From an uncultured bacterium (GTDB lineage: Bacteria; Verrucomicrobiota; Verrucomicrobiia; Verrucomicrobiales; DEV007): a DNA stretch of 64,000 nt. Made by a program: the position numbers and the translations under genes. Where the stretch lies: contig CAXBMO010000011.1 in NCBI GenBank assembly GCA_963977015.1, forward strand, positions 96,001 through 160,000, in the 5' to 3' direction. The notes beneath the pieces were generated by a model, which made no database searches, was not told where the DNA came from, and saw only the letters and a list, made by a program, of their open reading frames with translations. Below, piece by piece: positions 1 through 64,000 of the stretch; position 1 is the stretch's first letter, and each line of letters starts with the position of its first letter.

Positions 1-2
1 AT

Positions 3-1316
3 GGCCGGGCCACTCCGTATTGGTTTCTGTGGGGGGATTTGCCGCGCAAGGCTCCTCAACGCAGCGTCGACCGGCTCATTAATATTTTCAAAACCCGGCC
101 CAACACCTTCCTCGCCGTGGGCGGGCACAATCGATTCACGGCGGCGATGGATCACCTGATGAGCCAAAAGATCGATGCGCTGTACGTGTTCAGCGATTTC
201 GAGGATTTCGTCGATGAGGAAATCGCTGAGGAGTACGGGCAAAAGCTCGGGCGAAACAAGGTCAAAACCTACGTCCAGCCGGCCGAGCAGAAGACCGAAT
301 ACCTGGGCATTGTCACCAATAAGATCGCGAATCGCAGCAAGGGCCGGCAAATGCCGAGTTTGGTTGCCATGCTCTCCAAGCTGAACGGCAACGATCCGTC
401 GGACGACACGCCGCCGAGTCTCCCGATGACGCCGATTGCGGAAGGGGCGGTGAACTACGGGACTGGTCGCGCCGAGCGCGAAACGGCGGGGGTTTACGCG
501 TTTCGTCCCAACAGCCGCTGGGAGAAAAAGCAGATCGCGGTTTTGGAGCAACCCAACTACGACGTGGTGTTTTATGGGCCTGAGGCTCGTGCGCAGATCT
601 TCATGAAAACCTCGGAGGGCTACATCCAGTATCCCATCACATTTGGTTACCATAGTTGGAAGAAGGATCCGGATCCGAAAGCACTCCACGAGTATCGCTG
701 GCGCAAGTTTCTTCGCGTCCGTGAGGAGCCCAAGCTGGTGAATGGCGAGATTTCCTGGAAGATGGTTCTCGAGGACGAGATTAACTTCGACGTCACGCTC
801 GAGCTGGAAAGCAAGGGGATGCGGGCTACCTACATTGCTGAGCCTCCTCCCAATGGCGAAAACGACAGTGCGTTTGTCTACTTCAATGTCCCGCCGATCG
901 CGAAGGAAAGTAAGGACATGTATTACGGTTATGACTACCCGGATGGGCTGACTCTCGATCAGATTCGCAGGGTCGTTTCGGTCAACAACGCCATGTTCAA
1001 CCTGTCCAGTTCGGTCAAGGATCGTTATGAAAACAGTTGGAACCAGATCGGGTTCAAATCCGGCCAGAATGAACGGACGTTTGGAGAACTCGTTCGCCAG
1101 CTTCCCAGTGGAATTCGCGATGTAAAGGTTTGGGGGCCATCCTTCGGTCCCCGCGTCTTCCATGCGCGGACGACGAGCAACAAGGTCCATCTCTCCGGCA
1201 GGCTGCATCGGGCGGACGCCGAGTTGTGGGAAGGATTCCAGTGTCGTTTGGTTCGTCCCCGGGATACGCGAACGCGGATCACCAAAACGGAGTCGATCTC
1301 GATCATGATTGAGTAA
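3..1316 (+). CDS. Hypothetical protein, 5'-partial, possibly with a vWA-like N-terminal part
   Basis: The frame is open from the window edge to TAA at 1316. The segment DALYVFSDFED resembles the last strand of vWA domains (weak). Confidence 0.6.
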   Translation, partial: GRATPYWFLWGDLPRKAPQRSVDRLINIFKTRPNTFLAVGGHNRFTAAMDHLMSQKIDALYVFSDFEDFVDEEIAEEYGQKLGRNKVKTYVQPAEQKTEYLGIVTNKIANRSKGRQMPSLVAMLSKLNGNDPSDDTPPSLPMTPIAEGAVNYGTGRAERETAGVYAFRPNSRWEKKQIAVLEQPNYDVVFYGPEARAQIFMKTSEGYIQYPITFGYHSWKKDPDPKALHEYRWRKFLRVREEPKLVNGEISWKMVLEDEINFDVTLELESKGMRATYIAEPPPNGENDSAFVYFNVPPIAKESKDMYYGYDYPDGLTLDQIRRVVSVNNAMFNLSSSVKDRYENSWNQIGFKSGQNERTFGELVRQLPSGIRDVKVWGPSFGPRVFHARTTSNKVHLSGRLHRADAELWEGFQCRLVRPRDTRTRITKTESISIMIE

Positions 1317-1349
1317 GGACATTGCCGCGGTTCAGGATTATAGGAGCCG

Positions 1350-2597
1350 ATGCCATTTTCTTCCTTTGGTCTAGCTCCCGATCTGGAGCAGGCCGTCAGT
1401 CAATACGGAGCTCCGACGCCGGTCCAGAGTGCTGCCATTCCCGTTGTGCTCGCCGGAGGTGATCTTTTGGCGACTGCCCAAACTGGTTCCGGCAAGACGG
1501 CGGCTTTTGTGCTGCCGCTGATTCAGCGTTGGCTCAATTGCGACCCGAAGAGTCGGCGACCGATGCACACCTTGATCCTGGTTCCGACTCGCGAACTGGC
1601 CGCGCAGGTCAGGGAGGTCGTACAAGAGCTGTCTGTTCATCTTTCGGAACGTATAAAGGTCGTCAGTGCCGTTGGTGGAGTTTCGATCAATCCTCAGATG
1701 ATGGCCCTGCGTGGCGGTGCTGATTTTGTGGTGGCAACGCCTGGCCGGCTTCTCGATCTGGTGGATCAAAACGCGGTCAAGCTGGGCGGAGTCCGGGCGC
1801 TTGTCTTGGATGAGGCGGATCGCATGCTCGACCTGGGGTTCGCGGATGAACTTTCCCGAATCCTTTCACGGTTGCCTCTCGCTCGCCAGAACTTGATGTT
1901 TTCGGCCACCTTTCCGAGTGAGGTTGAAGCCATGGCCCAGAGTCTGCTTCGTGAACCGGCTCGGATTCAGATCGATTCAGATTCTCAGGACGTTCCTGAC
2001 ATCAACGAGCGTGCCATTCGAGTCGATTCGAAGAGCCGAACCCCATTGCTTCGTCATCTCATCAAGGAAGAAGGCTGGACGCGTGCGTTGGTCTTTGTGG
2101 CCAAGCAATACACGGCAGATCACGTTGCCGACAAGCTGCAGCGCAATGGGATCAATTCGCTTGCGTTCCATGGAGATCTTAGTCATGGCGCCCGCCGCGA
2201 CGCCCTGAACGACTTCAAAGACTCAACGATCCAGGTCCTCGTCGCCACGGACCTCGCAGCTCGGGGGCTCGACATCGAGCAACTTCCCGTCGTCATCAAC
2301 TACGACCTCCCGCGTTCGGCGGTGGACTACACGCATCGCATTGGGCGAACGGGGCGAGCGGGCGAGCCTGGGGTTGCAATCAGCTTTGTGACGGCCGAGT
2401 CGCATGCCCATTTTGACCTGATCGAAAGACGCCACCAATTGAGATTGGCCCGGGAGCAAATTTCAGGTTTTGAGCCAACGGAGCTTCCGCCTCCGGCAGC
2501 GCCGGGAACGGGCGGGATCAAAGGCCGTCGCAAAAGCAAAAAAGACAAACTGCGGGAAGCGGCGGCTCGAAAAGAAGGCGAAGAGCGAAACTCGTAG
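1350..2597 (+). CDS. DEAD-box RNA helicase (RhlE-like)
   Basis: Q motif (PTPVQ), AQTGSGKT, PTRELA, TPGRL, DEAD, SAT, ARGLD and HRIGRTGR, plus a basic C-terminal tail. GGAG lies upstream of the ATG. Confidence 0.95.
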   Translation: MPFSSFGLAPDLEQAVSQYGAPTPVQSAAIPVVLAGGDLLATAQTGSGKTAAFVLPLIQRWLNCDPKSRRPMHTLILVPTRELAAQVREVVQELSVHLSERIKVVSAVGGVSINPQMMALRGGADFVVATPGRLLDLVDQNAVKLGGVRALVLDEADRMLDLGFADELSRILSRLPLARQNLMFSATFPSEVEAMAQSLLREPARIQIDSDSQDVPDINERAIRVDSKSRTPLLRHLIKEEGWTRALVFVAKQYTADHVADKLQRNGINSLAFHGDLSHGARRDALNDFKDSTIQVLVATDLAARGLDIEQLPVVINYDLPRSAVDYTHRIGRTGRAGEPGVAISFVTAESHAHFDLIERRHQLRLAREQISGFEPTELPPPAAPGTGGIKGRRKSKKDKLREAAARKEGEERNS

Positions 2598-2621
2598 GGG
2601 GCGTTGCTGACAGCAGGGTTC

Positions 2622-3221
2622 TCAGCCACCCATCGAAACGGCTTTTTCAATGAAGTTGAGAACCTCGACCCGGCCCTTCTTGTTCTTGGTTGAACATGTG
2701 AGAATGGCCGGCGTGCCATCGCAACGTTCGGCAAGCGCTTCCTTGAACTTCGCGATGTTCTTTTTGAGGGGAGCTTCTTTCACCTTGTCCGTTTTCGTGA
2801 AAATCAGCGCAAACGGGATTTGGGATTGGACGACCCATTCCACAAAATCCAGATCCAGGGTTTGCGGCGGGATCTTGCCATCAATCAAAATGAAGACGCA
2901 GATCAGGTTGTCGCGATTGGTAAGGTACTCCGACACGAACTCGTTGAACGCCCTTTGATCCGAAGCCGACCGCTTGGCGTAGCCGTAGCCGGGTAGATCG
3001 ACCAGGCTCCAAGCATTGTTGATCAGAAAGAAGTTGATCAGTTTGGTGGCACCCGGTGTTGATGAAACCTTGGCAAGACCATTGCGCTCTGCCAACAGAT
3101 TGATGAGGGAAGACTTCCCCACGTTGGAACGCCCGATGAATGCCATCTCCCCGAACTCAAAGTCCGGGCAGGAATCAAGATCCGTGGCGCTCTTGATGAA
3201 TTCGGCGGAAGTGATTCTCAT
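2622..3221 (-). CDS. engB: Ribosome biogenesis GTP-binding protein YihA/YsxC
   Basis: G1 GRSNVGKS, G3 DLPGYG, G4 TKTD. Start placed at MRITSAEFIKS. Confidence 0.95.
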   Translation of the reverse strand: MRITSAEFIKSATDLDSCPDFEFGEMAFIGRSNVGKSSLINLLAERNGLAKVSSTPGATKLINFFLINNAWSLVDLPGYGYAKRSASDQRAFNEFVSEYLTNRDNLICVFILIDGKIPPQTLDLDFVEWVVQSQIPFALIFTKTDKVKEAPLKKNIAKFKEALAERCDGTPAILTCSTKNKKGRVEVLNFIEKAVSMGG

Positions 3222-3281
3222 GCGAAAGGGCTTATTCGCCCGCACGGACCGACAAGCTACTAAGAAATGGAACTTTGTGGC

Positions 3282-4016
3282 TCAGCCCTTTCGATTCCAG
3301 ATACTGGCTTGAGCGACGGTCCATTGGAATTTGCGGCGATGCTCCCGGATGAGAAATGGCATCTCTTTGCTGGAAACGAAATCGAACGCCTCGTGCAGAT
3401 TCTCTTTGAGGAAATCCAGGGTCGAGCCTTCCGGCCAGTTTTCACGGGGAGTGAACTCGTCCATCCAGGTGCAGGGAGTCGTGAAAACCAGTTGGCCACC
3501 TGGATTGACCAATTCCGGAAGTCGAGCCAGGAACTTTTTTGGCGCGGTCAGGCGGCAAAGCAGGTTCGCCGCGTGAACCAGATCAAAGTTGCCGAGATCA
3601 TCGCGCAGATTCATCGCGTCACCTTGCTCAAAACTCACCGCATCCACCTTCGCGCCGTCCGGTCGTTCGGCGGTTTGATGAGTCCAGACGTTTCCCTCCT
3701 CGAGTCGCTCGTAAGCGAGGCGGCCCGTTGAGCGAATCGCTTCCGCAGCATCGACAAAGGCCTGTGAGTAGTCGATTCCAATCACTTCGGAGCAGCGCTT
3801 GGAAAGTTCAAAGCTGGAACGACCGACCGCGCATCCAACGTCCAGGGCTCTGGCCGAGCCGGCGACGCGATCCCAGTCGAACGTTGTTTCCACCGTCCGA
3901 ACCGCGAAATTCAGAGCCGGCTTCGGGCCAAATTCCCATTCCAGAATCTCGTCTCCAGATCCGTAGTGGAAAAGCAGGTATTCGTTCAGCAGCTTGTTCG
4001 ATTCGTAGACGTTCAC
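3282..4016 (-). CDS. Class I SAM methyltransferase resembling the OvoA C-terminal (mercaptohistidine N-methyltransferase) domain, stand-alone
   Basis: YESNKLLNEYLLFHYG, ALDVGCAVGRSSFEL, QGDA, AANLLCRL, TPCTW and REHRRKFQ. GTG start chosen just after the upstream gene's stop. Confidence 0.75.
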   Translation of the reverse strand: MNVYESNKLLNEYLLFHYGSGDEILEWEFGPKPALNFAVRTVETTFDWDRVAGSARALDVGCAVGRSSFELSKRCSEVIGIDYSQAFVDAAEAIRSTGRLAYERLEEGNVWTHQTAERPDGAKVDAVSFEQGDAMNLRDDLGNFDLVHAANLLCRLTAPKKFLARLPELVNPGGQLVFTTPCTWMDEFTPRENWPEGSTLDFLKENLHEAFDFVSSKEMPFLIREHRRKFQWTVAQASIWNRKG

Positions 4017-4024
4017 CCTGCCGA

Positions 4025-5215
4025 CTACAGGCTCAAAAGTGGCGCTGGCAAGAGGAAAGCATGCTGTTCCAGGAGACTCGCCGCCCCTGACCAACTGAAA
4101 TACTGCATGAGGAACACCCAAAAGGCATAGGCGAAGGCGATCGGAAGAATCGCGACCCGGCTGATCCAGCGAAAGAGCCCGAAGGCGGGTTCCGGTGAAC
4201 TCGCCGCGCGCCCCATCGCCCAACCGGAGAGAAGGCGCGCCGGTAGGATGGAGATGACGAAAAACAATCCCGGAAGCCAGGCGAGTTCCTGGGGCGTCAT
4301 CTCGACTTTGAGAAGATAAAGCGGCATCGCAAAAAGAACGGTGATGAACATGGCGAGCCAAAACGCGAAGGGAGCCTTCCGAAAGTGAGCCCGAACTTCG
4401 CCAAGCTCAAAGAGACACCGAAATCGACCCTGCTGCGCAAAATGAGCCTGGAGAAAGGGAACGTAGACCACGGCGATCGTCAGTCCCAGGATGCCGATGA
4501 GCGAGAGAACGAATCCTGGTCCTTTCGGCAGTTGTCCCGCAATCATCAAAATGCCAACCGGCAACGCGAGCCAAGCCAGACCGCCAACGAAGCCGCGTGC
4601 CCCGAGCCAGAAATAGTGCGGCAATCGCAGGCTGTTCAGGTAATTCATGACACCATCCCGCAGGCGCTGAAACTTGCCGGGTTCGTGGAGCAGCCAGCGT
4701 TTGAAGTGTTTCGGTGAGGGCCAGAGAAAATGGTTCGTGCGTCCGCCGCGAATACAGGCCCAGCCGATGTGGCCCAGCGCCAGAATCGAAAAGAGAATCA
4801 TGAGGACGAGCATGAATCGAGTCGTCCCGCTGGCGGGATCAATCAGTTGGGCGTCCTTCCAAAGGCTGGAGACAAACCGCAGGGGCAGGAGCGCCAACCA
4901 GCTGAAAATTGCGATGCTGCCGAGGATCGACGCCTTGCGGATGCCGACGAAGCCATGGCGGAGCTTGCCGGTTCGCGCAACCCGGCCGCTGCACTCCAAC
5001 ATATACCCCAGGCTCAAGAAGTTGAGGATGGGAATCGCCGCCACGACCGCCAATCCAACGAGAATGGCTGCGAGCCCGAACATCCAGTCCAGTCCGGAAA
5101 CCACGCCTTTCCACGCTCGAGCCCAGGCGGTCGCGCTTTCCTCGGATTCGAGCAAGGGGAGGGGTGGTGGTTCAGCAATCATCTGCACATCTGGCCTAGA
5201 CCCGGCTCTTGCCAT
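4025..5215 (-). CDS. Multi-pass membrane protein of unknown function (DUF4013-like); start may be 5182
   Basis: About 8-9 hydrophobic segments and an IPILNFLSLGY motif. Confidence 0.75.
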   Translation of the reverse strand: MARAGSRPDVQMIAEPPPLPLLESEESATAWARAWKGVVSGLDWMFGLAAILVGLAVVAAIPILNFLSLGYMLECSGRVARTGKLRHGFVGIRKASILGSIAIFSWLALLPLRFVSSLWKDAQLIDPASGTTRFMLVLMILFSILALGHIGWACIRGGRTNHFLWPSPKHFKRWLLHEPGKFQRLRDGVMNYLNSLRLPHYFWLGARGFVGGLAWLALPVGILMIAGQLPKGPGFVLSLIGILGLTIAVVYVPFLQAHFAQQGRFRCLFELGEVRAHFRKAPFAFWLAMFITVLFAMPLYLLKVEMTPQELAWLPGLFFVISILPARLLSGWAMGRAASSPEPAFGLFRWISRVAILPIAFAYAFWVFLMQYFSWSGAASLLEQHAFLLPAPLLSL

Positions 5216-5273
5216 TGTGGTTACATTTTGGCAAAGTGTAACCGATCATGGCACACCTTGGTCATACATTACA

Positions 5274-6941
5274 ATGCCGATCACTCCGCCACCCCTTCCC
5301 GACGAATCCGGCTCCGCACAGCCGGGGCGATGGCGTAGCAATCTGGGGTTTCTCGTCTTGATCGTGCTCGGCGTGGTTGTGATGTTAGGAACGATTTGGG
5401 AGCCGAGAACTGTTCAGCCTCCCGAATCCTTTGATCCGCAGTCACGCGGTGATGCGTCCATTCAGGCAACTGCCGGCAAGGTTGATCAAGCCATCGCGCA
5501 GACGTGGGCGACTGCGGAGGTCGAGCCGGTTTCGCGCGCGGACGACCTGGCGATTGTGCGAAGGCTTTCCCTGGGGCTGATCGGGACGATTCCCTCGTTT
5601 GAGGAAATTCGTGCGATTGAAGCGGTCCCCGAGTCTCGGCGAATCGATTGGTGGTTGGCGCATCTGTTTGAAGATCCTCGCTATGGGGATTACGTCGCCG
5701 AGCGGTTTGCGAGGGCCTATGTCGGAACCGATGCGGGACCATTGCTGGTTTATCGGCGACGACGAATGGTCAATTGGCTGGCGGAAGAATTTCGGGCCAA
5801 TCGTCCCTATGACGAGTTGGTGAGATCGCTGATCGCGGCCGAGGGAGTCTGGACTTCGAATCCGGCCGCCAATTTCTTGACCCGTACCATCGAGAATGGG
5901 AACAAGGACAAGGGGCCTGACGAAGTCGAGTTGGCCGCGCGCATGACGCGAGCCTTTCTCGGTGTGCGAATTGACTGCATGCAGTGTCATGACGATAAAC
6001 TGGGCGATCGCTGGAAACAGGCGGACTTTCATCAATTGGCCGCCTTTTTCGCTCAGGCAGAGAATGGCCTGACGGGGATTCGGGACAATCAGAAGGTTTC
6101 CTATTCGTATCGCTATCGGGGAAGCCGTGAGGAAGCGCCCGTTTCCGCTGTGGTTCCCTTTCAGCCGGAGATTTTTCCCGAGGAAGGCGCTCTTCGCGAG
6201 AGGCTGGCGATTTGGACGACGCATCCCGAGAACAAGGCGTTTGCTCGAACAACGGTGAACCGGGTTTGGGCAATTCTGTTTGGGAAGGCGCTGGTTGAGC
6301 CGGTGGATGATATCCCTCTCGATGGCGAGTTACCGGATGCGCTCGATCTTTTGGCAGACGACCTCATTGCGAATCAATTTGATCTTCAGCGGCTCATTCG
6401 AGTGATTGCTTCGACCGAGGCCTATCAGCTGGACAGCCGGAGTGAAGATCCCAAGTTGGAGGACGTCTGGGCCAGCTACCCGTTGACCCGCCTTCGCCCC
6501 GAACAAGTCGCTCAGAGCGTGATCCAGGCTTCCTCGCTGACCACGATCAATCGCGAGGCGCATATTATCCAGCGCATGAAACGGTTTGGCGAGACCAATG
6601 ATTTTGTGAAGCGATATGGCGATCTGGGGGAAGAGGAGTTTCTCGATCAGGGAGGCACGATTCCGCAACGGCTTCTGTTGATGAATGGCAAGCTGCTGGA
6701 TGAGCGGACCGAGGATAACATCGTCATGAACGCTGCGACTCGAATCGGGGCGTTGGCAGGCAGTGACCAAAAAGCGGTGGAGACCGCGTACTTGTCCATT
6801 TTCACGCGTCGTCCAACTTCCGAGGAGCTAACCCATTTTGTCGGAACGTTGCGCGACAAAAAATCCAAGGCTCGGAATAACGCCATGCAGGATCTTTTTT
6901 GGGCACTGATGAATGCAACGGAGTTTTCCTGGAATCACTAA
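5274..6941 (+). CDS. DUF1549/DUF1553 (PSD1-type) protein with N-terminal membrane anchor
   Basis: RRLSLGLIGTIP, FLGVRIDCMQCHD, FARTTVNRVWAILFG and DLFWALMNATEFSWNH. The upstream part of the track ORF overlaps the divergent gene, so the start was moved to ATG 5274. Confidence 0.9.
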   Translation: MPITPPPLPDESGSAQPGRWRSNLGFLVLIVLGVVVMLGTIWEPRTVQPPESFDPQSRGDASIQATAGKVDQAIAQTWATAEVEPVSRADDLAIVRRLSLGLIGTIPSFEEIRAIEAVPESRRIDWWLAHLFEDPRYGDYVAERFARAYVGTDAGPLLVYRRRRMVNWLAEEFRANRPYDELVRSLIAAEGVWTSNPAANFLTRTIENGNKDKGPDEVELAARMTRAFLGVRIDCMQCHDDKLGDRWKQADFHQLAAFFAQAENGLTGIRDNQKVSYSYRYRGSREEAPVSAVVPFQPEIFPEEGALRERLAIWTTHPENKAFARTTVNRVWAILFGKALVEPVDDIPLDGELPDALDLLADDLIANQFDLQRLIRVIASTEAYQLDSRSEDPKLEDVWASYPLTRLRPEQVAQSVIQASSLTTINREAHIIQRMKRFGETNDFVKRYGDLGEEEFLDQGGTIPQRLLLMNGKLLDERTEDNIVMNAATRIGALAGSDQKAVETAYLSIFTRRPTSEELTHFVGTLRDKKSKARNNAMQDLFWALMNATEFSWNH

Positions 6942-6942
6942 C

Positions 6943-8229
6943 ATGAATGCTGATTTATCCAAATTCTGTGGGCCGGCCCATTTTTCGCGACGTTCCATGC
7001 TCCAAGCGGTGGGGCTTTCAGGAGCGACCTGGCTGACGCCGTTTGCCGATCTTCTCGCCGTCGATGCCGAACGACCGAATCGCCGGGGGAAATCGGTTAT
7101 CCTGCTGTGGTTGGCCGGGGCGCCGAGTCAGCTCGAAACGTTTGATCCACATCCGGGTTCGCCCATTTCCTACGGGACGAAGTCGATAAAGACGGCGAAC
7201 CCGGAAGTTGAGTTGGCAAGCACGTTGGAGCAAACGGCGGAAGTGATGAACGATGTTTCGCTCATTCGTTCTGCGGTGAGCCGGGAAGGGGATCATCAGC
7301 GCGCCATTTACAACATCAAGACCGGCTATCGTCCCATTCCGGCATTGAGCCACCCATCCATTGGCGCGGTGATCACCCATGAGCTTCCCAATCCGAAGAT
7401 TGAGATTCCGACCCACGTTTCCATTCTTCCGAGCCAGTTTCCCAGTCGTGGAGGTTACCTCGGTGCGCAATACGACGCCTTTCAGATCGGAAACCCAACC
7501 GAACCGCTTCAGGACATGCAGGCCAAAACGTCAGATGTGCGGGCGAATCAGCGATTGAAGAGCCTCTCCGTCGTGGAAAAGGCGTTTTCGCAAGGGCGTT
7601 ACACCAAGCTCGATGCGGAGAAAACGCTTCATGTTGCGACGGTCGAGAAAGCGCGTCGGATGATGACGAGTGAACAGCTGAAAGCGTTCGATGTGAGCGA
7701 TGAACCTGCAGATGTTCGGGCCGCCTACGGTGAGACTCCGTTTGGGCGGGGTTGTCTGGCTGCGCGGCGACTGGTGGAGGCCGGGGTCCGTTGTGTGGAG
7801 GTGACCTTGGGAGGTTGGGATACCCACGTGAACAATCACGAGCTACAGGCGGGGCGCGTTGCGATCCTGGATCCGGCTTTTGCGACGTTGATCAAAGACC
7901 TCAAACAGCGTGATCTCCTGGATCAAACGGTTGTTCTTTGCGGGGGCGAGTTCGGCAGAACGCCGAAACTCAATGGTCTCGATGGGCGCGATCACTGGCC
8001 GCACGGGTTCAGTCTCGCACTGGCCGGAGGCGGGATCCAGGGTGGTCGTGTGGTTGGAAAAACCGACCCATCCGGCGAAAAGCAGGAGCCGGAACGCCCC
8101 GTCCCGGTCGCCGACATACATGCGACCATTCAAACCGTTCTCGGCATCGATCCGGAATACGAGGTCATGACTCCGGCGAACCGCCCGTTGGCTCTCAGCG
8201 AAGGCAACCTGATCCGCGAGTTGTTGTAA
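6943..8229 (+). CDS. DUF1501 family protein, Tat-like signal
   Basis: SRRSML twin-arginine motif, GAPSQLETFDP, GGWDTH, GEFGRTP and GRDHWP. Directly follows the DUF1549/1553 gene. Confidence 0.92.
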   Translation: MNADLSKFCGPAHFSRRSMLQAVGLSGATWLTPFADLLAVDAERPNRRGKSVILLWLAGAPSQLETFDPHPGSPISYGTKSIKTANPEVELASTLEQTAEVMNDVSLIRSAVSREGDHQRAIYNIKTGYRPIPALSHPSIGAVITHELPNPKIEIPTHVSILPSQFPSRGGYLGAQYDAFQIGNPTEPLQDMQAKTSDVRANQRLKSLSVVEKAFSQGRYTKLDAEKTLHVATVEKARRMMTSEQLKAFDVSDEPADVRAAYGETPFGRGCLAARRLVEAGVRCVEVTLGGWDTHVNNHELQAGRVAILDPAFATLIKDLKQRDLLDQTVVLCGGEFGRTPKLNGLDGRDHWPHGFSLALAGGGIQGGRVVGKTDPSGEKQEPERPVPVADIHATIQTVLGIDPEYEVMTPANRPLALSEGNLIRELL

Positions 8230-8257
8230 TCGCAGGGAGGCTGGCTAGAGTTTCCGG

Positions 8258-9676
8258 ATGAAACTCACCATTCTTGGTCTGCTTCTCTCAACCCCGTTTG
8301 TCGTTGCGGAATCGTTGCCGAACATTGTCCTGCTGGTTGCTGATGATCTCGGTTATGGTGAACTTGGTTGCCAGGGGAATCGCGAGATTCCCACTCCGAA
8401 TATCGATTCCATCGCCCAAAACGGGGTTCGATTCACGCAAGGCTATGTAACGGCGGCCTATTGCAGTGCCTCCCGGGCCGGCTTGATGACCGGTCGCTAC
8501 CAGACCCGGTTTGGATATGAGTTCAATCCAATCGGGCATCACAATGATGATCCGGATGCCGGGCTGCCTCCTTCAGAGCGGACGCTCGCCGAACACTTGG
8601 CCGATTCCGGCTATGTCACCGCGTTGATTGGGAAGTGGCATCTCGGCGGTCACCCCAAGTATCATCCCCAGCGTCATGGGTTCGACGAGTTCTTTGGCTT
8701 TACCCATGAAGGGCACTATTTTGTGCCGCCACCTTATGAACGGGTAACCACGATGATGCGTCGCAAGGTGCTGCCGGGCGGGGGGAAGGGACGGTGGATT
8801 TCCAACGACGGCAAAACCATCTATTCGTCACACATGGGAGGGAATGAGCCGGATTACGATGCGAACAACCCGATTGTGCGGGGCGGGCAACCGGTTGAAG
8901 AGAAGGATCACCTGACCGATGCATTTACCCGTGAGGCTGTGGATTTTATCTGGCGGAGTTGGGATTGGCCATTTTTCCTCTATTTGCCCTACAATGCGGT
9001 TCATAGTCCGCTTCAGGGCGCGGATGAATATATGGAAAAATTTTCCCATATAGAAGACGTTCATCGCCGGATCTTTGCCGCCATGCTGGCACACATGGAC
9101 GATAGCGTTGGCGAGGTGTTGAAGGCGCTGCGTGACGCGAGGCTCGAGGAAAACACATTGATCATCTTTCTCAGTGATAATGGTGGGCCGACCAAGGAAT
9201 TGACCTCGCAGAACGGCCCGCTTCGGAACGGAAAGGGCTCGGTTTATGAAGGAGGACTGCGGGTGCCATTCCTGATGCAATGGAAAGGGCAATTGCCTGA
9301 GCAGACCGTGTATGAAAATCCGGTCATCGCTCTCGATATTTTTGCGACCGCGGCAACGGTCGCGAAGAATCCAACGAAACCCGGGACCATTGATGGCATG
9401 AATCTACTTCCCTTTCTGAAGGGCGATGAGCCAGGGGAACCGCATGACGTTCTCTATTGGAGGCTCAACCGGAAGACGGCGCTTCGGGCTGGGGATTGGA
9501 AGATTCTTCAGAATCCGGGGAAAGGAAAGGAGCCCGCCTGGGAGCTCTACAATTTGGCCGAAGACGTCGCGGAACAGAACGACTTATCGGCGGCCAATCC
9601 CGAAAAGACGAGCGAGATGATTCGGATTTGGGAGGGATGGGATCAACAGATGATTGATCCTATTTGGTCTCCGTGA
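8258..9676 (+). CDS. Formylglycine-dependent sulfatase (S1), secreted
   Basis: PNIVLLVADDLGYG, CSASRAGLMTGR (CxxxR), GKWHLG and SDNGG, with a signal peptide. Confidence 0.95.
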   Translation: MKLTILGLLLSTPFVVAESLPNIVLLVADDLGYGELGCQGNREIPTPNIDSIAQNGVRFTQGYVTAAYCSASRAGLMTGRYQTRFGYEFNPIGHHNDDPDAGLPPSERTLAEHLADSGYVTALIGKWHLGGHPKYHPQRHGFDEFFGFTHEGHYFVPPPYERVTTMMRRKVLPGGGKGRWISNDGKTIYSSHMGGNEPDYDANNPIVRGGQPVEEKDHLTDAFTREAVDFIWRSWDWPFFLYLPYNAVHSPLQGADEYMEKFSHIEDVHRRIFAAMLAHMDDSVGEVLKALRDARLEENTLIIFLSDNGGPTKELTSQNGPLRNGKGSVYEGGLRVPFLMQWKGQLPEQTVYENPVIALDIFATAATVAKNPTKPGTIDGMNLLPFLKGDEPGEPHDVLYWRLNRKTALRAGDWKILQNPGKGKEPAWELYNLAEDVAEQNDLSAANPEKTSEMIRIWEGWDQQMIDPIWSP

Positions 9677-9677
9677 G

Positions 9678-10508
9678 TTACGGCTTTGAGAGAGCAATCG
9701 GTTCGCCAATACGAGAAAGGTCGACCAGATATTTCGTTCCGGAGCGGTGTTCTCCAGAAGGGTTCTCAAGGACCAATTTTACGCGGGTTGTGCTGCTGGC
9801 CGCGTCGGTTACGGGACTGACAAACTCCAATTTGGCGAGGTATTCTCTGGTCCCGTTTGTCTTTTGAAGCGGCACGGTTTGGCCCGGTTTAAGGTGCTCG
9901 GCTGCTTGGTGAGGGACATGAAGAACGACGTTTAACTGATCAAGTTTCACCAGGGTGAGAACTGGCCCTTGTCCCGGTTGAACGTTCTCACCAACTTCGC
10001 GGTAGATTCGCGATACAATCCCATCAAACGGGCTTCTCAACGTGTGTCGTTCGATCTCTGCCGCAATTCGTTCAACCTGAATTGCCAGGCTGGCCTTCTC
10101 TTCTTTTGCTGCGATGAGTTCGGCGTTGGAGATCTCAAATTCGGCGTTGGCTCGGGCGACTTCATCTCGATTGGCACTACCGGATTTGGCCAAGCGTTCC
10201 AGTTCATCTTTGCGGCGTTTGCGAAGCTCCCAATTGGCCTGGGCCGACTGAATGGTAGATTGGCTTTCCGCTCTGATCTTGGCGATTCGCAACGATGCAT
10301 CGAGAACCTGGCTGTCCAATTTTCCAAGCAGTTCGCCCTCTCTTACGACCTGACCTTCTTGAGCCGGGATCGAGGCGATCACGCCGGATTCAGGAAATGC
10401 CATATCAACCTGGCGGATTGGTTCGGTCGTTCCAATGGTTGGGGTTTGCGCGACGGCAAACGGACTCAGGGTGAAGCTGAGAAGAAGCAGGGAGATTATA
10501 GGTTTCAT
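9678..10508 (-). CDS. Membrane fusion protein / RND-type periplasmic adaptor
   Basis: Signal peptide (MKPIISLLLLSF), lipoyl half-motifs (GQVVREGELLGKLD; LRSPFDGIV), helical hairpin and FVSPVTDAASST. Confidence 0.88.
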   Translation of the reverse strand: MKPIISLLLLSFTLSPFAVAQTPTIGTTEPIRQVDMAFPESGVIASIPAQEGQVVREGELLGKLDSQVLDASLRIAKIRAESQSTIQSAQANWELRKRRKDELERLAKSGSANRDEVARANAEFEISNAELIAAKEEKASLAIQVERIAAEIERHTLRSPFDGIVSRIYREVGENVQPGQGPVLTLVKLDQLNVVLHVPHQAAEHLKPGQTVPLQKTNGTREYLAKLEFVSPVTDAASSTTRVKLVLENPSGEHRSGTKYLVDLSRIGEPIALSKP

Positions 10509-10521
10509 CAATTGGGGGGGA

Positions 10522-12504
10522 TTAAGCGAGGCGGAGTTTGGTTTCGTCATTCCATCGATCTTGTTCCATGATGGCGAGCCGGTCCTGGTAGGCTTTTTGT
10601 TCGGCTTTGGATTGAACGCGAAGAAAACGCGAGGAGAGAGAGCTGGGAAGTTCCTCTGCAGAATCTTCGAACTTTTCAGCCATTCGTTTCGCAAGATCGG
10701 GTGCGAATCGAGTCATGATGGAGTCTTCCAGGGAAAGGAAAAGTTGTCCCGAGCCGACCTTGCCCTGACGGGCGGCACGACCCAGCAGTTGCCGGTCCAC
10801 GCGTTGGCTTTCGTCCATTTCCAACACGAGAACATGGAGCCCACCCAGAGCTTCGACCCCGTCACCCAGATCGATATGGGTTCCCCTTCCTGCCATGTTG
10901 GTGGAGATGGTAACGGCATGGGGTTGGCCCGCCGCGGCAATGACTTCTGCCTCGCCTTCATCTTGTTTCGCATTGAGCAAGTGATGAGGAATGCCTGCCT
11001 GATTCAGCAACAGGGAAAGGCGCTCGCTGTTTTCGATGGTTCGAGTACCAACGAGAACAGGTTGCCCCGTATGGTAGAGGCGCCTGATTTCAACAACCGC
11101 AGCGTTCAGCTTTTGCGAACTGGTTCGAAAGACGCGAGGCGGAAAGGTTCTTCGTTGGCTGGGTTTGTTGAGGGGGATGGGAACGACGGGGAGCTGATAC
11201 ACTTCCCAGAATTCTCCGGCGGCTTCGACGGCGGTTCCGGTCATCCCGCCAACGTGATCATACAGGCGGTAAAACTTCTGCCGTGAAATACTCGCCTGAG
11301 ACTCGTTTTCGCAGGTGATGGGTTGGTCTTCCTTGGCTTCGACTGCCTGATGAAGTCCATCTCGCCAACTGCTGCCCTGTTTGACCCGGCCGGTGCATTC
11401 ATCAATGATCAGAACCTCGTTGTTGCGAACGACGTACTGCCGATCTTTGTCCAAGGCGTATTGCGCGCGAAGGGCATTCTCCACATATTTGATCCAGGGG
11501 CGCTTGAGGAGGTTTCGGTCAACTTCCCGGCTTTGGGCCTGTGCTAGTTGCTGACCGGATTCAGTTAGCCAGATTTGTCGCTTTATCGCGTCAAACCCAA
11601 AGTGCAGACCTTCCTCCAACAGGGCAATGGTGTTTCGAGCTGCGTGATAGAGGCTGGTACCGGGATTTTCGCCGTGGGACTTGCCGCTGATGAGCAGCGG
11701 TGTGGTGGCCTCATCGATTAAGATGGCGTCTGCCTCATCAATGATGGCCATGTGGAGACCGCGTTGGGCAAGGGGGAGAGTGCGGGAATCAGAGCCCAGC
11801 AAGGATTTCCAAGTGCGCTCTCCGGGGACGGACTCAGGTTGACGGAGGAGGGTGAGTTGATCGCGAAGGTAATCGAACCCGAATTCAGATCCAGTCCCGT
11901 AGGTGATGTCTGCCTGATAAGCTACTCGCTTTTTCGCGACGGAAACCCTCTCCGGTAACAGGGCGGAGGAGATGCCGAGAGCCTGATATACAGGGAGTCC
12001 GAAGGCATGGTCTCGTTCGGCAAGATAGCTGTTGGCGGTCGCCACGTGAACTCCCTTTCCGGATAAAGAATGGTAGTAGGCCGGGAGCAGTTGGAGCAGG
12101 GTCTTGCCTTCCCCGGTTGCAAGTTCTGCAATCGTTCCCCTGGCCAAAGCCAGGGCACCGAGAATTTGCACATCATAGGGATAGAGACCGAGAATCCGGC
12201 GGCTCACTTCTCGCACCAGGGCGAAGCTGGGGACAAGCAGGTCCTCAAGGGGGCGCCCTGACTGAACCTCTTCACGGTGTTGCCTCGCGAGTGCAACTAT
12301 CGAATGAAGGTCTCTTCGCGCGAACTCGGGAGCGAGTTGGTTGATGGCGGAGAGATGTTCCTGATCAGATGGTTGTCGCGCCTTTCGGGGAGAGAGGGTG
12401 TGTGTTGCGTGAAAGGCTAAAAAAGGAGCGGGTGCGTATTGACGGCGAAGTGTTTCCCAAAATCCGGGAAGTGCGTTTCGAGAGGATGAAGGAGGACGTG
12501 CCAA
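10522..12504 (-). CDS. Secondary, C-terminally truncated SecA (SecA_DEAD-domain ATPase), 660 aa
   Basis: ELATGEGKT, DEADAILIDEATTPLLIS, GLHQAVEAKE, GMTGTA, TNMAGRGT and RQLLGRAARQG. The protein ends early in the helical scaffold. Confidence 0.92.
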   Translation of the reverse strand: MARPPSSSRNALPGFWETLRRQYAPAPFLAFHATHTLSPRKARQPSDQEHLSAINQLAPEFARRDLHSIVALARQHREEVQSGRPLEDLLVPSFALVREVSRRILGLYPYDVQILGALALARGTIAELATGEGKTLLQLLPAYYHSLSGKGVHVATANSYLAERDHAFGLPVYQALGISSALLPERVSVAKKRVAYQADITYGTGSEFGFDYLRDQLTLLRQPESVPGERTWKSLLGSDSRTLPLAQRGLHMAIIDEADAILIDEATTPLLISGKSHGENPGTSLYHAARNTIALLEEGLHFGFDAIKRQIWLTESGQQLAQAQSREVDRNLLKRPWIKYVENALRAQYALDKDRQYVVRNNEVLIIDECTGRVKQGSSWRDGLHQAVEAKEDQPITCENESQASISRQKFYRLYDHVGGMTGTAVEAAGEFWEVYQLPVVPIPLNKPSQRRTFPPRVFRTSSQKLNAAVVEIRRLYHTGQPVLVGTRTIENSERLSLLLNQAGIPHHLLNAKQDEGEAEVIAAAGQPHAVTISTNMAGRGTHIDLGDGVEALGGLHVLVLEMDESQRVDRQLLGRAARQGKVGSGQLFLSLEDSIMTRFAPDLAKRMAEKFEDSAEELPSSLSSRFLRVQSKAEQKAYQDRLAIMEQDRWNDETKLRLA

Positions 12505-12513
12505 GGTTCCGAA

Positions 12514-14394
12514 CTATTTGGATGTGGAATCAAGTCCTTTGACGATGCGAAGCTCCGGAAGACCGTCGGTGTCTTTCCCTTTTTCGAACTGGATGCCTTC
12601 ACCGCGAATCAGTGTGCCTTTTGCGCGCTCCAGGTTGGTGAGGGCAACGTTGTAAACGACCAGTGATTGGAGAAATTCTTCGCGGGCGATTTGCAGGCGA
12701 TCTTGCGCTTCCAGCAAGCTTCCCAGGTAGTCGCTGGTTAGGATGTTTCCGCCATCCGCATCAACTCCCCGCCGCCGGTTCAGAACGTTCAGGTCCTTTA
12801 GAGCTGCATTAGCCGAAATGTATTTGGCACGCATGTCAGGATAGGCAGTGGTGACCTCCCGATAGGCAACCTGAACTTCCAGTTGGATGGTTTCCAACGT
12901 TGCCTGAAGTCGCTGTTTCTGCTGTCGAAGCTCCAGCTCACTGCGGAGATGACGCGCACGGGTAAAGCGGCGTTCGAGTGAGACCGATGCGGAAAGGCCA
13001 ACAGACCAGGAAGGGTGTCCATCGTTGTATTCTCCACGGGTCGCACCTTCCCAGTCTCCGTCTGATTGCAGATCGGAGATGGAGCCTTCGCCAAAGATGT
13101 TGAGTTCTGGGAGGCGATCCTGCTTTGCCATTCGCTCGCGAATGTTGGCGGCTTTCAGTTGTGCTTCTGCCTGCAGGATCTCAGGACGATACTGCATGGC
13201 CGTCCCGACGGCGGTTTCGAAGTCGACCTCAAACGCAGCTGTTACCGGAAGGTCATCAGGAATCAGCTCGCCGATTCCCTGTTCGATCAAATTGGGATCA
13301 TTGATCAGTGCTCTCAGGCGGGATTCTGAATTCTTGATTGCCAGTTCAGCGCGAACCAACTCAGCTCTCCTTGAGGCGAGGGCCGCTTCGGCACGGGCTC
13401 GCTGGCTGGCCATGGTATCCAACTGTCCACGCTTTCTCATCTCTTCGACAATCGCCTCCGTCCCTTGCACGAGCCGGAATTTTTCCACATGAATGGCACG
13501 GGCGAGATAAAGTGACCAATAGGAGCGGTTCACTTCAGAAAGGTGGGTCTCCAGTTGGCGAAGGAATTCCTGGCTGCCGGTCTCGTGGTCGAGTTTGGCA
13601 ATCCGGATCACGCTTTCATTGTAACGAATTCCTGCGCCCCGAAGCAGTGGCTGCACGACCGTGAGTTTGAGGCGGGCTTTTCCTTGATCATTCGGGATGA
13701 AGAATTCGGAATTGTTCCGGGTCCGGGTCATTTCCTGGGAGAGACTGACCTGCGCTCCGGTCCGGAACCGTTTGCGGATTCCGCTTTCCCAACTCCACTC
13801 CCGCTGGCGAAAGAACTCCTCGTCTCCGCCGACTTCAAGCGAACTTCCAACAGGCTCATGAAGACGATCCAACCCGGTGGTGGTATAGAGTTCACCATCG
13901 AACGCGCCGCGAGCTTCGTTAATGCCGGTTTCGCGAATGACCGGAATGTTGCCGAAAACCTTGATCTGGGTGGAATTTGCCAGGGCTGTTTGGTAAACCG
14001 TATCAAGGTTCACCGCTGCGGGATGGGAATCGCCCAACAGTTGACCGCGAACATCGCTATACCACCATGAGTCCGGAGGAATGGCTCCGTTCTCAAAACC
14101 GCCGCCGGCGCGGGCTTGGCCTTCTTGGCTGAATTCGGTGAGAGCACTGTTTGCAAACGCTTTCTTGAGCAGGGAAATTTGATCAACGAGTTCTTTCTCA
14201 CGTTGTCCCTTGGGTTCATAAGGGGACACGTTCAACGCTTCAAGAAATGGTGACCGATTAAGGTCTTCGTTCTGGTCGTCACGGAGTTGCGCCAAAGATG
14301 AACACGTGCAGAGAACGCCAACAGCAAGACTCAGGAGGGGTGTTCGTAGTGCAAAACCTCGATGGTAGGAGAGGAGTGGTTTTGTAGCTTTCAT
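12514..14394 (-). CDS. TolC-family outer membrane efflux protein
   Basis: Signal peptide, two OEP-like repeats (QPLLRGAG; YRPEI; LPELNI) and C-terminal NLERAKGTL. Confidence 0.88.
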   Translation of the reverse strand: MKATKPLLSYHRGFALRTPLLSLAVGVLCTCSSLAQLRDDQNEDLNRSPFLEALNVSPYEPKGQREKELVDQISLLKKAFANSALTEFSQEGQARAGGGFENGAIPPDSWWYSDVRGQLLGDSHPAAVNLDTVYQTALANSTQIKVFGNIPVIRETGINEARGAFDGELYTTTGLDRLHEPVGSSLEVGGDEEFFRQREWSWESGIRKRFRTGAQVSLSQEMTRTRNNSEFFIPNDQGKARLKLTVVQPLLRGAGIRYNESVIRIAKLDHETGSQEFLRQLETHLSEVNRSYWSLYLARAIHVEKFRLVQGTEAIVEEMRKRGQLDTMASQRARAEAALASRRAELVRAELAIKNSESRLRALINDPNLIEQGIGELIPDDLPVTAAFEVDFETAVGTAMQYRPEILQAEAQLKAANIRERMAKQDRLPELNIFGEGSISDLQSDGDWEGATRGEYNDGHPSWSVGLSASVSLERRFTRARHLRSELELRQQKQRLQATLETIQLEVQVAYREVTTAYPDMRAKYISANAALKDLNVLNRRRGVDADGGNILTSDYLGSLLEAQDRLQIAREEFLQSLVVYNVALTNLERAKGTLIRGEGIQFEKGKDTDGLPELRIVKGLDSTSK

Positions 14395-14432
14395 GTGTGT
14401 GGGGGGAAAGTGGGGGGGATGGGAGGGGTGCG

Positions 14433-17400
14433 TTAACAGCCTGAGGTGAGCCCGGTGAGGCCGGACTGTGAAGCGAACTCATATCGATAGGAATTCCAGC
14501 ACAGCTGAATGATGGATTCGCTGGAGTTGTAGACTTGCAGGACCTGTTGTGCTGAGCGGAGCGTGAAAATGTCCTGCTGAGTGAGCTCTGATGTATAATA
14601 GGTTCCGCTGTTGTAGGTAGGACCAAAATAGGTCCGGAAGTTGTAGCCCGTAGTGTCCGAAGCATTGTGAACGGCTGCAGTCTGGCGCATCACAATGGTA
14701 TGAGGTGCTTCATCGATGGTGGCTGACTGGAAGGTAATGACCCAGTTTCCACCGGAGTCTGCCACGGTTTGCGAAGAACCAATAAGTTGCCCTTGTTGGT
14801 TATAGACTTCCAGCACAACGGTTGATCCGGGTTGGACCAAACCACTGTTCATGTGGTGTGCTATTGAGGTGGGCAACCGGAGGTGGAAGTGATCTCCTCC
14901 TCCAAAGTGTCGGCCCAAGCTGGAGAACCCCTTTTCTGAGAATCCATCTGCCAGGCGGGAATCAGCAAATGAATCATTGCCCAAATACCCACGTTGATTG
15001 TCTTCACCAAAAAGGAAGTTCTGGATGGTGTCGAACTGAAGTACGGGCCAGTCTTCGGATTCTGGCTCTTCCTCTTCGATGATGGGAACCGGTGTGATGA
15101 GAGTCGTGTCTGTGTCCCGGTTGTTTGCCGGGGATGGATCGGGACCTCCTGATCCATCGTCTTTGATCGTTACGGTGTTGAGGATGACTCCTGCGTTCCA
15201 GACGCGAACCGAAACCGTTACCGATCCCGACTGGCCGGGGGCGAGTTGCCCGAGGTTCCAGGTGACGTTGCTTCCACTGTATCGACCGCCGTCCGATGCC
15301 GCCAGGAACTCAACTCCCGTAGGCAATGTGTCCGTGAGGACCACGCCGCTGGAAATTTGGTTGCCAACGTTAGTGTAACTCAGAGTGTAAGTGAGCGTTT
15401 CGCCGACTTCAGCGGTGTCGCGTCCATCGGTTTTGGTCACCACCAGATCCGGGGACGCGATGACCGGAGTCTCTTCATCGTCGGTGTTGTTCGCAGGTGT
15501 CGGATCGATGTCGAGATGAGTGACGTTCGCGGTATTGGTAATGGACTCCAAGCCTGCAGGAATCACGGCAGGCGCGGCGAGGGAGATTGTCACTTCTACC
15601 GTATCACCAATGACAATGTCAGGAAGGGCGATGGTGATGATCCCCCCGGAAAGGGTGCCAACAGGGGATGAACCGATGGGAGTGAATCCATGCTGCAGAA
15701 ATTCAGAAATATCGTCCGTAATTTCGACTCCCAGGGCATCTGCCCGTCCTATATTGGTAATCGAAAGTGTGTAGGTGACGTCCCCGCTCGGTGAGAATGT
15801 GGCCCCTCCATCGTCTTTACTGATGCGAAGGTCGGGTTGAAACACCTCTACGGTTTCGGAATCGGTATCGTTATAGTCATTGAGCGCTCCGCCCGGATCA
15901 GCCGGATCCCCCGTGCGTTCGTCAGAATTGGTTCCCGCTGTTGAGGTCCATTCCAATTCGGCATTGTTGACAATAACACTGTCAAAATCGGAAGTTGAAG
16001 ACGTGACGGTCGCTTCGAATGTCAACTCCACGCTTTCCCCGATATCGAGGCGATTGAGGACAACAGCCAGGGCGGAAGCGGTGCTGTTGTTCGCGGTAAT
16101 GGTGGTCGGGTTGGCCGGCGCTCCCAGCACGGTCAGCTGAATCGAGGATGGATCGAGCACGAGCTCAGATGGAAGCGAGTCGAGAACATCAATATCGAAC
16201 GCATCCGCAGGAAAAAGGCCGCCGGTGTTCTCAATCGTCAGAGTGTAGGTGAGCGTTTCACCAAGCTTGGGTCTGAGGTTGTCGACCGTTTTCTGAATGT
16301 CAAGTTCGGGCTCGACAAGGCTGATGGAGACTTGGTCCTGATCCTGGGGTAGGGCGGCATCGTTGACGTCTTCAGCATCGACGGTTGCGTCATTGGTCAG
16401 CGTCGTGCCGCCCTGATTGGTGGCGACGTTCTCGACAATGGTCTGATAGGTGATGACGAAGGAATCATCTGAGCCGTTATTGGTGGAACTGTTCACCACG
16501 TCCCCGAGATCCAGGGTTAACAGCCCGGTGCCGGAGACCCAGGTTTCAGAAATGGCACCGATGGAGATGAGGGCGTTGCTCTGGCCTGCGTCAAGGGTGG
16601 CGGAACCGGTGACGTATCGCATTCCAGCAGGCAAGCGGTCCTGGAGAACGAGAGCTGGAGTTGTTCCCTCCATGATCGTAACCTCCAACTCAAAGGTGAC
16701 GGTTTCGCCCACCGCGTAGGTGGTTGATGCTCCCGATGGAAGCCGCTTGTCTAGTGAGAGTTCCTCAATGACAGTGGCTGTTGCTGCCGTTGCGGTATCG
16801 GTGTAATCGTTGGCCCCGGTCCCATCTCCATTCCTTTCTTCGGTGCTGGACCCATCCAAACTCGTCCATTGTACCGTGGCCTCATTTTGGATAACCTGGT
16901 TTGGTTCGACCGTATTGTTGAGGACTCCGGAAATGGCGATGGAAATGGATCGGCCAAGCGCGAGGTCGTAACCTCCGGAAACGGTTCTCAGCTCGTTGCC
17001 TACCAGTTCAAAGGATGTCTTGATGTTTCCGGCAACGGATTCCGTGATGGTAACGCCAGAGGAGAAGTCGACGGTCACGCCGGATGGGATGAGATCGCTG
17101 AACACCAGGTCTCTGGCGTCGGCCGTTGAAGCTCCCGTATGCTCGATGACGATGTTCCACGTGATGGCATCACCGGAATCCACGTTGGTGGTGGCACTTG
17201 TCAGGGTTTTGCTGACCGTGACGTCGGGCTCCACGATTTCAACATCCTCAAAATCGGAGAGCATTTGGGCTCCGATGTCGCTGTCGTAGTACAGTTGCCC
17301 GGTGTTTCGGATGACATCACCATCCTGGTTCTCCCCATCATTCACGACCAAAGCTTGAACGGTGATGATGACTTGAGAGTCCGTCACCGTGCCGCTCGTG

Positions 17401-20400
17401 CCGGTGTTGGTGATCGTACCAAGGTTCAGGACGATGCGGTCGTCATACGTGTCCGCGTCGGTATCGGTGATGGAGGGAGACATTCCCGTGATGATTCCCT
17501 GGTCGCTCGTCAGATTGGAGCCGCCAGTAACCGTAGCCGATTGAATGTGAAGCAGGCCATTGGTCGGATCGAGTTGATCGACGATGCTCACATTCGTCGT
17601 TGTGCCGTTCCCGATCGTAGCGACCAGCTGATAGGTCACGACCTCTCCGATGACGAGGTCCGGTATGGTTCCACTGGTTCCCTCGGTGATCCCGGTGTGT
17701 GCCGCGTCACCGCTGACGAACACCTTGTCGAAGGCAAACGTGTCACTGACTTCCGTCGTGAAGCTTACACTGGCATTGGCTTCGTAATCATCCAGCGCGC
17801 CTCCCTGTCCGTCATCGCCGGTTCGCTCGTTCGCGTTGGCTCCGTCAATCGAAGTCCAGTCAACCTGCACATTGTTGGTGTAGGTTGATCCGTCAGTAAC
17901 GGCACCCGTGAGAAGCGCATCATAAGTAAACGTAATGGTTTCGCCAGCAGCCAGCGTGAAGGGCGCATTGCTGGTGACTCCGCTGGTAAGCGCTGTGAAA
18001 CTGGCGCTCACATCGCCTGAGATATTGCTGATCGCGGTGAAGGTTCCCGTTTGGAGCGCAATCTCAGTCGGCAAGGAGCTGACGTAAGTGGAGTCATAGG
18101 CGGAGAACTGGGTCGGATTGGTGATGGTGGCCTCATAGGAGACGGTGTCTCCGGAGTCCGGCTCGGCCGGGATCGAATCAATGAAGACTCCCGCCACAAT
18201 CTGCGGTTCGAAAACCTCGACCGATGCCTGATCATCGAACGTTTGTGCTCCCGAGTAGATGCTGAGTTCCCCATCATTGGTCAGAAGGTCGCCCGTCTGG
18301 TTCTGAACAACATTGGCGACTCTTGCGGTAATGCGAATCGTGATCGTGCTGTCGTCAGCGTTGTTTCCCTCAGCAACAATATCTCCAAAATCAAACTCGA
18401 TGACATCAGGGGAAGTGCCTGTGACGGTTCCACTGTCAGAGACACTCAATCCGCTGGAGATGCTGGTGATTCCACTTCCGATACTCGTGATCGTTCCGCT
18501 AACCAACTCTAGAACGCCGTTGGCAGTACCATTGGAGGCGGTAAACGGCAGGGTGTCGGTAATCACCACATCCGTCGTCGTGCCTTCTCCAAACGTTGCG
18601 ACGAGTTCGAACGTAACCTCTTCACCGATCACGAGGTCTTGAAGAAGGGGATCGCCCTGTCCTCCAAGGTCACCATTCTCTGAGGTTGAGATCACCGATT
18701 TCGTAAATGCATACGCCAGATCAGGATCAACTGGATCAGCCGCTGATACAATAGGTGTCGCAGAACGTCCCGCGCCATCATCAGGATCGTGGTCGTAGTT
18801 CAGCGTCGCAGAGTTGACGATGTTCGAGGAAAGGTCCGTGATGGAGTCGACCATCACGAATTGCATCGTGACTTCGTAGGGATTCGCGGCATCGATCGAT
18901 TGAGGGATGGTTTCCCAGCGTAACGTGATCGTTTCACCGGCGAGACCGGTTCCCGTTCCTGAAATTGTGGTGAGGTCGGGATCCGGGGTGGCTCCGGTTC
19001 CGTTGATGGAACCTGGAACCAACTGGAACCCGCTCGGAATGGTGTCCGTTAGGATCACGTCCATGGCATCAGCGCCGCTCGTTGCGTCGTGATTAATGGT
19101 AAACGTATAGTTGAAGACGTCGCCGGCATCCCCCGAGTCCGCCCCTGTCAGGGTTTTCTCAAATTCGAGCACTGGTTCAACCACCGTGACCGATACCTGG
19201 TTATCATTGTCGTCAGAAACTCCGTCAGCGCTCGCGTCTGCATCATTGGTGAGGACCGCCGTGTTGTAGACGTTAACAGGATCGTCAGAGGCCGTAGCAT
19301 CATAGGTGATGAAAAAGGAGTCCGTGTCTGACGTTGTGGAATCATCGGAGTTGCCAGGATTGAGCACACTCGATGCCGTGATCGTGAGGACCTGTCCGAC
19401 TTGAGCCGCAGCGAAGTCGGTAACCGTCATGCCATTGATATTGGAGATCTGTACGGACCCGAGGTCGAGAGTCATCCCGTCCGGGAGCGTATCGACGATT
19501 GAGAGATTCGTGAGCGTGCCCTCAGCAATGGACACTTCCAATTGGTAAGTGATGGTGTCGCCGACCAGAACCTCTGTAGTTCCGGCTGGGATGGATTTGG
19601 TAACGTCCAAAACTCCCTGGACGCTCGTGTTTGCGGAATCTGAATCGCTGTAGTCATTAACGCCGCCGGAACCGTCGCGTTCGCCAGAATCAGTGCCATC
19701 GATGCCGCTCCAGGTAAGATTCGCGGTGTTGGCGATCGCGTCGCTGGGGTTGGCGTCATCACGAACTTGTCCGGTGATCGTCAAGGTTAGGACCTCGCCC
19801 TGAGCCAAATCCAGATTACCGGTTTGGACCAGGTCGTTGCTGCCATCAATATTGAAAGAGCCGCTCACGTCTGCGGCATCGAGTGTCGCGCTGACGAGGG
19901 TGAAGTTTTCCAGAATACCATCTGGGAGAGCGTCTGACAGATCCAGGTCGAAGGCATCCGCGGTGGAAGAACCGGTGTGCTGAACGAGAATCTGGTAGGT
20001 GACGGTGTCTCCGGCATCAAGCCCCGACACATCGTTGGTGATGGATTTCGTGACGCTTAGATCAGGCTCGACGATGGTGATGTCGGTATCGTCGTCCGGT
20101 GTTGAATCGCTGGAGACCTGAGCGGCGCCGCTTCCATCGGTCCAATTGAGGTCCGCAATGTTTGAGCGAACCACGTTGTTTTGGTTGGAGGCGATGTTGT
20201 CGACCAGCGCAGAATAGCGGATCTCGATGGTCTGGGTGGCAAGACCATCTCCGGACGCTCCTTCGTTGAATTCGATGGTTCCAAAATCGAGTTGAAGCTG
20301 CTCGTCGGAAGTCGTTCCAGGATCGGTTCGGGTAAAGAATACGTTGTTCGTATCATCGTAGGGGCCAGCGGTGGTTACCGTGATTCCTGCCCCTGCGGTA

Positions 20401-23400
20401 ACCGTCAACGTGCCGCTTATGTAACTCATTCCCGCTTCCAAGGCGTCCACGACAACCGCGTTGTCCGTTTGTCCTTCTGGCACGGTGATTGTGAGGACAT
20501 ATTCGACGGTTTCTCCAATCGTATAGGTTGTATCCGCCGGTGTCGCGAGGACTTTGGAGATGGTCGCGTCTGGAGAACTGAAACTTTCGGAGTCCGCGTC
20601 GGTATAGACTCTCTCTCCATCAGTGTCGCCCGAAGCTCCAGCCACACTTCCTGTGGCGTTGTCGCCAGAACCATCCGCTGTTCCCGAGCCCGGAAGGCTG
20701 GAGTAGGTCAGGTTGGCAGTGTTGGTTACGGTCTGTCCAGCTCCAATCTGATCCGTCCCAGAATCGCGAACCCGTGCGTCAAAGGTGATCTCAAAGCTGT
20801 CGCCCGCTTCCAGTTGATCAATGAAAGCCGTGATGTCCTGTCCCACGACTCCCAAACTGCTGGTTACCACGTATCCTGGAAGGCCGGAGAAAGTGAGGCT
20901 TCCTCCATCGATCTCCAATTCTGCGGGGAGGGTGTCCGTGATGTTGAGGTCATAAGCCGTTGCCGCATTGATGTTGCTGTCCGCCGTAATGGTCAGGGTA
21001 TAGCTGATAACATCTCCCGCGTCGGCTGAGCTGGCTCCGTTGTCCGATTTGGAAATCGAAACCTGGGGTTGAACGACGTTCGCGTCGATCGTGGCCGGCG
21101 ATCCGGAGTCAACACCGTTGACCTGTACCTGGGCGGAGTTGGTTAGGGTGTTGCCACGAAAGACGTTGGTCCCGTCATCGTTTGATACAATGACATTGTA
21201 GGAAATGGTCAGGCTCTCCGCCGATCCGGAATCGGTTTCGTTGTTCGTGATCTGGCCAAAATCAAAGGTGATGATCTGTCCATTAACGGTGATCTGGCCG
21301 GGGTCGAGAGTTTGAGCACTGGTATGAACATTGGCAGGAAGGTCCGCGGCGACATAGGTGCCTCCTCCGGCGTCAAACCCATTCAGCTGAACCGTCACGT
21401 TGTTGTCCGCTGGGGCGAGAAACTGCAATCCAGCTTCCAGGGTATCGACCAGGCTTAAGTTGGTCATGTTGCCCTGGGGAAGGTCGATGGTTACCTCATA
21501 GCGAATGATTTCGCCGGGCACCGCGTTGACCTGGCCTGCCGCTGAAGTGTCGTTGGAGGTATGGCCCTCCGAGGTGTCGATGATTGCTTTGTCGCCTTGG
21601 GGATTTGGAACCACGAAAGCGGCATCGTTGCTTTCACTGTAATCGTTCTGTGTCGCAAACAGAGGGTCGGATGTATCTCCGGAACGTTCGATACTATATT
21701 GGTTGTGCGTGGAAATGACGCCGGGGTCTCCGGGGAGGCTGGTCCAGGTAGCTGTCGCGGTATTGGTTACCGTGGTATTGACGTCCAATCCCGTATCAAC
21801 GGTGACATCGATTGAGAAGACTGCGGATTCTCCAACAGCAAGGGTAGCCCAACTGGCGGAAATGGTGCCTTCCGGTGCGCCTGGTGTGAAGGTGAGCGAG
21901 TCCGGAACCACGCCGCTGAGGTATTGAAGATTGGTTGCGGAATTGATTTCCTCGGGAAGCACATCGCTTAATACGATATCATAGGCTTCTACTGACCCAT
22001 TGTTGGTGACTGTGAATTCATAGGTCACGGTCTCATCGGCCATTGCGTTCGCGTTTGAAACGACTTTGGAGACATCGATGTCCGCTTCCCGTATCGTAAT
22101 GTTGGAGGCTTGATCGTCTACGGTTTGCGTTCCTCCGTTGACGTTCCAGGAGAGGTTGGCATCATTGTTTCGCCTTGTTCCCTCGCTATTGCCGGTGTGG
22201 TTGAGAACGACGGCGCGATATTGGAATGTCAGGGTTTCTGCGGTCGCATTGTCCGTGTTCGTATTGGTAATCGTGCCGAGCCCGGGCGTGGAGCCAAAGC
22301 CAAGTTCGATCGTGTTTCCGGAATTCTGCGTAGTGCCTGGATCGGTGACAATTGCAGTGATGGAGCTTAAAGCGCCGAGACTGGAACTAAGATCTCCAGA
22401 GACTGCGGTGACGCCGAGAAAATCGACAAACGCCAACCCGTTATCCATCAGATCCACGATTTCAACCTGCTCCAGGTCTCCTTCGGGAATGGTGACCGTG
22501 ACTTCGTAGGTGATGATTTCACCGATGACGGCCTCCGAATCGCTGTTCGCAGCGGTGTTGTGACTGGTGCTGACCACGGATTTGGCGAGAATGGGGGCAA
22601 CCGTGGTGACGGAGGCGGTATCAACCAGTTCTCCATCATCAGCATGATCGGTTCCGCCTTCCGAATGGCTGTAGCTGACAATTTCTGCGGTGTTGGTCAG
22701 CGTTTCCAGGGCGGTAGCCGTACTATCGACAAGGAGATCATAGGCGATGATTGCGATGTTGCTGCCGCTTGCTCCATCATAGGCCGTGAGACTTCCCTGA
22801 GCCGCACTGGGATCCGTCAGTTCGAGCCCTGCGCCAAACAAGTCTCCGCTGGTGGTAAGAGCGGTTCCGTTTCCATCGGTAACGCGAAGGTTCAGCCCCG
22901 CGCCAGAACTTGGAACGATGAAACCAGCCGGCATCGTATCGTTGATCACGACGTCAAATGCTCCGTAGGAACTGTTTCCGGTGTTCTCTACCGTGATGAC
23001 AAAGGTGACCAAATCCCCGGCGTCGATGGCGCTCAAATTGGCATTGATCGCTTGGGTTTCCAATGCATCTGAGGTTATTGCGTTGCCTGAAAATGCGGAG
23101 GCGCTCCCGGGGGCGGCAAAGGTGGTTCCTGCCGGACCGGTTGTGGAATCAAAGACTCCGGTCGGATGGGTGGTTGAAACCACACCTTTGGTGATGCTGA
23201 GTTCTGGCTCTTCCAGGATGATCTGAGCCATTTCCGAGGAACTTGCCGTTGAGAGAAAGGAGTTCGCTTCTGACGCGCCAACTTGGTTGGTGAACTGGAG
23301 TCCGTCGGCATATTCTGCGTCCAGAATCTCCACGGTGACGATGAACTCGATCGTGCTTGAAACGGCGTCATTGGCCCCGAGACTGTAGTCACCGATCTCG

Positions 23401-25718
23401 ATGACAAAGCCGTTCGAGCTTGCAAAAGTCGCCAGATCGATCACGGGATCGAGGCCGGACAGACTTGGGTTGCCGGAATCATCGATTCCGCCATCTCCGG
23501 TATCATCAGGGCCCTGAGAGCCGTAGAAGGTATCTCCAGAACCGAAACTGATCCGGCCTGCTGTCGTATAAGCCGTTCCCGCATCAAAATCATAAACCTG
23601 GCTGTCGTCGATGCTTGAAGCATCGAAAATGGGAAGCGGTAGAAAGTCTTCCAGACGAAGGCTCTCAAACTCCGTGGTCGGCAGTTCATAGCTAATTCGG
23701 TAGCTCACCAAGTCTCCTGCACTGACATTGTAATCTACCGGGTTCAGTGTGGTGGTACCATGGGAGGTGATGGCGACGACTTCCTTGGAGACCGAACCTA
23801 CCGGAATGGAAACACTCGACGAGCTGCCGTCCGTAACGGTTTGATTGTGGCGGGTCAGGTCGTCGATATCCAGGTTTTCACCGCTGATGGTGACCGTGTT
23901 CGTCAGCTCATCTCCCTGGCTGATCTCTTGTTCACCAGGAACAACGGTGTGCGAGTTTCGAATCTGGACGCGGTAGGTAATGGTTCCTGTCGTGGCGCCT
24001 GCATTGAAAACGGAAGGGTCCACGGATCCCCCACTCAGGCCTCCTGATGGGACCAAGCCACCAAGGATGGGATCCCCACCAGAAATTAAGGTATGACTCG
24101 CCTGTAGCTGTGAGTAGACATCAAACTGAATACTGGTCGATCCATCGGCGTTTACGACCGAAGTGAAGTTTGCGGAGTCGAAGTCGACGGTGATGGTCTC
24201 TCCATGTTGGGTATAGGTTAGCTGAGGAATGATCTCGGATCCGTCAGTCACAAACCCGCCTCGCGCATCGCCGGGGAGGAAGTCTTGCCCATCTCCAAGT
24301 AGGTCGTCCACAACCAAGTCTTCAAATGCGAAATAGTCGGAGACCTGGAAATTTAGCGTGTATTCCAAGATGTCTTGAGGAGAGTTGCCAGCCGCATTGC
24401 GGTCGTCGATGTTTGCGACACCCTTCTGAATGGCCAGGGAATGTTCCTCGAGAACGTAATCCGTTTCCAGATTGCCGGTTACCCCATCCTGACTAGCTCC
24501 GGCGGGACCTTCGTTGTCTGAAACAGGATTGCCGTTCCAAAGCCCGGTAATTTGCGCGTCGTTGTAGGGAGAAATGTCCAGTTGCTCGCCTGTTTCCGGA
24601 TCGATGACGGCGGCACTACTTTCTCCGTCCGTGAAGGGAATGAAGGCTTCGTAGGTGATGGTAATGTCCGTGCCGCTGACCCCGGTGACGGATCCAAATG
24701 AAAGATCAAGCAGGTTGTCTGAAGCTGGGGTTCCCGTCAGGCCATCAGAGTTGATCAGCGGCTCATCATTCGTTGTAAACGCAAGCGGGTTTCCTCCCGA
24801 ATCGAGAACTTGAAGATTTCCGAGATAGGCCAGATCACCGGGAATCACATCAGTAAGGCTCAGGCCGTTCACCGTCTCCCCGGTTGCTACATCAATGCTG
24901 AGGGTATAGGTAACGGGATGGTTGGGGCCGGAAGCCAGTTCGCCAATGTAGGTGCCGTCTTCTTCCGGAACGGCAGCCGTTTTAGTGAGTTGCATCACCA
25001 TTGGCATGACGTCGGATGTGGCCGAAGCTCCAAAGATCGGAGCATCGTCCGGCGCGGCAACGGTTCCCGGATCGTTCAAGGCTGTATGACCCAGCGCGAA
25101 ACCACCCTGAGCCGTAATCCCATAAGACTGGTTTGGTACAATACCGTCAGCCGTATTGAGACTGGCATTAACCGTTAAGGAAAGAGCGGGATTATCCTGA
25201 GAATAGCTTCCAAACGGAAGTTCAACATTATAGACGTATTGACCAATCAGGCTGGGAGTGGTGACGACATCGTAGGTTACCGGAGTGGTTCCTGAGCCCG
25301 CTCCACCATAATATTCGTCGGGAGGAGTTCCAATGCTACTTTCGAACATTGGGTGATCGATGGGCACCGGAGAAGCTGACGAACCGATCTCGATGAGCTG
25401 GCCATCGTTGCCGATTTCACCGATCGGCTCGGTGGCGAGGCCGTCAGGATTGGTTTGCTCGGTCCCGGTCAGGTTGATGGAATTGATCTGGACTTCCGGT
25501 GGTGCGACAATGTCCACATAGGGAGCGAAACCGACCTGGTCTCCGGTATTGTCGAATTCAACGGTGAACTCGATATCATCATTGACCAACTGATCTTCAG
25601 CAACGGTTAGTGCTTCCGTGCTAACGGCAACCTCAGGAACGGCATCGAAGAGAATTCGAGGTTCCAAGGGTTCAAAATGGATATGGGTGGCCTTTTTGCC
25701 TTGTGAGTTTGTAGCCAT
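14433..25718 (-). CDS. Giant (3761 aa) extracellular protein: LEPR-XLL N-terminus plus about 20 DUF11/fimbrial isopeptide (CnaB-like) repeats
   Basis: N-terminal FEPLEPRILFDA; repeated (I/V)xK...GDxxTY...DxLP...L/VxNxA units; strongly Asp/Thr/Ser/Gly-rich; no hydrophobic signal peptide. Confidence 0.9.
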   Translation of the reverse strand: MATNSQGKKATHIHFEPLEPRILFDAVPEVAVSTEALTVAEDQLVNDDIEFTVEFDNTGDQVGFAPYVDIVAPPEVQINSINLTGTEQTNPDGLATEPIGEIGNDGQLIEIGSSASPVPIDHPMFESSIGTPPDEYYGGAGSGTTPVTYDVVTTPSLIGQYVYNVELPFGSYSQDNPALSLTVNASLNTADGIVPNQSYGITAQGGFALGHTALNDPGTVAAPDDAPIFGASATSDVMPMVMQLTKTAAVPEEDGTYIGELASGPNHPVTYTLSIDVATGETVNGLSLTDVIPGDLAYLGNLQVLDSGGNPLAFTTNDEPLINSDGLTGTPASDNLLDLSFGSVTGVSGTDITITYEAFIPFTDGESSAAVIDPETGEQLDISPYNDAQITGLWNGNPVSDNEGPAGASQDGVTGNLETDYVLEEHSLAIQKGVANIDDRNAAGNSPQDILEYTLNFQVSDYFAFEDLVVDDLLGDGQDFLPGDARGGFVTDGSEIIPQLTYTQHGETITVDFDSANFTSVVNADGSTSIQFDVYSQLQASHTLISGGDPILGGLVPSGGLSGGSVDPSVFNAGATTGTITYRVQIRNSHTVVPGEQEISQGDELTNTVTISGENLDIDDLTRHNQTVTDGSSSSVSIPVGSVSKEVVAITSHGTTTLNPVDYNVSAGDLVSYRISYELPTTEFESLRLEDFLPLPIFDASSIDDSQVYDFDAGTAYTTAGRISFGSGDTFYGSQGPDDTGDGGIDDSGNPSLSGLDPVIDLATFASSNGFVIEIGDYSLGANDAVSSTIEFIVTVEILDAEYADGLQFTNQVGASEANSFLSTASSSEMAQIILEEPELSITKGVVSTTHPTGVFDSTTGPAGTTFAAPGSASAFSGNAITSDALETQAINANLSAIDAGDLVTFVITVENTGNSSYGAFDVVINDTMPAGFIVPSSGAGLNLRVTDGNGTALTTSGDLFGAGLELTDPSAAQGSLTAYDGASGSNIAIIAYDLLVDSTATALETLTNTAEIVSYSHSEGGTDHADDGELVDTASVTTVAPILAKSVVSTSHNTAANSDSEAVIGEIITYEVTVTIPEGDLEQVEIVDLMDNGLAFVDFLGVTAVSGDLSSSLGALSSITAIVTDPGTTQNSGNTIELGFGSTPGLGTITNTNTDNATAETLTFQYRAVVLNHTGNSEGTRRNNDANLSWNVNGGTQTVDDQASNITIREADIDVSKVVSNANAMADETVTYEFTVTNNGSVEAYDIVLSDVLPEEINSATNLQYLSGVVPDSLTFTPGAPEGTISASWATLAVGESAVFSIDVTVDTGLDVNTTVTNTATATWTSLPGDPGVISTHNQYSIERSGDTSDPLFATQNDYSESNDAAFVVPNPQGDKAIIDTSEGHTSNDTSAAGQVNAVPGEIIRYEVTIDLPQGNMTNLSLVDTLEAGLQFLAPADNNVTVQLNGFDAGGGTYVAADLPANVHTSAQTLDPGQITVNGQIITFDFGQITNNETDSGSAESLTISYNVIVSNDDGTNVFRGNTLTNSAQVQVNGVDSGSPATIDANVVQPQVSISKSDNGASSADAGDVISYTLTITADSNINAATAYDLNITDTLPAELEIDGGSLTFSGLPGYVVTSSLGVVGQDITAFIDQLEAGDSFEITFDARVRDSGTDQIGAGQTVTNTANLTYSSLPGSGTADGSGDNATGSVAGASGDTDGERVYTDADSESFSSPDATISKVLATPADTTYTIGETVEYVLTITVPEGQTDNAVVVDALEAGMSYISGTLTVTAGAGITVTTAGPYDDTNNVFFTRTDPGTTSDEQLQLDFGTIEFNEGASGDGLATQTIEIRYSALVDNIASNQNNVVRSNIADLNWTDGSGAAQVSSDSTPDDDTDITIVEPDLSVTKSITNDVSGLDAGDTVTYQILVQHTGSSTADAFDLDLSDALPDGILENFTLVSATLDAADVSGSFNIDGSNDLVQTGNLDLAQGEVLTLTITGQVRDDANPSDAIANTANLTWSGIDGTDSGERDGSGGVNDYSDSDSANTSVQGVLDVTKSIPAGTTEVLVGDTITYQLEVSIAEGTLTNLSIVDTLPDGMTLDLGSVQISNINGMTVTDFAAAQVGQVLTITASSVLNPGNSDDSTTSDTDSFFITYDATASDDPVNVYNTAVLTNDADASADGVSDDNDNQVSVTVVEPVLEFEKTLTGADSGDAGDVFNYTFTINHDATSGADAMDVILTDTIPSGFQLVPGSINGTGATPDPDLTTISGTGTGLAGETITLRWETIPQSIDAANPYEVTMQFVMVDSITDLSSNIVNSATLNYDHDPDDGAGRSATPIVSAADPVDPDLAYAFTKSVISTSENGDLGGQGDPLLQDLVIGEEVTFELVATFGEGTTTDVVITDTLPFTASNGTANGVLELVSGTITSIGSGITSISSGLSVSDSGTVTGTSPDVIEFDFGDIVAEGNNADDSTITIRITARVANVVQNQTGDLLTNDGELSIYSGAQTFDDQASVEVFEPQIVAGVFIDSIPAEPDSGDTVSYEATITNPTQFSAYDSTYVSSLPTEIALQTGTFTAISNISGDVSASFTALTSGVTSNAPFTLAAGETITFTYDALLTGAVTDGSTYTNNVQVDWTSIDGANANERTGDDGQGGALDDYEANASVSFTTEVSDTFAFDKVFVSGDAAHTGITEGTSGTIPDLVIGEVVTYQLVATIGNGTTTNVSIVDQLDPTNGLLHIQSATVTGGSNLTSDQGIITGMSPSITDTDADTYDDRIVLNLGTITNTGTSGTVTDSQVIITVQALVVNDGENQDGDVIRNTGQLYYDSDIGAQMLSDFEDVEIVEPDVTVSKTLTSATTNVDSGDAITWNIVIEHTGASTADARDLVFSDLIPSGVTVDFSSGVTITESVAGNIKTSFELVGNELRTVSGGYDLALGRSISIAISGVLNNTVEPNQVIQNEATVQWTSLDGSSTEERNGDGTGANDYTDTATAATATVIEELSLDKRLPSGASTTYAVGETVTFELEVTIMEGTTPALVLQDRLPAGMRYVTGSATLDAGQSNALISIGAISETWVSGTGLLTLDLGDVVNSSTNNGSDDSFVITYQTIVENVATNQGGTTLTNDATVDAEDVNDAALPQDQDQVSISLVEPELDIQKTVDNLRPKLGETLTYTLTIENTGGLFPADAFDIDVLDSLPSELVLDPSSIQLTVLGAPANPTTITANNSTASALAVVLNRLDIGESVELTFEATVTSSTSDFDSVIVNNAELEWTSTAGTNSDERTGDPADPGGALNDYNDTDSETVEVFQPDLRISKDDGGATFSPSGDVTYTLSITNIGRADALGVEITDDISEFLQHGFTPIGSSPVGTLSGGIITIALPDIVIGDTVEVTISLAAPAVIPAGLESITNTANVTHLDIDPTPANNTDDEETPVIASPDLVVTKTDGRDTAEVGETLTYTLSYTNVGNQISSGVVLTDTLPTGVEFLAASDGGRYSGSNVTWNLGQLAPGQSGSVTVSVRVWNAGVILNTVTIKDDGSGGPDPSPANNRDTDTTLITPVPIIEEEEPESEDWPVLQFDTIQNFLFGEDNQRGYLGNDSFADSRLADGFSEKGFSSLGRHFGGGDHFHLRLPTSIAHHMNSGLVQPGSTVVLEVYNQQGQLIGSSQTVADSGGNWVITFQSATIDEAPHTIVMRQTAAVHNASDTTGYNFRTYFGPTYNSGTYYTSELTQQDIFTLRSAQQVLQVYNSSESIIQLCWNSYRYEFASQSGLTGLTSGC

Positions 25719-25744
25719 CTGAGGAGGGGGGAATCAGAAGTCAA

Positions 25745-25825
25745 CTATTGGGTAGTTGAGTCTTTTAATAAATATTATAAATATAATAAAACAATATGAA
25801 ATATTAAGATATTAGTGATCTAAAG
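25745..25825 (-). promoter_or_regulatory. Extremely AT-rich intergenic segment, probable promoter region of the giant-protein/TolC/SecA/MFP genes
   Basis: ttttaataaatattataaatataataaaacaatatgaaatattaagatatta lies directly upstream of ATG 25718 in otherwise GC-rich DNA. Confidence 0.55.
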
Positions 25826-25853
25826 GAACGGAGACTATATCGGGGCGCGATAC

Positions 25854-28064
25854 TTACTGGACTCTGGTCTCTGCTCTCCTCATCGAGCGGCCAATCGAAT
25901 TCCGAAGCAGTTCCCATAGAGTTTGTGGGATACCTGCATAAATTCTAACGTAGCCAATTTCACCGGTTTCGACTCGTTGGCTCGAGGTGGGGCTCAAATT
26001 GGCAACGGCCTCAAAATGAGGGGCTACCAGCTCGAATTGCCGCGCAAAGATATCGCCGGGATGTTCGGTCTTGATCGCATCCTCGTCGGAACTGGAGGCC
26101 AGAATTTTGCGGGCGACCAAAGGGCCGCCTGATGGGGTCACCAGTCCAAAGTGAGGTATCTGAGTGGAAGCATGAGGGTTCACTCGGGTGAGTTCTGCCG
26201 GAATTCGAGTAATACGCCCGCGAGCGAGAAAGGTTGCGGCTTTGCTCTTGCTATCTTGAAGGCGCATGGCGATTTCTTCCGGCAATGCCATGACGAGCTG
26301 TTTGGTCTCTGCCCGTCCAATGCTACACAGGAGCTGTCCTTTATCGAGATAGGTCCCTTTCAGATTGGCCAGGTCCCTGCCGCTGACGATACCATCACAG
26401 GGAGCCGTCAGGAACAAGGTGTCGACATACCTTTCCAGTTCAATCAGTTGTGTTCTCAGCGTGTTGAGCTGCTTTGATTCGGCTTGATATGCAGAAATAT
26501 TTTCAGACTGAAGATGGCGATCAGCAAGAATGGTGGATCGTTCAACGCTGAGACGAAGTTGCTCCAAACGAGCCTCTTCGTTTGAATTACGGAGTTTGGC
26601 CAACGGTTCACCTTCTTTGACATAGCTGCTGTTGGTGACAAGGAGCTCGTGAACAAAGCCGGGGCATTCCACGCGAACTTCACCATCATTCTTCCAAACG
26701 ACAACGGCGGGAACCTTCACGCTCGGAGTGATTTGGACAAGAGTGAATACCGCACCTATTCCACAGGCAATCAGGGCGATTCGAGCGTAAAATCCAGCCC
26801 TGGATACACCTTCGCTTCGTGCGCGTTTCTGAAGGTATTTTCGAACACTTTGGAGGAATGATAGGATTGTGGCGAGCCCAATCACAATGGCGATGAGAAG
26901 GCCTGTGCCATCCCATTGGCGGCTGAGGAGAGTGAGGATTCCAATGAGAACAATCCCTCTCCAGAAAAATGCAGCAAGGCCATAGATCGTGATCCACCAG
27001 CTACGGTCTTTTTCGGGAACTGGGTGATGATTGGGATCTGCCCCCAGGAGATAGCGTCTGAACCAGAAATTCGCGGAAGATTGGGCTTTCGCATAAAGAT
27101 TGGGAACTCCGGTCAAGTCGGCCAGAATATAGTAGCCATCAAAACGCATCAACGGATTGGCGTTGAACAGAATCGTCGTGACGCTGGAGATGACGATGGC
27201 TTCGTGCAATCCGCGACTCAGCATTCCGGGAGAAAGCTGAGACCAGACAATGGCTGCGATCCCGGCAAGGAAGAGTTCGCCATACATGCCGGCAGCACTG
27301 ACGAAAATGCGATTCCACTTGGAAGGAAACTTAACGGATGACGATGCGTTTACATAACCCAACGGGGTAATGAACATAAACATGACCACGCCCATTTCGG
27401 GCACACTCCCTCCAAATCGCTTGCAAACCAAGGCATGACAGCCTTCATGAAAAATTTTGATGACCACCCAGATGACGGTCAAGAGGAGGAGGTTCCCAAC
27501 TGCAAACATGCCCGCCGTTTCTTCCCGAAAGCGAGTCCAGTGATTGTTGACGGAAACGGCGCCCGCGATGAGAACCGCTATCCAGATGAGAAAGAACCGC
27601 TTGGATACCAACCAGCCGAAGAAGGGCGAGATCCAATCCAGGAAACGGTCAGGGTTGCCCAGGGGAATTCGCCAAAAGACGATGCTTCGACTTTGTTGCA
27701 CGAGTTTTTGGGCGTCCTGTTGGCGGTGATTCTCATCGCGTACCCGGTCGGCATGGACATTCCCGCCGCCCTCAAGTAATCCGGAGTCGGCCAGGGATCG
27801 CACGAGCGTCGTGGCAGCTTGCTCGGAGAGGGCATCGGCCTGTGCCTGAACGGAAAGTTTCCCCACCAATTCAGAGACCGTGGAACTTCCGTCCAACATC
27901 TGGAGGAAGTGATGTTCGATGTGCCCAATACTAAAATAGGTTCCAGCCAGGGGATCCTCCAAAACAAAGTTCCCGTCTTGTCGATAGATCTGGAGATCAT
28001 CGCGAAGCTTGGGCCGCAACGCGGATAGTTCGCGAGTGGATAGATTGGCTTCGGATCGCATCAT
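25854..28064 (-). CDS. PqqD/RRE-like domain + M50 (site-2) zinc peptidase + HlyD-type membrane fusion domain
   Basis: HEGCH (HExxH, 27435-27449) and NANPLMRFDGYY in a multi-TM region; N-terminal LEDP...LDGSSTVSEL...LADSGLL; C-terminal lipoyl/hairpin (VKEGEPLAKL; LTAPCDG). Confidence 0.88.
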   Translation of the reverse strand: MMRSEANLSTRELSALRPKLRDDLQIYRQDGNFVLEDPLAGTYFSIGHIEHHFLQMLDGSSTVSELVGKLSVQAQADALSEQAATTLVRSLADSGLLEGGGNVHADRVRDENHRQQDAQKLVQQSRSIVFWRIPLGNPDRFLDWISPFFGWLVSKRFFLIWIAVLIAGAVSVNNHWTRFREETAGMFAVGNLLLLTVIWVVIKIFHEGCHALVCKRFGGSVPEMGVVMFMFITPLGYVNASSSVKFPSKWNRIFVSAAGMYGELFLAGIAAIVWSQLSPGMLSRGLHEAIVISSVTTILFNANPLMRFDGYYILADLTGVPNLYAKAQSSANFWFRRYLLGADPNHHPVPEKDRSWWITIYGLAAFFWRGIVLIGILTLLSRQWDGTGLLIAIVIGLATILSFLQSVRKYLQKRARSEGVSRAGFYARIALIACGIGAVFTLVQITPSVKVPAVVVWKNDGEVRVECPGFVHELLVTNSSYVKEGEPLAKLRNSNEEARLEQLRLSVERSTILADRHLQSENISAYQAESKQLNTLRTQLIELERYVDTLFLTAPCDGIVSGRDLANLKGTYLDKGQLLCSIGRAETKQLVMALPEEIAMRLQDSKSKAATFLARGRITRIPAELTRVNPHASTQIPHFGLVTPSGGPLVARKILASSSDEDAIKTEHPGDIFARQFELVAPHFEAVANLSPTSSQRVETGEIGYVRIYAGIPQTLWELLRNSIGRSMRRAETRVQ

Positions 28065-28067
28065 CGC

Positions 28068-29918
28068 TTAGGGAAGTTGACGAAGTAGCCAGTTGGTTGG
28101 TGCACGGAGAATGGTCCAAACCGCGGGACGCCAGGGACCATGAATGGTGGCGCGCCCAATTCCTCCGGGGCGAAGGGATTCTTCCGGGTTGGCGATGGTT
28201 GCCTGGCAGACAAACACGTTTTCGCCGTTGCGAAACTCGGAATGGGGGGAAACAAGCGTCAAGTTGGCCTTCCACGTTTTCCCCGGATGAGAGTCAAATC
28301 TCATGGTTACCGATGCGTTGTCCCTGATGAGTGCAATGTCAGACTCCTCGACGGCGATCTCGGCCTGCATCGAATCCAGGGATCCGATTTCAAACAGGCG
28401 CTCGCCGAGTCGAATGATGGCTCCTTCATTTCTTTTGAGGTCGCCGCGTAACACGCGCCCCTCGATTGGAGATTTAATCTGAAGGTTTTCCTGGCGATAA
28501 GTAAGAACGTTGGCCGTTTCGGCTAAGCTGTCGGCTTCGAGTCGAGCCATTTGGGATTCAGCAATTTGGCCGGAACTCATGGCGGCATCCGCCTGTTTCT
28601 CAGCTCGAAGTCGACGGGCGTTGGCGTCGGCCAATTGCCACCGAATTTCACGATCATCCAGGTCCGCAAGCAGTTGTCCGGTTTGGACGACTTCTCCGGG
28701 TTCAACGTGTGCCTTCCGAAGAATGCCATCAAAAGGGGCGGAAACGATTCTTCGGACGGTGGGTTGTAATGTAACCGGGGCATCGACCGGGATCGGGATC
28801 GGAGCGGCCGCGAAGGCGCCCAGACAAATGAGCAAGCTCACGACAAAGCGTCTTTGGTTCGACTTTGCTCGTCCCCACATGCGATGGAGTCGACCGGTCA
28901 TCGCTCCTGGCTTGCCTTTGTGCAGAAGGTGAAGTTGCGGACCTATCAGGTGTTGAGCGGTTTTGAGAAACCGCATCAGTTCCGGAAGCCCTTCCGGCTT
29001 CTTCTTCCAAAGGAACAACCATGCGCCGACAACCCGGTCGTTGTAATAGAGGGGCGCGCACCAATAGTGTTGAGAGGTTGAGTTCCCAAGAAGGGATTGA
29101 ATCTCGGAAGACGCGAGAAAGACGGCGTTGTCAGTCGAATCCAGTTCCCGCTTTCCGTGCACGGTTTCGGTAAGGAGCGCCTGGATCGCGGTTCCCCCTG
29201 CACTCTTCAAAGGAGAATCGCTCTGCATTCCGGAAACGGCCTGTAGCTTGACGTTGCCCGTCTGCTGAGTCGTCGCCAATGCGACGCGGTCACACTTTGC
29301 CAGAACTTGAAGGATATCGACCAATTGAGTGGCTGCGGTGGGGAAATCACTGGCGCAGCCCGTTTTTTCCATGGCCTCGAAAAGTCCGCCAATACGTTGG
29401 GCGGCGAGATTCTCAACCTGGTGCCTCACTTCATCTTCGAGCGCATAGAAGAGCAAGGCGAACCACTGCAGGGTTGCCAATTCTCCTGTCCGCTCAATGC
29501 CGTCGTCATAAGGCATAACCAGACAAAGTCCGTAGTCGATTTTACCTTGTTGTAAGATCGGGACGGTGATGAACGCCAGCGGGGTGTCCTGGACCTCAAA
29601 GTAGTCCGTGCGAGCCTTGCGCTCTTGGCGGCTGAGCATTCCGGTGTGCCAAACACAGGAGATGAGATCCTCCTCCGTGGGACCTTCGGCGAGCGTTATG
29701 GTGGGGGTCGTTTCGTCGCGGAAATCAACCTGGTATGCCCCAATCGCGCGAAAGAGGTGCTTGATGAGGGAAAGCCCGGTTTGACCGCGGAGATGAAAAG
29801 GTAGCTTCGAGATCGACGATATCGCCTCATGCGCACTGGAGTGGCTCAATACCGAACGCTGCGCCAGTCTTTCGGTGGGGATACCCGTTGATCGAGGCTG
29901 CGAGGACGTCATGGTCAT
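28068..29918 (-). CDS. GAF-like domain(s) + HlyD-type membrane fusion protein
   Basis: GAF-like segments (CDRVALA; CAPLYYNDRVVGAW), one TM, then VSAPFDGIL...VEPGEVVQTGQLLA and IKSPIEG. Confidence 0.8.
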   Translation of the reverse strand: MTMTSSQPRSTGIPTERLAQRSVLSHSSAHEAISSISKLPFHLRGQTGLSLIKHLFRAIGAYQVDFRDETTPTITLAEGPTEEDLISCVWHTGMLSRQERKARTDYFEVQDTPLAFITVPILQQGKIDYGLCLVMPYDDGIERTGELATLQWFALLFYALEDEVRHQVENLAAQRIGGLFEAMEKTGCASDFPTAATQLVDILQVLAKCDRVALATTQQTGNVKLQAVSGMQSDSPLKSAGGTAIQALLTETVHGKRELDSTDNAVFLASSEIQSLLGNSTSQHYWCAPLYYNDRVVGAWLFLWKKKPEGLPELMRFLKTAQHLIGPQLHLLHKGKPGAMTGRLHRMWGRAKSNQRRFVVSLLICLGAFAAAPIPIPVDAPVTLQPTVRRIVSAPFDGILRKAHVEPGEVVQTGQLLADLDDREIRWQLADANARRLRAEKQADAAMSSGQIAESQMARLEADSLAETANVLTYRQENLQIKSPIEGRVLRGDLKRNEGAIIRLGERLFEIGSLDSMQAEIAVEESDIALIRDNASVTMRFDSHPGKTWKANLTLVSPHSEFRNGENVFVCQATIANPEESLRPGGIGRATIHGPWRPAVWTILRAPTNWLLRQLP

Positions 29919-30068
29919 GGCAAGGGAGGCGAAGGCTGAACAAAGTGAAGAGGGAGGTGCTTATCTTGCCTGGGATCCTGCGGTAATTTTCGGTCTTCCG
30001 TCCGGGAAGAGCACGACGATCAGTGGTGTCGGGGAAAGCAAAGGAGGCTGTTTCATGAGGGGGCTTAA

Positions 30069-30118
30069 TTCTAAGCCTTCAAGATATTAAACGCAAATTA
30101 TATTATAATTACCATAAT
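30069..30118 (-). promoter_or_regulatory. Putative promoter/operator motif, copy 1 (TTCTAAGC ... TTATAATTACCATAAT)
   Basis: AT-rich intergenic region upstream of the GAF-MFP gene. The 16-mer at 30103-30118 matches 36073-36088 at 15/16 positions, and TATAAT is present on the minus strand. Confidence 0.5.
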
Positions 30119-30360
30119 AATGTATGGAGGTGATGATCATAAGGTTTTCCTAACCACTGAATGAATACGCAGCTTCGCGAAAAGCTGGTTCAGCCGCATG
30201 TTCCGTAGCTTCCTGGGCACAGGGGAACGCCTGAAACGAGTGCCTCAGTTGCAATGGCAAGCGGTTGACATGCGCCGGTGGACGGCGAGCCGGGTGAGAG
30301 CACCTACTTCACTGCCGGAAAGGGGGAATGGTGGGAGCGGAAAAGTTCCGCCGATAGGTC

Positions 30361-33300
30361 TTAGGCCGCTGCGGCAGCCGCTGCTGCTGCATCATCCATT
30401 GCGGGAACGGGTGCATTTGTGCCTTCGCCCATTGCTTCCTCAGAAGTTGGGGCGGGTTCCTGGGGGAGCGCCTCGATATTGCCCTGAGTTTGGTTCGGCG
30501 AATCAAGATTGACCGCAGTTCCGTCATCCGTAATCACCTCCAAGGGTGCGTCGCTTCCTTCAGGCTCAACAAGATCTTGTGAAGACGTTTCATGGTAAAC
30601 GAATTGAGCGTCCGCCGCAGTTGACTCAGTGCCATCCGCGAAGCGGACGATGCTTTCACCATGAATCAACACATCACCGTCGGCCGCCGTGTATTCAATG
30701 CCATCACTAACCAAGCCAATGGACTCGATTCCTGCTTCAGTCAGCGATCGAAGTTCGCCTTCGCTCACCATTCCGTCGCCGTCCGCATCCTGCCAGATTT
30801 TGAAGGATTCAAACTCACTATCCGCTGCGGAAAGCACTTGGTCACTGTCGGAATCGAAGTAGAGAAGGCCTTCCATATCGGTTTTGGCGCCATCCACATA
30901 GTCTGTAAATGAGACTTCATGTTTGCCGGAGATTTGGCCATCCTGGTCGGAATCGTAAACCAGAACCGCGTCATCCTGATGTGCCCAAGCGGTTTGTTCC
31001 TGAGCCCCGTCTCCGTCGATATCGAAGCGGATCCCTTCTGCAGCTGAGAGGAACTCGACACCGTCGCCATCCAAATCGATGACGACCGGCGGGGCGGCGG
31101 TAAGCACAAAAATCGTCATCTGAGCTTCGGAACTGACTCCCGTTCCGTCCGTGGCCGTTACTTCGATAAATCGCGGGGTGATGGAGGGGGATGATTCCGT
31201 GTTCTCAAAGGTGATGGCCTGGAGCGCGGTGGTGTAATCCGCCAGGCTGGCCGTTCCCGTCAAGGTGATGGTGAGGGTGCCGGCACCCGATGACGCCACG
31301 GCGCTGATGGAGGCGGGAATGCCGGTGCTATTAAGGACATCGCCGGTTTGCGCATTCGTCAGGGTAATGGTCATGCCCTCGAGATTTGCCGAGTTGAAGT
31401 CGGTGACGTAGCCATCGCTGTCAGCGATGTTAACCGCGTCACCACCTTCGACGAAGCGGGCATACGCCGCGTGGGGCTTGCCACCCGTGCTGGAGTCCTG
31501 GTCCAACACCACATGGGGACGAAACAGGTCGTTGGCCACGGTGGGGTCAGCCGCGCCATCGTTCTGGCCGGAGGGATTACCCTGGGCAAGATAGGTGCCT
31601 TCTCCGGTGATCGTATTCACCGAATAGATCCGGCCGCTATCGTTGTTGAGGATGGCCACATTCCCGTTGGCATCGGAAAACGCTCCGCCCCACGCACTGC
31701 CGTCAGAGGAATGCAAGGGAATCGCATTCGCAAAACTCGTAATCGTCCCGTCCATCGTCATGGAGTAAACCGTGCTGCCCAGGGCTGCCCAAAACAGGTT
31801 ATTCACCGGATCATAGGCGATGTCATGAAAGGTGGCGCTTTCGGACTGGTCAAAGGTTCCGACTTTGGTGCCGTTTTGCACATCGTAGATACTCCACGAA
31901 TCGGTGTTACCCCTTTTGGCATACAGATAACCGTCCGCGGGATTGAATTCCCCCACATATTCACCATTGGCAATACCCGAGCCGATGACGGAGGATGCGC
32001 CCGTTTCCGGATCCACTTGAATGAGGTCGGTGTCGGAGATCGCGTAGATTTGCGAGTCGACCGAGTTGAAAGCCATCGCGTTATAATTGCCGATGCTTCC
32101 CGAAACCGATCCGATGGGTTGATTGACGAAGGTGGCCAACGCCGGATCAAAAGCCAGGTAGTTGAGTTGACCGGAGGTGACCTGAAACGCGTTGTTGTTC
32201 ACGGCGTCATCATATCCGGTAATCGTGACATTGATCGTGGCCGTTCCAATGTCGCCGTGTACGTCTCCCGCACCGTAGGTGAAAGAGTCGGAAGCCGTCT
32301 CGCCATTCGAAAGTCTGTCAAATGTGCCATTGGGATCGTAGTAAATCGTCCCGTCACTCATCAGAGTCGCAGTTGCACCGCTGGAGAGCCCGACGGGCAC
32401 CCCTACGGTAGCGGTGACGCCGTTGATTTCAGCAATGGAGAAGGAATCCTCTTCCTGGTCGCTGTCGTTCGGTAATACATCGATTTGGACGCCCAGATCT
32501 TCACCGGTGGCGGCACTGTCGTCTACTGCGGTTGGGGCATCGTTTACCGCGTCAATGGTGATGTTCACCGTCGCATTCGAAACGTCGCCATCAGCATCGG
32601 TCAGCGAATAACTGAATGAATCTGTCCCGTTAAAGTTGGCGTTTGGAGTATAGGCGTAAGTTCCGTCCGTATTGACGACGAGTGTTCCGTTTGAAGTGTC
32701 GGATGTCTTTACATACGTGTTACCTCCGTCTCCGCTCAACGTGTCATTGCTGCTCAAATCTCCATTGAGGACAATGTCTTCATCAGTCGAAACCGTATCG
32801 TTGACGGCTTCGGGAAAGTCATCGACAGAGTTGATGGTGACATTGACTGTGGCGGTGGAAACGTCCCCGTCGGTGTCCGTCAATGTGTAGGTGAAACTGT
32901 CGCTTCCGTTATAGTTTGCGTTGGGGGTATAGGTATAGGTTCCGTCCGCGTTGACGACCACCGATCCGTTGCTGGGATCGGAACCTTTCGCGAAGGTGTT
33001 GCCGCCGTCCGCACTCAATGTGTCGTTCGTGCTGACATCGCCATTTCCGGAATTGTCTTCGTCAATCGTTAGCGTGTCATTGGTCGTGCTTGGAAGATCA
33101 TCGGTCGGGTTGACGGTGATGGTGGCCGTCGCGGTCGATTCGTCGCCGTCAGCGTCCGTCAATGTATAGGTGAAACTGTCGGTTCCATAGAAGTCGGCGT
33201 TCGGAGTGTAGGTAAAGGTTCCGTTCGTGTTGACGACAACGGTTCCGTTGCTGGGATCCGACGCTTTGACGAAAAGGTTAGCGCCGTCACCGAGGGTGTC

Positions 33301-34389
33301 ATTGGTGCTAAGGTCACCATTGAGGACGGAGTCTTCGTCCATGCTGGGAGTATCATTAACGGCGATGGGCTCGTCATCGACCGGGTTGACGGTAACGGTT
33401 ACGGTGGCGGCAGACGTCGATCCATTGGAATCGCTGATCTTGTAGATAATGGTGTCTGTCCCATTGAAGTTCGCATTCGGAGTGTAGTTGAGGGTCCCAT
33501 CTGGATTAATGGTGACCGTTCCGTTGACTGCGGTAGCTGACGTTACGGTTAGCGTCTCGCCCGGGGCGGCAGTGTCATTTTCCAGAACGTTGATGTTTGC
33601 AACCAAGGTGTCTTCATTCGTTGAAGCCGCGTCATCATTCGCATTGGGGGGGAGATTGTAATTGATGGAAACGGTCGTTACTTCAACGGTTGGTGACGTG
33701 GAGTCGGAGTCACCGGTTGAACTCTCGGTTGTTGTGGCCCTGGTGGACGTTTTACTGGTAGAGGTGTCTACCGTGTTGTCCGCGGCGCTTTCATTTGGAA
33801 GAGGCGAATTGGTCCTTGGGCCGTCGTTGGGGCTGCCCCCAAATCCCGCCGCCGGAGGCGTCTCGTCAGGAGTCAATGCCTCGGAAAGGTCATCATTGTA
33901 GGCGGAGAACGTGTCACGAAATTCCGTGTATCCCAAGTTCGACAACCGCATCAGAGTAAAGTCATTCTCTGGGGGCAAATTTCCAATTTCACCACCAAGA
34001 GTTCTGGCCGGATTGGAGCCAGCTTCGTTTCCAGGTTCAACGCCGGAAGTGGCGGTAAGTTGGTTGGGAGGATTGTCAGGGGAGCCGGTAAGATTCGAGA
34101 ACCGCTCAAAATACTGCGCAGCTTCGCTGTCAGGCGCGACATTGACGATAATTTCCTGTCCGTAGCCGGTGGAGGTAAAATAATCCTTTAAGATCACGGA
34201 ATTCCCTTCCTGAAACTCGACTCGAAGATCACCTTCGATTGGAAGCAACGTCACGGTTGCAGGTGTTCCTGCGTCATCGAGGACGAAGACGATATCACCG
34301 GGTTCAACTGGAATGACATCACCATCTTTGACTGAGTGCCTGAGCTTGACGTTGCCGTCGGCATCACGAATTTGGATTTGGTGTTTCAT
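30361..34389 (-). CDS. Large T1SS-type adhesin (1342 aa): BapA-prefix-like N-terminus, about 5 cadherin/Ig-like repeats, beta-propeller-like region, C-terminal PVVIDLDGDG domain
   Basis: GDLRVEF...VILKDYF; repeats PxAxND...ED...NDT...DGTxTYTPNANFNGTDSFxY; C-terminal DLDGDGVE...WQDADGDG..GEL..L...GI.SI. Confidence 0.88.
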   Translation of the reverse strand: MKHQIQIRDADGNVKLRHSVKDGDVIPVEPGDIVFVLDDAGTPATVTLLPIEGDLRVEFQEGNSVILKDYFTSTGYGQEIIVNVAPDSEAAQYFERFSNLTGSPDNPPNQLTATSGVEPGNEAGSNPARTLGGEIGNLPPENDFTLMRLSNLGYTEFRDTFSAYNDDLSEALTPDETPPAAGFGGSPNDGPRTNSPLPNESAADNTVDTSTSKTSTRATTTESSTGDSDSTSPTVEVTTVSINYNLPPNANDDAASTNEDTLVANINVLENDTAAPGETLTVTSATAVNGTVTINPDGTLNYTPNANFNGTDTIIYKISDSNGSTSAATVTVTVNPVDDEPIAVNDTPSMDEDSVLNGDLSTNDTLGDGANLFVKASDPSNGTVVVNTNGTFTYTPNADFYGTDSFTYTLTDADGDESTATATITVNPTDDLPSTTNDTLTIDEDNSGNGDVSTNDTLSADGGNTFAKGSDPSNGSVVVNADGTYTYTPNANYNGSDSFTYTLTDTDGDVSTATVNVTINSVDDFPEAVNDTVSTDEDIVLNGDLSSNDTLSGDGGNTYVKTSDTSNGTLVVNTDGTYAYTPNANFNGTDSFSYSLTDADGDVSNATVNITIDAVNDAPTAVDDSAATGEDLGVQIDVLPNDSDQEEDSFSIAEINGVTATVGVPVGLSSGATATLMSDGTIYYDPNGTFDRLSNGETASDSFTYGAGDVHGDIGTATINVTITGYDDAVNNNAFQVTSGQLNYLAFDPALATFVNQPIGSVSGSIGNYNAMAFNSVDSQIYAISDTDLIQVDPETGASSVIGSGIANGEYVGEFNPADGYLYAKRGNTDSWSIYDVQNGTKVGTFDQSESATFHDIAYDPVNNLFWAALGSTVYSMTMDGTITSFANAIPLHSSDGSAWGGAFSDANGNVAILNNDSGRIYSVNTITGEGTYLAQGNPSGQNDGAADPTVANDLFRPHVVLDQDSSTGGKPHAAYARFVEGGDAVNIADSDGYVTDFNSANLEGMTITLTNAQTGDVLNSTGIPASISAVASSGAGTLTITLTGTASLADYTTALQAITFENTESSPSITPRFIEVTATDGTGVSSEAQMTIFVLTAAPPVVIDLDGDGVEFLSAAEGIRFDIDGDGAQEQTAWAHQDDAVLVYDSDQDGQISGKHEVSFTDYVDGAKTDMEGLLYFDSDSDQVLSAADSEFESFKIWQDADGDGMVSEGELRSLTEAGIESIGLVSDGIEYTAADGDVLIHGESIVRFADGTESTAADAQFVYHETSSQDLVEPEGSDAPLEVITDDGTAVNLDSPNQTQGNIEALPQEPAPTSEEAMGEGTNAPVPAMDDAAAAAAAAA

Positions 34390-34481
34390 GGGGAGGGAGG
34401 AGTGGGCCTGTTAGTTAGGATGTTCGTTAGTCTGTGGGCGTAGGTTCCTTTGAGAAACTGCTGGCTGCCTGAGTGGAGATT

Positions 34482-36035
34482 CTAGCCTTCGGTCGAATCG
34501 GAAGGCTCCTCACTTGCTGAGCGAGCTCCTTTCGATTTGAAGGGATTGAGTCGAAAACGCTTCGGTTCTGGGGAAGGGGCCGTTTTGGGCTCTCCTTCGG
34601 TGGTATCGGCTTGCGAGACTTCGGCAACGACGGTTGCGGAAGAGTTTGAAGAACCGGTGGGAGGAGTGCCCTTCACGGAAAGCAATTCAGAAGTAAGCTC
34701 ATTGCCTGTCGTGCGGTGACCAAAGTAGTCATTCACACCTTTTGTCCCGATGAGCGCCTCGGTTAAAGACCCTTGAACGCCGGCTAAGCGAAACGCACTC
34801 GTGTCCACATTGTATTTTGCGTCGATGACCTTGGTTTTCGCGGTGTGGAGTTCATCCTGAACGTCGAGGATGTTGAGCAAATCCTGCCGGCCGACCTTGA
34901 ATTGCTCCTTGTAGTCGGATAGTGCACTTTCAAGGCGCGAAAGGTATTTGGAGAGGGAGATATAGCTGGTTTTGGAGCCTTCTCGTTCATTCCACAGCAG
35001 AGACCGGGTGTATTCGCTCTGTTCGATGGCTGCGCGCACCAGTTCTTCAGCCTTGCGCACCTGCAAATGTTCGCGTGCCACCAGGGCTTTGTTCGCACCC
35101 CCGCGGAAGAGATCCCAGGACATGACGAGCATGGCCCGGACTTCGTTGTCTTCCCCTTCAACTCCCAAAACATCTTCACCTACGCCCGCTCCGGCATCGA
35201 GATAGATTTTGGGGGTTCGATTTCCCTTGGCGCTTTTATGCTTGTGGGTGGCGGCGGCCAGGGCGGCGACAGCAGCCTGATAATCCCAATTCTCTTCAAG
35301 GCTGAATTCCTCTTCGGTTTGAGGAATTTCAGGAACTGGAGGGTAGGAAAGTCCGGTGGCGGGTTGGCCCGTAAGGCGGGTGAAGCGAACGATTGCATTG
35401 TCGAGCGCCAATTGCTGACTTTCCAAGGCGTTCTCCGCCAGGCTGAGCCGTCCTTCCACAAGAGCGAGATCTGCGCGGTTTCCCGCTTGTCCGACCGTTG
35501 CTTCGATCATCTCGCGCATGTCGTTGTGGCGACTGACGTGAGCTTTGGCTTCCTGAACCTGTTCCTTGGCACGAAGGATTTCGAGGTAAACTTCAGCGAG
35601 ATCGACAATTCGGGCTTCGATCATGCTGCGTTCCACCAAGGCCTGGAGTTCGTGACCGTGGCGTGCGGAAATCGTCTGATTACGGGCCAATCCACCGTCG
35701 TAAATCAGTTGGCGAATTGAGAGTCCAATCTGGCGACTGAGAAGTCCGTCTCCGTCCGAACTGACCAATCCGTCCGTGGTTCGGTCGCGTTGGAGGTATC
35801 CACCGGAACCGTCGATCGAGACTTGTGGCGCCAAGTCTCCCCGGACGATCTTCCAGTTCTCGTAGGCACTGAGACGGTCGTAATTCGCGGCCTGAATTTC
35901 AGGCTCGTTGTGAAGCGTGAGTTTTGCAGCCTGTTGAAGGGACTGCGCGGAGCCGATGCCATGGCCAAGGCCCAAGCATGCGACGACAATAGCGGTACCT
36001 CTGGCCGCAAGAGGTCGAAATTGAGTGAGTTTCAT
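34482..36035 (-). CDS. TolC-family T1SS outer membrane protein (LapE/AggA-like)
   Basis: Signal peptide, SIRQLIYDGG, WDLFRGG and YKEQFKVGRQDLLNILD. Confidence 0.9.
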   Translation of the reverse strand: MKLTQFRPLAARGTAIVVACLGLGHGIGSAQSLQQAAKLTLHNEPEIQAANYDRLSAYENWKIVRGDLAPQVSIDGSGGYLQRDRTTDGLVSSDGDGLLSRQIGLSIRQLIYDGGLARNQTISARHGHELQALVERSMIEARIVDLAEVYLEILRAKEQVQEAKAHVSRHNDMREMIEATVGQAGNRADLALVEGRLSLAENALESQQLALDNAIVRFTRLTGQPATGLSYPPVPEIPQTEEEFSLEENWDYQAAVAALAAATHKHKSAKGNRTPKIYLDAGAGVGEDVLGVEGEDNEVRAMLVMSWDLFRGGANKALVAREHLQVRKAEELVRAAIEQSEYTRSLLWNEREGSKTSYISLSKYLSRLESALSDYKEQFKVGRQDLLNILDVQDELHTAKTKVIDAKYNVDTSAFRLAGVQGSLTEALIGTKGVNDYFGHRTTGNELTSELLSVKGTPPTGSSNSSATVVAEVSQADTTEGEPKTAPSPEPKRFRLNPFKSKGARSASEEPSDSTEG

Positions 36036-36059
36036 GTGTTTCTAGGTTCTGAGGTAACT

Positions 36060-36121
36060 TTCTAAGCTTTCCTTATAATTTCCATAATTTCAATATGTTT
36101 TTATCCGGGATTTATGGTAAT
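36060..36121. promoter_or_regulatory. Divergent promoter region with motif copy 2 (36073-36088) and an inverted partial copy (36112-36121)
   Basis: TTCTAAGC at 36060-36067, TTATAATTTCCATAAT at 36073-36088 and TTATGGTAAT at 36112-36121, between divergent tolC-like and ABC genes. Confidence 0.5.
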
Positions 36122-36129
36122 CTTCACCA

Positions 36130-38334
36130 ATGGACCACGACTCCCACGATCCACTTGTTCAAGGCCTGATGTTTCTCGGCAGGTATTTTGGCGTACCTGT
36201 TAGTCCGATTGGAGCCACTCAAGGGCTGCCTGTCAACGGGCAATTGAATCCAGTGTTGTTTGAGCGAGCTGCAAAGCGTTGTGGATTCTCTTCCAAGACG
36301 TTGAGGCGCCCCCTCAAACGGTTCCATAGTGCCACGTTGCCGGCCATTCTCCTGCTGGAAGGGGGGGATGCGGTCGTCTTGTTGGGTTATCTTCCAAAAG
36401 GAAGGGCAGAGGTTGCCGTTTTGAGCGCGGGCGGTGGCGTTGAGCAGGTTAAAATCAAGGAGTTGGACAAGGTCTACACGGGCTTCGCGATTTTGGTCAA
36501 ACCCGTCTACGATTTCGAAAAACGGAGCGATTTTGCGCCTCCGCCACCAAAGAGAAACTGGTTCTGGGGCACGCTTTGGCGTTTTCGCGGGTTTTATGCT
36601 CGTGTCGGTTTTGCCACCATCATGATCAATCTGTTGGCGCTGACCTCGTCGTTGTTCATCATGAATGTTTACGATCGCGTGGTCCCCAATCAGGCGGTTG
36701 ACACCTTGATTGCACTCGCTGCCGGTGCGGTCGCTGCCTTTATTCTGGAGTTCGCCCTGAAGTCGCTTCGGACCTTTTTTGTGGATCGTGCAGGGCATCG
36801 CGTGGACTTGATCCTTGGGGGCGATCTCTTCGCCAAAGTGCTCGGGATTCGTTTTGACGCCAAACCGCAATCAGCCGGGGCGCTGGCAGGGCAGGCCAGA
36901 TCCTACGAGGGGCTGAGGGAATTTTTCACCAGTGCTTCAATCTCGGCCTTGGTGGATTTACCGTTCGTATTTGTCTTTGCCGCGATTGTCTTTGTTCTGG
37001 GAGGACCTGTCGCGATCCCCTTGGTCGCAGGGGCAATTCTCGCGTTGAGCATCGGGGCGTTGATGCAGATTCCAATCAGCCGGGCTGTGAGCAAGAGTTA
37101 CTTGGCGGGCAACCAGCGTCAGGCCTTGTTTGTGGAGGGCGTGAACGCAATGGAAACGGTGAAGGCGACGCGGAGTGAATCTGAACTGCAGGCAAAGATG
37201 GAGGACAATGTTCACATTTCTGCGAAGGCGGATGGACAGGCCAGGGGGTATGCCCAGTTTGCGCTCAATGCGACGTCACTGATTCAGCATCTGGTAACCA
37301 TCGCGATCGTGACGGTGGCGTTCTTTCAGGTTCGGGCTGAGCAAATGACGATGGGGGCGATGATCGCCAGTGTTATTTTGGCGGGGCGGGCGATGGCGCC
37401 ATTGATGATGGTTTCCTCGCTGCTAACCCGGCTTCAGCAGAGCCGCCGATCGCTTCGGGGATTGAATGAGATCATGAAGGCGCCTTCCGAGCGAGAAGAC
37501 CGAGGCAGCAAATATATTAATTTGGAAGACTTTACCCCTGAAGTTCGGTTCCATGATTTGGAGTTCCAATACGGGAGTGATTTCGGATCCGTTCTCAAGG
37601 ATCTCAACCTTAAAATTGAACCCGGTGAACGAGTCGCCATCCTGGGCCGCATTGGTTCCGGTAAAAGTACTTTATTGCGTTTGCTGATGGGCTTTTATCA
37701 ACCCTCGGCTGGTCGCATTGATGTGAGCGGCATTGATTTGCGGCAACTTGATCCTGCGGAACTGCGCCGACAAATTGGCTATGCTCAACAGGAGCCGACG
37801 CTGTTGTTTGGCTCGCTTCGCTCCAATCTCAAGGCGGGTTGTAGTTGGGCGAGTGATTCGATGATTTGGAAGGCGATTGAAAGGACTGGGTTGGCTGACT
37901 ACGTAAGGTCGTTGCCCCGTGGAATCGATCATCCTGTTTCCGAAGGTGGTAAATCACTTTCCGGAGGGCAACGTCAGGCTGTGGCAATTGCCCGCGCCGT
38001 TTTGGAGGAGCCTCCTCTGCTCATTTTTGATGAGCCGACCAGTGCCATGGACTGGTCGAGCGAACAGAAACTGCTTCAGCAGTTGGATGGTTATTTAAAG
38101 GATGATCCGGCGCGAACGTTGATTGTCGCCACTCACAAGCGCTCGATGCTATCCATCGTAGATCGGGTCATTGTGATTGAAGACGGCCGGATCATTGCAG
38201 ATGGCCCCAAATCTCAAGTTCTTGCCCAACGAGGAAAGGGGCGCACCGAAACAGAAGAATTGGGCGAGGAGGTCGCTCTTTATGCCTCGGAGCCGGTGGA
38301 GGCGTTTACCCAAGAATCCGGATACCGGTACTAG
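36130..38334 (+). CDS. Type I secretion permease/ATPase (LapB/LssB-like, with C39-like N-terminal domain)
   Basis: LPAILLL, WFWGTL, MNVYDRVVPN, Walker A GRIGSGKST, LSGGQRQ and FDEPTSAMD. Confidence 0.95.
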   Translation: MDHDSHDPLVQGLMFLGRYFGVPVSPIGATQGLPVNGQLNPVLFERAAKRCGFSSKTLRRPLKRFHSATLPAILLLEGGDAVVLLGYLPKGRAEVAVLSAGGGVEQVKIKELDKVYTGFAILVKPVYDFEKRSDFAPPPPKRNWFWGTLWRFRGFYARVGFATIMINLLALTSSLFIMNVYDRVVPNQAVDTLIALAAGAVAAFILEFALKSLRTFFVDRAGHRVDLILGGDLFAKVLGIRFDAKPQSAGALAGQARSYEGLREFFTSASISALVDLPFVFVFAAIVFVLGGPVAIPLVAGAILALSIGALMQIPISRAVSKSYLAGNQRQALFVEGVNAMETVKATRSESELQAKMEDNVHISAKADGQARGYAQFALNATSLIQHLVTIAIVTVAFFQVRAEQMTMGAMIASVILAGRAMAPLMMVSSLLTRLQQSRRSLRGLNEIMKAPSEREDRGSKYINLEDFTPEVRFHDLEFQYGSDFGSVLKDLNLKIEPGERVAILGRIGSGKSTLLRLLMGFYQPSAGRIDVSGIDLRQLDPAELRRQIGYAQQEPTLLFGSLRSNLKAGCSWASDSMIWKAIERTGLADYVRSLPRGIDHPVSEGGKSLSGGQRQAVAIARAVLEEPPLLIFDEPTSAMDWSSEQKLLQQLDGYLKDDPARTLIVATHKRSMLSIVDRVIVIEDGRIIADGPKSQVLAQRGKGRTETEELGEEVALYASEPVEAFTQESGYRY

Positions 38335-38356
38335 ACTTCAATTTTTGATACTGACG

Positions 38357-39589
38357 ATGAACGATCCAGCTTACCAATCCAACCTTCCAGCCTTGTGCGC
38401 TGCCGAAGTCGATTTTGCGCGAAACGCACGCCAGGCACTCCATCGTGATCGTGTTCCGGGTGCAAACTTTCTGCTGTGGCTCATTGCGGCCATCATTGGC
38501 GGGTTTGTCTATTGGGCTTCCGTGGCCCATGTGGATGAGGTAACCAAAGGGATGGGCAAGGTCATTCCTTCTTCCTCGGTGCAGACCATTGCGAATCTGG
38601 AAGGAGGGATCATTGCTGAATTGCTGGTTTCTGAGGGGACCCGTGTTTCAAAGGGCGATGTTCTCGTAAGAATTGACGACACCATGTCCAACGCTTCGCT
38701 AAAGGAGAATCGGGCAGAGGCGGAAGCACTTCGGGCTGAATTGATTCGCCTCAAGGCGGAGGCTGACGGGATCAACGTCGTCGAGTTCTCCCCGTCGATG
38801 AAGGCCGCACGACCGGAATTGGTGGAACGCGAGACGTTGCTCTTCAACAAGCGAAGGAGTGAGGTGGATGAGGCAAAGGCGACTCTGGAGAAGTCCTTGG
38901 CGCTCGCTTCTGATGAGCTGCAAATGACGATCCCGCTCGTTAAAAAAGACATTGTCTCCAAAGTCGATCAGCTTCGAATCGAGCGCGAGGTTAACGAGCT
39001 CGAAGGAAAGTTGAAAGAGATTACCGGCGCATTTCAGAGCCGTGCGATGGAGCAGTACAACCAGACCAAAGCCAAGCTTGAGGGCTTGGAACAAGTGCTC
39101 CAAGGGCGCGAGGATCGCGTCAATCGCACGTTGGTGCGTTCTCCGGTTTCAGGGACGGTGAACAAGCTTCATGTGACGACTCTGGGTGGCGTGCTTCAAC
39201 CGGGTGAGCCGATTGTTGATATCGTTCCCAATGATGAAACCATGCTCGTTTCCGCAAAGATTCGACCGCAGGACATTGCGTTCCTGCATCCCGGGCAAAA
39301 CGCAGTTTTGAAGTTCACAGCCTATGATTTCTCCATGTTTGGTGGCTTGGAAGGTGTCGTGGAAAATATCAGCGCAGATACCATCGAAGACGAAGTTGAC
39401 CACCAGCATTACTACGAGATCAAAGTGCGGAATGAATCTGGAGAACTGGTTTCAAAAGAAGGAGAAGCTCTTCCGGTGATTCCGGGGATGGTCGTGGAGG
39501 TCGATGTCTTGACGGGGCGAAGAACCGTTCTGCAATATTTGCTCAAACCGTTTCACCGCATGCGTTTCAATGCGCTTCGCGAACGTTAG
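38357..39589 (+). CDS. HlyD-family T1SS periplasmic adaptor (LapC-like)
   Basis: DEVTKGMGKVIPSS, LEGGI, RSPVSGTV, PQDIAFL, TAYDFS, IPGM and YLLKP...ALRER. Start placed at MNDPAY. Confidence 0.95.
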   Translation: MNDPAYQSNLPALCAAEVDFARNARQALHRDRVPGANFLLWLIAAIIGGFVYWASVAHVDEVTKGMGKVIPSSSVQTIANLEGGIIAELLVSEGTRVSKGDVLVRIDDTMSNASLKENRAEAEALRAELIRLKAEADGINVVEFSPSMKAARPELVERETLLFNKRRSEVDEAKATLEKSLALASDELQMTIPLVKKDIVSKVDQLRIEREVNELEGKLKEITGAFQSRAMEQYNQTKAKLEGLEQVLQGREDRVNRTLVRSPVSGTVNKLHVTTLGGVLQPGEPIVDIVPNDETMLVSAKIRPQDIAFLHPGQNAVLKFTAYDFSMFGGLEGVVENISADTIEDEVDHQHYYEIKVRNESGELVSKEGEALPVIPGMVVEVDVLTGRRTVLQYLLKPFHRMRFNALRER

Positions 39590-40998
39590 AATTGGAAGTA
39601 GATAAAGGGAGATGACCCGATTGGAGAGTATAACAGAACTCCAAGAAGCAAAACGGCTACGATTAATTGTCCCTTGAACGTTGTCAGGTCCAGTGGCGGA
39701 TAGGGCGACAAAGAGTGGGTCTCCCGGTAACGTCCAACCGCATGAGCGACGAAGACCATGGGCAGGAGGATGAGCAACGGGGCGTAGATCCACTCAATGC
39801 CCGGGCCGTGATCAAATAGCATCCGGTTCGCAATGGTTAAGCCTTCCGATAAGGTTGGGATGCGGAAGAGCAGCCACCCGAATCCGACGATGGTCATGGT
39901 GATGATCCAACCCAGGAACTGCCCAATCCAGCCGCTTGGCCATCCCAGTTTGGCGTTCTCCCAGTACCGGTTGATGGCCAATGCTCCGCCGTGGAGGAAG
40001 CCCCAAAGGACAAAATTCCAACTGGCGCCGTGCCACAGGCCACCCAGAACCATCGTGGTCATGAGATTCACGTAGGTTCTTCCCCTGCCTTTTCGATTTC
40101 CGCCTAGGGAGATATAGAGATAATCCCTGAGCCAGGCCGAAAGGGAGATATGCCAGCGGTGCCAGAAATCCCGAATCGATGTTGCGGAGTAGGGGATGTT
40201 GAAATTCTTGGGGAGTCGAAATCCCAGACACAAGGCCAGCCCGATTGCCATCTCGGAATATCCCGAGAAGTCGCAAAAAATTTGCAGCGAATAAGCGATG
40301 AGCGCGAGCCAAAGCGTCGCTGCATGGTAGGTGTCGGAGGCTCCATAGACGCTGTCTACATAGATGGCGAGGCGGTCAGCGATCAGGGCTTTTTTGATCA
40401 GTCCCGACAGAAAGATCACAATGCCGTTCGAGAAATTCGCCGGGGTAAAGCGGACCGGATTGCGTAGCTGGGGAAGGAATTCTTTCGCCCGGACAATGGG
40501 CCCCGCCACGAGTTGTGGAAAAAAGGCAATAAAGAGCGCAAAATCCCGGAAGGAGTCAGCCGGTTTGAGTTTGTCTCGATAGATGTCGATCGAGTAGCTC
40601 ATCGATTGAAACGTAAAAAAGGAAATTCCGACCGGAAGGATGATCTCCAGGGTTGAGACGCCCCAGCCGAGCGGAGTCAGCAACCGGTTGGCGCTCTCGA
40701 TGAAAAAGTTGAAGTATTTGAAGATGCCGAGAATCCCGAGGTTCAAGCAGAGGCTGAAACCCAGGTACCGTTTCCGCAGCCGGGAATCCGTGGTTCGAAA
40801 GATTCGTCCCCCGAGGAAGTAGTCGAGGGATGTGGTTAGCCAAATGAGGGCCAGGAACCGGATGTCCCACCATCCATAAAAGACGTAGCTGGCAACCAGG
40901 AGGATGGTTTTTCGGTAGCCGGAGTTTTGGGAGAGGAGCATGGCCCCAATCACCAGCGCAAAGAAGACTGGAAAGATCAGACTCGAAAAGATCATCAA
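39586..40998 (-). CDS. MBOAT family O-acyltransferase (AlgI/PatA-like)
   Basis: LPVGISFFTFQ, FFPQLVAGPI, DFSGYS, FWHRWHISLS and GLWHGASW (catalytic His). Confidence 0.95.
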   Translation of the reverse strand: MMIFSSLIFPVFFALVIGAMLLSQNSGYRKTILLVASYVFYGWWDIRFLALIWLTTSLDYFLGGRIFRTTDSRLRKRYLGFSLCLNLGILGIFKYFNFFIESANRLLTPLGWGVSTLEIILPVGISFFTFQSMSYSIDIYRDKLKPADSFRDFALFIAFFPQLVAGPIVRAKEFLPQLRNPVRFTPANFSNGIVIFLSGLIKKALIADRLAIYVDSVYGASDTYHAATLWLALIAYSLQIFCDFSGYSEMAIGLALCLGFRLPKNFNIPYSATSIRDFWHRWHISLSAWLRDYLYISLGGNRKGRGRTYVNLMTTMVLGGLWHGASWNFVLWGFLHGGALAINRYWENAKLGWPSGWIGQFLGWIITMTIVGFGWLLFRIPTLSEGLTIANRMLFDHGPGIEWIYAPLLILLPMVFVAHAVGRYRETHSLSPYPPLDLTTFKGQLIVAVLLLGVLLYSPIGSSPFIYFQF

Positions 40999-41000
40999 TC

Positions 41001-42065
41001 CTAGAGATTGAGTGTTTTGAGATAGCGGCTGAGGAGAGCCGAAACCTTTTGGTGTCCGATGCGGTTCAAGTGACCTCTGCCGGGAACCGAGTTGGCAAAT
41101 CCCGTGGGAGGAGAATGCTCATTGCGAAGAGCATCCAAAAACGCCTCTCTGGTGCGGAGGACGTCAATTCCCGCTTCCTGGCATGCGGCAAACAGGTAGG
41201 ACTCCAAGGGGGAATCCGCGGGTGTCTCGGTTAGTCCGGCGGGGATGGAGATTTCGTCGATGTATAAGATCGTGAGCAATTGGTTTCCGTAGCGGTCGAT
41301 GAGCTCGCTGATCTGCCAGTCGATGAGATTCTTGAATTCCGGAGCAATCTCCGGGCGAACCGTTGTTTCCTTCGACACGGCGACCTTCTTTTTGGGCTTA
41401 AGGTTGCCGGGTAGGAACGAGTTTTTGGACAAGCCCAGGGAACGAATTCGGAGGTAACTCCATCCGATAAACGGGGCGATGCTGATGAACTGGTCCTTCT
41501 TCAGCTTCAATGCCTGGGTTTCCGAGTCATTGGAAACGATCGAAAATTCAGAATCGGACGGTGTGATGAAAAAGTCTTTTACGGGATTGGTCGCATCTTC
41601 CAGCCAGTCATCGATCCGGCACTGGACAATCACTCGGTCAGGTTCCAGTCGCTCACGAAGGGAATCGCTGAACATCAACGCGTCGCACATGGAGCGCCCA
41701 CTCATTCCCAGATTGATGACGGTGGAGGATTCAAGCTGATCCTCCAGCAGCGAACAGAAGTTCAGAGGGCGTGGAACTTGAAGCGCTTCGGTAAAGGAAT
41801 CTCCCAAAACCACAATGGTTCGTTCGCTCTCGTTACCGCGATTCGCGATCGCGCCGGATGGATTGTTGAACCCAAACTCGTCATGCCGAATCCACGCAAA
41901 GCCTTCGCTGCCGTGAACATGAAGGGAGTTGGGCTGGTAGTGGGGGCCAAACGGGCCGTCTCGTTCGATCTTTGGAAGCCGAAGGGTGGTGAGAGAAATG
42001 ACGAGATTCCAAAAAACGGCAGCCACGATCAATGCCGCTGCAGATCTGAGAAGGATTCGGTACAT
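41001..42065 (-). CDS. SGNH/GDSL-family protein with N-terminal membrane anchor, probable partner of the MBOAT
   Basis: VLGDSFT, INLGMSG and GHLNRIGH. Ends 2 nt before the MBOAT start. Start moved to MYRILL. Confidence 0.85.
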   Translation of the reverse strand: MYRILLRSAAALIVAAVFWNLVISLTTLRLPKIERDGPFGPHYQPNSLHVHGSEGFAWIRHDEFGFNNPSGAIANRGNESERTIVVLGDSFTEALQVPRPLNFCSLLEDQLESSTVINLGMSGRSMCDALMFSDSLRERLEPDRVIVQCRIDDWLEDATNPVKDFFITPSDSEFSIVSNDSETQALKLKKDQFISIAPFIGWSYLRIRSLGLSKNSFLPGNLKPKKKVAVSKETTVRPEIAPEFKNLIDWQISELIDRYGNQLLTILYIDEISIPAGLTETPADSPLESYLFAACQEAGIDVLRTREAFLDALRNEHSPPTGFANSVPGRGHLNRIGHQKVSALLSRYLKTLNL

Positions 42066-42242
42066 TTGCTGGGTCAATAAGGCACTAACGCCAGGCAAAC
42101 TCACAGTATCGCCATTTGGCGGCCGCACGATGCTACCATGATTCGTTTGAATGGCAAAAAACTTCGCTTTTTGCGCTTTCGTGGACATGTTGATCCCCCC
42201 TGCGTTTGGCCACGGCGGCCACCAACGCGGTGAGATTTGAGT

Positions 42243-43316
42243 GTGACTCCCCAACTGATCAGCATTGACGAAATTCAGGATTTTTCGGAATTCAGCGAAG
42301 TCGTCGACGTGCGTTCTCCTTCCGAATTTGCGGAAGATCATTTGCCCGGGGCCATCAACTTGCCGGTTTTGTCTGATGAAGAACGGGCCATCGTCGGAGA
42401 CCTCTACCACAATGAATCGAAGTTTACGGCGCGTCGACATGGCGCGGCATTGGTAACGCGAAACATTTCGGAGATGCTGGCCGGGCATTTCTCGGTCAAG
42501 CCGGGGGACTATCAGCCTTTGGTGTATTGCTGGCGTGGTGGTCAGCGTTCCAACAGCCTGGCCACGCTTCTGACCGCCATTGGTTGGAGGGTGAGAATTC
42601 TGAACGGGGGTTACAAGGCCTACCGAAGTTGGGTGATTCGCAGCCTTGAAGAAGGCTTTGAATGCCCGGAGTTACGGCTGTTCATCGTTGCCGGGCTGAC
42701 CGGATCCGGGAAGACCCAGATGCTGCATCAGCTGAGGGCGCGAGGCGAGCAGGTTCTCGACCTGGAGGCGCTGGCGAATCATCGAGGCTCAATTCTCGGG
42801 AGCGAACCGGGAAGCCGCCAGCCTCACCAAAAGCGATTTGAAAGCCGATTGGTGGGGGCCCTGCAAAGTTTTGACCGATCTCGTCCGGTGTTTGTGGAGT
42901 CGGAGAGCCACCGTGTTGGTGAACTCTACGTTCCGGGATCGTTGTGGAAATCGATGAAGGCTTCGCCGGTCATCGAATTGACGGTGGATCTGGAGGAACG
43001 AGTTCAGTTTCTTTGCCGGCATTACCTGCATTTTCAGCAAGATCAGGACCGTTTGATCGAGTGCTTGGATGTGCTTCGGCGCCTCCAGGGCAATAGTCGG
43101 GTGGAGCACTGGATCTCTTTGGTGCGCGATGGCGATTGGGATGGACTGGTTCGATCCCTGTTGGTCGATCACTATGACTCGGCCTACAAGAGCTCGCGTT
43201 CCAAGTTTGAAGGGGAGCGCCTCGGAACGATTTCCCTGGATTCGCTGTCGGAAAGCGGGATCGAAGCTGGAGTGGATCAGGTTTTGGAGCTGAGTTCCGG
43301 CGTCGGCGTGAAATAA
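42243..43316 (+). CDS. mnmH: tRNA 2-selenouridine(34) synthase
   Basis: Rhodanese domain DVRSPSEF...HLPGAINLP, YCWRGGQRS and GGYKAYR; P-loop GLTGSGKT; DLEALANHRGS; QKRFES. Confidence 0.95.
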   Translation: MTPQLISIDEIQDFSEFSEVVDVRSPSEFAEDHLPGAINLPVLSDEERAIVGDLYHNESKFTARRHGAALVTRNISEMLAGHFSVKPGDYQPLVYCWRGGQRSNSLATLLTAIGWRVRILNGGYKAYRSWVIRSLEEGFECPELRLFIVAGLTGSGKTQMLHQLRARGEQVLDLEALANHRGSILGSEPGSRQPHQKRFESRLVGALQSFDRSRPVFVESESHRVGELYVPGSLWKSMKASPVIELTVDLEERVQFLCRHYLHFQQDQDRLIECLDVLRRLQGNSRVEHWISLVRDGDWDGLVRSLLVDHYDSAYKSSRSKFEGERLGTISLDSLSESGIEAGVDQVLELSSGVGVK

Positions 43317-43357
43317 GCGACCGGCAAAGTCCGTGCCTCTACCTATCCTTCCGGCCT

Positions 43358-44593
43358 ATGAAACCCCTTCACCTCACACTTCTCTGCCTTTTTGCGCTTC
43401 ACTCGGTCCAGGGAGCACCCGAATGGCCACGTTTTCGTGGTGAAAACGGCGCGGGAGTGGTTGAGGAAGCCAACATCCCGGCGGCATGGAGTGAGGGCGA
43501 TTATCTCTGGAAGGTTGACCTTCCCGGCGTTGGTCACGGCTCCATGGCCGTAGCCGGCGATCGCATTTTCCTGCTTTGCGCCGACGAGAAATCGAGCGAG
43601 AGAATGCCGGTCTGCATCAGCGCCAGGGACGGTTCCGTTCTCTGGTCGAAAACCTATTCAACCGAGCAGTTCAAGGGCCACCGCTTCAACAGTCCGGCCT
43701 CGACAACTCCGGCGGTTGATGACGAGAAGGTCTACTACACGTGGGGGACCAAGGAGCGGTTGACCGCCGTGGCGCTCAGTCACGAAGGGGAGCAAATCTG
43801 GATGGCCGATTTGGGACCCATCAAGGGCGGGCATGGGTTCGGTGCGTCGCCGATGGTTTACAAGGATTTGGTCGTCATTAACAATGATCAGGATGGCGAC
43901 AGCAGCCTGATCGCTCTCGACAAAAATACCGGTAACGTTCGCTGGGAAATCCCGCGGCAGAGCATTCGTCTGAGCTATTCCGTTCCGGTGGTTCTTCCAA
44001 CTGAGGACCGTGGTGATATTTTGGTTTTCACGAACTGGCAACACGGTTTTACCGCAGTGGATCCGCAAACCGGCGAAGTGCTGAGCGAGATTCGCGTCTT
44101 CGATCTGGAGGCCAAGGAGCGGGCGATCAGTTCACCCGTTTTGGCGGGAAATCTCGTTCTCGGCACCTGCGGGTTCACCAATGAGCCGAAGCAGGCCGTG
44201 GCGGTGAAATGGAATGGACAAGGGCTCGAGGAAGTTTGGCGCATCACGCGAAACGTGCCTCATATCCCCAGTCCCATCGTCATCCGCAATCGGGTTTACT
44301 TCTGGGAAGACAAGGGGATCGGCACCTGCGTCGATCATCAAACCGGTGAGGTGATCTGGCGGGAGCGCATCGGTGGAGCCACGTTTTTCAGCTCACCCGT
44401 CAGCGATGGCGAAAAGATCTTCGGGATCGATGCCGATGGGGTCGTCGTCACCTTGGCGGCGAGCGATGACTACCAGGAACTGGCGCGAACCAAACTGGGC
44501 AATGGCGTCGTCTGTCGAAGCACGCCGGTGATCGCCCATGGCAACATCTACGTGCGCACCTTTGACCAACTGATTGCTGTCAAAGGGCGGTAG
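43358..44593 (+). CDS. PQQ-binding-like beta-propeller protein, secreted
   Basis: Signal peptide, WPRFRG, and repeated SP/TP and TG..xW blades. Confidence 0.9.
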   Translation: MKPLHLTLLCLFALHSVQGAPEWPRFRGENGAGVVEEANIPAAWSEGDYLWKVDLPGVGHGSMAVAGDRIFLLCADEKSSERMPVCISARDGSVLWSKTYSTEQFKGHRFNSPASTTPAVDDEKVYYTWGTKERLTAVALSHEGEQIWMADLGPIKGGHGFGASPMVYKDLVVINNDQDGDSSLIALDKNTGNVRWEIPRQSIRLSYSVPVVLPTEDRGDILVFTNWQHGFTAVDPQTGEVLSEIRVFDLEAKERAISSPVLAGNLVLGTCGFTNEPKQAVAVKWNGQGLEEVWRITRNVPHIPSPIVIRNRVYFWEDKGIGTCVDHQTGEVIWRERIGGATFFSSPVSDGEKIFGIDADGVVVTLAASDDYQELARTKLGNGVVCRSTPVIAHGNIYVRTFDQLIAVKGR

Positions 44594-44602
44594 CCGCGGA
44601 AT

Positions 44603-45925
44603 TCAATCGGACGATGCCTGGAAGAAACCTTCCGCCTTGTGGCGCGTCTCTTCGAATTCCAGCTCCGGCTCAGAGTCGGCGACGATGCCCGCCCCGACGT
44701 GAAAATGGAGGGTCTCGTTCTCGCGAACCGCGCTCCGGATCACAATGTTGAACTGGCTCTCTCCGTTCAGCCCGAAGTAACCGATCGTTCCGGTGTAAAC
44801 TCCCCGCTCAATCGGCTCCAGCTCGGCGATGATCTCCCGCGCACGCTTTTTGGGCGCGCCGGTAATCGAGCCGCCCGGAAAACAGGCCTTCAACGCATTC
44901 ACATGGTTGATTTCGCTCTTCAGCCGACCTTGCACGGTGGATACAAGATGGAAGACCTGTTCGTAGGTTTCGAGCTCGAGAAGCCGGGATGCCTGCACAC
45001 TGCCAAACTCGCAAACCTGGCCAAGATCGTTGCGCTCCAGATCCGTGATCATGATCAACTCCGCGCGCTCCTTTTCCGATGTGATCAAATCATACCGGCT
45101 CCGCTCATCCCTTTCCGTGTCCCGAAACCGGGGACGGGTTCCCTTGATGGGGCGGGTTTGGATCCCTCGTCCGCTCAGCTTCAGAAACTGCTCGGGCGAC
45201 GATGATAAAATCTGGCGATTGCAAAGATTCAGGTAGGCGGAAAACGGGGCCGGGGAGGCGTCGCGAAGCGCTTCGTAGAAGGCGAACGGGTCAAGGTCGG
45301 GAGGGAACGGCGCCTGAAAACGCCGGGTCAAATTCACCTGATAGATGTCTCCCGCCGCGATGTAATCTTTCGCCTTGCGCACGAGACGGCAGAACTCCGC
45401 CTTGCCCATGTCCGCCTGGAACTCCAGGGGCGGGAGCGCCGGCCTGGGTTCGGGCGCATCTGGGAGCCGTTGCGCGAGCCCGCCGTAGTCGAACCATTCC
45501 GCCGTGCGGTGCCGGAACACGAGAATCCTTGGATAAAGCCCGAACTCGAACTCGCCGTTGTAGGCAATCGTTCCAAAGGCGCCGCCGAGCGGAAACCCCA
45601 GATCCGGGGCCGATTCGATCGCATTGTCGCGCAGCCAACGCTCCAGCTTCGAGGTATCGCGGAGATCCCCGTGCACCACCTCCTCGGGCTCGAAGGTCAA
45701 CAGCGAAATCTCATCGCCCGATTGGCTCAAGCTCGACGAGTCGAGGAAAATCGCTTCCGGCTGATCCGCAATGCGGGCAAAGACCTCATTCGGCTGCACA
45801 TCCGGCCAGTCGAGGCGGTTCAGGAGATTCTTGCTGTGGTTGGGAACAATCGGACTCACAAGCGAACGCCTAATGGAACCTGTTCCGGCCAAAGCGCAAT
45901 CCCGCGTTGTGTCAGTTTCCGCCAA
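44603..45925 (-). CDS. pabB: Aminodeoxychorismate synthase component I (PabB/TrpE family); true start probably 60-80 nt downstream of 45925
   Basis: GDIYQVNL, SSSPEQF, PIKGTRPR (PabB-type), DLERNDLG, FPGGSITGAPK and GAGIVADS. Confidence 0.85.
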   Translation of the reverse strand: MAETDTTRDCALAGTGSIRRSLVSPIVPNHSKNLLNRLDWPDVQPNEVFARIADQPEAIFLDSSSLSQSGDEISLLTFEPEEVVHGDLRDTSKLERWLRDNAIESAPDLGFPLGGAFGTIAYNGEFEFGLYPRILVFRHRTAEWFDYGGLAQRLPDAPEPRPALPPLEFQADMGKAEFCRLVRKAKDYIAAGDIYQVNLTRRFQAPFPPDLDPFAFYEALRDASPAPFSAYLNLCNRQILSSSPEQFLKLSGRGIQTRPIKGTRPRFRDTERDERSRYDLITSEKERAELIMITDLERNDLGQVCEFGSVQASRLLELETYEQVFHLVSTVQGRLKSEINHVNALKACFPGGSITGAPKKRAREIIAELEPIERGVYTGTIGYFGLNGESQFNIVIRSAVRENETLHFHVGAGIVADSEPELEFEETRHKAEGFFQASSD

Positions 45926-46003
45926 AAACAGCGCATAAATCCCGGAAGATGGCTCGAAAAAAGGAGAGACAAGACACGTTCAGCCCTCTAACATGTTGGC
46001 GTC

Positions 46004-46705
46004 ATGAAAATCTCCTTTCTGATCGCCACGTTGTTGGCCATGTGGAGCGCAGGGCTCCATGCGCGAACCTGGACCAGCGCCGACGGCACCAAAACCTTCG
46101 AAGCAGAATTACGGTCCTACCACGTCGCCAGCGGAACCGTCGCGGTGGTTACCGACAAGGGAGTGCTGATGAAGTTTCCGGCCAGCAAACTCTCGGAGGC
46201 AGACAACGCCTACCTCAAAGAGCAAAACGCCCTCAAGCCCGCCCCATCCGAGGACCCTGCCGAAATGCTTTCGTCCCAGGCCGTTGGCGAGGAGGTTCTG
46301 AAAGCCAAGCTCCATCGCCTTGAAGGCAAACGCTTCCGCCGGGCCGAGATCGACAAGGCGCCGGAATATTACATTCTCTACTACTCGGCTTCCTGGTGAG
46401 GCCCCTGCCGTGCTTCTGTTCCACAGGTTGTGGAGAAATACAACAGTAGCGTCGCCGACAACCCCAAGGTTGCCATGATCCACATTTCCCAGGACACCAG
46501 TGAGGACGCTGCGGAGAGTTGGGCGGTCAAGGAAGGCTTTCCCTGGCTCACCGTTCTCCCCGGGGATGTGAAACGCAGCGATTTGTCGAAATACCGCACC
46601 CGGCCCGTCGTGCCATTCTACACCCTGGTCGATGCCTCGGGGAATCAGTTGGCGACCGGATCCGGCGCCGTTTTCGCCAAAGCGGCGGAAGTCGGCGCTC
46701 AGTAA
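46004..46705 (+). CDS. Predicted selenoprotein (233 aa): signal peptide + SHD1-like domain + thioredoxin-like domain with UxxC; TGA 46397-46399 read as Sec132
   Basis: The two track ORFs share a frame and read YYSASW-TGA-GPCRASVPQVVEKY. RTWTSADG...LSEAD is SHD1-like. FPW and VVPFYTLVDASG complete a Trx fold. A hairpin follows the TGA. Confidence 0.85.
46414..46437 (+). promoter_or_regulatory. Candidate bacterial SECIS element
   Basis: TCCACA-GGT-TGTGGA perfect stem (46420-46434), extendable by TTC/GAA. The apical GGU begins 26 nt after the TGA. Confidence 0.7.
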
Positions 46706-46748
46706 ATCACCGTTCGCCCCGTGCGCAGCGCGCCGTCTCAGCGCCGTC

Positions 46749-47429
46749 TCAGCGCTGTTTCTCCCAAGGAAACCGCACGTAATCGGTCGACCAATTGCCG
46801 CTTTCCTTCTTCTGCTCGAACAGGAGGCGGTTCGGTTCCCGTTTCGCGCGATCGATCCCCTCGGTCTCGCCGATGTGATGGATCACCATCTGCACGTCCT
46901 CGCGCATCTCCGTCTCCACCACCGGATCCGCGCGATAAAAGAAATGGATATCGGTCTGGCCATAGTTCCCCACAAAATCTTCGTCACAGCCGCCGACTTC
47001 CCAATACACCTTCCGCGTCAGCAGCATCGTGCCCGGGTGAATTTTCGTCTTGCCGCTTTCCGGATCAATCCGCTGAAACTTGTAGATCTTGCGCTCGTTC
47101 TTCTCCGCCAACGCCACCACCTTTTCCGCTTCGGACGGAGGCAGAATGTGGTCCATGTCGCTGTGGAACATCCACTCCGTCTCGCACACCTTTGTCCCCA
47201 GATTTCGCGCCCCGCCGATGTTGCAATACATGTCCTCCATCACGCGGTAGATCTCCAGGTGAAAGTCCGGTTCCCCGACCAATTCCGACACCGGCGTTTT
47301 CGAGCAATCGTCCACCAGCATGATGCGAATCTGCTGCTTCAGTTCCTCCGGATAGCTCGCCCAGTTCTCCAGCTGCCGCTGCAGCATTTCCGTCTGGTTG
47401 TAGTAGGTGTAGATGAGTGTCAGTGCCAT
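46749..47429 (-). CDS. GT-A fold glycosyltransferase (GT2/GT7-like)
   Basis: LVDDCS, GGARNLG, DMD (DxD) and VGGCDEDFVGNYGQTD. Confidence 0.85.
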   Translation of the reverse strand: MALTLIYTYYNQTEMLQRQLENWASYPEELKQQIRIMLVDDCSKTPVSELVGEPDFHLEIYRVMEDMYCNIGGARNLGTKVCETEWMFHSDMDHILPPSEAEKVVALAEKNERKIYKFQRIDPESGKTKIHPGTMLLTRKVYWEVGGCDEDFVGNYGQTDIHFFYRADPVVETEMREDVQMVIHHIGETEGIDRAKREPNRLLFEQKKESGNWSTDYVRFPWEKQR

Positions 47430-47442
47430 GCCTGCGTAAGGA

Positions 47443-48039
47443 TCAATGCCATTCCAGGTTGATGCGGTCGGTCAATCCCATGTCCGCGATCCGTTTGCGG
47501 AGTGCCTCGGTTCGCTCGGCCAGTTCGGGAATCTTGCGCTCGTGAGTCTCGACCAAAATCTGCTCGGCGACGTCGTAGGCGCCGGTGTCGAGCAGGCGGT
47601 TCACCACCTCCAGTTCCGCCCCTTCAACGTCGATCTTCAGAACCGTGACCTTGGTGTCGAGCGATTGGAGAAACTCGGCCAGGTCGATCGTTTCAACTTC
47701 GACCGGAGCCGCCGTATTCACGTTGCCCTTGAAGTCGAGGAGTGAGGATCCGTTCGCCGTTTTCAGCGTTTCCGGCCCCAAATCCTCGTGGAGAAAGAAG
47801 CTCGCCGTCGCGTTTTTGTCGGACACGGCCTTCTGATACAGCGTCAGGTCTTTGGCATCGGCAAAGCGCTCTTTCAGATGGCGAACGGCTGCTGGATTCG
47901 GCTCAAAGGCGTGAACCACGGCTCCTTTTTCGAGGAACACTTCAATGGTGTCGCCAATGCTTGCTCCACAATCCACAACGACGGAACCCGGGGCGAGTTC
48001 CAGCGTCTTGAGAAAGGTTTCGTCGAGTTTTCCAGTCAT
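47443..48039 (-). CDS. FkbM family methyltransferase
   Basis: VVDCGASIG, HAFEPNP and LKIDVEGAE. Confidence 0.92.
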   Translation of the reverse strand: MTGKLDETFLKTLELAPGSVVVDCGASIGDTIEVFLEKGAVVHAFEPNPAAVRHLKERFADAKDLTLYQKAVSDKNATASFFLHEDLGPETLKTANGSSLLDFKGNVNTAAPVEVETIDLAEFLQSLDTKVTVLKIDVEGAELEVVNRLLDTGAYDVAEQILVETHERKIPELAERTEALRKRIADMGLTDRINLEWH

Positions 48040-48048
48040 GATGGGGTG

Positions 48049-48978
48049 TTAGAGAACGCTCTTTACGAGTTCGGTCCATTCGTCGCGAAACCGGTCAATG
48101 TGAAACACTTTCTGGGCGGTTTCGCGACCAGCGCCGCCGATGCGTCGCGTCAGGTCAGGGTCGTTTTGTAAGAGCCGAAGATGGTCGATCAATTCGTCGA
48201 TGTCATCCGAACAATAGCCGTTTACGCCATTTTCGATGTAGTCGGATTCTCCCTGCGAAGCGGTGCTCACCACCGCCAACCCGCAAAGCATCGCCTCCGC
48301 CCGCGTTCGCGGATTCGGAGACGCGTGGGCTGGATTCAGCAAAATGCTGGAGTGGCTCAGAAAATCGCGATATCCGTCCCAGCTCGAAAACTTCACGTCC
48401 CGGCCCACCCAACACAGGTGAATTCCCGCGTCTTCGATTTTCGTCACGGCTTCGTGATTGCGAAACTGTGAGTGGCGCCCCGCCTGGTGCGACTGCACCA
48501 CGACAACGCGTGGATCTGAGTAATCCGTTTGCGGCCATTCCTCGGGGCTGAACCCATGGAGGATCGGTCGCGAGTTCGCAAGTCCCCAAAGTCGATGCGA
48601 CGTCGTGCTGTTGGCGACCACCGGCAGATCACCCAGAAAATCCTGCATCTCCTGGGACGAACACCCATCCACCATGTTGCACCCGTGATTGATCACGATC
48701 TTCGGCCCCTCAAAATGCGAGCGCCAATACTCAAACAGGTTGCGCTTGTCGATCTCATCCAACGTCCATTGATCCACATGGAGAAGCATCACCTCGCTCT
48801 CGTTCGCCTCATGGGAAGGAATGAGCCGCACGTGATCGGGGAGGGGACGATGCTGCGACGCCCACATCCGGCTGGTATCGGTAATCAGCGACCACTCGAA
48901 CGGGACTTTGAACAGTTCGTAGTCATGCCCAATATGCCAGGGATACTTGACGACCTTGATCGGAGCTTCGTTGGGCAT
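48049..48978 (-). CDS. GT-B fold glycosyltransferase (GT4-like)
   Basis: EAMLCGLAVVST, IENGVNGY and IGGAGRETAQKVF. Confidence 0.85.
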   Translation of the reverse strand: MPNEAPIKVVKYPWHIGHDYELFKVPFEWSLITDTSRMWASQHRPLPDHVRLIPSHEANESEVMLLHVDQWTLDEIDKRNLFEYWRSHFEGPKIVINHGCNMVDGCSSQEMQDFLGDLPVVANSTTSHRLWGLANSRPILHGFSPEEWPQTDYSDPRVVVVQSHQAGRHSQFRNHEAVTKIEDAGIHLCWVGRDVKFSSWDGYRDFLSHSSILLNPAHASPNPRTRAEAMLCGLAVVSTASQGESDYIENGVNGYCSDDIDELIDHLRLLQNDPDLTRRIGGAGRETAQKVFHIDRFRDEWTELVKSVL

Positions 48979-49005
48979 CGAAAAAAACGCTTCGCAGCCG
49001 AAGGG

Positions 49006-49647
49006 CTAGTTGTGGGGCAATTTGCCGTAACCGGCCTTGTTGTAGTCGCCCGTTCTCCGCGTATCGCCCGTATCGACAATCTTTGCCCGCTTGAATTGAA
49101 ACGGCGTGGGAAACTTGCTCGCGCTCCGCTTCAGATACGCCACGATGATGACGCCCTCGCGTCCCGCCTTCACCGACGCGTAGTTTTCCAGGATCAGGAT
49201 GGTGTAGGCGCACAGCCGCCCGATTCGAAACGCGGTATCCTGGGTGTAATAGTAGCGCCCGTGCTTCGGGTAAAAGCCGGGATGAATCAGGTGATGGATG
49301 ATGATCCCGCCATTCTTGCACGCATCGTGGCAGTTCTTGAAGAACATGTACTGGTCGTTCACGTGTTCGCCCGTTCCATAATTCGTCACCAGATCGAATT
49401 TTCCCTCCAATTCAGCCGGGATCGGCGTATCCAGATCATGGGCAATCGCCCCGTTTTGGCCGTTCAGGTCGATCGTCGCCACCTTTTTCGCGCCGCGTTC
49501 CAAATACCACTGGCGTGCCGGCATTCTGGGCTCGGGCGACTTGTGTTCGATCGCGCCCATCTCGAGGATCTTCAGCCCCTCATAGGACTTCCCCCGCATC
49601 GCAAGCGCTCGCTTTTCGACCTCACATTCTTCAACGTGTTTTCCCAT
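49006..49647 (-). CDS. Class I SAM-dependent methyltransferase-like protein
   Basis: ILEMG, TIDLNG and HDLDTPIP...KFDLVTNYGTGEHV. First gene of the GT cluster. Confidence 0.7.
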   Translation of the reverse strand: MGKHVEECEVEKRALAMRGKSYEGLKILEMGAIEHKSPEPRMPARQWYLERGAKKVATIDLNGQNGAIAHDLDTPIPAELEGKFDLVTNYGTGEHVNDQYMFFKNCHDACKNGGIIIHHLIHPGFYPKHGRYYYTQDTAFRIGRLCAYTILILENYASVKAGREGVIIVAYLKRSASKFPTPFQFKRAKIVDTGDTRRTGDYNKAGYGKLPHN

Positions 49648-49746
49648 AATCTTCGCGAAAAAGGCTCGGTAAAGGTGATTCTGGGCGAGTGCAAGGGGAA
49701 TTCGGGAGCCCGTGAGGCGCGGATGTCAGGCCGGAATCTGAACATG

Positions 49747-49780
49747 AAAAGACCCAGCCGCTTGGCTCAGCGACTGGGTC
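49747..49780 (-). terminator. Rho-independent terminator after the choice-of-anchor I gene
   Basis: Minus strand GACCCAGTCGCT-GAGCCA-AGCGGCTGGGTC followed by TTTT, about 55 nt past the stop. Confidence 0.7.
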
Positions 49781-49834
49781 CCCCCTTTAGTTACACGTTT
49801 CGAGGTGTGTCACAACAAGTCGAGGAGCCGGCGC

Positions 49835-51391
49835 TCAGTTCACGCCAACTTCGAAGACTGATACCGTTCCGCTTACCTCATTGCTCACCACAATCAGGTC
49901 CTTCCCGTTCGGGGACTCGGCCGCCGGGATGAAGACGATCGCCTCGGGGCCCAAATCGCCCGCATCGGCGGCTCCATCCGGGTTGTCTTCGTCAAATTCG
50001 ACCGCAAAGTTCCGGTTGTTCTCGTAGCCGGCGAACGTCGGTGCGGATGGATCGCTTACGTCGAACACCATCACGCCGCCGACGCGCTCCAATCCGACAA
50101 AACAAAACGTCCGCCCGCCGATCGTGCCCACCGCGATCGCTTCCGGCTCCGGCCCCTTGTCGTCGGAGCGATTCTTGAAACTCGGCGACTCGTCATTCGT
50201 CGCGTTGAACCCTTTGCCCAGCCGCTCCGAGGTAATCCGCTCAATCATGTCGCCGCTCTCCCAAACCAGCGTCATCTCGTCATCCCAAATCGCGAACGAG
50301 CGCGCGCCGTAACTGTAAATCTGGTCGATGTCTCCGTCGCCGTCGGTATCGCCCGTGGCGCTCGTCGTCTTCAGCCGGCCCAACTGCTTCACGTCCTGCA
50401 GCTCCGCCGCATTGGGGTAAGCCTCCGCATCCAGCTTCAGATCCTCGACCCGTTCCTCCTCGGAAAAACCGTCGTAATCGCGCGCATCACCCTCGTTCGC
50501 GGTAAAAATGAACGTCTTGTCATTGATCACCGCAGCCACCGCCGAATCCGGCTGATACATCCCCAGGACCGGCCACGTCTTGATCATCACCTCATCCGTC
50601 TTGTTGCTCGCATCAAACCCGTTGCCCGCTTCGTTGTGATCCTTGAACCCCAGCCCCACCAGCCCCTTGATGCTCTTGCTCGGCAGATCGATGATGAGCG
50701 CCCCATTGTTCTCCTGGCACATGATATAGGCCGTCTTGGAATCGCCCGAAATGCAGACGAATTCCGGCTCCAGATCCTGGGCAATGCTGGCTTTCTTTCC
50801 GAAAATTCGCACGCTCTCCGGCACCTCCGTAATCTCGCCGAACGTGATCTGCGTCACGGTCGAATCCGCCACGTTTTCAGCCACCTCCACCACCGTCACC
50901 GATCCCTCCGGATCGTTGTTGTAATCGTCATTCGGCTCCCCCTCGTTCGCCGTTACGATGAACCGGCCATCGGGCGAAATCCCAACGTTGTCCGGCAGCG
51001 CTCCGGTGGGGAAGGTCTGCAGCACCGCCCCATCCGTATCCATCACCACCAGCTTCCCGGGCGACTGTTTGTCGGCGGGAACGGCAGTCAACGCCACCAG
51101 GTTTCCGTGAACCGCCACGCAGGTGAACTCCTTGCCGTACTCGGAAACCGCAATCTCCTTCGCCGCGCTAATCTTGGACGGATCACTCAGATCAACGATC
51201 GTGATATTCCCCTTCTCGCCGTTCACGACAAAGGCCCGCTTCGTTCCCGGGTCATAATCGACGATCTCCGCTGCGCCCTCGTCAAAATTGCCCGTTTTCA
51301 GGGTGGAAAGAAGCTTCAGCGACACCGCGTCGTCCGCAAACGCGGCAACCGTGAAACCAATCGACACAACAACAGAGGCAAATATTTTCAT
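49835..51391 (-). CDS. Choice-of-anchor I family secreted beta-propeller protein (often annotated alkaline phosphatase)
   Basis: AAEIV, GALPD, TANEGEP, DLEPE, GMYQPD, ANEGDAR, YGARSF, RSDDKGPEPE, GLERVGG, DLGPE and NEVSGT. Confidence 0.88.
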   Translation of the reverse strand: MKIFASVVVSIGFTVAAFADDAVSLKLLSTLKTGNFDEGAAEIVDYDPGTKRAFVVNGEKGNITIVDLSDPSKISAAKEIAVSEYGKEFTCVAVHGNLVALTAVPADKQSPGKLVVMDTDGAVLQTFPTGALPDNVGISPDGRFIVTANEGEPNDDYNNDPEGSVTVVEVAENVADSTVTQITFGEITEVPESVRIFGKKASIAQDLEPEFVCISGDSKTAYIMCQENNGALIIDLPSKSIKGLVGLGFKDHNEAGNGFDASNKTDEVMIKTWPVLGMYQPDSAVAAVINDKTFIFTANEGDARDYDGFSEEERVEDLKLDAEAYPNAAELQDVKQLGRLKTTSATGDTDGDGDIDQIYSYGARSFAIWDDEMTLVWESGDMIERITSERLGKGFNATNDESPSFKNRSDDKGPEPEAIAVGTIGGRTFCFVGLERVGGVMVFDVSDPSAPTFAGYENNRNFAVEFDEDNPDGAADAGDLGPEAIVFIPAAESPNGKDLIVVSNEVSGTVSVFEVGVN

Positions 51392-51524
51392 GACAAGGGG
51401 AATCCTGAGGGCCGCCATTCTTGCCAAAATCCCCACCCAATGCATCTCTCACCGTGCGACAATCTCGTCACCAAAGGATTGATCGCTTCGCCTTGCCCAG
51501 TTCGTCGCGATTGCGGAAGAGCCG

Positions 51525-51619
51525 GGCGCGGGTAGCGGAATTTGCCAAAAATTCTGTCCTGCGGAGGTTGTGGGTCGATGCCAGGTTTCGGAATTTTGGC
51601 AAATTCCGCTACCCGCGCC
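51525..51619. repeat. 26-bp perfect inverted repeat; GTAG-type REP doublet (REPIN-like)
   Basis: GGCGCGGGTAGCGGAATTTGCCAAAA at 51525-51550 and its reverse complement at 51594-51619. Each arm carries GTAG plus an internal hairpin. Confidence 0.75.
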
Positions 51620-51724
51620 AAACCTCCATCGCCTTCAAATCCTTGGCGGTTCAGTAAAACGCCGAGCTCGCTCGGGTCGCAATTGCCCTCGAACGCCACT
51701 ACTACACCCATCTTACCTATCAGG

Positions 51725-52081
51725 TCGGCCTTTTTTAGGATCTCGCGTTGACGTTTGAGATACTCGTTTTCCTACTTGAGTTGCTTGATCTCGGCAACCG
51801 CATCCTCGGCCGACGCTTCGGCTCGACCTTTGTCGCCTGCGGCTCCAAAACTCTCACCTCCGCTCTGGCCGAGGATGCGGTTGCGCCAGCTCCGGAGGCT
51901 GTTGACGTTGACTCCCAGTTCGCGCGCGACCTGGCTGATGGGGCGTCCGCTGTTCCGAAGCAGGTCGACCGCGTCCCTGCGAAATTCCTCAGTGTAGGTG
52001 TTTCCGGTATTTGACATGATGATCTGATTTTTGATGGTCTCAGACCACGCCCCGCATGTCTACCGTTTCGGGGGAAGTTCA
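51725..52081 (-). mobile_element. Truncated IS3-family element: left IR + orfA pseudogene, orfB and right IR absent
   Basis: IR TGAACTTCCCCCGAAACGGTAGACA (52081-52057); orfA YTEEFRRDAV...VARELGV...W; in-frame TAG then ENEYLKRQREILKKA with an A6G slippery site. Confidence 0.88.
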
Positions 52082-52149
52082 TTTTGGGTAGAGCATTTGA
52101 AGAAACGACGTGGGAATTCATCCGTTACCCTTCCGCTTTAATCGAAACC

Positions 52150-54954
52150 TTACCAATTCACCGCCGCCCCTTCGGCATCGGCTAACTCCTCGGTGCGTCG
52201 CCTATACCCATGCTTCTGAATCAGCGCCTTGGCCTTGGCCAGTTCGTCGCGGTCGTGGAAGAGGCGGGCGCGGTGGAGGTGGATATCGGCGAGGTAGAGC
52301 GGCATCGGCCCGCGTTCGGCGATGAGCTGGGCCTCGTCAAAACTTTTGCATCCTGCTTCAATATTTCCCATAACACAATTTGTCCAACCGCAGTGCAATA
52401 GACCGACTGGGATAAAATGAACTTGGCCCGCTTTCCGAAGACTGCCTAGCGCCTGTTCCGCCAACGAATGAACTTTACTGGAAAAACTTTCAGCGATCTT
52501 CCCATTGTCGGGTTCAAAGCCACGAAAGGCCGCGACACGGGCCAAAAGGGTTTGGTCCAACGCTGTGGCAATCAAACTGGGTTCCCCATAGGGAACTTTT
52601 CGCGTTGCTCTTGATTGAACTTTTTTACAGATATTTAGAAGCCCTTTCGATTTCAGCGGGGACCTCAAAAGAAATGCTCGCCAGTACAGAACGTCCAATT
52701 TTCGGAGGAGAAATTCACAGTATCGGAAGCCAGCTATTCCTCCGAGAATTGGATAAACGGGTCTAAATCGCTTTTGGATTTGCTCTGCGAGGTGAAATGC
52801 TTCCTGAGCAGATTTTGAGTCTCCGTCCAGGAATTGATGGAATGCTACCGTAGCGAGGGTGGACACCTGTTGGAATTTCTCCCTCGCATTTATGGCAATT
52901 TTCGCAGCTTGAACTCCGTAATCGATTGAAGACGGGAGGTTGCCAAGAAAGCCGTAGATCTCACTCAAATTGTTGGCGCTTCCTGCCGCAGCTTTGAGTT
53001 GGCCTAAATTCTCGCGTGCTTGCATCGCTAGGTGCATCGGTTGAACTGATTCTGGCAGTCTGCCCATTGCTCTTAAGAGAAATGCTGCCTCACTCAAGAG
53101 CCAAGCTTGCAGCAGATTGTTCAGCCGGGGCGTCGGTTTGTCCCAAACTTCGTCAAAGAAACTTGCAGTAGCAGAGAGGTCTGAACCAATGGCTCCCAAT
53201 TTATCAGTGGAAAAGAATTCGGTGCGCACACCCTTCTTTAATTCTCTTCTTAGGATTCTTTTTTGAAAAACTTTCAGGGCTTCCTGTTGCCGCTGTGCAA
53301 GACAGCCGTGGCCAACAGCTTGGTAGAGAGGCTGAAGCCCGCCGAGGGTCCCCGGCTTTTCATCGGTGCTCTCGCAGAGGTAGTCGAAGAGGCGGCTGTG
53401 CCCGGCGGCGAAGGCTCCGGGTTGGTCCACCTTCAACTTTTCTGCGAAGTATTCGCGGATCAATGGATGAGCGTCGATACCGTAGGAGGATGGAGCATGA
53501 CTGCCGGAAGAAAGTTCATTCAGCGTGATAAGATGGAGGCGTTCGAGGCCTTTAAGAGCCAGATTCCAGTCGATTTTGCTGAGGGTGACTATGGAGTCGG
53601 TGAGGCCTGGGATCGCGGGGGGCTGGCGGAGAGCCGCCAGGCAGCCTGGATCGACCGGGCGGTCGAAAAGACCGGTGAGGCGGAGGATTTCGAGGGCGTA
53701 GGTTGGACGGCCAATCCGAGTGGCGGAGCCTTTGCTCGCGGACAGGCTGTTCACGCTACTATCTTGGGCAAGCCACTCCTCATACGCAGTGATGACACCG
53801 AAAGCGTTGCGCTGAGTGAAGTGCTCGCCAGCTTGGTAAAAAGTAACCACGTCCCGCTTCCGGATATCCCCGCCATGGGCATCGGCGAGGAAGCGTCCCA
53901 ACATCTTCAAGGTGAGCGCATGACCGCCAACTTCCTCACAGGCTTTCACCAACTCTTCATCGGTGCCGTTGATCTGGAGATAGCGCAGTAAACTGATCGC
54001 TGCGTCTTGGTTGAGCATATTCAGTTCTTCTTCCGGGCAAACGCCTGTACGGAAGGGGCGCAGATCAGAAATCGACTCTCGGCTAGTGACGATGCAAAGG
54101 CCGGGGTGGCCCATCGCGAGATTGACGAGGAGGGTTCTAAGCCCTTCGTCTTTTAATTCGCCTGGACGCGCTTTGTCAATGCCCGGGAACTGAAGTGGTT
54201 CCAGTCCATCAAGGATAAGCAAGGCGTGGTGCTGTTTGATGAGTCCCGCGAGCCGTTCGCCACGATCGTGTGGACCGCCCAGCGTGGGGTCGGGATCGCC
54301 GAAAAACTTGAGGGCCTCGCTAAGAAAGAGATCGGCGCTGGATTGGGAGGCTTCGCGGCTGCCCTGGCTGTAGAAGGACCAGTCAAAGTAGCGATCCACC
54401 CCCGGCCAGCCCTTCGCCGCCAAGGAATCCGTCATCCACTTCGCGACGAGGGAGGTCTTGCCCGAACCGCCGAAGGCGATGAGGGACAGGATGTGGGTGG
54501 ATTCGCGCTGCGCCCAGGCGTCGTCGAGCATCGCCAGCTCCGTTTCGCGGCCGAAGAGGTGTTTGGGGGCGTGGCGGAGGAGACGGGAGGGGGCGTTTTG
54601 TTGCCTGGTGTCGATGTGGGTTCTCAGGTCATCGACGTGGATGTTCGCGAGATAGTCGGGCAGCTCGCAGTCGTCGATACGGATGGGGTGGAGTTCTTTC
54701 TTGTAGAATTTGCCAAGTTCCCATTCCCATTTAACCCACTTGGATAGGGCTGAGTGTTTGGACAGGACAAGGACGAGTCGGTCCGTATCTTTGATCGCTT
54801 CGTGGATGGCGTCGGTAAAATCGGTTCCGGCCTGAATGGAATCGATGTCATTGAAGACGTTTTCATACCCCATTTTTCGGTAATGATTACCGAGCTGCGC
54901 GACGTAGGCGTCGTCTTGTGTGCTGTGACTAATGAACGCTTTTTTCTCCGCCAT
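52150..54954 (-). CDS. TIR domain + STAND-type P-loop NTPase + TPR-like helical repeats (NLR-like protein)
   Basis: AFISHS...LVLSKHSALSKWVKWE (TIR), LFGRETEL, GGSGKTSL (Walker A), LLILDGLE (Walker B), VTSRE, GGHALTL and HPLIREYF. Confidence 0.88.
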   Translation of the reverse strand: MAEKKAFISHSTQDDAYVAQLGNHYRKMGYENVFNDIDSIQAGTDFTDAIHEAIKDTDRLVLVLSKHSALSKWVKWEWELGKFYKKELHPIRIDDCELPDYLANIHVDDLRTHIDTRQQNAPSRLLRHAPKHLFGRETELAMLDDAWAQRESTHILSLIAFGGSGKTSLVAKWMTDSLAAKGWPGVDRYFDWSFYSQGSREASQSSADLFLSEALKFFGDPDPTLGGPHDRGERLAGLIKQHHALLILDGLEPLQFPGIDKARPGELKDEGLRTLLVNLAMGHPGLCIVTSRESISDLRPFRTGVCPEEELNMLNQDAAISLLRYLQINGTDEELVKACEEVGGHALTLKMLGRFLADAHGGDIRKRDVVTFYQAGEHFTQRNAFGVITAYEEWLAQDSSVNSLSASKGSATRIGRPTYALEILRLTGLFDRPVDPGCLAALRQPPAIPGLTDSIVTLSKIDWNLALKGLERLHLITLNELSSGSHAPSSYGIDAHPLIREYFAEKLKVDQPGAFAAGHSRLFDYLCESTDEKPGTLGGLQPLYQAVGHGCLAQRQQEALKVFQKRILRRELKKGVRTEFFSTDKLGAIGSDLSATASFFDEVWDKPTPRLNNLLQAWLLSEAAFLLRAMGRLPESVQPMHLAMQARENLGQLKAAAGSANNLSEIYGFLGNLPSSIDYGVQAAKIAINAREKFQQVSTLATVAFHQFLDGDSKSAQEAFHLAEQIQKRFRPVYPILGGIAGFRYCEFLLRKLDVLYWRAFLLRSPLKSKGLLNICKKVQSRATRKVPYGEPSLIATALDQTLLARVAAFRGFEPDNGKIAESFSSKVHSLAEQALGSLRKAGQVHFIPVGLLHCGWTNCVMGNIEAGCKSFDEAQLIAERGPMPLYLADIHLHRARLFHDRDELAKAKALIQKHGYRRRTEELADAEGAAVNW

Positions 54955-55148
54955 GCCGTAACCTGATAGGAAATTGCAAGAAAGGTGGCCTACCCTTGCG
55001 ATTTCGTCAACGCATCGCGGCGATGGTCATTCGCCGGGAGTTGGTGCGAAATGGACCGCAACGGCCGGTCGTCGCGACTTCTGGCTGCCCAAACTCCCCG
55101 ATTCTTTACGGTTTACGGATCACGGTTCACTGCCATATTCCCCGCCCC

Positions 55149-57827
55149 ATGTCTGAATTAAGCAAGGCCTATCAACCCACCGACGTCGAGGAAAAGTGGT
55201 ATTCCCGCTGGACGGAGTCGGAGTGTTTTCGTGGAGACGAGGAGTCGTCGGAACCCGGATATTCGATCGTGATTCCGCCTCCGAACGTCACCGGGATTCT
55301 GCATCTGGGTCATGTGCTGAACAATACGATCCAGGACATCCTGGCGCGACGGGCCCGTCAGCAGGGAAAAACCGTGCTGTGGTTGCCGGGAACGGACCAC
55401 GCGGGGATCGCGACGCAGAGCAAGGTGGAGCAGAAGCTGCGCAAGGAGGAGAGAAAAACGCGTCACGACCTGGGGCGCGAGGCGTTTCTCGAGCAGGTTT
55501 GGGATTGGAAGGAGAAGCACGGCGGCATCATCATCAAGCAGTTGAAGCGGCTGGGGTGTTCCTGCGATTGGAGCCGGGAGCGCTTCACGATGGATGAGGA
55601 TTACAGCCGCTGGATCTCGAAGATTTTTGTCGATCTCTTCAACGAGGGCCTCATTTATCGCGGCAAACGGATGGTGAACTGGTGCCCCAAATCGCTGACG
55701 GCGTTGAGCGATGAGGAGGTGATCATGAAGCCGCAGAAGGGCAAGTTCTACACGATGCGCTACAAGATCGTGGGCGATGAGGAGCGCTTTGTCGAGATCG
55801 GCACAACGCGACCGGAGACGCTGATGGGCGATACTGCAGTGGCGGTGCATCCCAAGGACAAGCGTTACGCGGACCTGATCGGCAAGGAAGTGTGGCGACC
55901 GTTCCCGAAGGCGAAAATCCCGGTGGTGGCGAGCGATCACATCGACATGGAGTTCGGCACTGGCGTGCTGAAGGTGACGCCGGCTCACGACAAGGTGGAC
56001 TTTGAAATCGGGGTGAAGAACAACCTGCCGATCATCGATGTGTTCAACCCGGACGGGACGCTGAACGAACATGCGGGCGAGGAATTCGAGGGGATGGATC
56101 GTTTCGACGCTCGCGTCAAGGCGGCGGAGAAGCTGGATGAGATGGGTCTGCTGGTGAAGGAGGAGGATTACGAGAACAACGTCGGGTTCAGCGAACGCGC
56201 CGATGTGCCGATCGAGCCGCGCATTTCGATGCAGTGGTTCATGAAGTATCCGTGCGTGGAGGAGGCGACGCAGGCCGTTGCCAAGAACGAGATCACGTTC
56301 CGCCCCGAGCGGTGGCAGAAGACGTATTTGCATTGGATGGAGGGGATTCAGGATTGGTGCATCAGCCGCCAGCTTTGGTGGGGGCACCAGATTCCGGTGT
56401 GGTATCGCAAGGACAAGGCGGAGGCACTCCAGAATGCGGAGTCGCTCGATATGTCGAACCTGGGCGAGGACCTCTATTGCGGGATCGAACCTCCGGAAGG
56501 GGAGGGCGAATGGACGCGCGATCCCGACGTGCTCGACACCTGGTTCAGCAGTTGGCTCTGGCCGTTCGCGACGATGCGCAACAGCGACGAGGAATCGACC
56601 AAGACGCTGGAGAAGTTCTATCCCACCACCGATTTGGTGACGGGGCCGGACATCATCTTTTTCTGGGTCGCGCGGATGATCATGGCCGGGTATCGCTTTC
56701 AGGGCGGCCTGCCGTTCAAGAACGTGTTCTTCACCTCGATCATTCGCGACAAGAAGGGCCGCAAGCTTTCCAAGTCACTCGGGAACTCTCCCGATCCGCT
56801 TGATTTGATCGATCAGTTTGGAGCCGACGGGGTTCGGTTCGGCCTGATGCGGATCGCGCCGACGGGAACGGACGTGCGCTATGATGAGGATCAAATCGTC
56901 GAGGGACGCAACTTCGCGAACAAGTTCTGGAACGCGTGCCGGTATCGCCAGATGCAGGGTGACGTGGATGTTGAGCCGGCTGCGCCTTCGATCTACGCGA
57001 TCGATATTCTCGCGAAGCTGGAGGATCTCGAGAAGAACCTGGAGCGGGCCTACGGGAACTACAAGTTTAACGAGATTGCTCAACTGCTCTACGACTTTGT
57101 CTGGAGCGAATTTTGCGATTGGTATCTCGAATCGATCAAGGGCGACTTTGCCGAGGACGCGGATCCGGCCCGGAAATCCGCCACGTTGAAGACGATCGAC
57201 AGCATCCTGCGTCGCGTCATCCAGCAGCTGCATCCTTACATGCCGCACATGACGGAGGAGTTGTGGGAGACGCTCGGCTTTGCCGAGGAAGGCGAGTTTT
57301 TGATGCTGAAGGCGTTGCCGGAAGGCTCCCCGTTGGAAGGGCTCGACGTGGCGACGGTCGAGCGTTCGCGGCGTCAGGCCGAAGCCGTCTATCACGCCGT
57401 GGGCCGGGCGCGGAATTTGAAGGCGGAATACAACCTCGCCTCGAGCAAAAGCGTGAAGTTCATCCTCGCGCCGAACGAGGATTGGGTGGGCGCCGAAGCG
57501 GACGTCTTTCGCAACTTGTCAGGTGCCGGCGAAGTCATCATCGACAGCGATCACGAACCGGAAAAAGGCGAGCCGAGTGCGTTAACCGACATCGGCCGCA
57601 TCTACATGCCCTTGGCCGGACTCATCGACGTCGACGCCGAGAAGAAGCGTCTTGGCGGCGAACTCGCCAAGGTCGAGAAAGAGGTCATGATCTGCGAGAA
57701 GAAGCTTTCCAACGAGAAATTCGTCGCCAACGCCAAGCCGGAAGTCGTCGCAAAAGAGCGGGAGCGGCTGGAAAACTGGAACACGCGCAAGGCGGAGCTT
57801 GGCGAAATGCTGGCGGCGTTGGAGTAA
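55149..57827 (+). CDS. valS: Valine--tRNA ligase
   Basis: PPPNVTGILHLGH, GTDHAGIATQ, DWCISRQLWWGH, DTWFSS, KLSKS and a C-terminal coiled coil. Confidence 0.98.
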   Translation: MSELSKAYQPTDVEEKWYSRWTESECFRGDEESSEPGYSIVIPPPNVTGILHLGHVLNNTIQDILARRARQQGKTVLWLPGTDHAGIATQSKVEQKLRKEERKTRHDLGREAFLEQVWDWKEKHGGIIIKQLKRLGCSCDWSRERFTMDEDYSRWISKIFVDLFNEGLIYRGKRMVNWCPKSLTALSDEEVIMKPQKGKFYTMRYKIVGDEERFVEIGTTRPETLMGDTAVAVHPKDKRYADLIGKEVWRPFPKAKIPVVASDHIDMEFGTGVLKVTPAHDKVDFEIGVKNNLPIIDVFNPDGTLNEHAGEEFEGMDRFDARVKAAEKLDEMGLLVKEEDYENNVGFSERADVPIEPRISMQWFMKYPCVEEATQAVAKNEITFRPERWQKTYLHWMEGIQDWCISRQLWWGHQIPVWYRKDKAEALQNAESLDMSNLGEDLYCGIEPPEGEGEWTRDPDVLDTWFSSWLWPFATMRNSDEESTKTLEKFYPTTDLVTGPDIIFFWVARMIMAGYRFQGGLPFKNVFFTSIIRDKKGRKLSKSLGNSPDPLDLIDQFGADGVRFGLMRIAPTGTDVRYDEDQIVEGRNFANKFWNACRYRQMQGDVDVEPAAPSIYAIDILAKLEDLEKNLERAYGNYKFNEIAQLLYDFVWSEFCDWYLESIKGDFAEDADPARKSATLKTIDSILRRVIQQLHPYMPHMTEELWETLGFAEEGEFLMLKALPEGSPLEGLDVATVERSRRQAEAVYHAVGRARNLKAEYNLASSKSVKFILAPNEDWVGAEADVFRNLSGAGEVIIDSDHEPEKGEPSALTDIGRIYMPLAGLIDVDAEKKRLGGELAKVEKEVMICEKKLSNEKFVANAKPEVVAKERERLENWNTRKAELGEMLAALE

Positions 57828-57897
57828 CGAATACGACGACTTGATTCGGGATTTCGAAAAGCTTGACGCTGCTCATCGAGTTGCCTAGCTTCAGCAA

Positions 57898-58959
57898 ATG
57901 GTGCGATCTTCTACGTCAGGTTTGGGATTCCCAGGGATTCGAAAGAGATGGGGTTTTCTCATGTTCTTGGTCTTGACTGTGGGGACGACGTGGTCGGAAT
58001 CCACCAATATTTCCTTGGAAACATTGCGTGAGCAATACGAGAAAAAGTTGGAGGAAGTGCGGCGACCCGTCGTGAATTTGCAGGCGCGTTACGAGCAGGA
58101 ATTGGAGAAGTTAAAACAGGTTACCCAAAAGAGCGGAGCGCTCGACCGGGTGTTGAAGATAGAGACAGAACGTGATTCTTATCTTCAAAACAAAGAAGTC
58201 GATCTTTCATCGTTTCCGGAATTGGAAAAGCTTCGAGCGACCTATGACATGGCCATGAACCGGGTCATGCCAGACGTTCGAAATGATGAGGACAAAGTGA
58301 CCGCCATTTATGTGCAACAATTGGAGGCGCTAAAAAAACAGCTAACGCAGCAGGGGAAGATGAAGGAGGCATTGGAAGCTGATCAAGCGATCCAATCTAT
58401 CGAGGCGCTGAAGAACGAACTGCGGATTGTCGAGCAACGTTCTGCAAATCCCCGAAGAAATGAAAAGGTCGCTTGGGAGTTGATAGGGAAAGACGACTAC
58501 GAAACTTCCGGGGCACTCGAGATCGAGGAAGAGGGCCCCGTTTTTAAGCTCCGTACACCGGGTGACGAGGCTTGGATTCAATCCAAAGTTTCCATGAAAT
58601 CACCCTACCGAATCGCTCTTTCTTGTGCCACCGACTCTACCAATATCAGAATTTATTTTGGTCAATGTCGTCTGATATTTAATTGGGAAGTCAGACCGGA
58701 TCAACTGCGTTTTTGGGACCGCCTTAGCTCTAATCCCGTGCAACCGGTTGACGGAAAAGGAAAGGTTTCGGTAGGAGACGTTCACGACTTTAGTATCGAA
58801 GTCACAGATAAAAAGATCGAAGTCTATGTTGATGGCCGTAAGCGAGCATACTTTGAGGGTGACTACTCCAAGCTTGAGGGACCGGTAGGAGTGGGGCCTG
58901 CGCATGGCAGTGTCGTCACGATAGAATCGTTTGGTGTTTTGGTGTCGAAAGACTACTGA
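57898..58959 (+). CDS. Hypothetical exported protein (coiled coil + beta-sandwich/lectin-like C-terminus)
   Basis: Long ORF with a hydrophobic N-terminus, visibly more AT-rich than valS. The start is uncertain. Confidence 0.65.
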   Translation: MVRSSTSGLGFPGIRKRWGFLMFLVLTVGTTWSESTNISLETLREQYEKKLEEVRRPVVNLQARYEQELEKLKQVTQKSGALDRVLKIETERDSYLQNKEVDLSSFPELEKLRATYDMAMNRVMPDVRNDEDKVTAIYVQQLEALKKQLTQQGKMKEALEADQAIQSIEALKNELRIVEQRSANPRRNEKVAWELIGKDDYETSGALEIEEEGPVFKLRTPGDEAWIQSKVSMKSPYRIALSCATDSTNIRIYFGQCRLIFNWEVRPDQLRFWDRLSSNPVQPVDGKGKVSVGDVHDFSIEVTDKKIEVYVDGRKRAYFEGDYSKLEGPVGVGPAHGSVVTIESFGVLVSKDY

Positions 58960-59154
58960 TGGAAATGAGGCAATCGATTCTCGTGATAGCCATTTTTCTT
59001 TCCCATAGTTTGGTTGCTTGAACCGTCTTAGACTCGGAGATTGAATCTCGATTCAGCAACGAGGCTGAACGCCCAACAACCCTAAACCAACCGAATCAAA
59101 ACGACCTCCAATCCCGAAAGTGACTCCAACGCTGGAAAGCGGGTTGCTTCGTTT

Positions 59155-61302
59155 TTGTTGAAGTTCGGCAAGATCGGGGCGGTTGCCTTGGCCGTGAGTT
59201 GCTTTGTGCTGCGGCATCCGCGCGTTTTCCGCGTTCTCGCCGTGTTGTTGGCGATCCCGCTGATTGCCTTCTTGATCGGGTCGATTGTCTATCAGGCGCG
59301 CGTCGCGTTTTATCCGCTGGACCGGATCGAGGATTTTCGCGAGCGGACCCTGGTCCTGGACCGAAACGGAGAGCGGATCGGTCATGTTTATGGGCATGGC
59401 GCCAACCGGATGGTGGTGACGCTGGATGAGGTGTCGCCGCATTTTGTGAACGCGTTGCTGGCGCGGGAAGACAGCCGTTTTTACCGGCACGGCGGGGTGG
59501 ACTACATCGGTGTGGCGCGGGCCGTGGTGCGCAATATCAAGGAGAAGCGCGTCGCCCAGGGAGCGAGCACCCTAACGATGCAGTTGGCGCGCAACAGCTT
59601 CGATTTGAGCGATCATGATCTGGATCGAAAGTTTCTTGAGGTGGCGTTGACCCGGCGGATGGAGCGGGAGTTCAGCAAGGACGAGATTCTTCAATACTAC
59701 ATGAACCGGATCTACTTTGGCTCGGGATTATACGGCATCGAGCGCGCGGCGGAAGGCTATTTCATGAAGCCGGCGGCGGATCTGACCCTGGCGGAGTCGG
59801 CGTTGCTGGCCGGGATCATCCGCGGGCCGAGCCGGTTCTCGCCCTTTCGTGATGAGCAGGCCGCGTTAGCCCAGAAACGCGAAACCCTTGCGCGAATGCG
59901 GCAACTGCGAATGATCAGTGATGAGGAGTTGGCGGCGGCTGAGTCGGCGGAGTTGGCGTTGCGGCCGGTTGATCAGCGACGCGCCTCACCAGGTTATGTG
60001 ATTCAAGAGGTTTACGAACATCTGGATGGCTTTCTGGACGAGCAGCAGGTGAAGAGCGGCGGGTTGCGAGTTTACACCACGATCGATCGGCGGCTCCAGG
60101 AGGCTGCCCAGGCATCGCTTCGTGGGCATTTGGCGGAAGTGGAGCAACAGGACGGCTTTCCGCATCCGGCAATGGTGCCGGGCGAGCGTCAACGCGAGTC
60201 GGCTTACGTCCAGGGGGCAGTCGTGGCGATCGACAACGCAACCGGCGGGATCCTGGCCCTGGTCGGTGGTCGCGACTACGACGATAGCCCGTTCAATCGC
60301 GCGTTCGATGCGAAGCGCCAGGTTGGTTCCACCTTCAAGACCTTCGTGTATGCGCAAGCCTTCTCCACCGGGCTGAAACCGGGAACGCTGGTGAGCGATG
60401 GACCGATCAGCATGCGCGGAGGCAACGGACGGCGTTGGGAGCCCGGCAACTCCGATGGCAAGTTTGGTGGGCCAACTCCCGCGGCTGTGGGGCTGATTCG
60501 CTCGCGGAACACGATGAGCATTCGCGTCGGGGAACGAGGTGGGCTGGTGCCGACACTGCAGTTTGCCCATGCGGTTGGCTTTCCGGGCGATCTCCTGGAA
60601 TCACCGGTCACCTATCTCGGCGCGTTTGAGAGCGACCCGCTCACGCTGACGAGCGCCTACTCCATTTTCCCGAATCACGGAATCAAGCGCGACCCGTATT
60701 TTGTCGAGCGGATCGAGAATTCGGAAGGCGAGATCCTCTTTTTGCGGGCGAAACCGATCGATCCCCCGGTGGTGCTCGCACCTTCAGTCGCATGGATGAC
60801 GTCCGATGTCCTCGCCAAGGTGATGGACGAAGGGACTGGCCGAGGCGCGCGAAATCTGGGCTACGAAGCACCGTGCTATGGCAAAACCGGAACGACCGAT
60901 GAGTTTCGCGATGCCTGGTTTGCCGGTTACACCGACAAAATCACCTGTGGCGTCTGGGTGGGGATGGATCGGCCGCGCACGATCGTCTACAAAGGTTATG
61001 GCAGCACCTTGGCGTTGCCGATCTGGACGGGCGTGATGAAGGCGGCGGAGGAAACCGAGTTTGCGGCTGCCCCGCTCGAATCCCCGGCTCCCCTGGTCGA
61101 AACCATGCTTTGCCGTGAGTGCGGCCTGCTCGAAAGCCGCCGCTCGGTTGATCCGTATCTGTATGCGTTGCCGCGCGATCTCGTCCCGACCTCGGCTTGT
61201 ACGGGCCATCTCGGCCGGTCGCTGGCGGGTGGAAGGGGGGAGGAGGCCAACCCGATTCGCTCGATCGGGCGTCTCCTGTTTGGTCGCAAAAAGAAGGACT
61301 GA
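59155..61302 (+). CDS. Class A penicillin-binding protein (PBP1A family transglycosylase/transpeptidase)
   Basis: EDSRFYRHGG, GASTLTMQL, RKFLE, KDEILQYYMN; SxxK (STFK), SRN and KTGT. Confidence 0.95.
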   Translation: MLKFGKIGAVALAVSCFVLRHPRVFRVLAVLLAIPLIAFLIGSIVYQARVAFYPLDRIEDFRERTLVLDRNGERIGHVYGHGANRMVVTLDEVSPHFVNALLAREDSRFYRHGGVDYIGVARAVVRNIKEKRVAQGASTLTMQLARNSFDLSDHDLDRKFLEVALTRRMEREFSKDEILQYYMNRIYFGSGLYGIERAAEGYFMKPAADLTLAESALLAGIIRGPSRFSPFRDEQAALAQKRETLARMRQLRMISDEELAAAESAELALRPVDQRRASPGYVIQEVYEHLDGFLDEQQVKSGGLRVYTTIDRRLQEAAQASLRGHLAEVEQQDGFPHPAMVPGERQRESAYVQGAVVAIDNATGGILALVGGRDYDDSPFNRAFDAKRQVGSTFKTFVYAQAFSTGLKPGTLVSDGPISMRGGNGRRWEPGNSDGKFGGPTPAAVGLIRSRNTMSIRVGERGGLVPTLQFAHAVGFPGDLLESPVTYLGAFESDPLTLTSAYSIFPNHGIKRDPYFVERIENSEGEILFLRAKPIDPPVVLAPSVAWMTSDVLAKVMDEGTGRGARNLGYEAPCYGKTGTTDEFRDAWFAGYTDKITCGVWVGMDRPRTIVYKGYGSTLALPIWTGVMKAAEETEFAAAPLESPAPLVETMLCRECGLLESRRSVDPYLYALPRDLVPTSACTGHLGRSLAGGRGEEANPIRSIGRLLFGRKKKD

Positions 61303-61307
61303 GGCGT

Positions 61308-62174
61308 TTACGGAGTTGCCGTCTCGTGGAGCGTGAAGCTCTTGCGGGTCTTTCGAGTCCGCAGAGTGAGCTCGGGCGATGGGGTTTCCGCCGAAGCGAC
61401 GAACTGAAGCTCGAATCGATAGCTGCCCGGCTCGAAGCCTTTCCGGACGCGAAGAGACGAGCTGCCGCCATTCGTCTCCAAGCGGCCGAGCGTTTCGTTG
61501 TCGATCTTCAAAACGGAACCCGGTCCCGCCGAGAGGCGAAACTCGTAGTCGTCGGCTTGCGTGAGATTGAGGAGGCCCTCATAAACCACGACCGCCGGAC
61601 GATCGAGATTCGCGAGGGGCTTGGCCGACAGGAGATTGGAGGCAATCCCGCCGGAGCGAAGCGGTTGATCGGAGCTTTTGATGTCGCCGCCAGCCTGATC
61701 AGCCGGGTAAAGCGTAAAATGGAGTTCAGAAAGAATCTCGGGGCTTAGCTTGGCGGCGAGCTCGGAGCGATGCCATGGAAGCGCTTGGTCCTGATACTGT
61801 TCGCGCCACGTGGCGACATCATCCGCAGAAACATCGCGAAGCTGGCCGCCGAACTCCTGGGTCGTGTATCGGACGATCTCCGCGATCTGAGCGTCGGAAA
61901 GAATGGCTTCGAGCGGCATCATTGGTTGGGAATACCGTGCGTCATCTTTGGCGATTCCCTTGAGAATCAGCGCGGTCAGCAGCTCGGCCTGGTCGCCGGT
62001 CACGTATTTGGAAGTGTGGAGCGAGGGAGCCAGCCACTTGCTGTTCAGTTTCATCCCGAGACCGTCTTTTCCGTGGCAGGAAGCACAGATCAGATAGCTG
62101 CTCGAATCGGCGGTCAGGGCTCCCGGAAACAAGGTGGCGATGGCGGTGGCGATGAGGAAATTGGCGAGTTTCAC
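61308..62174 (-). CDS. Secreted c-type cytochrome fused to a PA14-like domain
   Basis: Signal peptide, CASCH haem motif, APSL...MMPL...LSDAQIA; C-terminal YEGLL..DYEFRLSA...LKID. Confidence 0.8.
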   Translation of the reverse strand: MKLANFLIATAIATLFPGALTADSSSYLICASCHGKDGLGMKLNSKWLAPSLHTSKYVTGDQAELLTALILKGIAKDDARYSQPMMPLEAILSDAQIAEIVRYTTQEFGGQLRDVSADDVATWREQYQDQALPWHRSELAAKLSPEILSELHFTLYPADQAGGDIKSSDQPLRSGGIASNLLSAKPLANLDRPAVVVYEGLLNLTQADDYEFRLSAGPGSVLKIDNETLGRLETNGGSSSLRVRKGFEPGSYRFELQFVASAETPSPELTLRTRKTRKSFTLHETATP

Positions 62175-62404
62175 GATTCAAAAGGCGATTTTCGAAGCCG
62201 CTTGGAGGCCTCAAACGCCCCTGACGTTCAATCCAAATGAGCGGTTTTTGCAAAAAATCGGAAACGGAAGAACGCACCCCGGGCAAACGTAGATTCGACT
62301 GGCAGTCGAATCTGATCCTCAAGCGCATCAACCCAGCTCCCCAAAGCCCAGCCGCATCAATCGGCGAATGATCCGAGCAGAGAGCCGGAGGCTCATCCCA
62401 AACC

Positions 62405-62537
62405 TAGTCGGTCGGTGAAGCGAAGCGAAACCACCGGAAAAACCGCCGTATTAGAATGCGTCCCGGCAGGGACGCTGGAAGCCTTCGACACCCACCCCTG
62501 AGACTCATGCTCCGGCGGACAGGATTGTCCGCGCTCC
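62405..62537. repeat. Cluster of short palindromes resembling REP-like repeats
   Basis: CGGTG..AAGCGAAGCGAAAC..CACCG (62413-62436), GCGTCCC-GGCA-GGGACGC (62458-62475) and GCGGACA-GGAT-TGTCCGC-GCTCC (62515-62537). Confidence 0.55.
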
Positions 62538-62797
62538 TTGAAAAATCTCCGAACCTCCAATCTCAGCCGCATCAAATGGCTCAACCGGCGCAGCCAGCGC
62601 AAGAGCTTGACCTGGGAAAAGCTGTTAGCCCGGTGGGCCGCGGTGTGGCGACTGCCGCCCGCGAGGGTGGTGGAAGAAATCGACCCAGCCTGGCATCCCC
62701 GCCTTGCCTTATGAAAGCAACCCTGTCATCTTCTCACCCGATGGGGAGCCAACAGGACTTCAGAACCAAGCTGCGTGAACGTGCGCGATATTCCGAC

Positions 62798-62870
62798 GTG
62801 GCCGGTGCGGGAAATCCGAACGCCGGGATCTATGAGGGTGGTGCTGGGCAACCGGTGCCCCTACCTTGTT
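62798..62870 (+). mobile_element. Degenerate group II intron 3' end (domains V and VI), no RT ORF
   Basis: 33-nt GTGGCCGGTGCGGGAAATCCGAACGCCGGGATC resembles D5. It is followed by a GCAA-capped hairpin and the CCCTAC branch motif. Confidence 0.7.
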
Positions 62871-62892
62871 CGGTGGAGAGAATTAGAGTGCG

Positions 62893-63228
62893 ATGAAGGA
62901 GTTATTTCGAGAGAGGGATATCACTCGCGTTAGCTACTACAAGGCTGTCCTTGAAGGTTTTGGGATTCCCACGATGATTAGGAACGAGCATCTCACGATG
63001 TCTGGATTGTCGGAGATCCCAATTCCCGAATTTTTCCCGGCACTCTGCGTTTTGAATGATGATGACTACCCAAAAGCAGTCGAGATCATTCGTGATCATG
63101 TGACAGGCTCCGACACCAGCTCTGAAGAGGAAGTCCCCTGCGCTGCCTGTGGAGAATTAAATCCTGCCAACTTCGGAAGTTGTTGGTCGTGTGGCAACCT
63201 GTTCGCTTTGAAAGATGGCCCACGATAA
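62893..63228 (+). CDS. DUF2007-like (putative signal-transducing) protein with C-terminal zinc ribbon
   Basis: LEGFGIPTMIRNE, GLSEIP, DYPKAVEII; CAAC...NPANFGSCWSC. Confidence 0.85.
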   Translation: MKELFRERDITRVSYYKAVLEGFGIPTMIRNEHLTMSGLSEIPIPEFFPALCVLNDDDYPKAVEIIRDHVTGSDTSSEEEVPCAACGELNPANFGSCWSCGNLFALKDGPR

Positions 63229-63559
63229 CGTCATCTCAGATCAACAACTCCTCAGGAAGCTGCAACGGGCTGCTCAAGTGCGTTCGATCTTCAGCATGTT
63301 GGCAATTCTTCCGTCCCTGGTGATTGGTGGCTTAATAGTGGGCGACTCGGGAAACGAAGGGCTATTGATTCTCATTGTCTTCGGAATCCCAATGCTCGTA
63401 TCCGTGGGAATCACAGAATTGTATTGCAAGCGGATCGTGAGCTGCCCGTATTGCGGTGGGACTATGTGGAACTGTGGTACCGGAAATTTCAAGCCACGGC
63501 GAATGAAGCTTCGAAAAGATCGGGACGAATGCCCAAAATGTCATGCGGCGATACAATGA
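63215..63559 (+). CDS. Small two-TM hypothetical protein with CxxC...CxxC zinc ribbon; candidate gene-cassette ORF
   Basis: Two hydrophobic segments, CPYC and CPKC. The stop lies 3 nt before an attC-like site. Confidence 0.65.
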   Translation: MAHDNVISDQQLLRKLQRAAQVRSIFSMLAILPSLVIGGLIVGDSGNEGLLILIVFGIPMLVSVGITELYCKRIVSCPYCGGTMWNCGTGNFKPRRMKLRKDRDECPKCHAAIQ

Positions 63560-63562
63560 ATC

Positions 63563-63687
63563 AGCGAACAAGCCGAGGCACTCAAGCCCTGACCGCCACG
63601 ACTCGAAATGACTTTTCTAATCCCGGCCCCTGATCGACGATTCTACCAGTGCTCACCATCCGGGCTGAGTGCTCTATGACGATCGCG
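63563..63687 (+). mobile_element. Integron attC-like recombination site (125 nt) with mutated R' core
   Basis: R'' AGCGAAC, 5-nt spacer, L'' GAGGCACT ... L' AGTGCTC, 6-nt spacer, R' GATCGCG. The arms pair with two extrahelical bases 6 nt apart. Confidence 0.7.
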
Positions 63688-64000
63688 GGAATCCAAGACA
63701 CCGAACTCCAAACATAGCTTTGGGCGATAGCCCCGGTGCTACCGGTTGTTGGTGCAAAACACTGACCCGACGAACAGAGCCGCAGCGCACGAAATTTGCG
63801 CTGCCAAACTCGCAGGGCGTCGCGCGCTCATGTTGAAACATTCCCCCGGGAAATTTTTTCCACGGGTTTGGATGGTTCGTGCTAGGATGACGTCAGATTC
63901 TCTTTACGATGACGGAATCCCAATGAGATCACTACCCGGCATCTCCATATCCCTTGGGAGAGGGGGACGCAAGATGGTCCTGAGTCAGGGAACTCAGGCC

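Follow-up and report, generated by a model that had tools for sequence, protein, structure and literature searches.

Could a protein of 3761 amino acids without a Sec signal peptide be exported by a gene cluster that encodes a SecA-like ATPase, three membrane-fusion proteins (MFPs) and a TolC-like channel and no ABC pump of its own? This question is raised by a locus in the window, by which we mean the whole stretch of 64,000 nucleotides analysed here from an uncultured bacterium of the Verrucomicrobiales (contig CAXBMO010000011.1).

Gene content of the module and its relatives

The module occupies positions 9678 to 29918 on the minus strand and reads, in 5' to 3' order, GAF-MFP, RRE/M50-MFP, giant LEPR-XLL protein, TolC, SecA-like ATPase and small MFP:

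28068..29918, minus strand: GAF-MFP, 616 aa (Pfam HlyD_3 E 1.4e-20, HlyD_D23 E 1.1e-17)
25854..28064, minus strand: RRE-M50-MFP, 736 aa (NCBIfam daptide_HExxH 162 bits, cut-off 300, E 2.1e-47)
25719..25853, minus strand: AT-rich spacer of 135 nt upstream of the giant gene (from the sequence)
14433..25718, minus strand: giant LEPR-XLL protein, candidate cargo, 3761 aa (DUF11 E 4.7e-84, 9 stretches; bMG10)
12514..14394, minus strand: TolC-like outer-membrane channel, 626 aa (OEP E 4.1e-23)
10522..12504, minus strand: SecA-like ATPase, 660 aa (SecA_DEAD E 7.6e-89, PPXD E 1.8e-25, P-loop_SecA E 7.2e-52)
9678..10508, minus strand: small MFP, about 276 aa from the Met at 10508 (TIGR01730 143 bits, cut-off 94.9)

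The earlier note had claimed six co-oriented genes, and all six were found on the minus strand where it had placed them. The intergenic gaps are 3, 135, 38, 9 and 13 nt, the last figure varying with the start codon picked, which agrees with the 3-38 nt claimed everywhere except upstream of the giant gene. For the small MFP (full ORF 9678-10694), translation probably begins at the Met at 10508, ahead of a signal-peptide-like stretch. The claim of three different MFPs without an ABC or RND transporter of their own is likewise borne out: HlyD-type domains occur in three genes, and profile searches with Pfam and NCBIfam returned no ABC or RND domain within 9678-29918. The 135-nt spacer is possibly an internal promoter or regulatory region; it contains a single sigma-70-like match (25807-25780), and the region as a whole has no more promoter-like sites than shuffled sequences do (8 found, 9.1 expected).

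A complete classical type I secretion system (T1SS) adjoins the module 0.4 kb upstream:

30361-34389: cadherin-like protein of 1342 aa (BapA/LapF-type matches)
34482-36035: TolC
36130-38334: LssB-type ABC (TIGR03375 802 bits, cut-off 693)
38177-39589: HlyD

The LssB-type ABC gene is part of this separate, divergent cluster and lies outside the six-gene module.

GAF-MFP comprises about 357 cytoplasmic residues with the GAF domain, a transmembrane segment at residues 358-376 (hydropathy) and a HlyD-type adaptor at approximately 380-600. The GAF match is weak (Pfam E 6.1e-4, 20.8 bits, cut-off 22.4) and reaches E 1e-10 in the homologues from loci L064 and L070. The atlas neighbours of this protein are GAF-plus-adaptor clusters, which is a lead and no more. 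Hydropathy indicates signal-peptide-like N-termini for the small MFP (HlyD_3 E 1.4e-17) and for the TolC-like protein, which scores 47.9 bits on TIGR01844 (cut-off 225.15) and has no Pfam family match in residues 1-230. On the type I HlyD family TIGR01843, the three module adaptors score 44, 18.5 and 28.5 bits, all below the cut-off of 208.65.

A conserved locus of SecA_DEAD, GAF-HlyD, M50-HlyD and HlyD genes, with an optional OEP gene and no ABC gene, has been described in Planctomycetes, Verrucomicrobia and Proteobacteria by Kamneva, Poudel and Ward (Kamneva et al., 2015, PLoS One, PMC4452313). The module itself is not new: it is a locus of this type, with a SecA_DEAD protein devoid of wing and scaffold, three adaptor neighbours and no ABC gene in the locus. 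The two have in common this reduced SecA_DEAD protein, GAF-HlyD, M50-HlyD, a small HlyD/biotin-lipoyl protein, the missing ABC gene and the taxa. The earlier note had mentioned an association of secondary SecA_DEAD proteins with T1SS-related genes in PVC bacteria and some other phyla, which matches what the article reports. The article also hypothesizes that SecA_DEAD is the ATPase and the M50 protein the membrane component, and suggests a regulatory role for the GAF protein. The interpretation as motor plus M50 protein is therefore an existing hypothesis. In the text of the article the words 'cargo', 'adhesin' and 'PqqD' occur 0 times and no cargo is named, and its S2 Table lists only M50, HlyD, GAF, SapC and one hypothetical-protein cluster. 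Compared with the locus as described there, the window differs in that a candidate cargo and TolC are placed between the M50-adaptor and the SecA-like gene. Our literature search found no mechanistic work on the module after Kamneva et al. (2015).

For comparison, we used 80 loci, one per species, which are the best 80 of 591 relatives found with the NxxPxxxxDG pattern of the M50 protein; ORF calling was crude, score thresholds were heuristic, and the loci are not phylogenetically independent. The same gene set was found again in related loci of other species, and so the six-gene arrangement is not due to chance. Homologues of GAF-MFP lie directly upstream of M50-MFP in 73, the small MFP is present in 48, TolC in 34 and a SecA-like protein in 30 of these best 80 of 591 relatives. 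For TolC, 19 of these loci are among the 39 that measure 19 kb or more. Two divergent SecA_DEAD proteins confirmed by Pfam add to the SecA-like count (L064 and L070, both among eight loci that first lacked a strong match). Among the 39 loci that measure 19 kb or more, 19 to 21 have no SecA-like gene within 10 kb. The figure of 21 applies at the strong-match threshold and includes L064 with its divergent SecA_DEAD protein; at least three of the SecA-less loci are not judgeable because a giant gene runs past the locus end. The earlier note had proposed to check whether the module occurs without any ABC gene. It commonly does: an ABC ATPase lies within 10 kb in only 3 of the 80 loci (best 80 of 591), each time as a stand-alone protein of 251-276 aa, and a T1SS-type ABC in 0 of the 80. 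Pfam also detected no ABC or RND domain among 102 ORFs from the eight loci without a strong SecA-like match.

The SecA-like ATPase and the M50-adaptor

The SecA-like protein consists of NBD1, PPXD and NBD2 and ends inside the first scaffold helix. Thus, the C-terminal third with wing domain, two-helix finger and C-terminal tail is missing, and Pfam gives no SecA wing/scaffold match. Residues 47-600 align to B. subtilis SecA chains (778-844 aa). The ATPase motifs GEGKT, DEAD, NMAGRGT and GRAARQG are present, and GEGK[TS] and DExD are kept in 31 of 33 homologues; the gammaproteobacterial proteins of L064 and L070 appear without Walker A and DEAD in the alignment. The description of this SecA as truncated in the earlier note holds for its 660 aa. 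Since the C-termini of all 33 aligned proteins fall 0-6 residues apart, the truncation is a family trait rather than the mark of a broken gene. The protein stays below all NCBIfam equivalog cut-offs for SecA (TIGR00963, 591.6 versus 800) and for SecA2 (e.g., TIGR03714, 516.3 versus 930; TIGR04221, 421.3 versus 725). It resembles Gram-positive and mycobacterial SecA2 as a second SecA paralogue, which in those systems serves a subset of exported proteins, but it lacks wing and scaffold, is not accompanied by SecY2 or Asp genes, and has adaptors and TolC as partners.

The M50-adaptor carries three features of interest:

27780..28016, minus strand: RRE-like (PqqD-like) beta3-alpha3 domain, approximately residues 17-95 (AF2, Foldseek)
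27435..27449, minus strand: HExxH zinc-binding motif, HEGCH, residues 206-210 (read from the sequence)
27135..27164, minus strand: second site-2-protease motif NxxPxxxxDG, NANPLMRFDG, residues 301-310 (invariant in 22 of 22)

In its AF2 model (pLDDT 80.3), an RRE/PqqD-like domain on the cytoplasmic side is followed by a membrane domain of the site-2-protease type with at least six TM helices and by a periplasmic adaptor with an alpha-hairpin (helices 494-519 and 523-548). Foldseek with the whole model leads to MacA, MexA and AcrA (best E 3.7e-14), and at least 1258 homologues exist. The match to Peptidase_M50 (PF02163) is below the cut-off (E 1.6e-4, 21.5 bits, cut-off 27.2), which several homologues pass (e.g., 44.5 bits in L012 and 36.1 bits in L008). 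None of the 22 aligned sequences deviates at H206, E207 or H210, and 77 of 78 homologues retain HExxH; the conservation of NxxPxxxxDG over the 80 loci is circular because the motif served as the search pattern. Both protease motifs are placed in membrane helices in the model, which also has a beta-hairpin at residues 224-238.

Modelled alone, the RRE-like domain reaches a pLDDT of 76.9 (approximately 90 in the core), with strands at residues 17-21, 24-29 and 34-38 followed by helices at 40-47, 55-66 and 73-85. The top seven Foldseek matches in the PDB are all RRE domains (E 3.1e-5 to 1e-3), with TbiB1 as the best (5v1u, E 3.1e-5, TM 0.67-0.70) and 6jx3 and 8t19 as further members; PbtF is likewise among the top matches, and PqqD (5sxy) follows at rank 9. 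A profile search against the PDB places PqqD 5sxy first (E 0.026). RiPP proteins such as the lasso-peptide B1 protein TbiB1, PqqD, the daptide proteins and YydH/LiaK (NCBIfam E 1e-9 for this last family) share the RRE-like fold or the membrane HExxH protease domain with the M50-adaptor. In contrast to these, the protein is fused to an adaptor, occurs together with TolC, large proteins and an ATPase related to SecA, and stays below the family cut-offs (162 versus 300 bits for daptide_HExxH; 16.7 versus 23.4 bits, E 0.009, for Pfam PqqD).

In the 2015 article, the M50 protein is a possible pore (Kamneva et al., 2015), and the earlier note had made it the inner-membrane component of a hybrid machine. 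Because an RRE-like leader-binding domain is combined with intact catalytic motifs, sequence and model fit better with a putative tag receptor and peptidase than with a passive pore.

The LEPR-XLL protein and its tag

Besides DUF11, the giant protein contains isopeptide-forming domains (TIGR04226, 343 bits, 10 stretches), which makes it a candidate for a repetitive fibre or adhesin-like protein. No Sec signal peptide was found, and by hydropathy the N-terminus lacks a hydrophobic segment. Searches with Pfam and NCBIfam at a threshold of E<=0.01 matched neither an RTX nor a T1SS-target family; T1SS secretion signals are ill-defined at the sequence level. Two conserved ends stand out:

25635..25682, minus strand: LEPR-XLL tag, residues 13-28 (NF012209 21.9 bits, cut-off 17, residues 14-26)
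14436..15185, minus strand: conserved C-terminal region, last 130-250 aa (BLASTP)

The core of the tag reads L18-E19-P20-R21-I22-L23-F24-D25-A26. In an alignment of 26 N-termini, E19 and R21 never vary and L18 and L23 are conserved in 90% or more. Over all six frames of the window, the LEPR motif has this single match. The C-terminal region matches no known family (Pfam gives only Big_8, E 0.021) and recurs in large module-adjacent proteins of L016 (5e-30), L048 (6e-22), L031 (7e-20), L022 (3e-19) and L019 (1e-13). All 11 database proteins that have it also bear the LEPR motif at residues 13-24. The order of cargo followed by TolC is found as well in L016, L031 and L048, where the cargo C-termini are homologous to that of the giant in the window.

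In the compared loci, a strict LEPR-like pattern matches 24 ORFs within their first 150 aa, versus one match in 396,885 other residues. A slightly relaxed pattern finds 25 ORFs in 24 of the 80 loci (best 80 of 591); of the 39 loci that measure 19 kb or more, 18 contain one. For 20 of the 25 ORFs, a module gene is no more than 600 bp away. Of 148 directly adjacent genes, 19 are tagged, compared with 5 of the 375 remaining genes (Fisher p 1.7e-7 at an odds ratio of 10.9, for loci that are not phylogenetically independent). The NF012209 cut-off is reached by 13 of the 25 tagged ORFs versus 0 of 14 control N-termini. The tagged proteins stem from Verrucomicrobiales, Pirellulaceae, Planctomycetaceae, Stieleria marina, Victivallales and Syntrophus; most of them exceed 1000 aa and some are small (214-290 aa). 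With this enrichment of tagged genes next to the module, the giant protein is a plausible cargo.

Possible routes of export

We favour, with a probability of roughly 0.55, the reading that the Kamneva-type module is a dedicated ABC-independent exporter for LEPR-XLL-tagged proteins, here the 3761-aa isopeptide/DUF11 protein. We infer a route of five steps. The LEPR-XLL tag would be bound by the cytoplasmic RRE-like domain of the M50-adaptor, as RiPP enzymes bind leaders. The SecA-like ATPase, which keeps both NBDs and PPXD and lacks the SecY-engaging parts, would then bind to the M50-adaptor, the GAF-adaptor or both through their cytoplasmic domains and feed in the unfolded chain. The site-2-protease-type domain may cut off the tag, in a way similar to the C39 peptidase in bacteriocin ABC exporters. 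On the periplasmic side, the three adaptors and the dedicated TolC-like channel might form one duct across periplasm and outer membrane, and the GAF domain might gate or regulate the process. The hybrid export machine put forward in the earlier note is thus supported in part, namely in the ABC-free module and the plausibility of the giant as its cargo. The module has no gene for an inner-membrane protein-conducting channel, and site-2 proteases are not known to conduct proteins. Also counting against the exporter reading, LEPR-tagged genes are found in fewer than a third of the compared loci (24 of the best 80 of 591), many of the longer loci have no SecA-like gene within 10 kb, the SecA-like proteins of L064 and L070 appear without Walker A and DEAD, and a full T1SS is encoded 0.4 kb upstream of the module.

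A classical T1SS (HlyB-HlyD-TolC or LapB-LapC-LapE) shares with the module the periplasmic adaptor, the TolC-type channel and, as cargo, very large repetitive surface proteins without Sec signal peptide. It has an ABC transporter and one adaptor, whereas the module has no ABC transporter, three adaptors and, in addition, a SecA-derived ATPase and an intramembrane metalloprotease; its candidate cargo bears a conserved N-terminal tag and matches neither RTX nor a C-terminal T1SS family. The giant might nevertheless be exported C-terminus-first by the neighbouring LssB/HlyD/TolC system, while the module acts on the N-terminal end only, where it might for instance process the tag, retain the protein at the surface or regulate its release. 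The LapD/LapG control of LapA is a loose parallel. The adjacency of a complete T1SS, the conserved C-terminal region and tail of the cargo family and the GAF sensor domain of the module would fit, and a Vibrio LEPR-XLL protein reported with C-terminal RTX and serralysin domains suggests that some LEPR-XLL proteins use a classical T1SS. We consider this route unlikely, given that the giant lacks a recognizable T1SS-target family, that none of the best 80 of 591 relatives has a T1SS-type ABC within 10 kb (three have small stand-alone ATPases), that the adjacent T1SS has its own candidate substrate in the cadherin-like protein, and that a TolC and three adaptors would be superfluous for mere processing. 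Export in two steps, with the SecA-like ATPase and housekeeping SecYEG delivering the chain to the periplasm and adaptors and TolC serving the outer-membrane step only, has a precedent in SecA2-only systems, which work with housekeeping SecYEG. The ATPase is clearly SecA-derived with PPXD retained, and no dedicated inner-membrane channel gene is at hand. The Sec-type signal peptides of the small adaptor and TolC have been counted in favour of this route too and mean that the machine itself is Sec-assembled. However, the cargo has no hydrophobic signal peptide, SecY, SecE or SecG paralogues were not found within the window, and the ATPase ends before the wing domain and two-helix finger, which in SecA engage SecY; two-step export therefore seems quite unlikely to us.

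The RRE fold and the HExxH protease resemble RiPP maturation, as the daptide_HExxH and YydH/LiaK matches illustrate, some LEPR-tagged neighbours are small and many loci have no large neighbour. The module might hence export or mature a small RiPP- or bacteriocin-like peptide, its closeness to giant genes being incidental. We regard this as improbable: the tagged genes enriched directly beside the module are mostly large, the search of the window gave no ORF for a small peptide with the motif, and a SecA-type motor with PPXD would suit long unfolded chains. GAF and M50 domains are also typical of signalling, and a regulatory GAF protein was suggested in the original description (Kamneva et al., 2015), such that GAF sensor and site-2 protease could form a device for regulated intramembrane proteolysis without any export. 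Three adaptor domains, a dedicated TolC and a SecA-like ATPase conserved together speak against this, as does the lack of a conserved anti-sigma/sigma factor pair in the eight loci inspected, and we give a pure signalling function very little credence.

Returning to the dedicated exporter, a more specific version is tentative and in our view doubtful: a distinct, RiPP-like secretion pathway for proteins, in which a leader of about 16 residues, the LEPR-XLL tag, would be read by the RRE and cut by the adaptor-fused site-2-type protease, with a SecA-derived motor, no longer suited to SecY, driving the unfolded chain N-terminus first through the three-adaptor/TolC duct in the absence of an ABC transporter. 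Peptidase-containing ABC exporters of bacteriocins (PCATs) cut the leader by a C39 cysteine peptidase within the export machine. By analogy, recognition and cleavage of the cargo leader by an exporter-borne protease would be common to both; the module differs from PCATs by a site-2-type metalloprotease with an RRE, a separate SecA-like motor and cargo that can exceed 3000 aa. If this holds true, a large class of giant surface proteins in Planctomycetota, Verrucomicrobiota and several other phyla would share LEPR-XLL as a general signal for secretion.

The module points to a little-studied type of export in which very large proteins would not need the usual ABC pump. A related arrangement is seen in giant Omnitrophota and actinobacterial proteins with embedded SecA_DEAD/PPXD domains (West-Roberts et al., preprint, 10.1101/2023.11.21.568195). 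Both cases share a SecA motor without scaffold and wing, a link to giant proteins and the proposed export of the giant. In the proteins of the preprint, the SecA domains form part of the giant itself, with type II secretion genes nearby, whereas the ATPase of the window is a separate protein of 660 aa, encoded in one operon with adaptors and TolC.

Gene content and surroundings of the module

The six genes of the module (9678-29918), described as co-oriented in the earlier note, are indeed all encoded on the minus strand according to ORF analysis and Pfam/NCBIfam domain calls. Three of them encode periplasmic membrane-fusion proteins of the MFP/HlyD type (adaptors), and the giant protein is referred to as the cargo.

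Genes of the module

28068-29918, minus strand: GAF-adaptor, 616 aa
25854-28064, minus strand: M50-adaptor, 736 aa
14433-25718, minus strand: giant protein, 3761 aa, single unbroken ORF
12514-14394, minus strand: TolC-like protein, 626 aa
10522-12504, minus strand: SecA-like protein, 660 aa
9678-10694, minus strand: ORF of the small adaptor, probable start Met at 10508, before a signal-peptide-like stretch

The genes are separated by 3, 135, 38, 9, and 13 nt. The spacing of 3-38 nt claimed previously holds apart from the 135 nt ahead of the giant gene, which had been named as an exception. Pfam and NCBIfam detect no ABC or RND domain within 9678-29918, in agreement with the claim that the module lacks a transporter of its own. 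The closest homologues are found in Verrucomicrobiales (61% and 53% identity) and, together with the flanking genes, indicate a PVC bacterium that is probably a member of Verrucomicrobiota. The spacer upstream of the giant gene (25719-25853) is strikingly AT-rich compared to the 55% GC of the region and contains one sigma-70-like match (25807-25780, minus strand). Judged from its sequence, the spacer could be an internal promoter that separates expression of the cargo from that of the machine genes. Between 9000 and 28900, neither promoter-like sites (8 vs. 9.1 expected from shuffles) nor terminator-like sites (16 vs. 20.1) exceed chance, and the 442 nt that precede the GAF-adaptor gene contain no convincing small ORF.

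A PSCyt2/PSD1 protein, a DUF1501 protein and a sulfatase are encoded in a row at 4674-9676, a set typical of Planctomycetota and Verrucomicrobiota; only 1 nt separates the end of the sulfatase gene from the small-adaptor gene, which converges on it. Further away, a 934-aa protein (52150-54954, minus strand) carries an N-terminal TIR domain (TIR_2, E 3.1e-19), while its remainder matches no family. A complete classical type I secretion system (T1SS) is located directly upstream of the module (30361-39589). Because a T1SS-type ABC adjoins the module in 0/80 related loci, this arrangement looks specific to the window.

Genes in and beside the neighboring classical T1SS

30361-34389, minus strand: cadherin/Big_9 adhesin-like protein, 1342 aa
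34482-36035, minus strand: T1SS TolC
36130-38334, plus strand (divergent): LssB-type ABC with C39-like N-terminus, TIGR03375 802 bits
38177-39589, plus strand (divergent): T1SS HlyD, TIGR01843 350 bits
39586-40998, minus strand: MBOAT acyltransferase
41001-42488, minus strand: 495-aa protein without family

Domain architecture of the adaptors and the SecA-like protein

The Peptidase_M50 match of the M50-adaptor is weak in the window protein (21.5 bits, cut-off 27.2) and firm in its homologues, and the HExxH motif is intact in 77 of 78 M50-adaptors. The AlphaFold2 (AF2) model (pLDDT 80.3) consists of three parts: an N-terminal β3-α3 domain, a helical membrane domain with HEGCH (206-210), a β-hairpin (224-238) and NANPLMRFDG (301-310), and a C-terminal adaptor with an α-hairpin that structurally matches MacA, MexA, and AcrA. 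As a Foldseek search with the whole model yielded adaptor structures only, the N-terminal domain was modeled on its own (AF2, 78 sequences; pLDDT 76.9, core about 90). Its seven best Foldseek matches in the PDB are all RiPP recognition elements (RREs) in structures with bound leader peptides, among them TbiB1 (E 3.1e-5, TM 0.67-0.70), the lasso-peptide protein B1 (6jx3) and PbtF (8t19); PqqD follows at rank 9. A sequence profile search also places PqqD first, at a weak E-value of 0.026. Complex prediction of the RRE domain (1-125) with the LEPR-XLL N-terminus (1-60) gave a score of 0.27 against a mark of 0.32 and, run without controls, argues neither for nor against binding.

The GAF match is similarly weak in the window protein (20.8 bits, cut-off 22.4) and firm in homologues. 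A single TM helix is predicted at residues 358-376 of the GAF-adaptor, which would place about 357 residues in the cytoplasm. No Pfam family is assigned at E≤1 to the N-terminal 190 aa of the GAF-adaptor or the N-terminal 230 aa of the TolC-like protein.

The SecA-like protein retains GEGKT, DEAD, NMAGRGT, and GRAARQG together with the preprotein cross-linking domain (Pfam). Its alignment to B. subtilis SecA covers residues 47-600 only, of chains of 778-844 residues, Pfam finds no wing/scaffold match, and the protein scores below every SecA and SecA2 equivalog cut-off in NCBIfam. Judged by the structure of SecA, the wing domain and the SecY-entering two-helix finger are among the missing parts. 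Among the 33 SecA-like proteins of the window and the related loci, Walker A and DExD are kept in 31, and the C-terminal ends of all 33 agree within 0-6 residues. Given this uniform end point, the shortened SecA is a design of the family, and a truncated pseudogene was rejected. A SecA2/SecY2 accessory system was likewise rejected, given the missed SecA2 equivalog cut-offs and the lack of a SecY paralogue in the window. In two gammaproteobacterial loci, the place of SecA is taken by a highly divergent SecA_DEAD protein (L064:11817-13994 and L070:12149-14074; Pfam E 6.6e-12 and 4.9e-29), for which the alignment shows neither the Walker A nor the DEAD motif. This could mean an inactive ATPase or an alignment error at these positions.

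Conservation of the module and its link to LEPR-XLL-tagged proteins

An alignment of 22 M50-adaptors retrieved 591 relatives in contigs of one genome per species, and the best 80 of these 591 were taken as related loci. Up to 10 kb on each side were covered, and ORFs of at least 80 aa were compared with the window proteins (phmmer, E≤1e-5).

Occurrence of module components in related loci (all 80; the 39 loci of at least 19 kb)

GAF-adaptor: 73/80; 36/39
Small adaptor: 48/80; 26/39
TolC-like protein: 34/80; 19/39
SecA-like protein: 30/80, plus two divergent, Pfam-confirmed; 18/39
ABC ATPase match: 3/80, of stand-alone size (251-276 aa); 3/39

The neighborhood check proposed in the earlier note is hence answered: the module occurs without an ABC gene, as the ABC ATPase matches are confined to three loci and T1SS-type ABC genes are found in none of the 80. 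A strong SecA-like match within 10 kb is missing in 21 of the 39 long loci, among them L064 with its divergent SecA_DEAD protein. At least three of these 21 loci end inside a giant gene, as a locus cut from this window also would. Pfam finds no ABC or RND domain in the 102 ORFs of eight loci without a strong SecA-like match, two of which (L064 and L070) carry the divergent SecA_DEAD proteins. Many Pirellulaceae have the order TolC, SecA, small adaptor, GAF, M50, while other groups have TolC, small adaptor, GAF, M50, SecA. This variable order favors selection for keeping the genes together over inherited synteny as the only cause.

The comparative-genomics study of secondary SecA_DEAD proteins and T1SS-related genes mentioned in the earlier note does exist (Kamneva, Poudel and Ward, 2015; PMC4452313). 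It already describes the conserved neighborhood, including split arrangements, and notes the loss of wing/scaffold and the absence of an ABC transporter. In its proposal, SecA_DEAD is the ATPase and the M50 protein might form a pore in the membrane, and a regulatory role is suggested for the GAF protein. According to this paper, Methylorubrum extorquens AM1 carries the operon as META1p2399-2402. The neighbor clusters comprise M50, HlyD, GAF, SapC, and one hypothetical family (NOG277429); according to S2 Table, the SapC family and NOG277429 are recurrent neighbors in Proteobacteria. The paper names no cargo, and the terms "cargo," "adhesin," and "PqqD" occur 0 times each. A full-text literature search, limited by its collection, found neither a mechanistic follow-up nor a paper tying LEPR-XLL to the module. 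The locus belongs to a genomically described module type, to which the present analysis adds an RRE-like fold for leader binding and a conserved association with LEPR-XLL-tagged cargo. In giant Omnitrophota proteins, a SecA_DEAD/PPXD region without scaffold and wing is, in contrast to the separate gene here, fused into the giant protein and suggested to serve the export of that same protein (West-Roberts et al., 10.1101/2023.11.21.568195).

The cargo carries the LEPR-XLL domain NF012209 at residues 14-26 (21.9 bits, cut-off 17). It is made up of DUF11 and isopeptide-forming domains, suggesting a covalently stabilized surface fiber or adhesin. Hydropathy indicates no hydrophobic N-terminal segment, and Pfam/NCBIfam give no RTX match. 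Large ORFs adjacent to the module repeatedly open with a motif like that of the giant protein, x-L-x-F-E-x-L-E-x-R-x-L-F-[DS]-A-x-P. A simple pattern occurs within the first 150 residues of 24 of 4113 ORFs, once in 396,885 other residues, and once in the six frames of the 64-kb window. With one position relaxed, it identifies 25 ORFs in 24 loci, 20 of them within 600 bp of a module gene. Among non-module genes, 19/148 direct neighbors carry the motif vs. 5/375 others (odds ratio 10.9; Fisher p 1.7e-7, which overstates the evidence because the loci are not independent). The NF012209 cut-off is reached by 13 of the 25 tagged ORFs and by none of the 14 N-termini taken from other large ORFs as controls, and the Pirellulaceae variants LE[ED]R.LFDA lie below the reach of this model. 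The alignment of 26 N-termini shows no variation at E19 and R21, and conservation reaches at least 90% at L18 and L23. Carriers include Verrucomicrobiales, several planctomycete families (among them the cultured Stieleria marina K23_9, L056), Victivallales, and Syntrophus. Some tagged proteins have only 214-290 aa, and one of 628 aa contains a peptidyl-prolyl isomerase domain (L077:15869-17755, L052:1344-2216, L057:19564-20208, L060:14264-15058). The common trait of module neighbors seems to be the tag and not giant size. A homologue search with the 60-residue N-terminus gave a single match because the E-value scale assumes 5.8 billion sequences.

Over its C-terminal 130-250 residues, the cargo is homologous to the C-termini of large module-adjacent proteins elsewhere. 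These proteins are encoded directly upstream of TolC in a Pseudomonadota MAG (L016, 5e-30) and two Desulfobacterota-type MAGs (L031, L048), and directly upstream of the GAF-adaptor in Chthoniobacter (L022) and Saprospiraceae (L019). In each of the 11 database proteins found with this region, the LEPR motif lies at residues 13-24 and the extreme C-terminus forms a conserved tail. As the 11 are orthologue-like Verrucomicrobial proteins, this co-occurrence is partly inherited. For the cargo C-terminus, Pfam at E≤1 gives only a weak Ig-like match (Big_8, E 0.021), and a protein atlas gave no usable match. The tail of the cargo family (window 14433-14510; database proteins P0129-P0139) shows a D/C-W-N ... 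Y-E-F ... G-L ... S-G pattern that belongs to no known family.

A proposed dedicated exporter and alternative explanations

We favor the interpretation that the module is a dedicated exporter for the class of LEPR-XLL-tagged proteins (probability roughly 0.55). A full leader-guided pathway driven by the SecA-like protein is more tentative and rather doubtful, and each single step is held to be less likely than the general statement. In such a pathway, the RRE domain would capture the tag at the cytoplasmic face. The SecA-like ATPase, with clamp and motor kept and the SecY-engaging parts apparently lost, would dock on the M50-adaptor or the GAF-adaptor at their large cytoplasmic domains and feed in the unfolded chain. 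The site-2-type protease with its intact catalytic motif might remove the tag. Together with the dedicated TolC, the three adaptors would form the periplasmic and outer-membrane duct, and regulation might act through GAF. The hybrid exporter proposed in the earlier note, with a SecA motor, an M50 inner-membrane component and an adaptor/TolC conduit, repeats the hypothesis published in PMC4452313; the ABC-less module and the cargo link partly support it, while no inner-membrane protein-conducting channel is evident in the module.

Alternatively, a classical T1SS might export the giant protein and the module only process or retain its N-terminus. The adjoining LssB-type system and a Vibrio LEPR-XLL protein that is reported to contain RTX and serralysin domains fit this scenario, which is nevertheless unlikely given that T1SS-type ABC genes are absent from the related loci and that the module has a TolC of its own. 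Two-step export via SecYEG is somewhat less likely still, since a signal peptide is missing from the cargo and the SecY-coupling parts from the ATPase. The enrichment of the LEPR tag in genes adjoining the module makes it quite improbable that the module exports small peptides and that its giant neighbors are incidental, and the conserved set of adaptors, TolC, and ATPase renders signaling alone, by intramembrane proteolysis, very improbable.

The module bears on how PVC bacteria and their relatives bring proteins thousands of residues long to their surface. For the favored dedicated exporter, the short N-terminal tag and the leader-binding fold make a vague hybrid-machine idea directly testable. 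Confirmation of this exporter would establish protein export through TolC that is powered by a relative of SecA and not by an ABC transporter, and would provide a function for the widespread annotation "LEPR-XLL domain-containing protein."

In four loci of Thiotrichales/Beggiatoa type, the module around the M50-adaptor is largely or wholly missing. Within 10 kb, L012, L013, and L032 contain none of GAF-adaptor, SecA-like gene, small adaptor, and TolC, and L038 contains only the GAF-adaptor of these four. The gene order in L012 is a chemotaxis operon, the M50-adaptor, and a TamB-like protein of 1552 aa. Such loci may put the M50-adaptor fusion to another use.

Follow-up and report, generated by a model that had tools for sequence, protein, structure and literature searches.

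The segment 46004-46705 on the plus strand of the window (the whole 64,000-nt stretch analysed here, from the draft genome of an uncultured Verrucomicrobiales bacterium of the DEV007 lineage) is a genuine, intact and unannotated gene for a thioredoxin-like redox selenoprotein. The selenoprotein interpretation of this "hidden" gene, originally put forward in a sequence-only reading, is supported by the comparative data presented below. Considering all parts of the interpretation jointly, it is highly probable that a single intact gene, in which UGA132 is decoded as selenocysteine (Sec), encodes an exported enzyme composed of an SHD1 domain and a thioredoxin domain with a W-U-G-P-C motif.

One reading frame with a single in-frame TGA

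The list of open reading frames (ORFs) contains two plus-strand entries at this locus: 46004..46399, encoding 131 aa and starting with ATG, and 46430..46705, encoding 91 aa and starting with GTG. The two ORFs are in the same frame, as their start positions differ by 426 nt (46430-46004 = 142 x 3). The sole in-frame TGA of 46004-46705 is located at 46397-46399, in the context YYSASW-TGA-GPCR, and read-through of this codon results in a product of 233 residues that ends at the TAA codon at 46703-46705. The ORF list and the sequence therefore agree with the original description of two ORFs of one frame separated by one TGA, and the placement of this TGA at the first Cys of a thioredoxin WCGPC motif was also verified (W-TGA-GPC at 46397-46399). 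The following features were assigned to the gene:

46004..46705, plus strand: complete selenoprotein gene, 233 codons followed by TAA, with U at codon 132 (one frame, one TGA; full-length orthologues of 70% to about 33% identity carry one TGA or none)
46397..46399, plus strand: UGA codon 132, read as selenocysteine, at the N-terminal nucleophilic position of U-G-P-C (aligned with TGA or Cys codons of homologues; C/U invariant in this column; kept in contigs of the public runs X1 and X2)
46406..46408, plus strand: Cys135, the resolving cysteine of U-x-x-C (invariant column in the alignment of 34 full-length proteins)

Draft assemblies, such as the one analysed here (51 contigs), do contain single-base errors, and the TGA might in principle be a sequencing or assembly error for TGC or TGT, against which the sequence-only reading had itself cautioned. 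Eleven public runs were listed for the locus, none of them from RNA. The region 45900-46800 was compared with contigs of four public runs, three of which (X1, X3 and X4) cover only parts of it. A 276-nt contig of run X1 spans positions 46251-46526 without a single difference and reads TGA at 46397-46399. A contig of run X2, which originates from another study (1,276 nt, covering 45900-46542), has 13 differences, none of them at 46397-46399; of the 10 listed within the coding sequence, 8 affect the third base of a codon. A further point of interest is the T>C difference of X2 at 46419, by which the U.G pair closing the hairpin stem described below becomes C-G. The TGA is thus kept in both contigs, which provide at most one independent confirmation, since X1 or X2 may be the source sample. 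The codon is also present in the 70%-identical orthologue of genome G002 and in 23 further homologues. The probability of an error is practically nil, and the comparative data in any case make this explanation untenable.

Conservation of TGA or Cys at position 132

The read-through protein was used to search 61 related genomes, and the figures given here refer to the matches listed. Exactly one TGA was found in at least 25 homologous genes from at least 17 of the 61 related genomes (among the matches listed). The 25 TGA-containing sequences and 19 stop-free homologues were extracted for comparison. In all 25, the TGA occupies the first position of U-x-x-C following S-A-S-W (or close variants), while each of the 19 stop-free homologues examined has Cys at the equivalent position. 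The sequence-only reading had predicted that position 132 of homologues would be occupied by Cys or by a conserved TGA and that both flanks would be conserved; both forms were found (19 Cys, 25 TGA), with conserved sequence on either side. The Cys-form relatives carry the motif W-C-G-P-C or W-C-P-P-C. Twelve positions are invariant in 34 full-length proteins: W23, L63, D67, A129, S130, W131, C/U132, P134, C135, D164, P204 and G213.

Among the TGA forms, nine full-length orthologues contain both SHD1 and thioredoxin domains, their identity ranging from 70% (G002, same genus) to about 33%. One further TGA form of the full-length type is cut by a contig end, and the remaining ones are shorter paralogues comprising only a leader and a thioredoxin domain. 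A short TGA paralogue of this kind is present in the window's own genome (C2:344445-344819). Across the 25 TGA genes, identity falls to about 27%. The recurrence of the same TGA position in at least 25 homologous genes and in the contigs of two runs argues that it did not arise by chance.

In a tree of 44 homologues, the window protein was placed in a clade of 18 sequences (11 Sec and 7 Cys), and the short paralogues grouped apart from it in a clade of 14, all of them Sec forms. The distribution of the Sec label on this tree implies at least 3-4 changes. L054, a different thioredoxin paralogue with a hairpin in another register, was excluded from the tree and from the hairpin alignment described below. 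An even sample of the phylum, comprising 301 genomes, was also analysed, and matches at E<=1e-18 were obtained in 26 of these. With the exception of the window's own genome, all 26 carried Cys forms (one row with a TAG). It should be noted that the window's genome is the only member of family f1 in this sample, and that most Sec forms are found in f1; the sample therefore says little on the reach of the Sec forms.

The substitution pattern on the 3' side of the TGA was examined by comparison with the 70%-identical orthologue of G002. Of the 101 codons, 43 are identical, 35 differ synonymously and 23 change the amino acid, with 17, 11 and 46 nucleotide differences at the first, second and third codon positions, respectively. 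Protein identity to this orthologue is 77% downstream of the TGA and 63% upstream. The bias toward third-position and synonymous differences, together with the higher identity 3' of the TGA, indicates that the downstream part is translated in frame.

These results bear on the simplest competing explanation, in which the TGA is a true stop and the locus is either a recent pseudogene or two genes, one for an SHD1 protein of 131 aa and the other for a thioredoxin remnant of 91 aa. Translation with the standard code yields exactly these two ORFs, and many entries of a similar kind, 128-137 aa in length, are deposited in public databases. A true stop is nevertheless very improbable, given that one TGA position has been kept in at least 25 genes across the range of identity reported above, and that the codons following it show strong third-position bias and encode a sequence that is 77% identical. 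Moreover, a protein translated from the 91-aa ORF would lack the fold's first strand as well as CxxC, and the GTG start of this ORF lies inside an arm of the hairpin described in the next section. The covariation of this hairpin and the co-occurrence of the Sec machinery with TGA forms (see below) also speak against termination.

A covarying SECIS-like hairpin downstream of the TGA

The sequences following the TGA were aligned over 48 nt (from the TGA onward) for the 25 TGA forms, which required no gaps. RNAalifold predicted one hairpin, in which columns 23-28 pair with columns 34-39, enclosing a 5-nt loop. In the window this corresponds to the following feature:

46419..46435, plus strand: SECIS-like hairpin, with the 5' arm at 46419-46424, the loop (AGGUU) at 46425-46429 and the 3' arm at 46430-46435 (based on RNAalifold, covariation and controls)

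A hairpin with a 6-bp stem and a 5-nt loop containing G/U is present 19 nt after the TGA in 25 of the 25 TGA forms. The proportion of paired cells in the hairpin columns was 91.3%, compared with 70.4+-2.2 in 500 shuffles, and 26 double-change cells were counted versus 6.1+-1.9 in the shuffles, a number reached by none of the 500, with the reservation that the sequences are kin and such controls therefore overstate significance. Changes on both sides were observed in five of the six pairs, with stem variants such as CCAC/GUGG, GCAC/GUGC, AAGC/GCUU, AAAC/GUUU and UCGC/GCGA. When the partner was slid by 1-3 columns, pairing fell to 33-56%. Columns G30, U32 and G34 of the alignment are invariant; the usual loop of the TGA forms is A-G-U-U-G, and that of the window is A-G-G-U-U. 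In the same columns of the 19 Cys forms only 44.7% of cells pair, and none of these sequences has five or more pairs.

Because the hairpin is located within coding sequence, its conservation is due in part to constraint on the protein. The peptides encoded across the varying stems differ (P-Q-L-V-E, A-Q-L-V-Q and K-Q-L-A-S); the compensatory changes thus affect the amino-acid sequence as well, which constraint on the protein does not by itself explain. Folding of the single window sequence (64 nt after the TGA) gave -17.5 kcal/mol with z = -0.38, and 64 of 200 shuffles were as stable or better. A scan of the whole window at Rfam gathering thresholds returned no matches. The sequence-only reading contained no mention of a covarying SECIS-like hairpin.

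As an independent check, two unrelated TGA-containing genes of the same genome were inspected, and they carry hairpins with similar loops: in the DsbD gene, a hairpin with an A-G-U-U loop starts 24 nt after the UGA, and in the SelD gene one with an (A)-G-U-U loop is found further downstream of the TGA. By the criterion given in PMC1088965, a bacterial SECIS element is a stem-loop that directly follows the UGA and whose small apical loop contains G. The window hairpin, with its 6-bp stem, 5-nt loop and invariant G30/U32, corresponds to this wording.

Selenocysteine machinery of the genome

The sequence-only reading had made its interpretation dependent on the presence of selA, selB, selC and selD, and selA (498 bits), selB (293 bits), selD (376 bits) and a tRNA-Sec gene were all identified in the genome with scores above the curated cut-offs. 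The tRNA-Sec gene (anticodon loop CUUCAAA) reached 61.8 bits with Infernal (cut-off 47), in spite of which ARAGORN called no genes at this locus. The selD gene has one in-frame TGA of its own. Among the 61 related genomes selA was detected in 31, and it is present in 16 of the 17 that carry TGA forms (among the matches listed). Of the 30 selA-negative genomes, a single one, G014, carries a TGA form (among the matches listed); this assembly, in which selA was not found, is 90% complete and divided into 720 contigs. As the genomes are kin, this co-occurrence serves as a consistency check and not as a statistic.

TGA acts as an ordinary stop in several of the homologues (L028, L034, L036, L037, L043, L047 and L049), which argues against a genetic code with TGA as a sense codon. 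UGA132 could also be read through without Sec, either as Trp or Cys by near-cognate decoding, or as Cys carried by tRNA-Sec when selenium is scarce. Such a Cys-containing product would work, since relatives carry Cys at the aligned position. We consider decoding of this kind quite improbable, as a dedicated hairpin occurs at SECIS distance in the TGA forms only, and the near-perfect co-occurrence with selA points to a SelB-dependent process. With insertion of Sec as the preferred reading, UGA132 would be decoded by SelB and Sec-tRNA(Sec), guided by the hairpin 19 nt downstream.

Domain organization of the read-through protein

The 233-residue product was divided into a leader, an SHD1 domain, a linker and a thioredoxin-fold domain, as follows:

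46004..46063, plus strand: predicted Sec-type signal peptide, residues 1-20, MKISFLIATLLAMWSAGLHA, with probable cleavage before R21 (read from the sequence)
46064..46234, plus strand: SHD1 (Sla1 homology domain 1), a small beta-barrel plus helix, residues 21-77 (sub-threshold Pfam match; profile and fold match to 2hbp)
46235..46279, plus strand: low-confidence linker, residues 78-92 (AF2 pLDDT <50 at residues 82-90; variable and gapped in the alignment of 34 proteins)
46280..46702, plus strand: thioredoxin-fold domain of the tryparedoxin/TlpA-like type, residues 93-233 (Pfam, Foldseek and PDB sequence matches)
46613..46615, plus strand: Pro204, at the conserved cis-proline position of the thioredoxin fold (invariant column in 34 proteins; placed by alignment)

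Residues 1-20 comprise a basic residue, a hydrophobic stretch and an end rich in small residues (...G-L-H-A), followed by R-T-W-T. All 34 aligned family members start with a variable hydrophobic leader and continue with R-T-W-T, a motif kept by 90% or more of these proteins. The AF2 pLDDT over the leader is 54-59. The N-terminus resembles a cleavable leader without a lipobox Cys, which suggests that the protein is exported through a cleavable signal peptide.

The Pfam SHD1 model (PF03983) matched residues 20-75 with 19.6 bits, under the gathering cut-off of 23.7. The same model was matched at E<=0.001 by 17 of the 34 family members (best 1.7e-8), and a profile built from 25 such domains matched the yeast Sla1 SHD1 structure (PDB 2hbp) with an E-value of 4.4e-7 over 51 positions. 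The model of the isolated domain (pLDDT 93.3) gave the same structure as its top PDB match in Foldseek (TM 0.78, rmsd 1.6 A), with an E-value of only 5e-3. The SHD1-like domain recognized in the sequence-only reading is thus below the Pfam cut-off in this protein, yet it was confirmed by the profile and fold matches to 2hbp.

The thioredoxin-fold domain was recognized with better scores. Thioredoxin_8 (PF13905) matched residues 121-214, a region that spans the TGA, with 40.2 bits (cut-off 27), and this model was matched by all 34 family members. Thioredoxin (PF00085) scored 35.7 bits against a cut-off of 23.5, and AhpC-TSA 30.3. The full AF2 model has a pLDDT of 88.8, with U132 located just ahead of a helix formed by residues 133-149. 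The best Foldseek matches are tryparedoxins (E 1e-7, target-normalised TM 0.64-0.71), followed by ResA and StoA (TM about 0.65). Sequence matches in the PDB include PDI a' domains, pneumococcal Etrx-type proteins and tryparedoxins. A UxxC motif is present in this domain, and the complete Trx-like fold that read-through had been predicted to restore is borne out by the Thioredoxin_8 match across the TGA and by the tryparedoxin-like fold.

None of the NCBIfam models reached its cut-off, the best scores being 20.7-26.5 bits against cut-offs of 97-344. The models for ResA (NF002854), StoA (NF041202), DsbE (TIGR00385) and thioredoxin (TIGR01068) were all below their curated cut-offs, and the selenoprotein-specific models (SaoT NF040730, HUIPC NF047660 and VPGUxxT NF041383 among them) gave no match at E<=0.01.

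Putative function and genomic context

W-C-G-P-C and W-C-P-P-C are motifs of reducing thioredoxins and tryparedoxins. The protein is probably an extracytoplasmic thiol-disulfide reductase or isomerase. After export of the 233-residue product and cleavage of its signal peptide, the nucleophilic Sec132 would attack a disulfide, or an oxidised thiol, of the substrate. A selenenylsulfide would then be formed at Sec132 and resolved by Cys135, and the oxidised enzyme would probably be re-reduced from the cytoplasm via the DsbD of this genome. For the SHD1 domain, the most likely role is to dock the enzyme to a partner or to its substrate. The direction of catalysis (reduction), the role of DsbD as the donor and that of SHD1 should be regarded as provisional.

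A single gene of the DsbD_TM family was identified in the genome. Read in frame, it encodes ...FTADW-U-LTCKQ..., with a TGA in the last CxxC, located in the C-terminal domain. At least three TGA-containing genes for Trx-like proteins are present in the window's genome.

The protein could alternatively be a genuine selenoprotein that is cytoplasmic or membrane-anchored, or one of the oxidase or peroxidase type rather than a disulfide reductase. Both export and the catalytic direction are deduced properties, and the AhpC-TSA and Redoxin models match as well. We regard these variants as unlikely: the leader looks cleavable and has no lipobox Cys, which argues against a cytoplasmic or anchored protein, the nearest folds are those of tryparedoxin and ResA and not of peroxiredoxins, and the motifs of the Cys-form relatives are of the reducing type. 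An exported reductase or isomerase is retained as the preferred assignment.

The genomic neighbourhood was uninformative and gave no hint of a partner. The divergent upstream neighbour encodes a PabB-like chorismate-binding enzyme, and the convergent downstream neighbours encode glycosyltransferases and a methyltransferase. Clustering of the ORFs flanking 22 loci (+-1.5 kb) revealed nothing that is shared beyond three genomes of one genus. A scan of 45850-46850 for promoters and terminators returned none of either.

A broader model, which we put forward as unlikely in its entirety, is that marine Verrucomicrobiales possess an envelope selenium reducing relay, in which a Sec-containing DsbD would pass electrons to exported Sec-containing thioredoxin-like enzymes. 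SHD1 would provide docking to peptide motifs, as in Sla1, and thereby select substrates. Because Sec insertion in bacteria competes with termination, selenium supply could set the ratio of the full-length protein to the 131-residue SHD1-only form, and the latter might compete for docking sites.

Relationship to known selenoproteins and thioredoxin-fold families

Selenoproteins with UxxC in a thioredoxin fold have been known since 2005, when they were described from the Sargasso Sea, a 'thiol-disulfide isomerase-like protein' being one of them (PMC1088965). Such families are among the most abundant marine selenoproteins in the GOS survey (PMC2398784), and a review from 2026 lists them in a table (PMC13188914). 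The window protein resembles the marine UxxC selenoproteins, as far as these are described in the available texts, in that Sec is the first residue of CxxC in a thioredoxin fold with widespread Cys homologues, a SECIS hairpin with a small G-containing apical loop lies just downstream, and the gene comes from a marine bacterium and is truncated by gene callers. It has an SHD1 domain, whereas no SHD1 or Sla1-homology domain is mentioned in the passages describing these families in the same texts. The gene is an unannotated addition to the known class of UxxC selenoproteins, and is unsurprising in kind.

The fusion of SHD1 with a selenoprotein is a combination of which we found no description in the literature searched. 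A full-text search for selenoprotein together with SHD1 yielded nothing relevant, and among the papers listed by a search on the SHD1/SLA1 homology domain in Planctomycetes or Verrucomicrobia, none dealt with SHD1. 'SLA1' occurs 0 times in the available text of the review PMC13188914, and the available text of the deep-Sep paper (PMC12013277) mentions neither thioredoxin nor Verrucomicrobia.

Three groups of characterised proteins were considered for comparison.

Tryparedoxins are Cys proteins of the eukaryotic cytosol, where they are kept reduced by trypanothione. These proteins (PDB 1o81, 1qk8, 1fg4 and others), together with nucleoredoxin-type Thioredoxin_8 (PF13905) proteins, account for the best structural (TM 0.64-0.71) and sequence (E 2e-8) matches of the window protein. 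The W-C-P-P-C or W-C-G-P-C motif of the Cys-form relatives is a further likeness, and some of these relatives have been named 'nucleoredoxin' by JGI. The window protein is set apart from tryparedoxins by its leader peptide, its SHD1 domain and its Sec residue.

Characterised systems of the TlpA/ResA type depend on DsbD/CcdA. A single thioredoxin domain and (predicted) export are shared by the window protein with TlpA/ResA/StoA/CcmG-type and pneumococcal Etrx-type proteins (PDB 1st9, 3erw, 4hqz, 2yp6), and 4hqz was matched in sequence with an E-value of 1e-8 over residues 76-224. The NCBIfam models of ResA, StoA and DsbE gave weak matches, far under the cut-offs (21 vs 123-210 bits). In contrast to the TlpA/ResA/StoA/CcmG types, the window protein lacks a membrane anchor or lipobox, and has an SHD1 module and Sec in place of Cys.

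In the eukaryotic cytoplasm, the SHD1 domain of Sla1 binds NPFxD endocytic signals. The window SHD1 is related to that of yeast Sla1p (PDB 2hbp; PF03983) by the profile and top fold matches given above, and differs from it in following a predicted bacterial signal peptide and in being fused to a redox domain.

Consequences for annotation and for selenium use in marine Verrucomicrobia

The window gene is represented in the protein database by a 131-aa fragment. About half of its 96 database relatives are N-terminal stumps of 128-149 aa, those that are named being mostly 'hypothetical protein', and dozens of these 'hypothetical proteins' are 128-137 aa in length. One database entry, from Rubritalea tangerina, looks like a TGA form truncated in this way in a cultured relative. 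The full-length Cys forms are named 'thiol-disulfide isomerase/thioredoxin' or 'nucleoredoxin'. The 131-aa fragment and the dozens of similar entries show that gene callers truncate the family, in line with the sequence-only reading, which expected standard pipelines to report a pseudogene or two fragments.

The locus provides a clean and well-supported case of a selenoprotein gene cut in two by public annotation, and no NCBIfam model would rescue the stump entries. The hairpin alignment, together with the loop of the A-G-U-U type that is common to the DsbD and SelD genes, is a possible seed for a lineage-specific SECIS model, with which more selenoprotein genes may be found. Through its fusion to the thioredoxin-fold domain, the bacterial SHD1 domain gains a defined enzymatic partner. 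The natural Sec/Cys pairs in this family, separated by at least 3-4 switches, offer material on when selenium pays in extracytoplasmic redox enzymes, and corrected gene calls would change estimates of selenium use for marine Verrucomicrobia.

Selenium-related genes of the source genome

The genome from which the window derives (G000) was found to carry further genes with an in-frame TGA (written U, for selenocysteine, in the motifs below), together with a tRNA-Sec gene:

C5:255715-256644, minus strand: selenophosphate synthetase SelD (L018), S-S-C-A-G-U-A-S-K
C5:263260-263354: tRNA-Sec
C2:344445-344819: thioredoxin-like gene (L050), W-U-G-G-C, with a leader peptide
C1:180710-180907: thioredoxin-like gene (L054), W-U-G-P-C
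C12:129828-130463, minus strand: DsbD_TM match of a DsbD_TM-family gene (L071) with an in-frame TGA

SelD is a selenoprotein in its own right; a hairpin lies downstream of the TGA in its gene, which is located on the same contig as the tRNA-Sec gene, at a distance of about 6.6 kb. In both L050 and L054 the first Cys codon of the CxxC motif is replaced by TGA, as in the selenoprotein gene of the window, and in the tree L050 groups with short paralogues in a clade of 14, all of them Sec forms. The sole DsbD_TM-family gene of the genome, L071, has a reading frame that continues across a TGA in the CxxC motif of a C-terminal thioredoxin-like domain (...FTADW-U-LTCKQ...), and this TGA is followed by a hairpin with the loop AGUU.

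Related loci and the SHD1 module

The complete genome G041, a relative, contains three TGA-containing thioredoxin-like genes within 3.5 kb (C1:3392883-3396380; L070 and L022): an SHD1-thioredoxin orthologue, a thioredoxin-only copy 97 nt further on, and a third form of 238 aa located about 2 kb upstream. In the search of the relatives' genomes, many longer open frames, of about 200 to about 1,000 aa, matched at their N-termini the SHD1 part of the selenoprotein alone (residues about 5-90). SHD1 therefore looks like a promiscuous module that exported proteins of Verrucomicrobiales carry behind their leader peptide.

Surroundings of the selenoprotein gene

Two features lie near the gene in the window:

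42237-43316, plus strand: MnmH/SelU, tRNA 2-selenouridine(34) synthase (359 aa, rhodanese domain, NF008752)
about 46728-46755, shortly 3' of the stop codon: tandem repeat of the 11-nt unit GCGCCGTCTCA

The contig of the strain in public sequencing run X2 lacks 11 nt at 46730, i.e., one copy of this repeat. The rhodanese-domain protein scored 444 bits against NF008752 (cut-off 266) and is MnmH/SelU. Its gene precedes the selenoprotein gene by 2.7 kb, and a BamB-like propeller gene and a PabB-like gene lie between the two; this stretch therefore also encodes a second selenium-utilisation trait.
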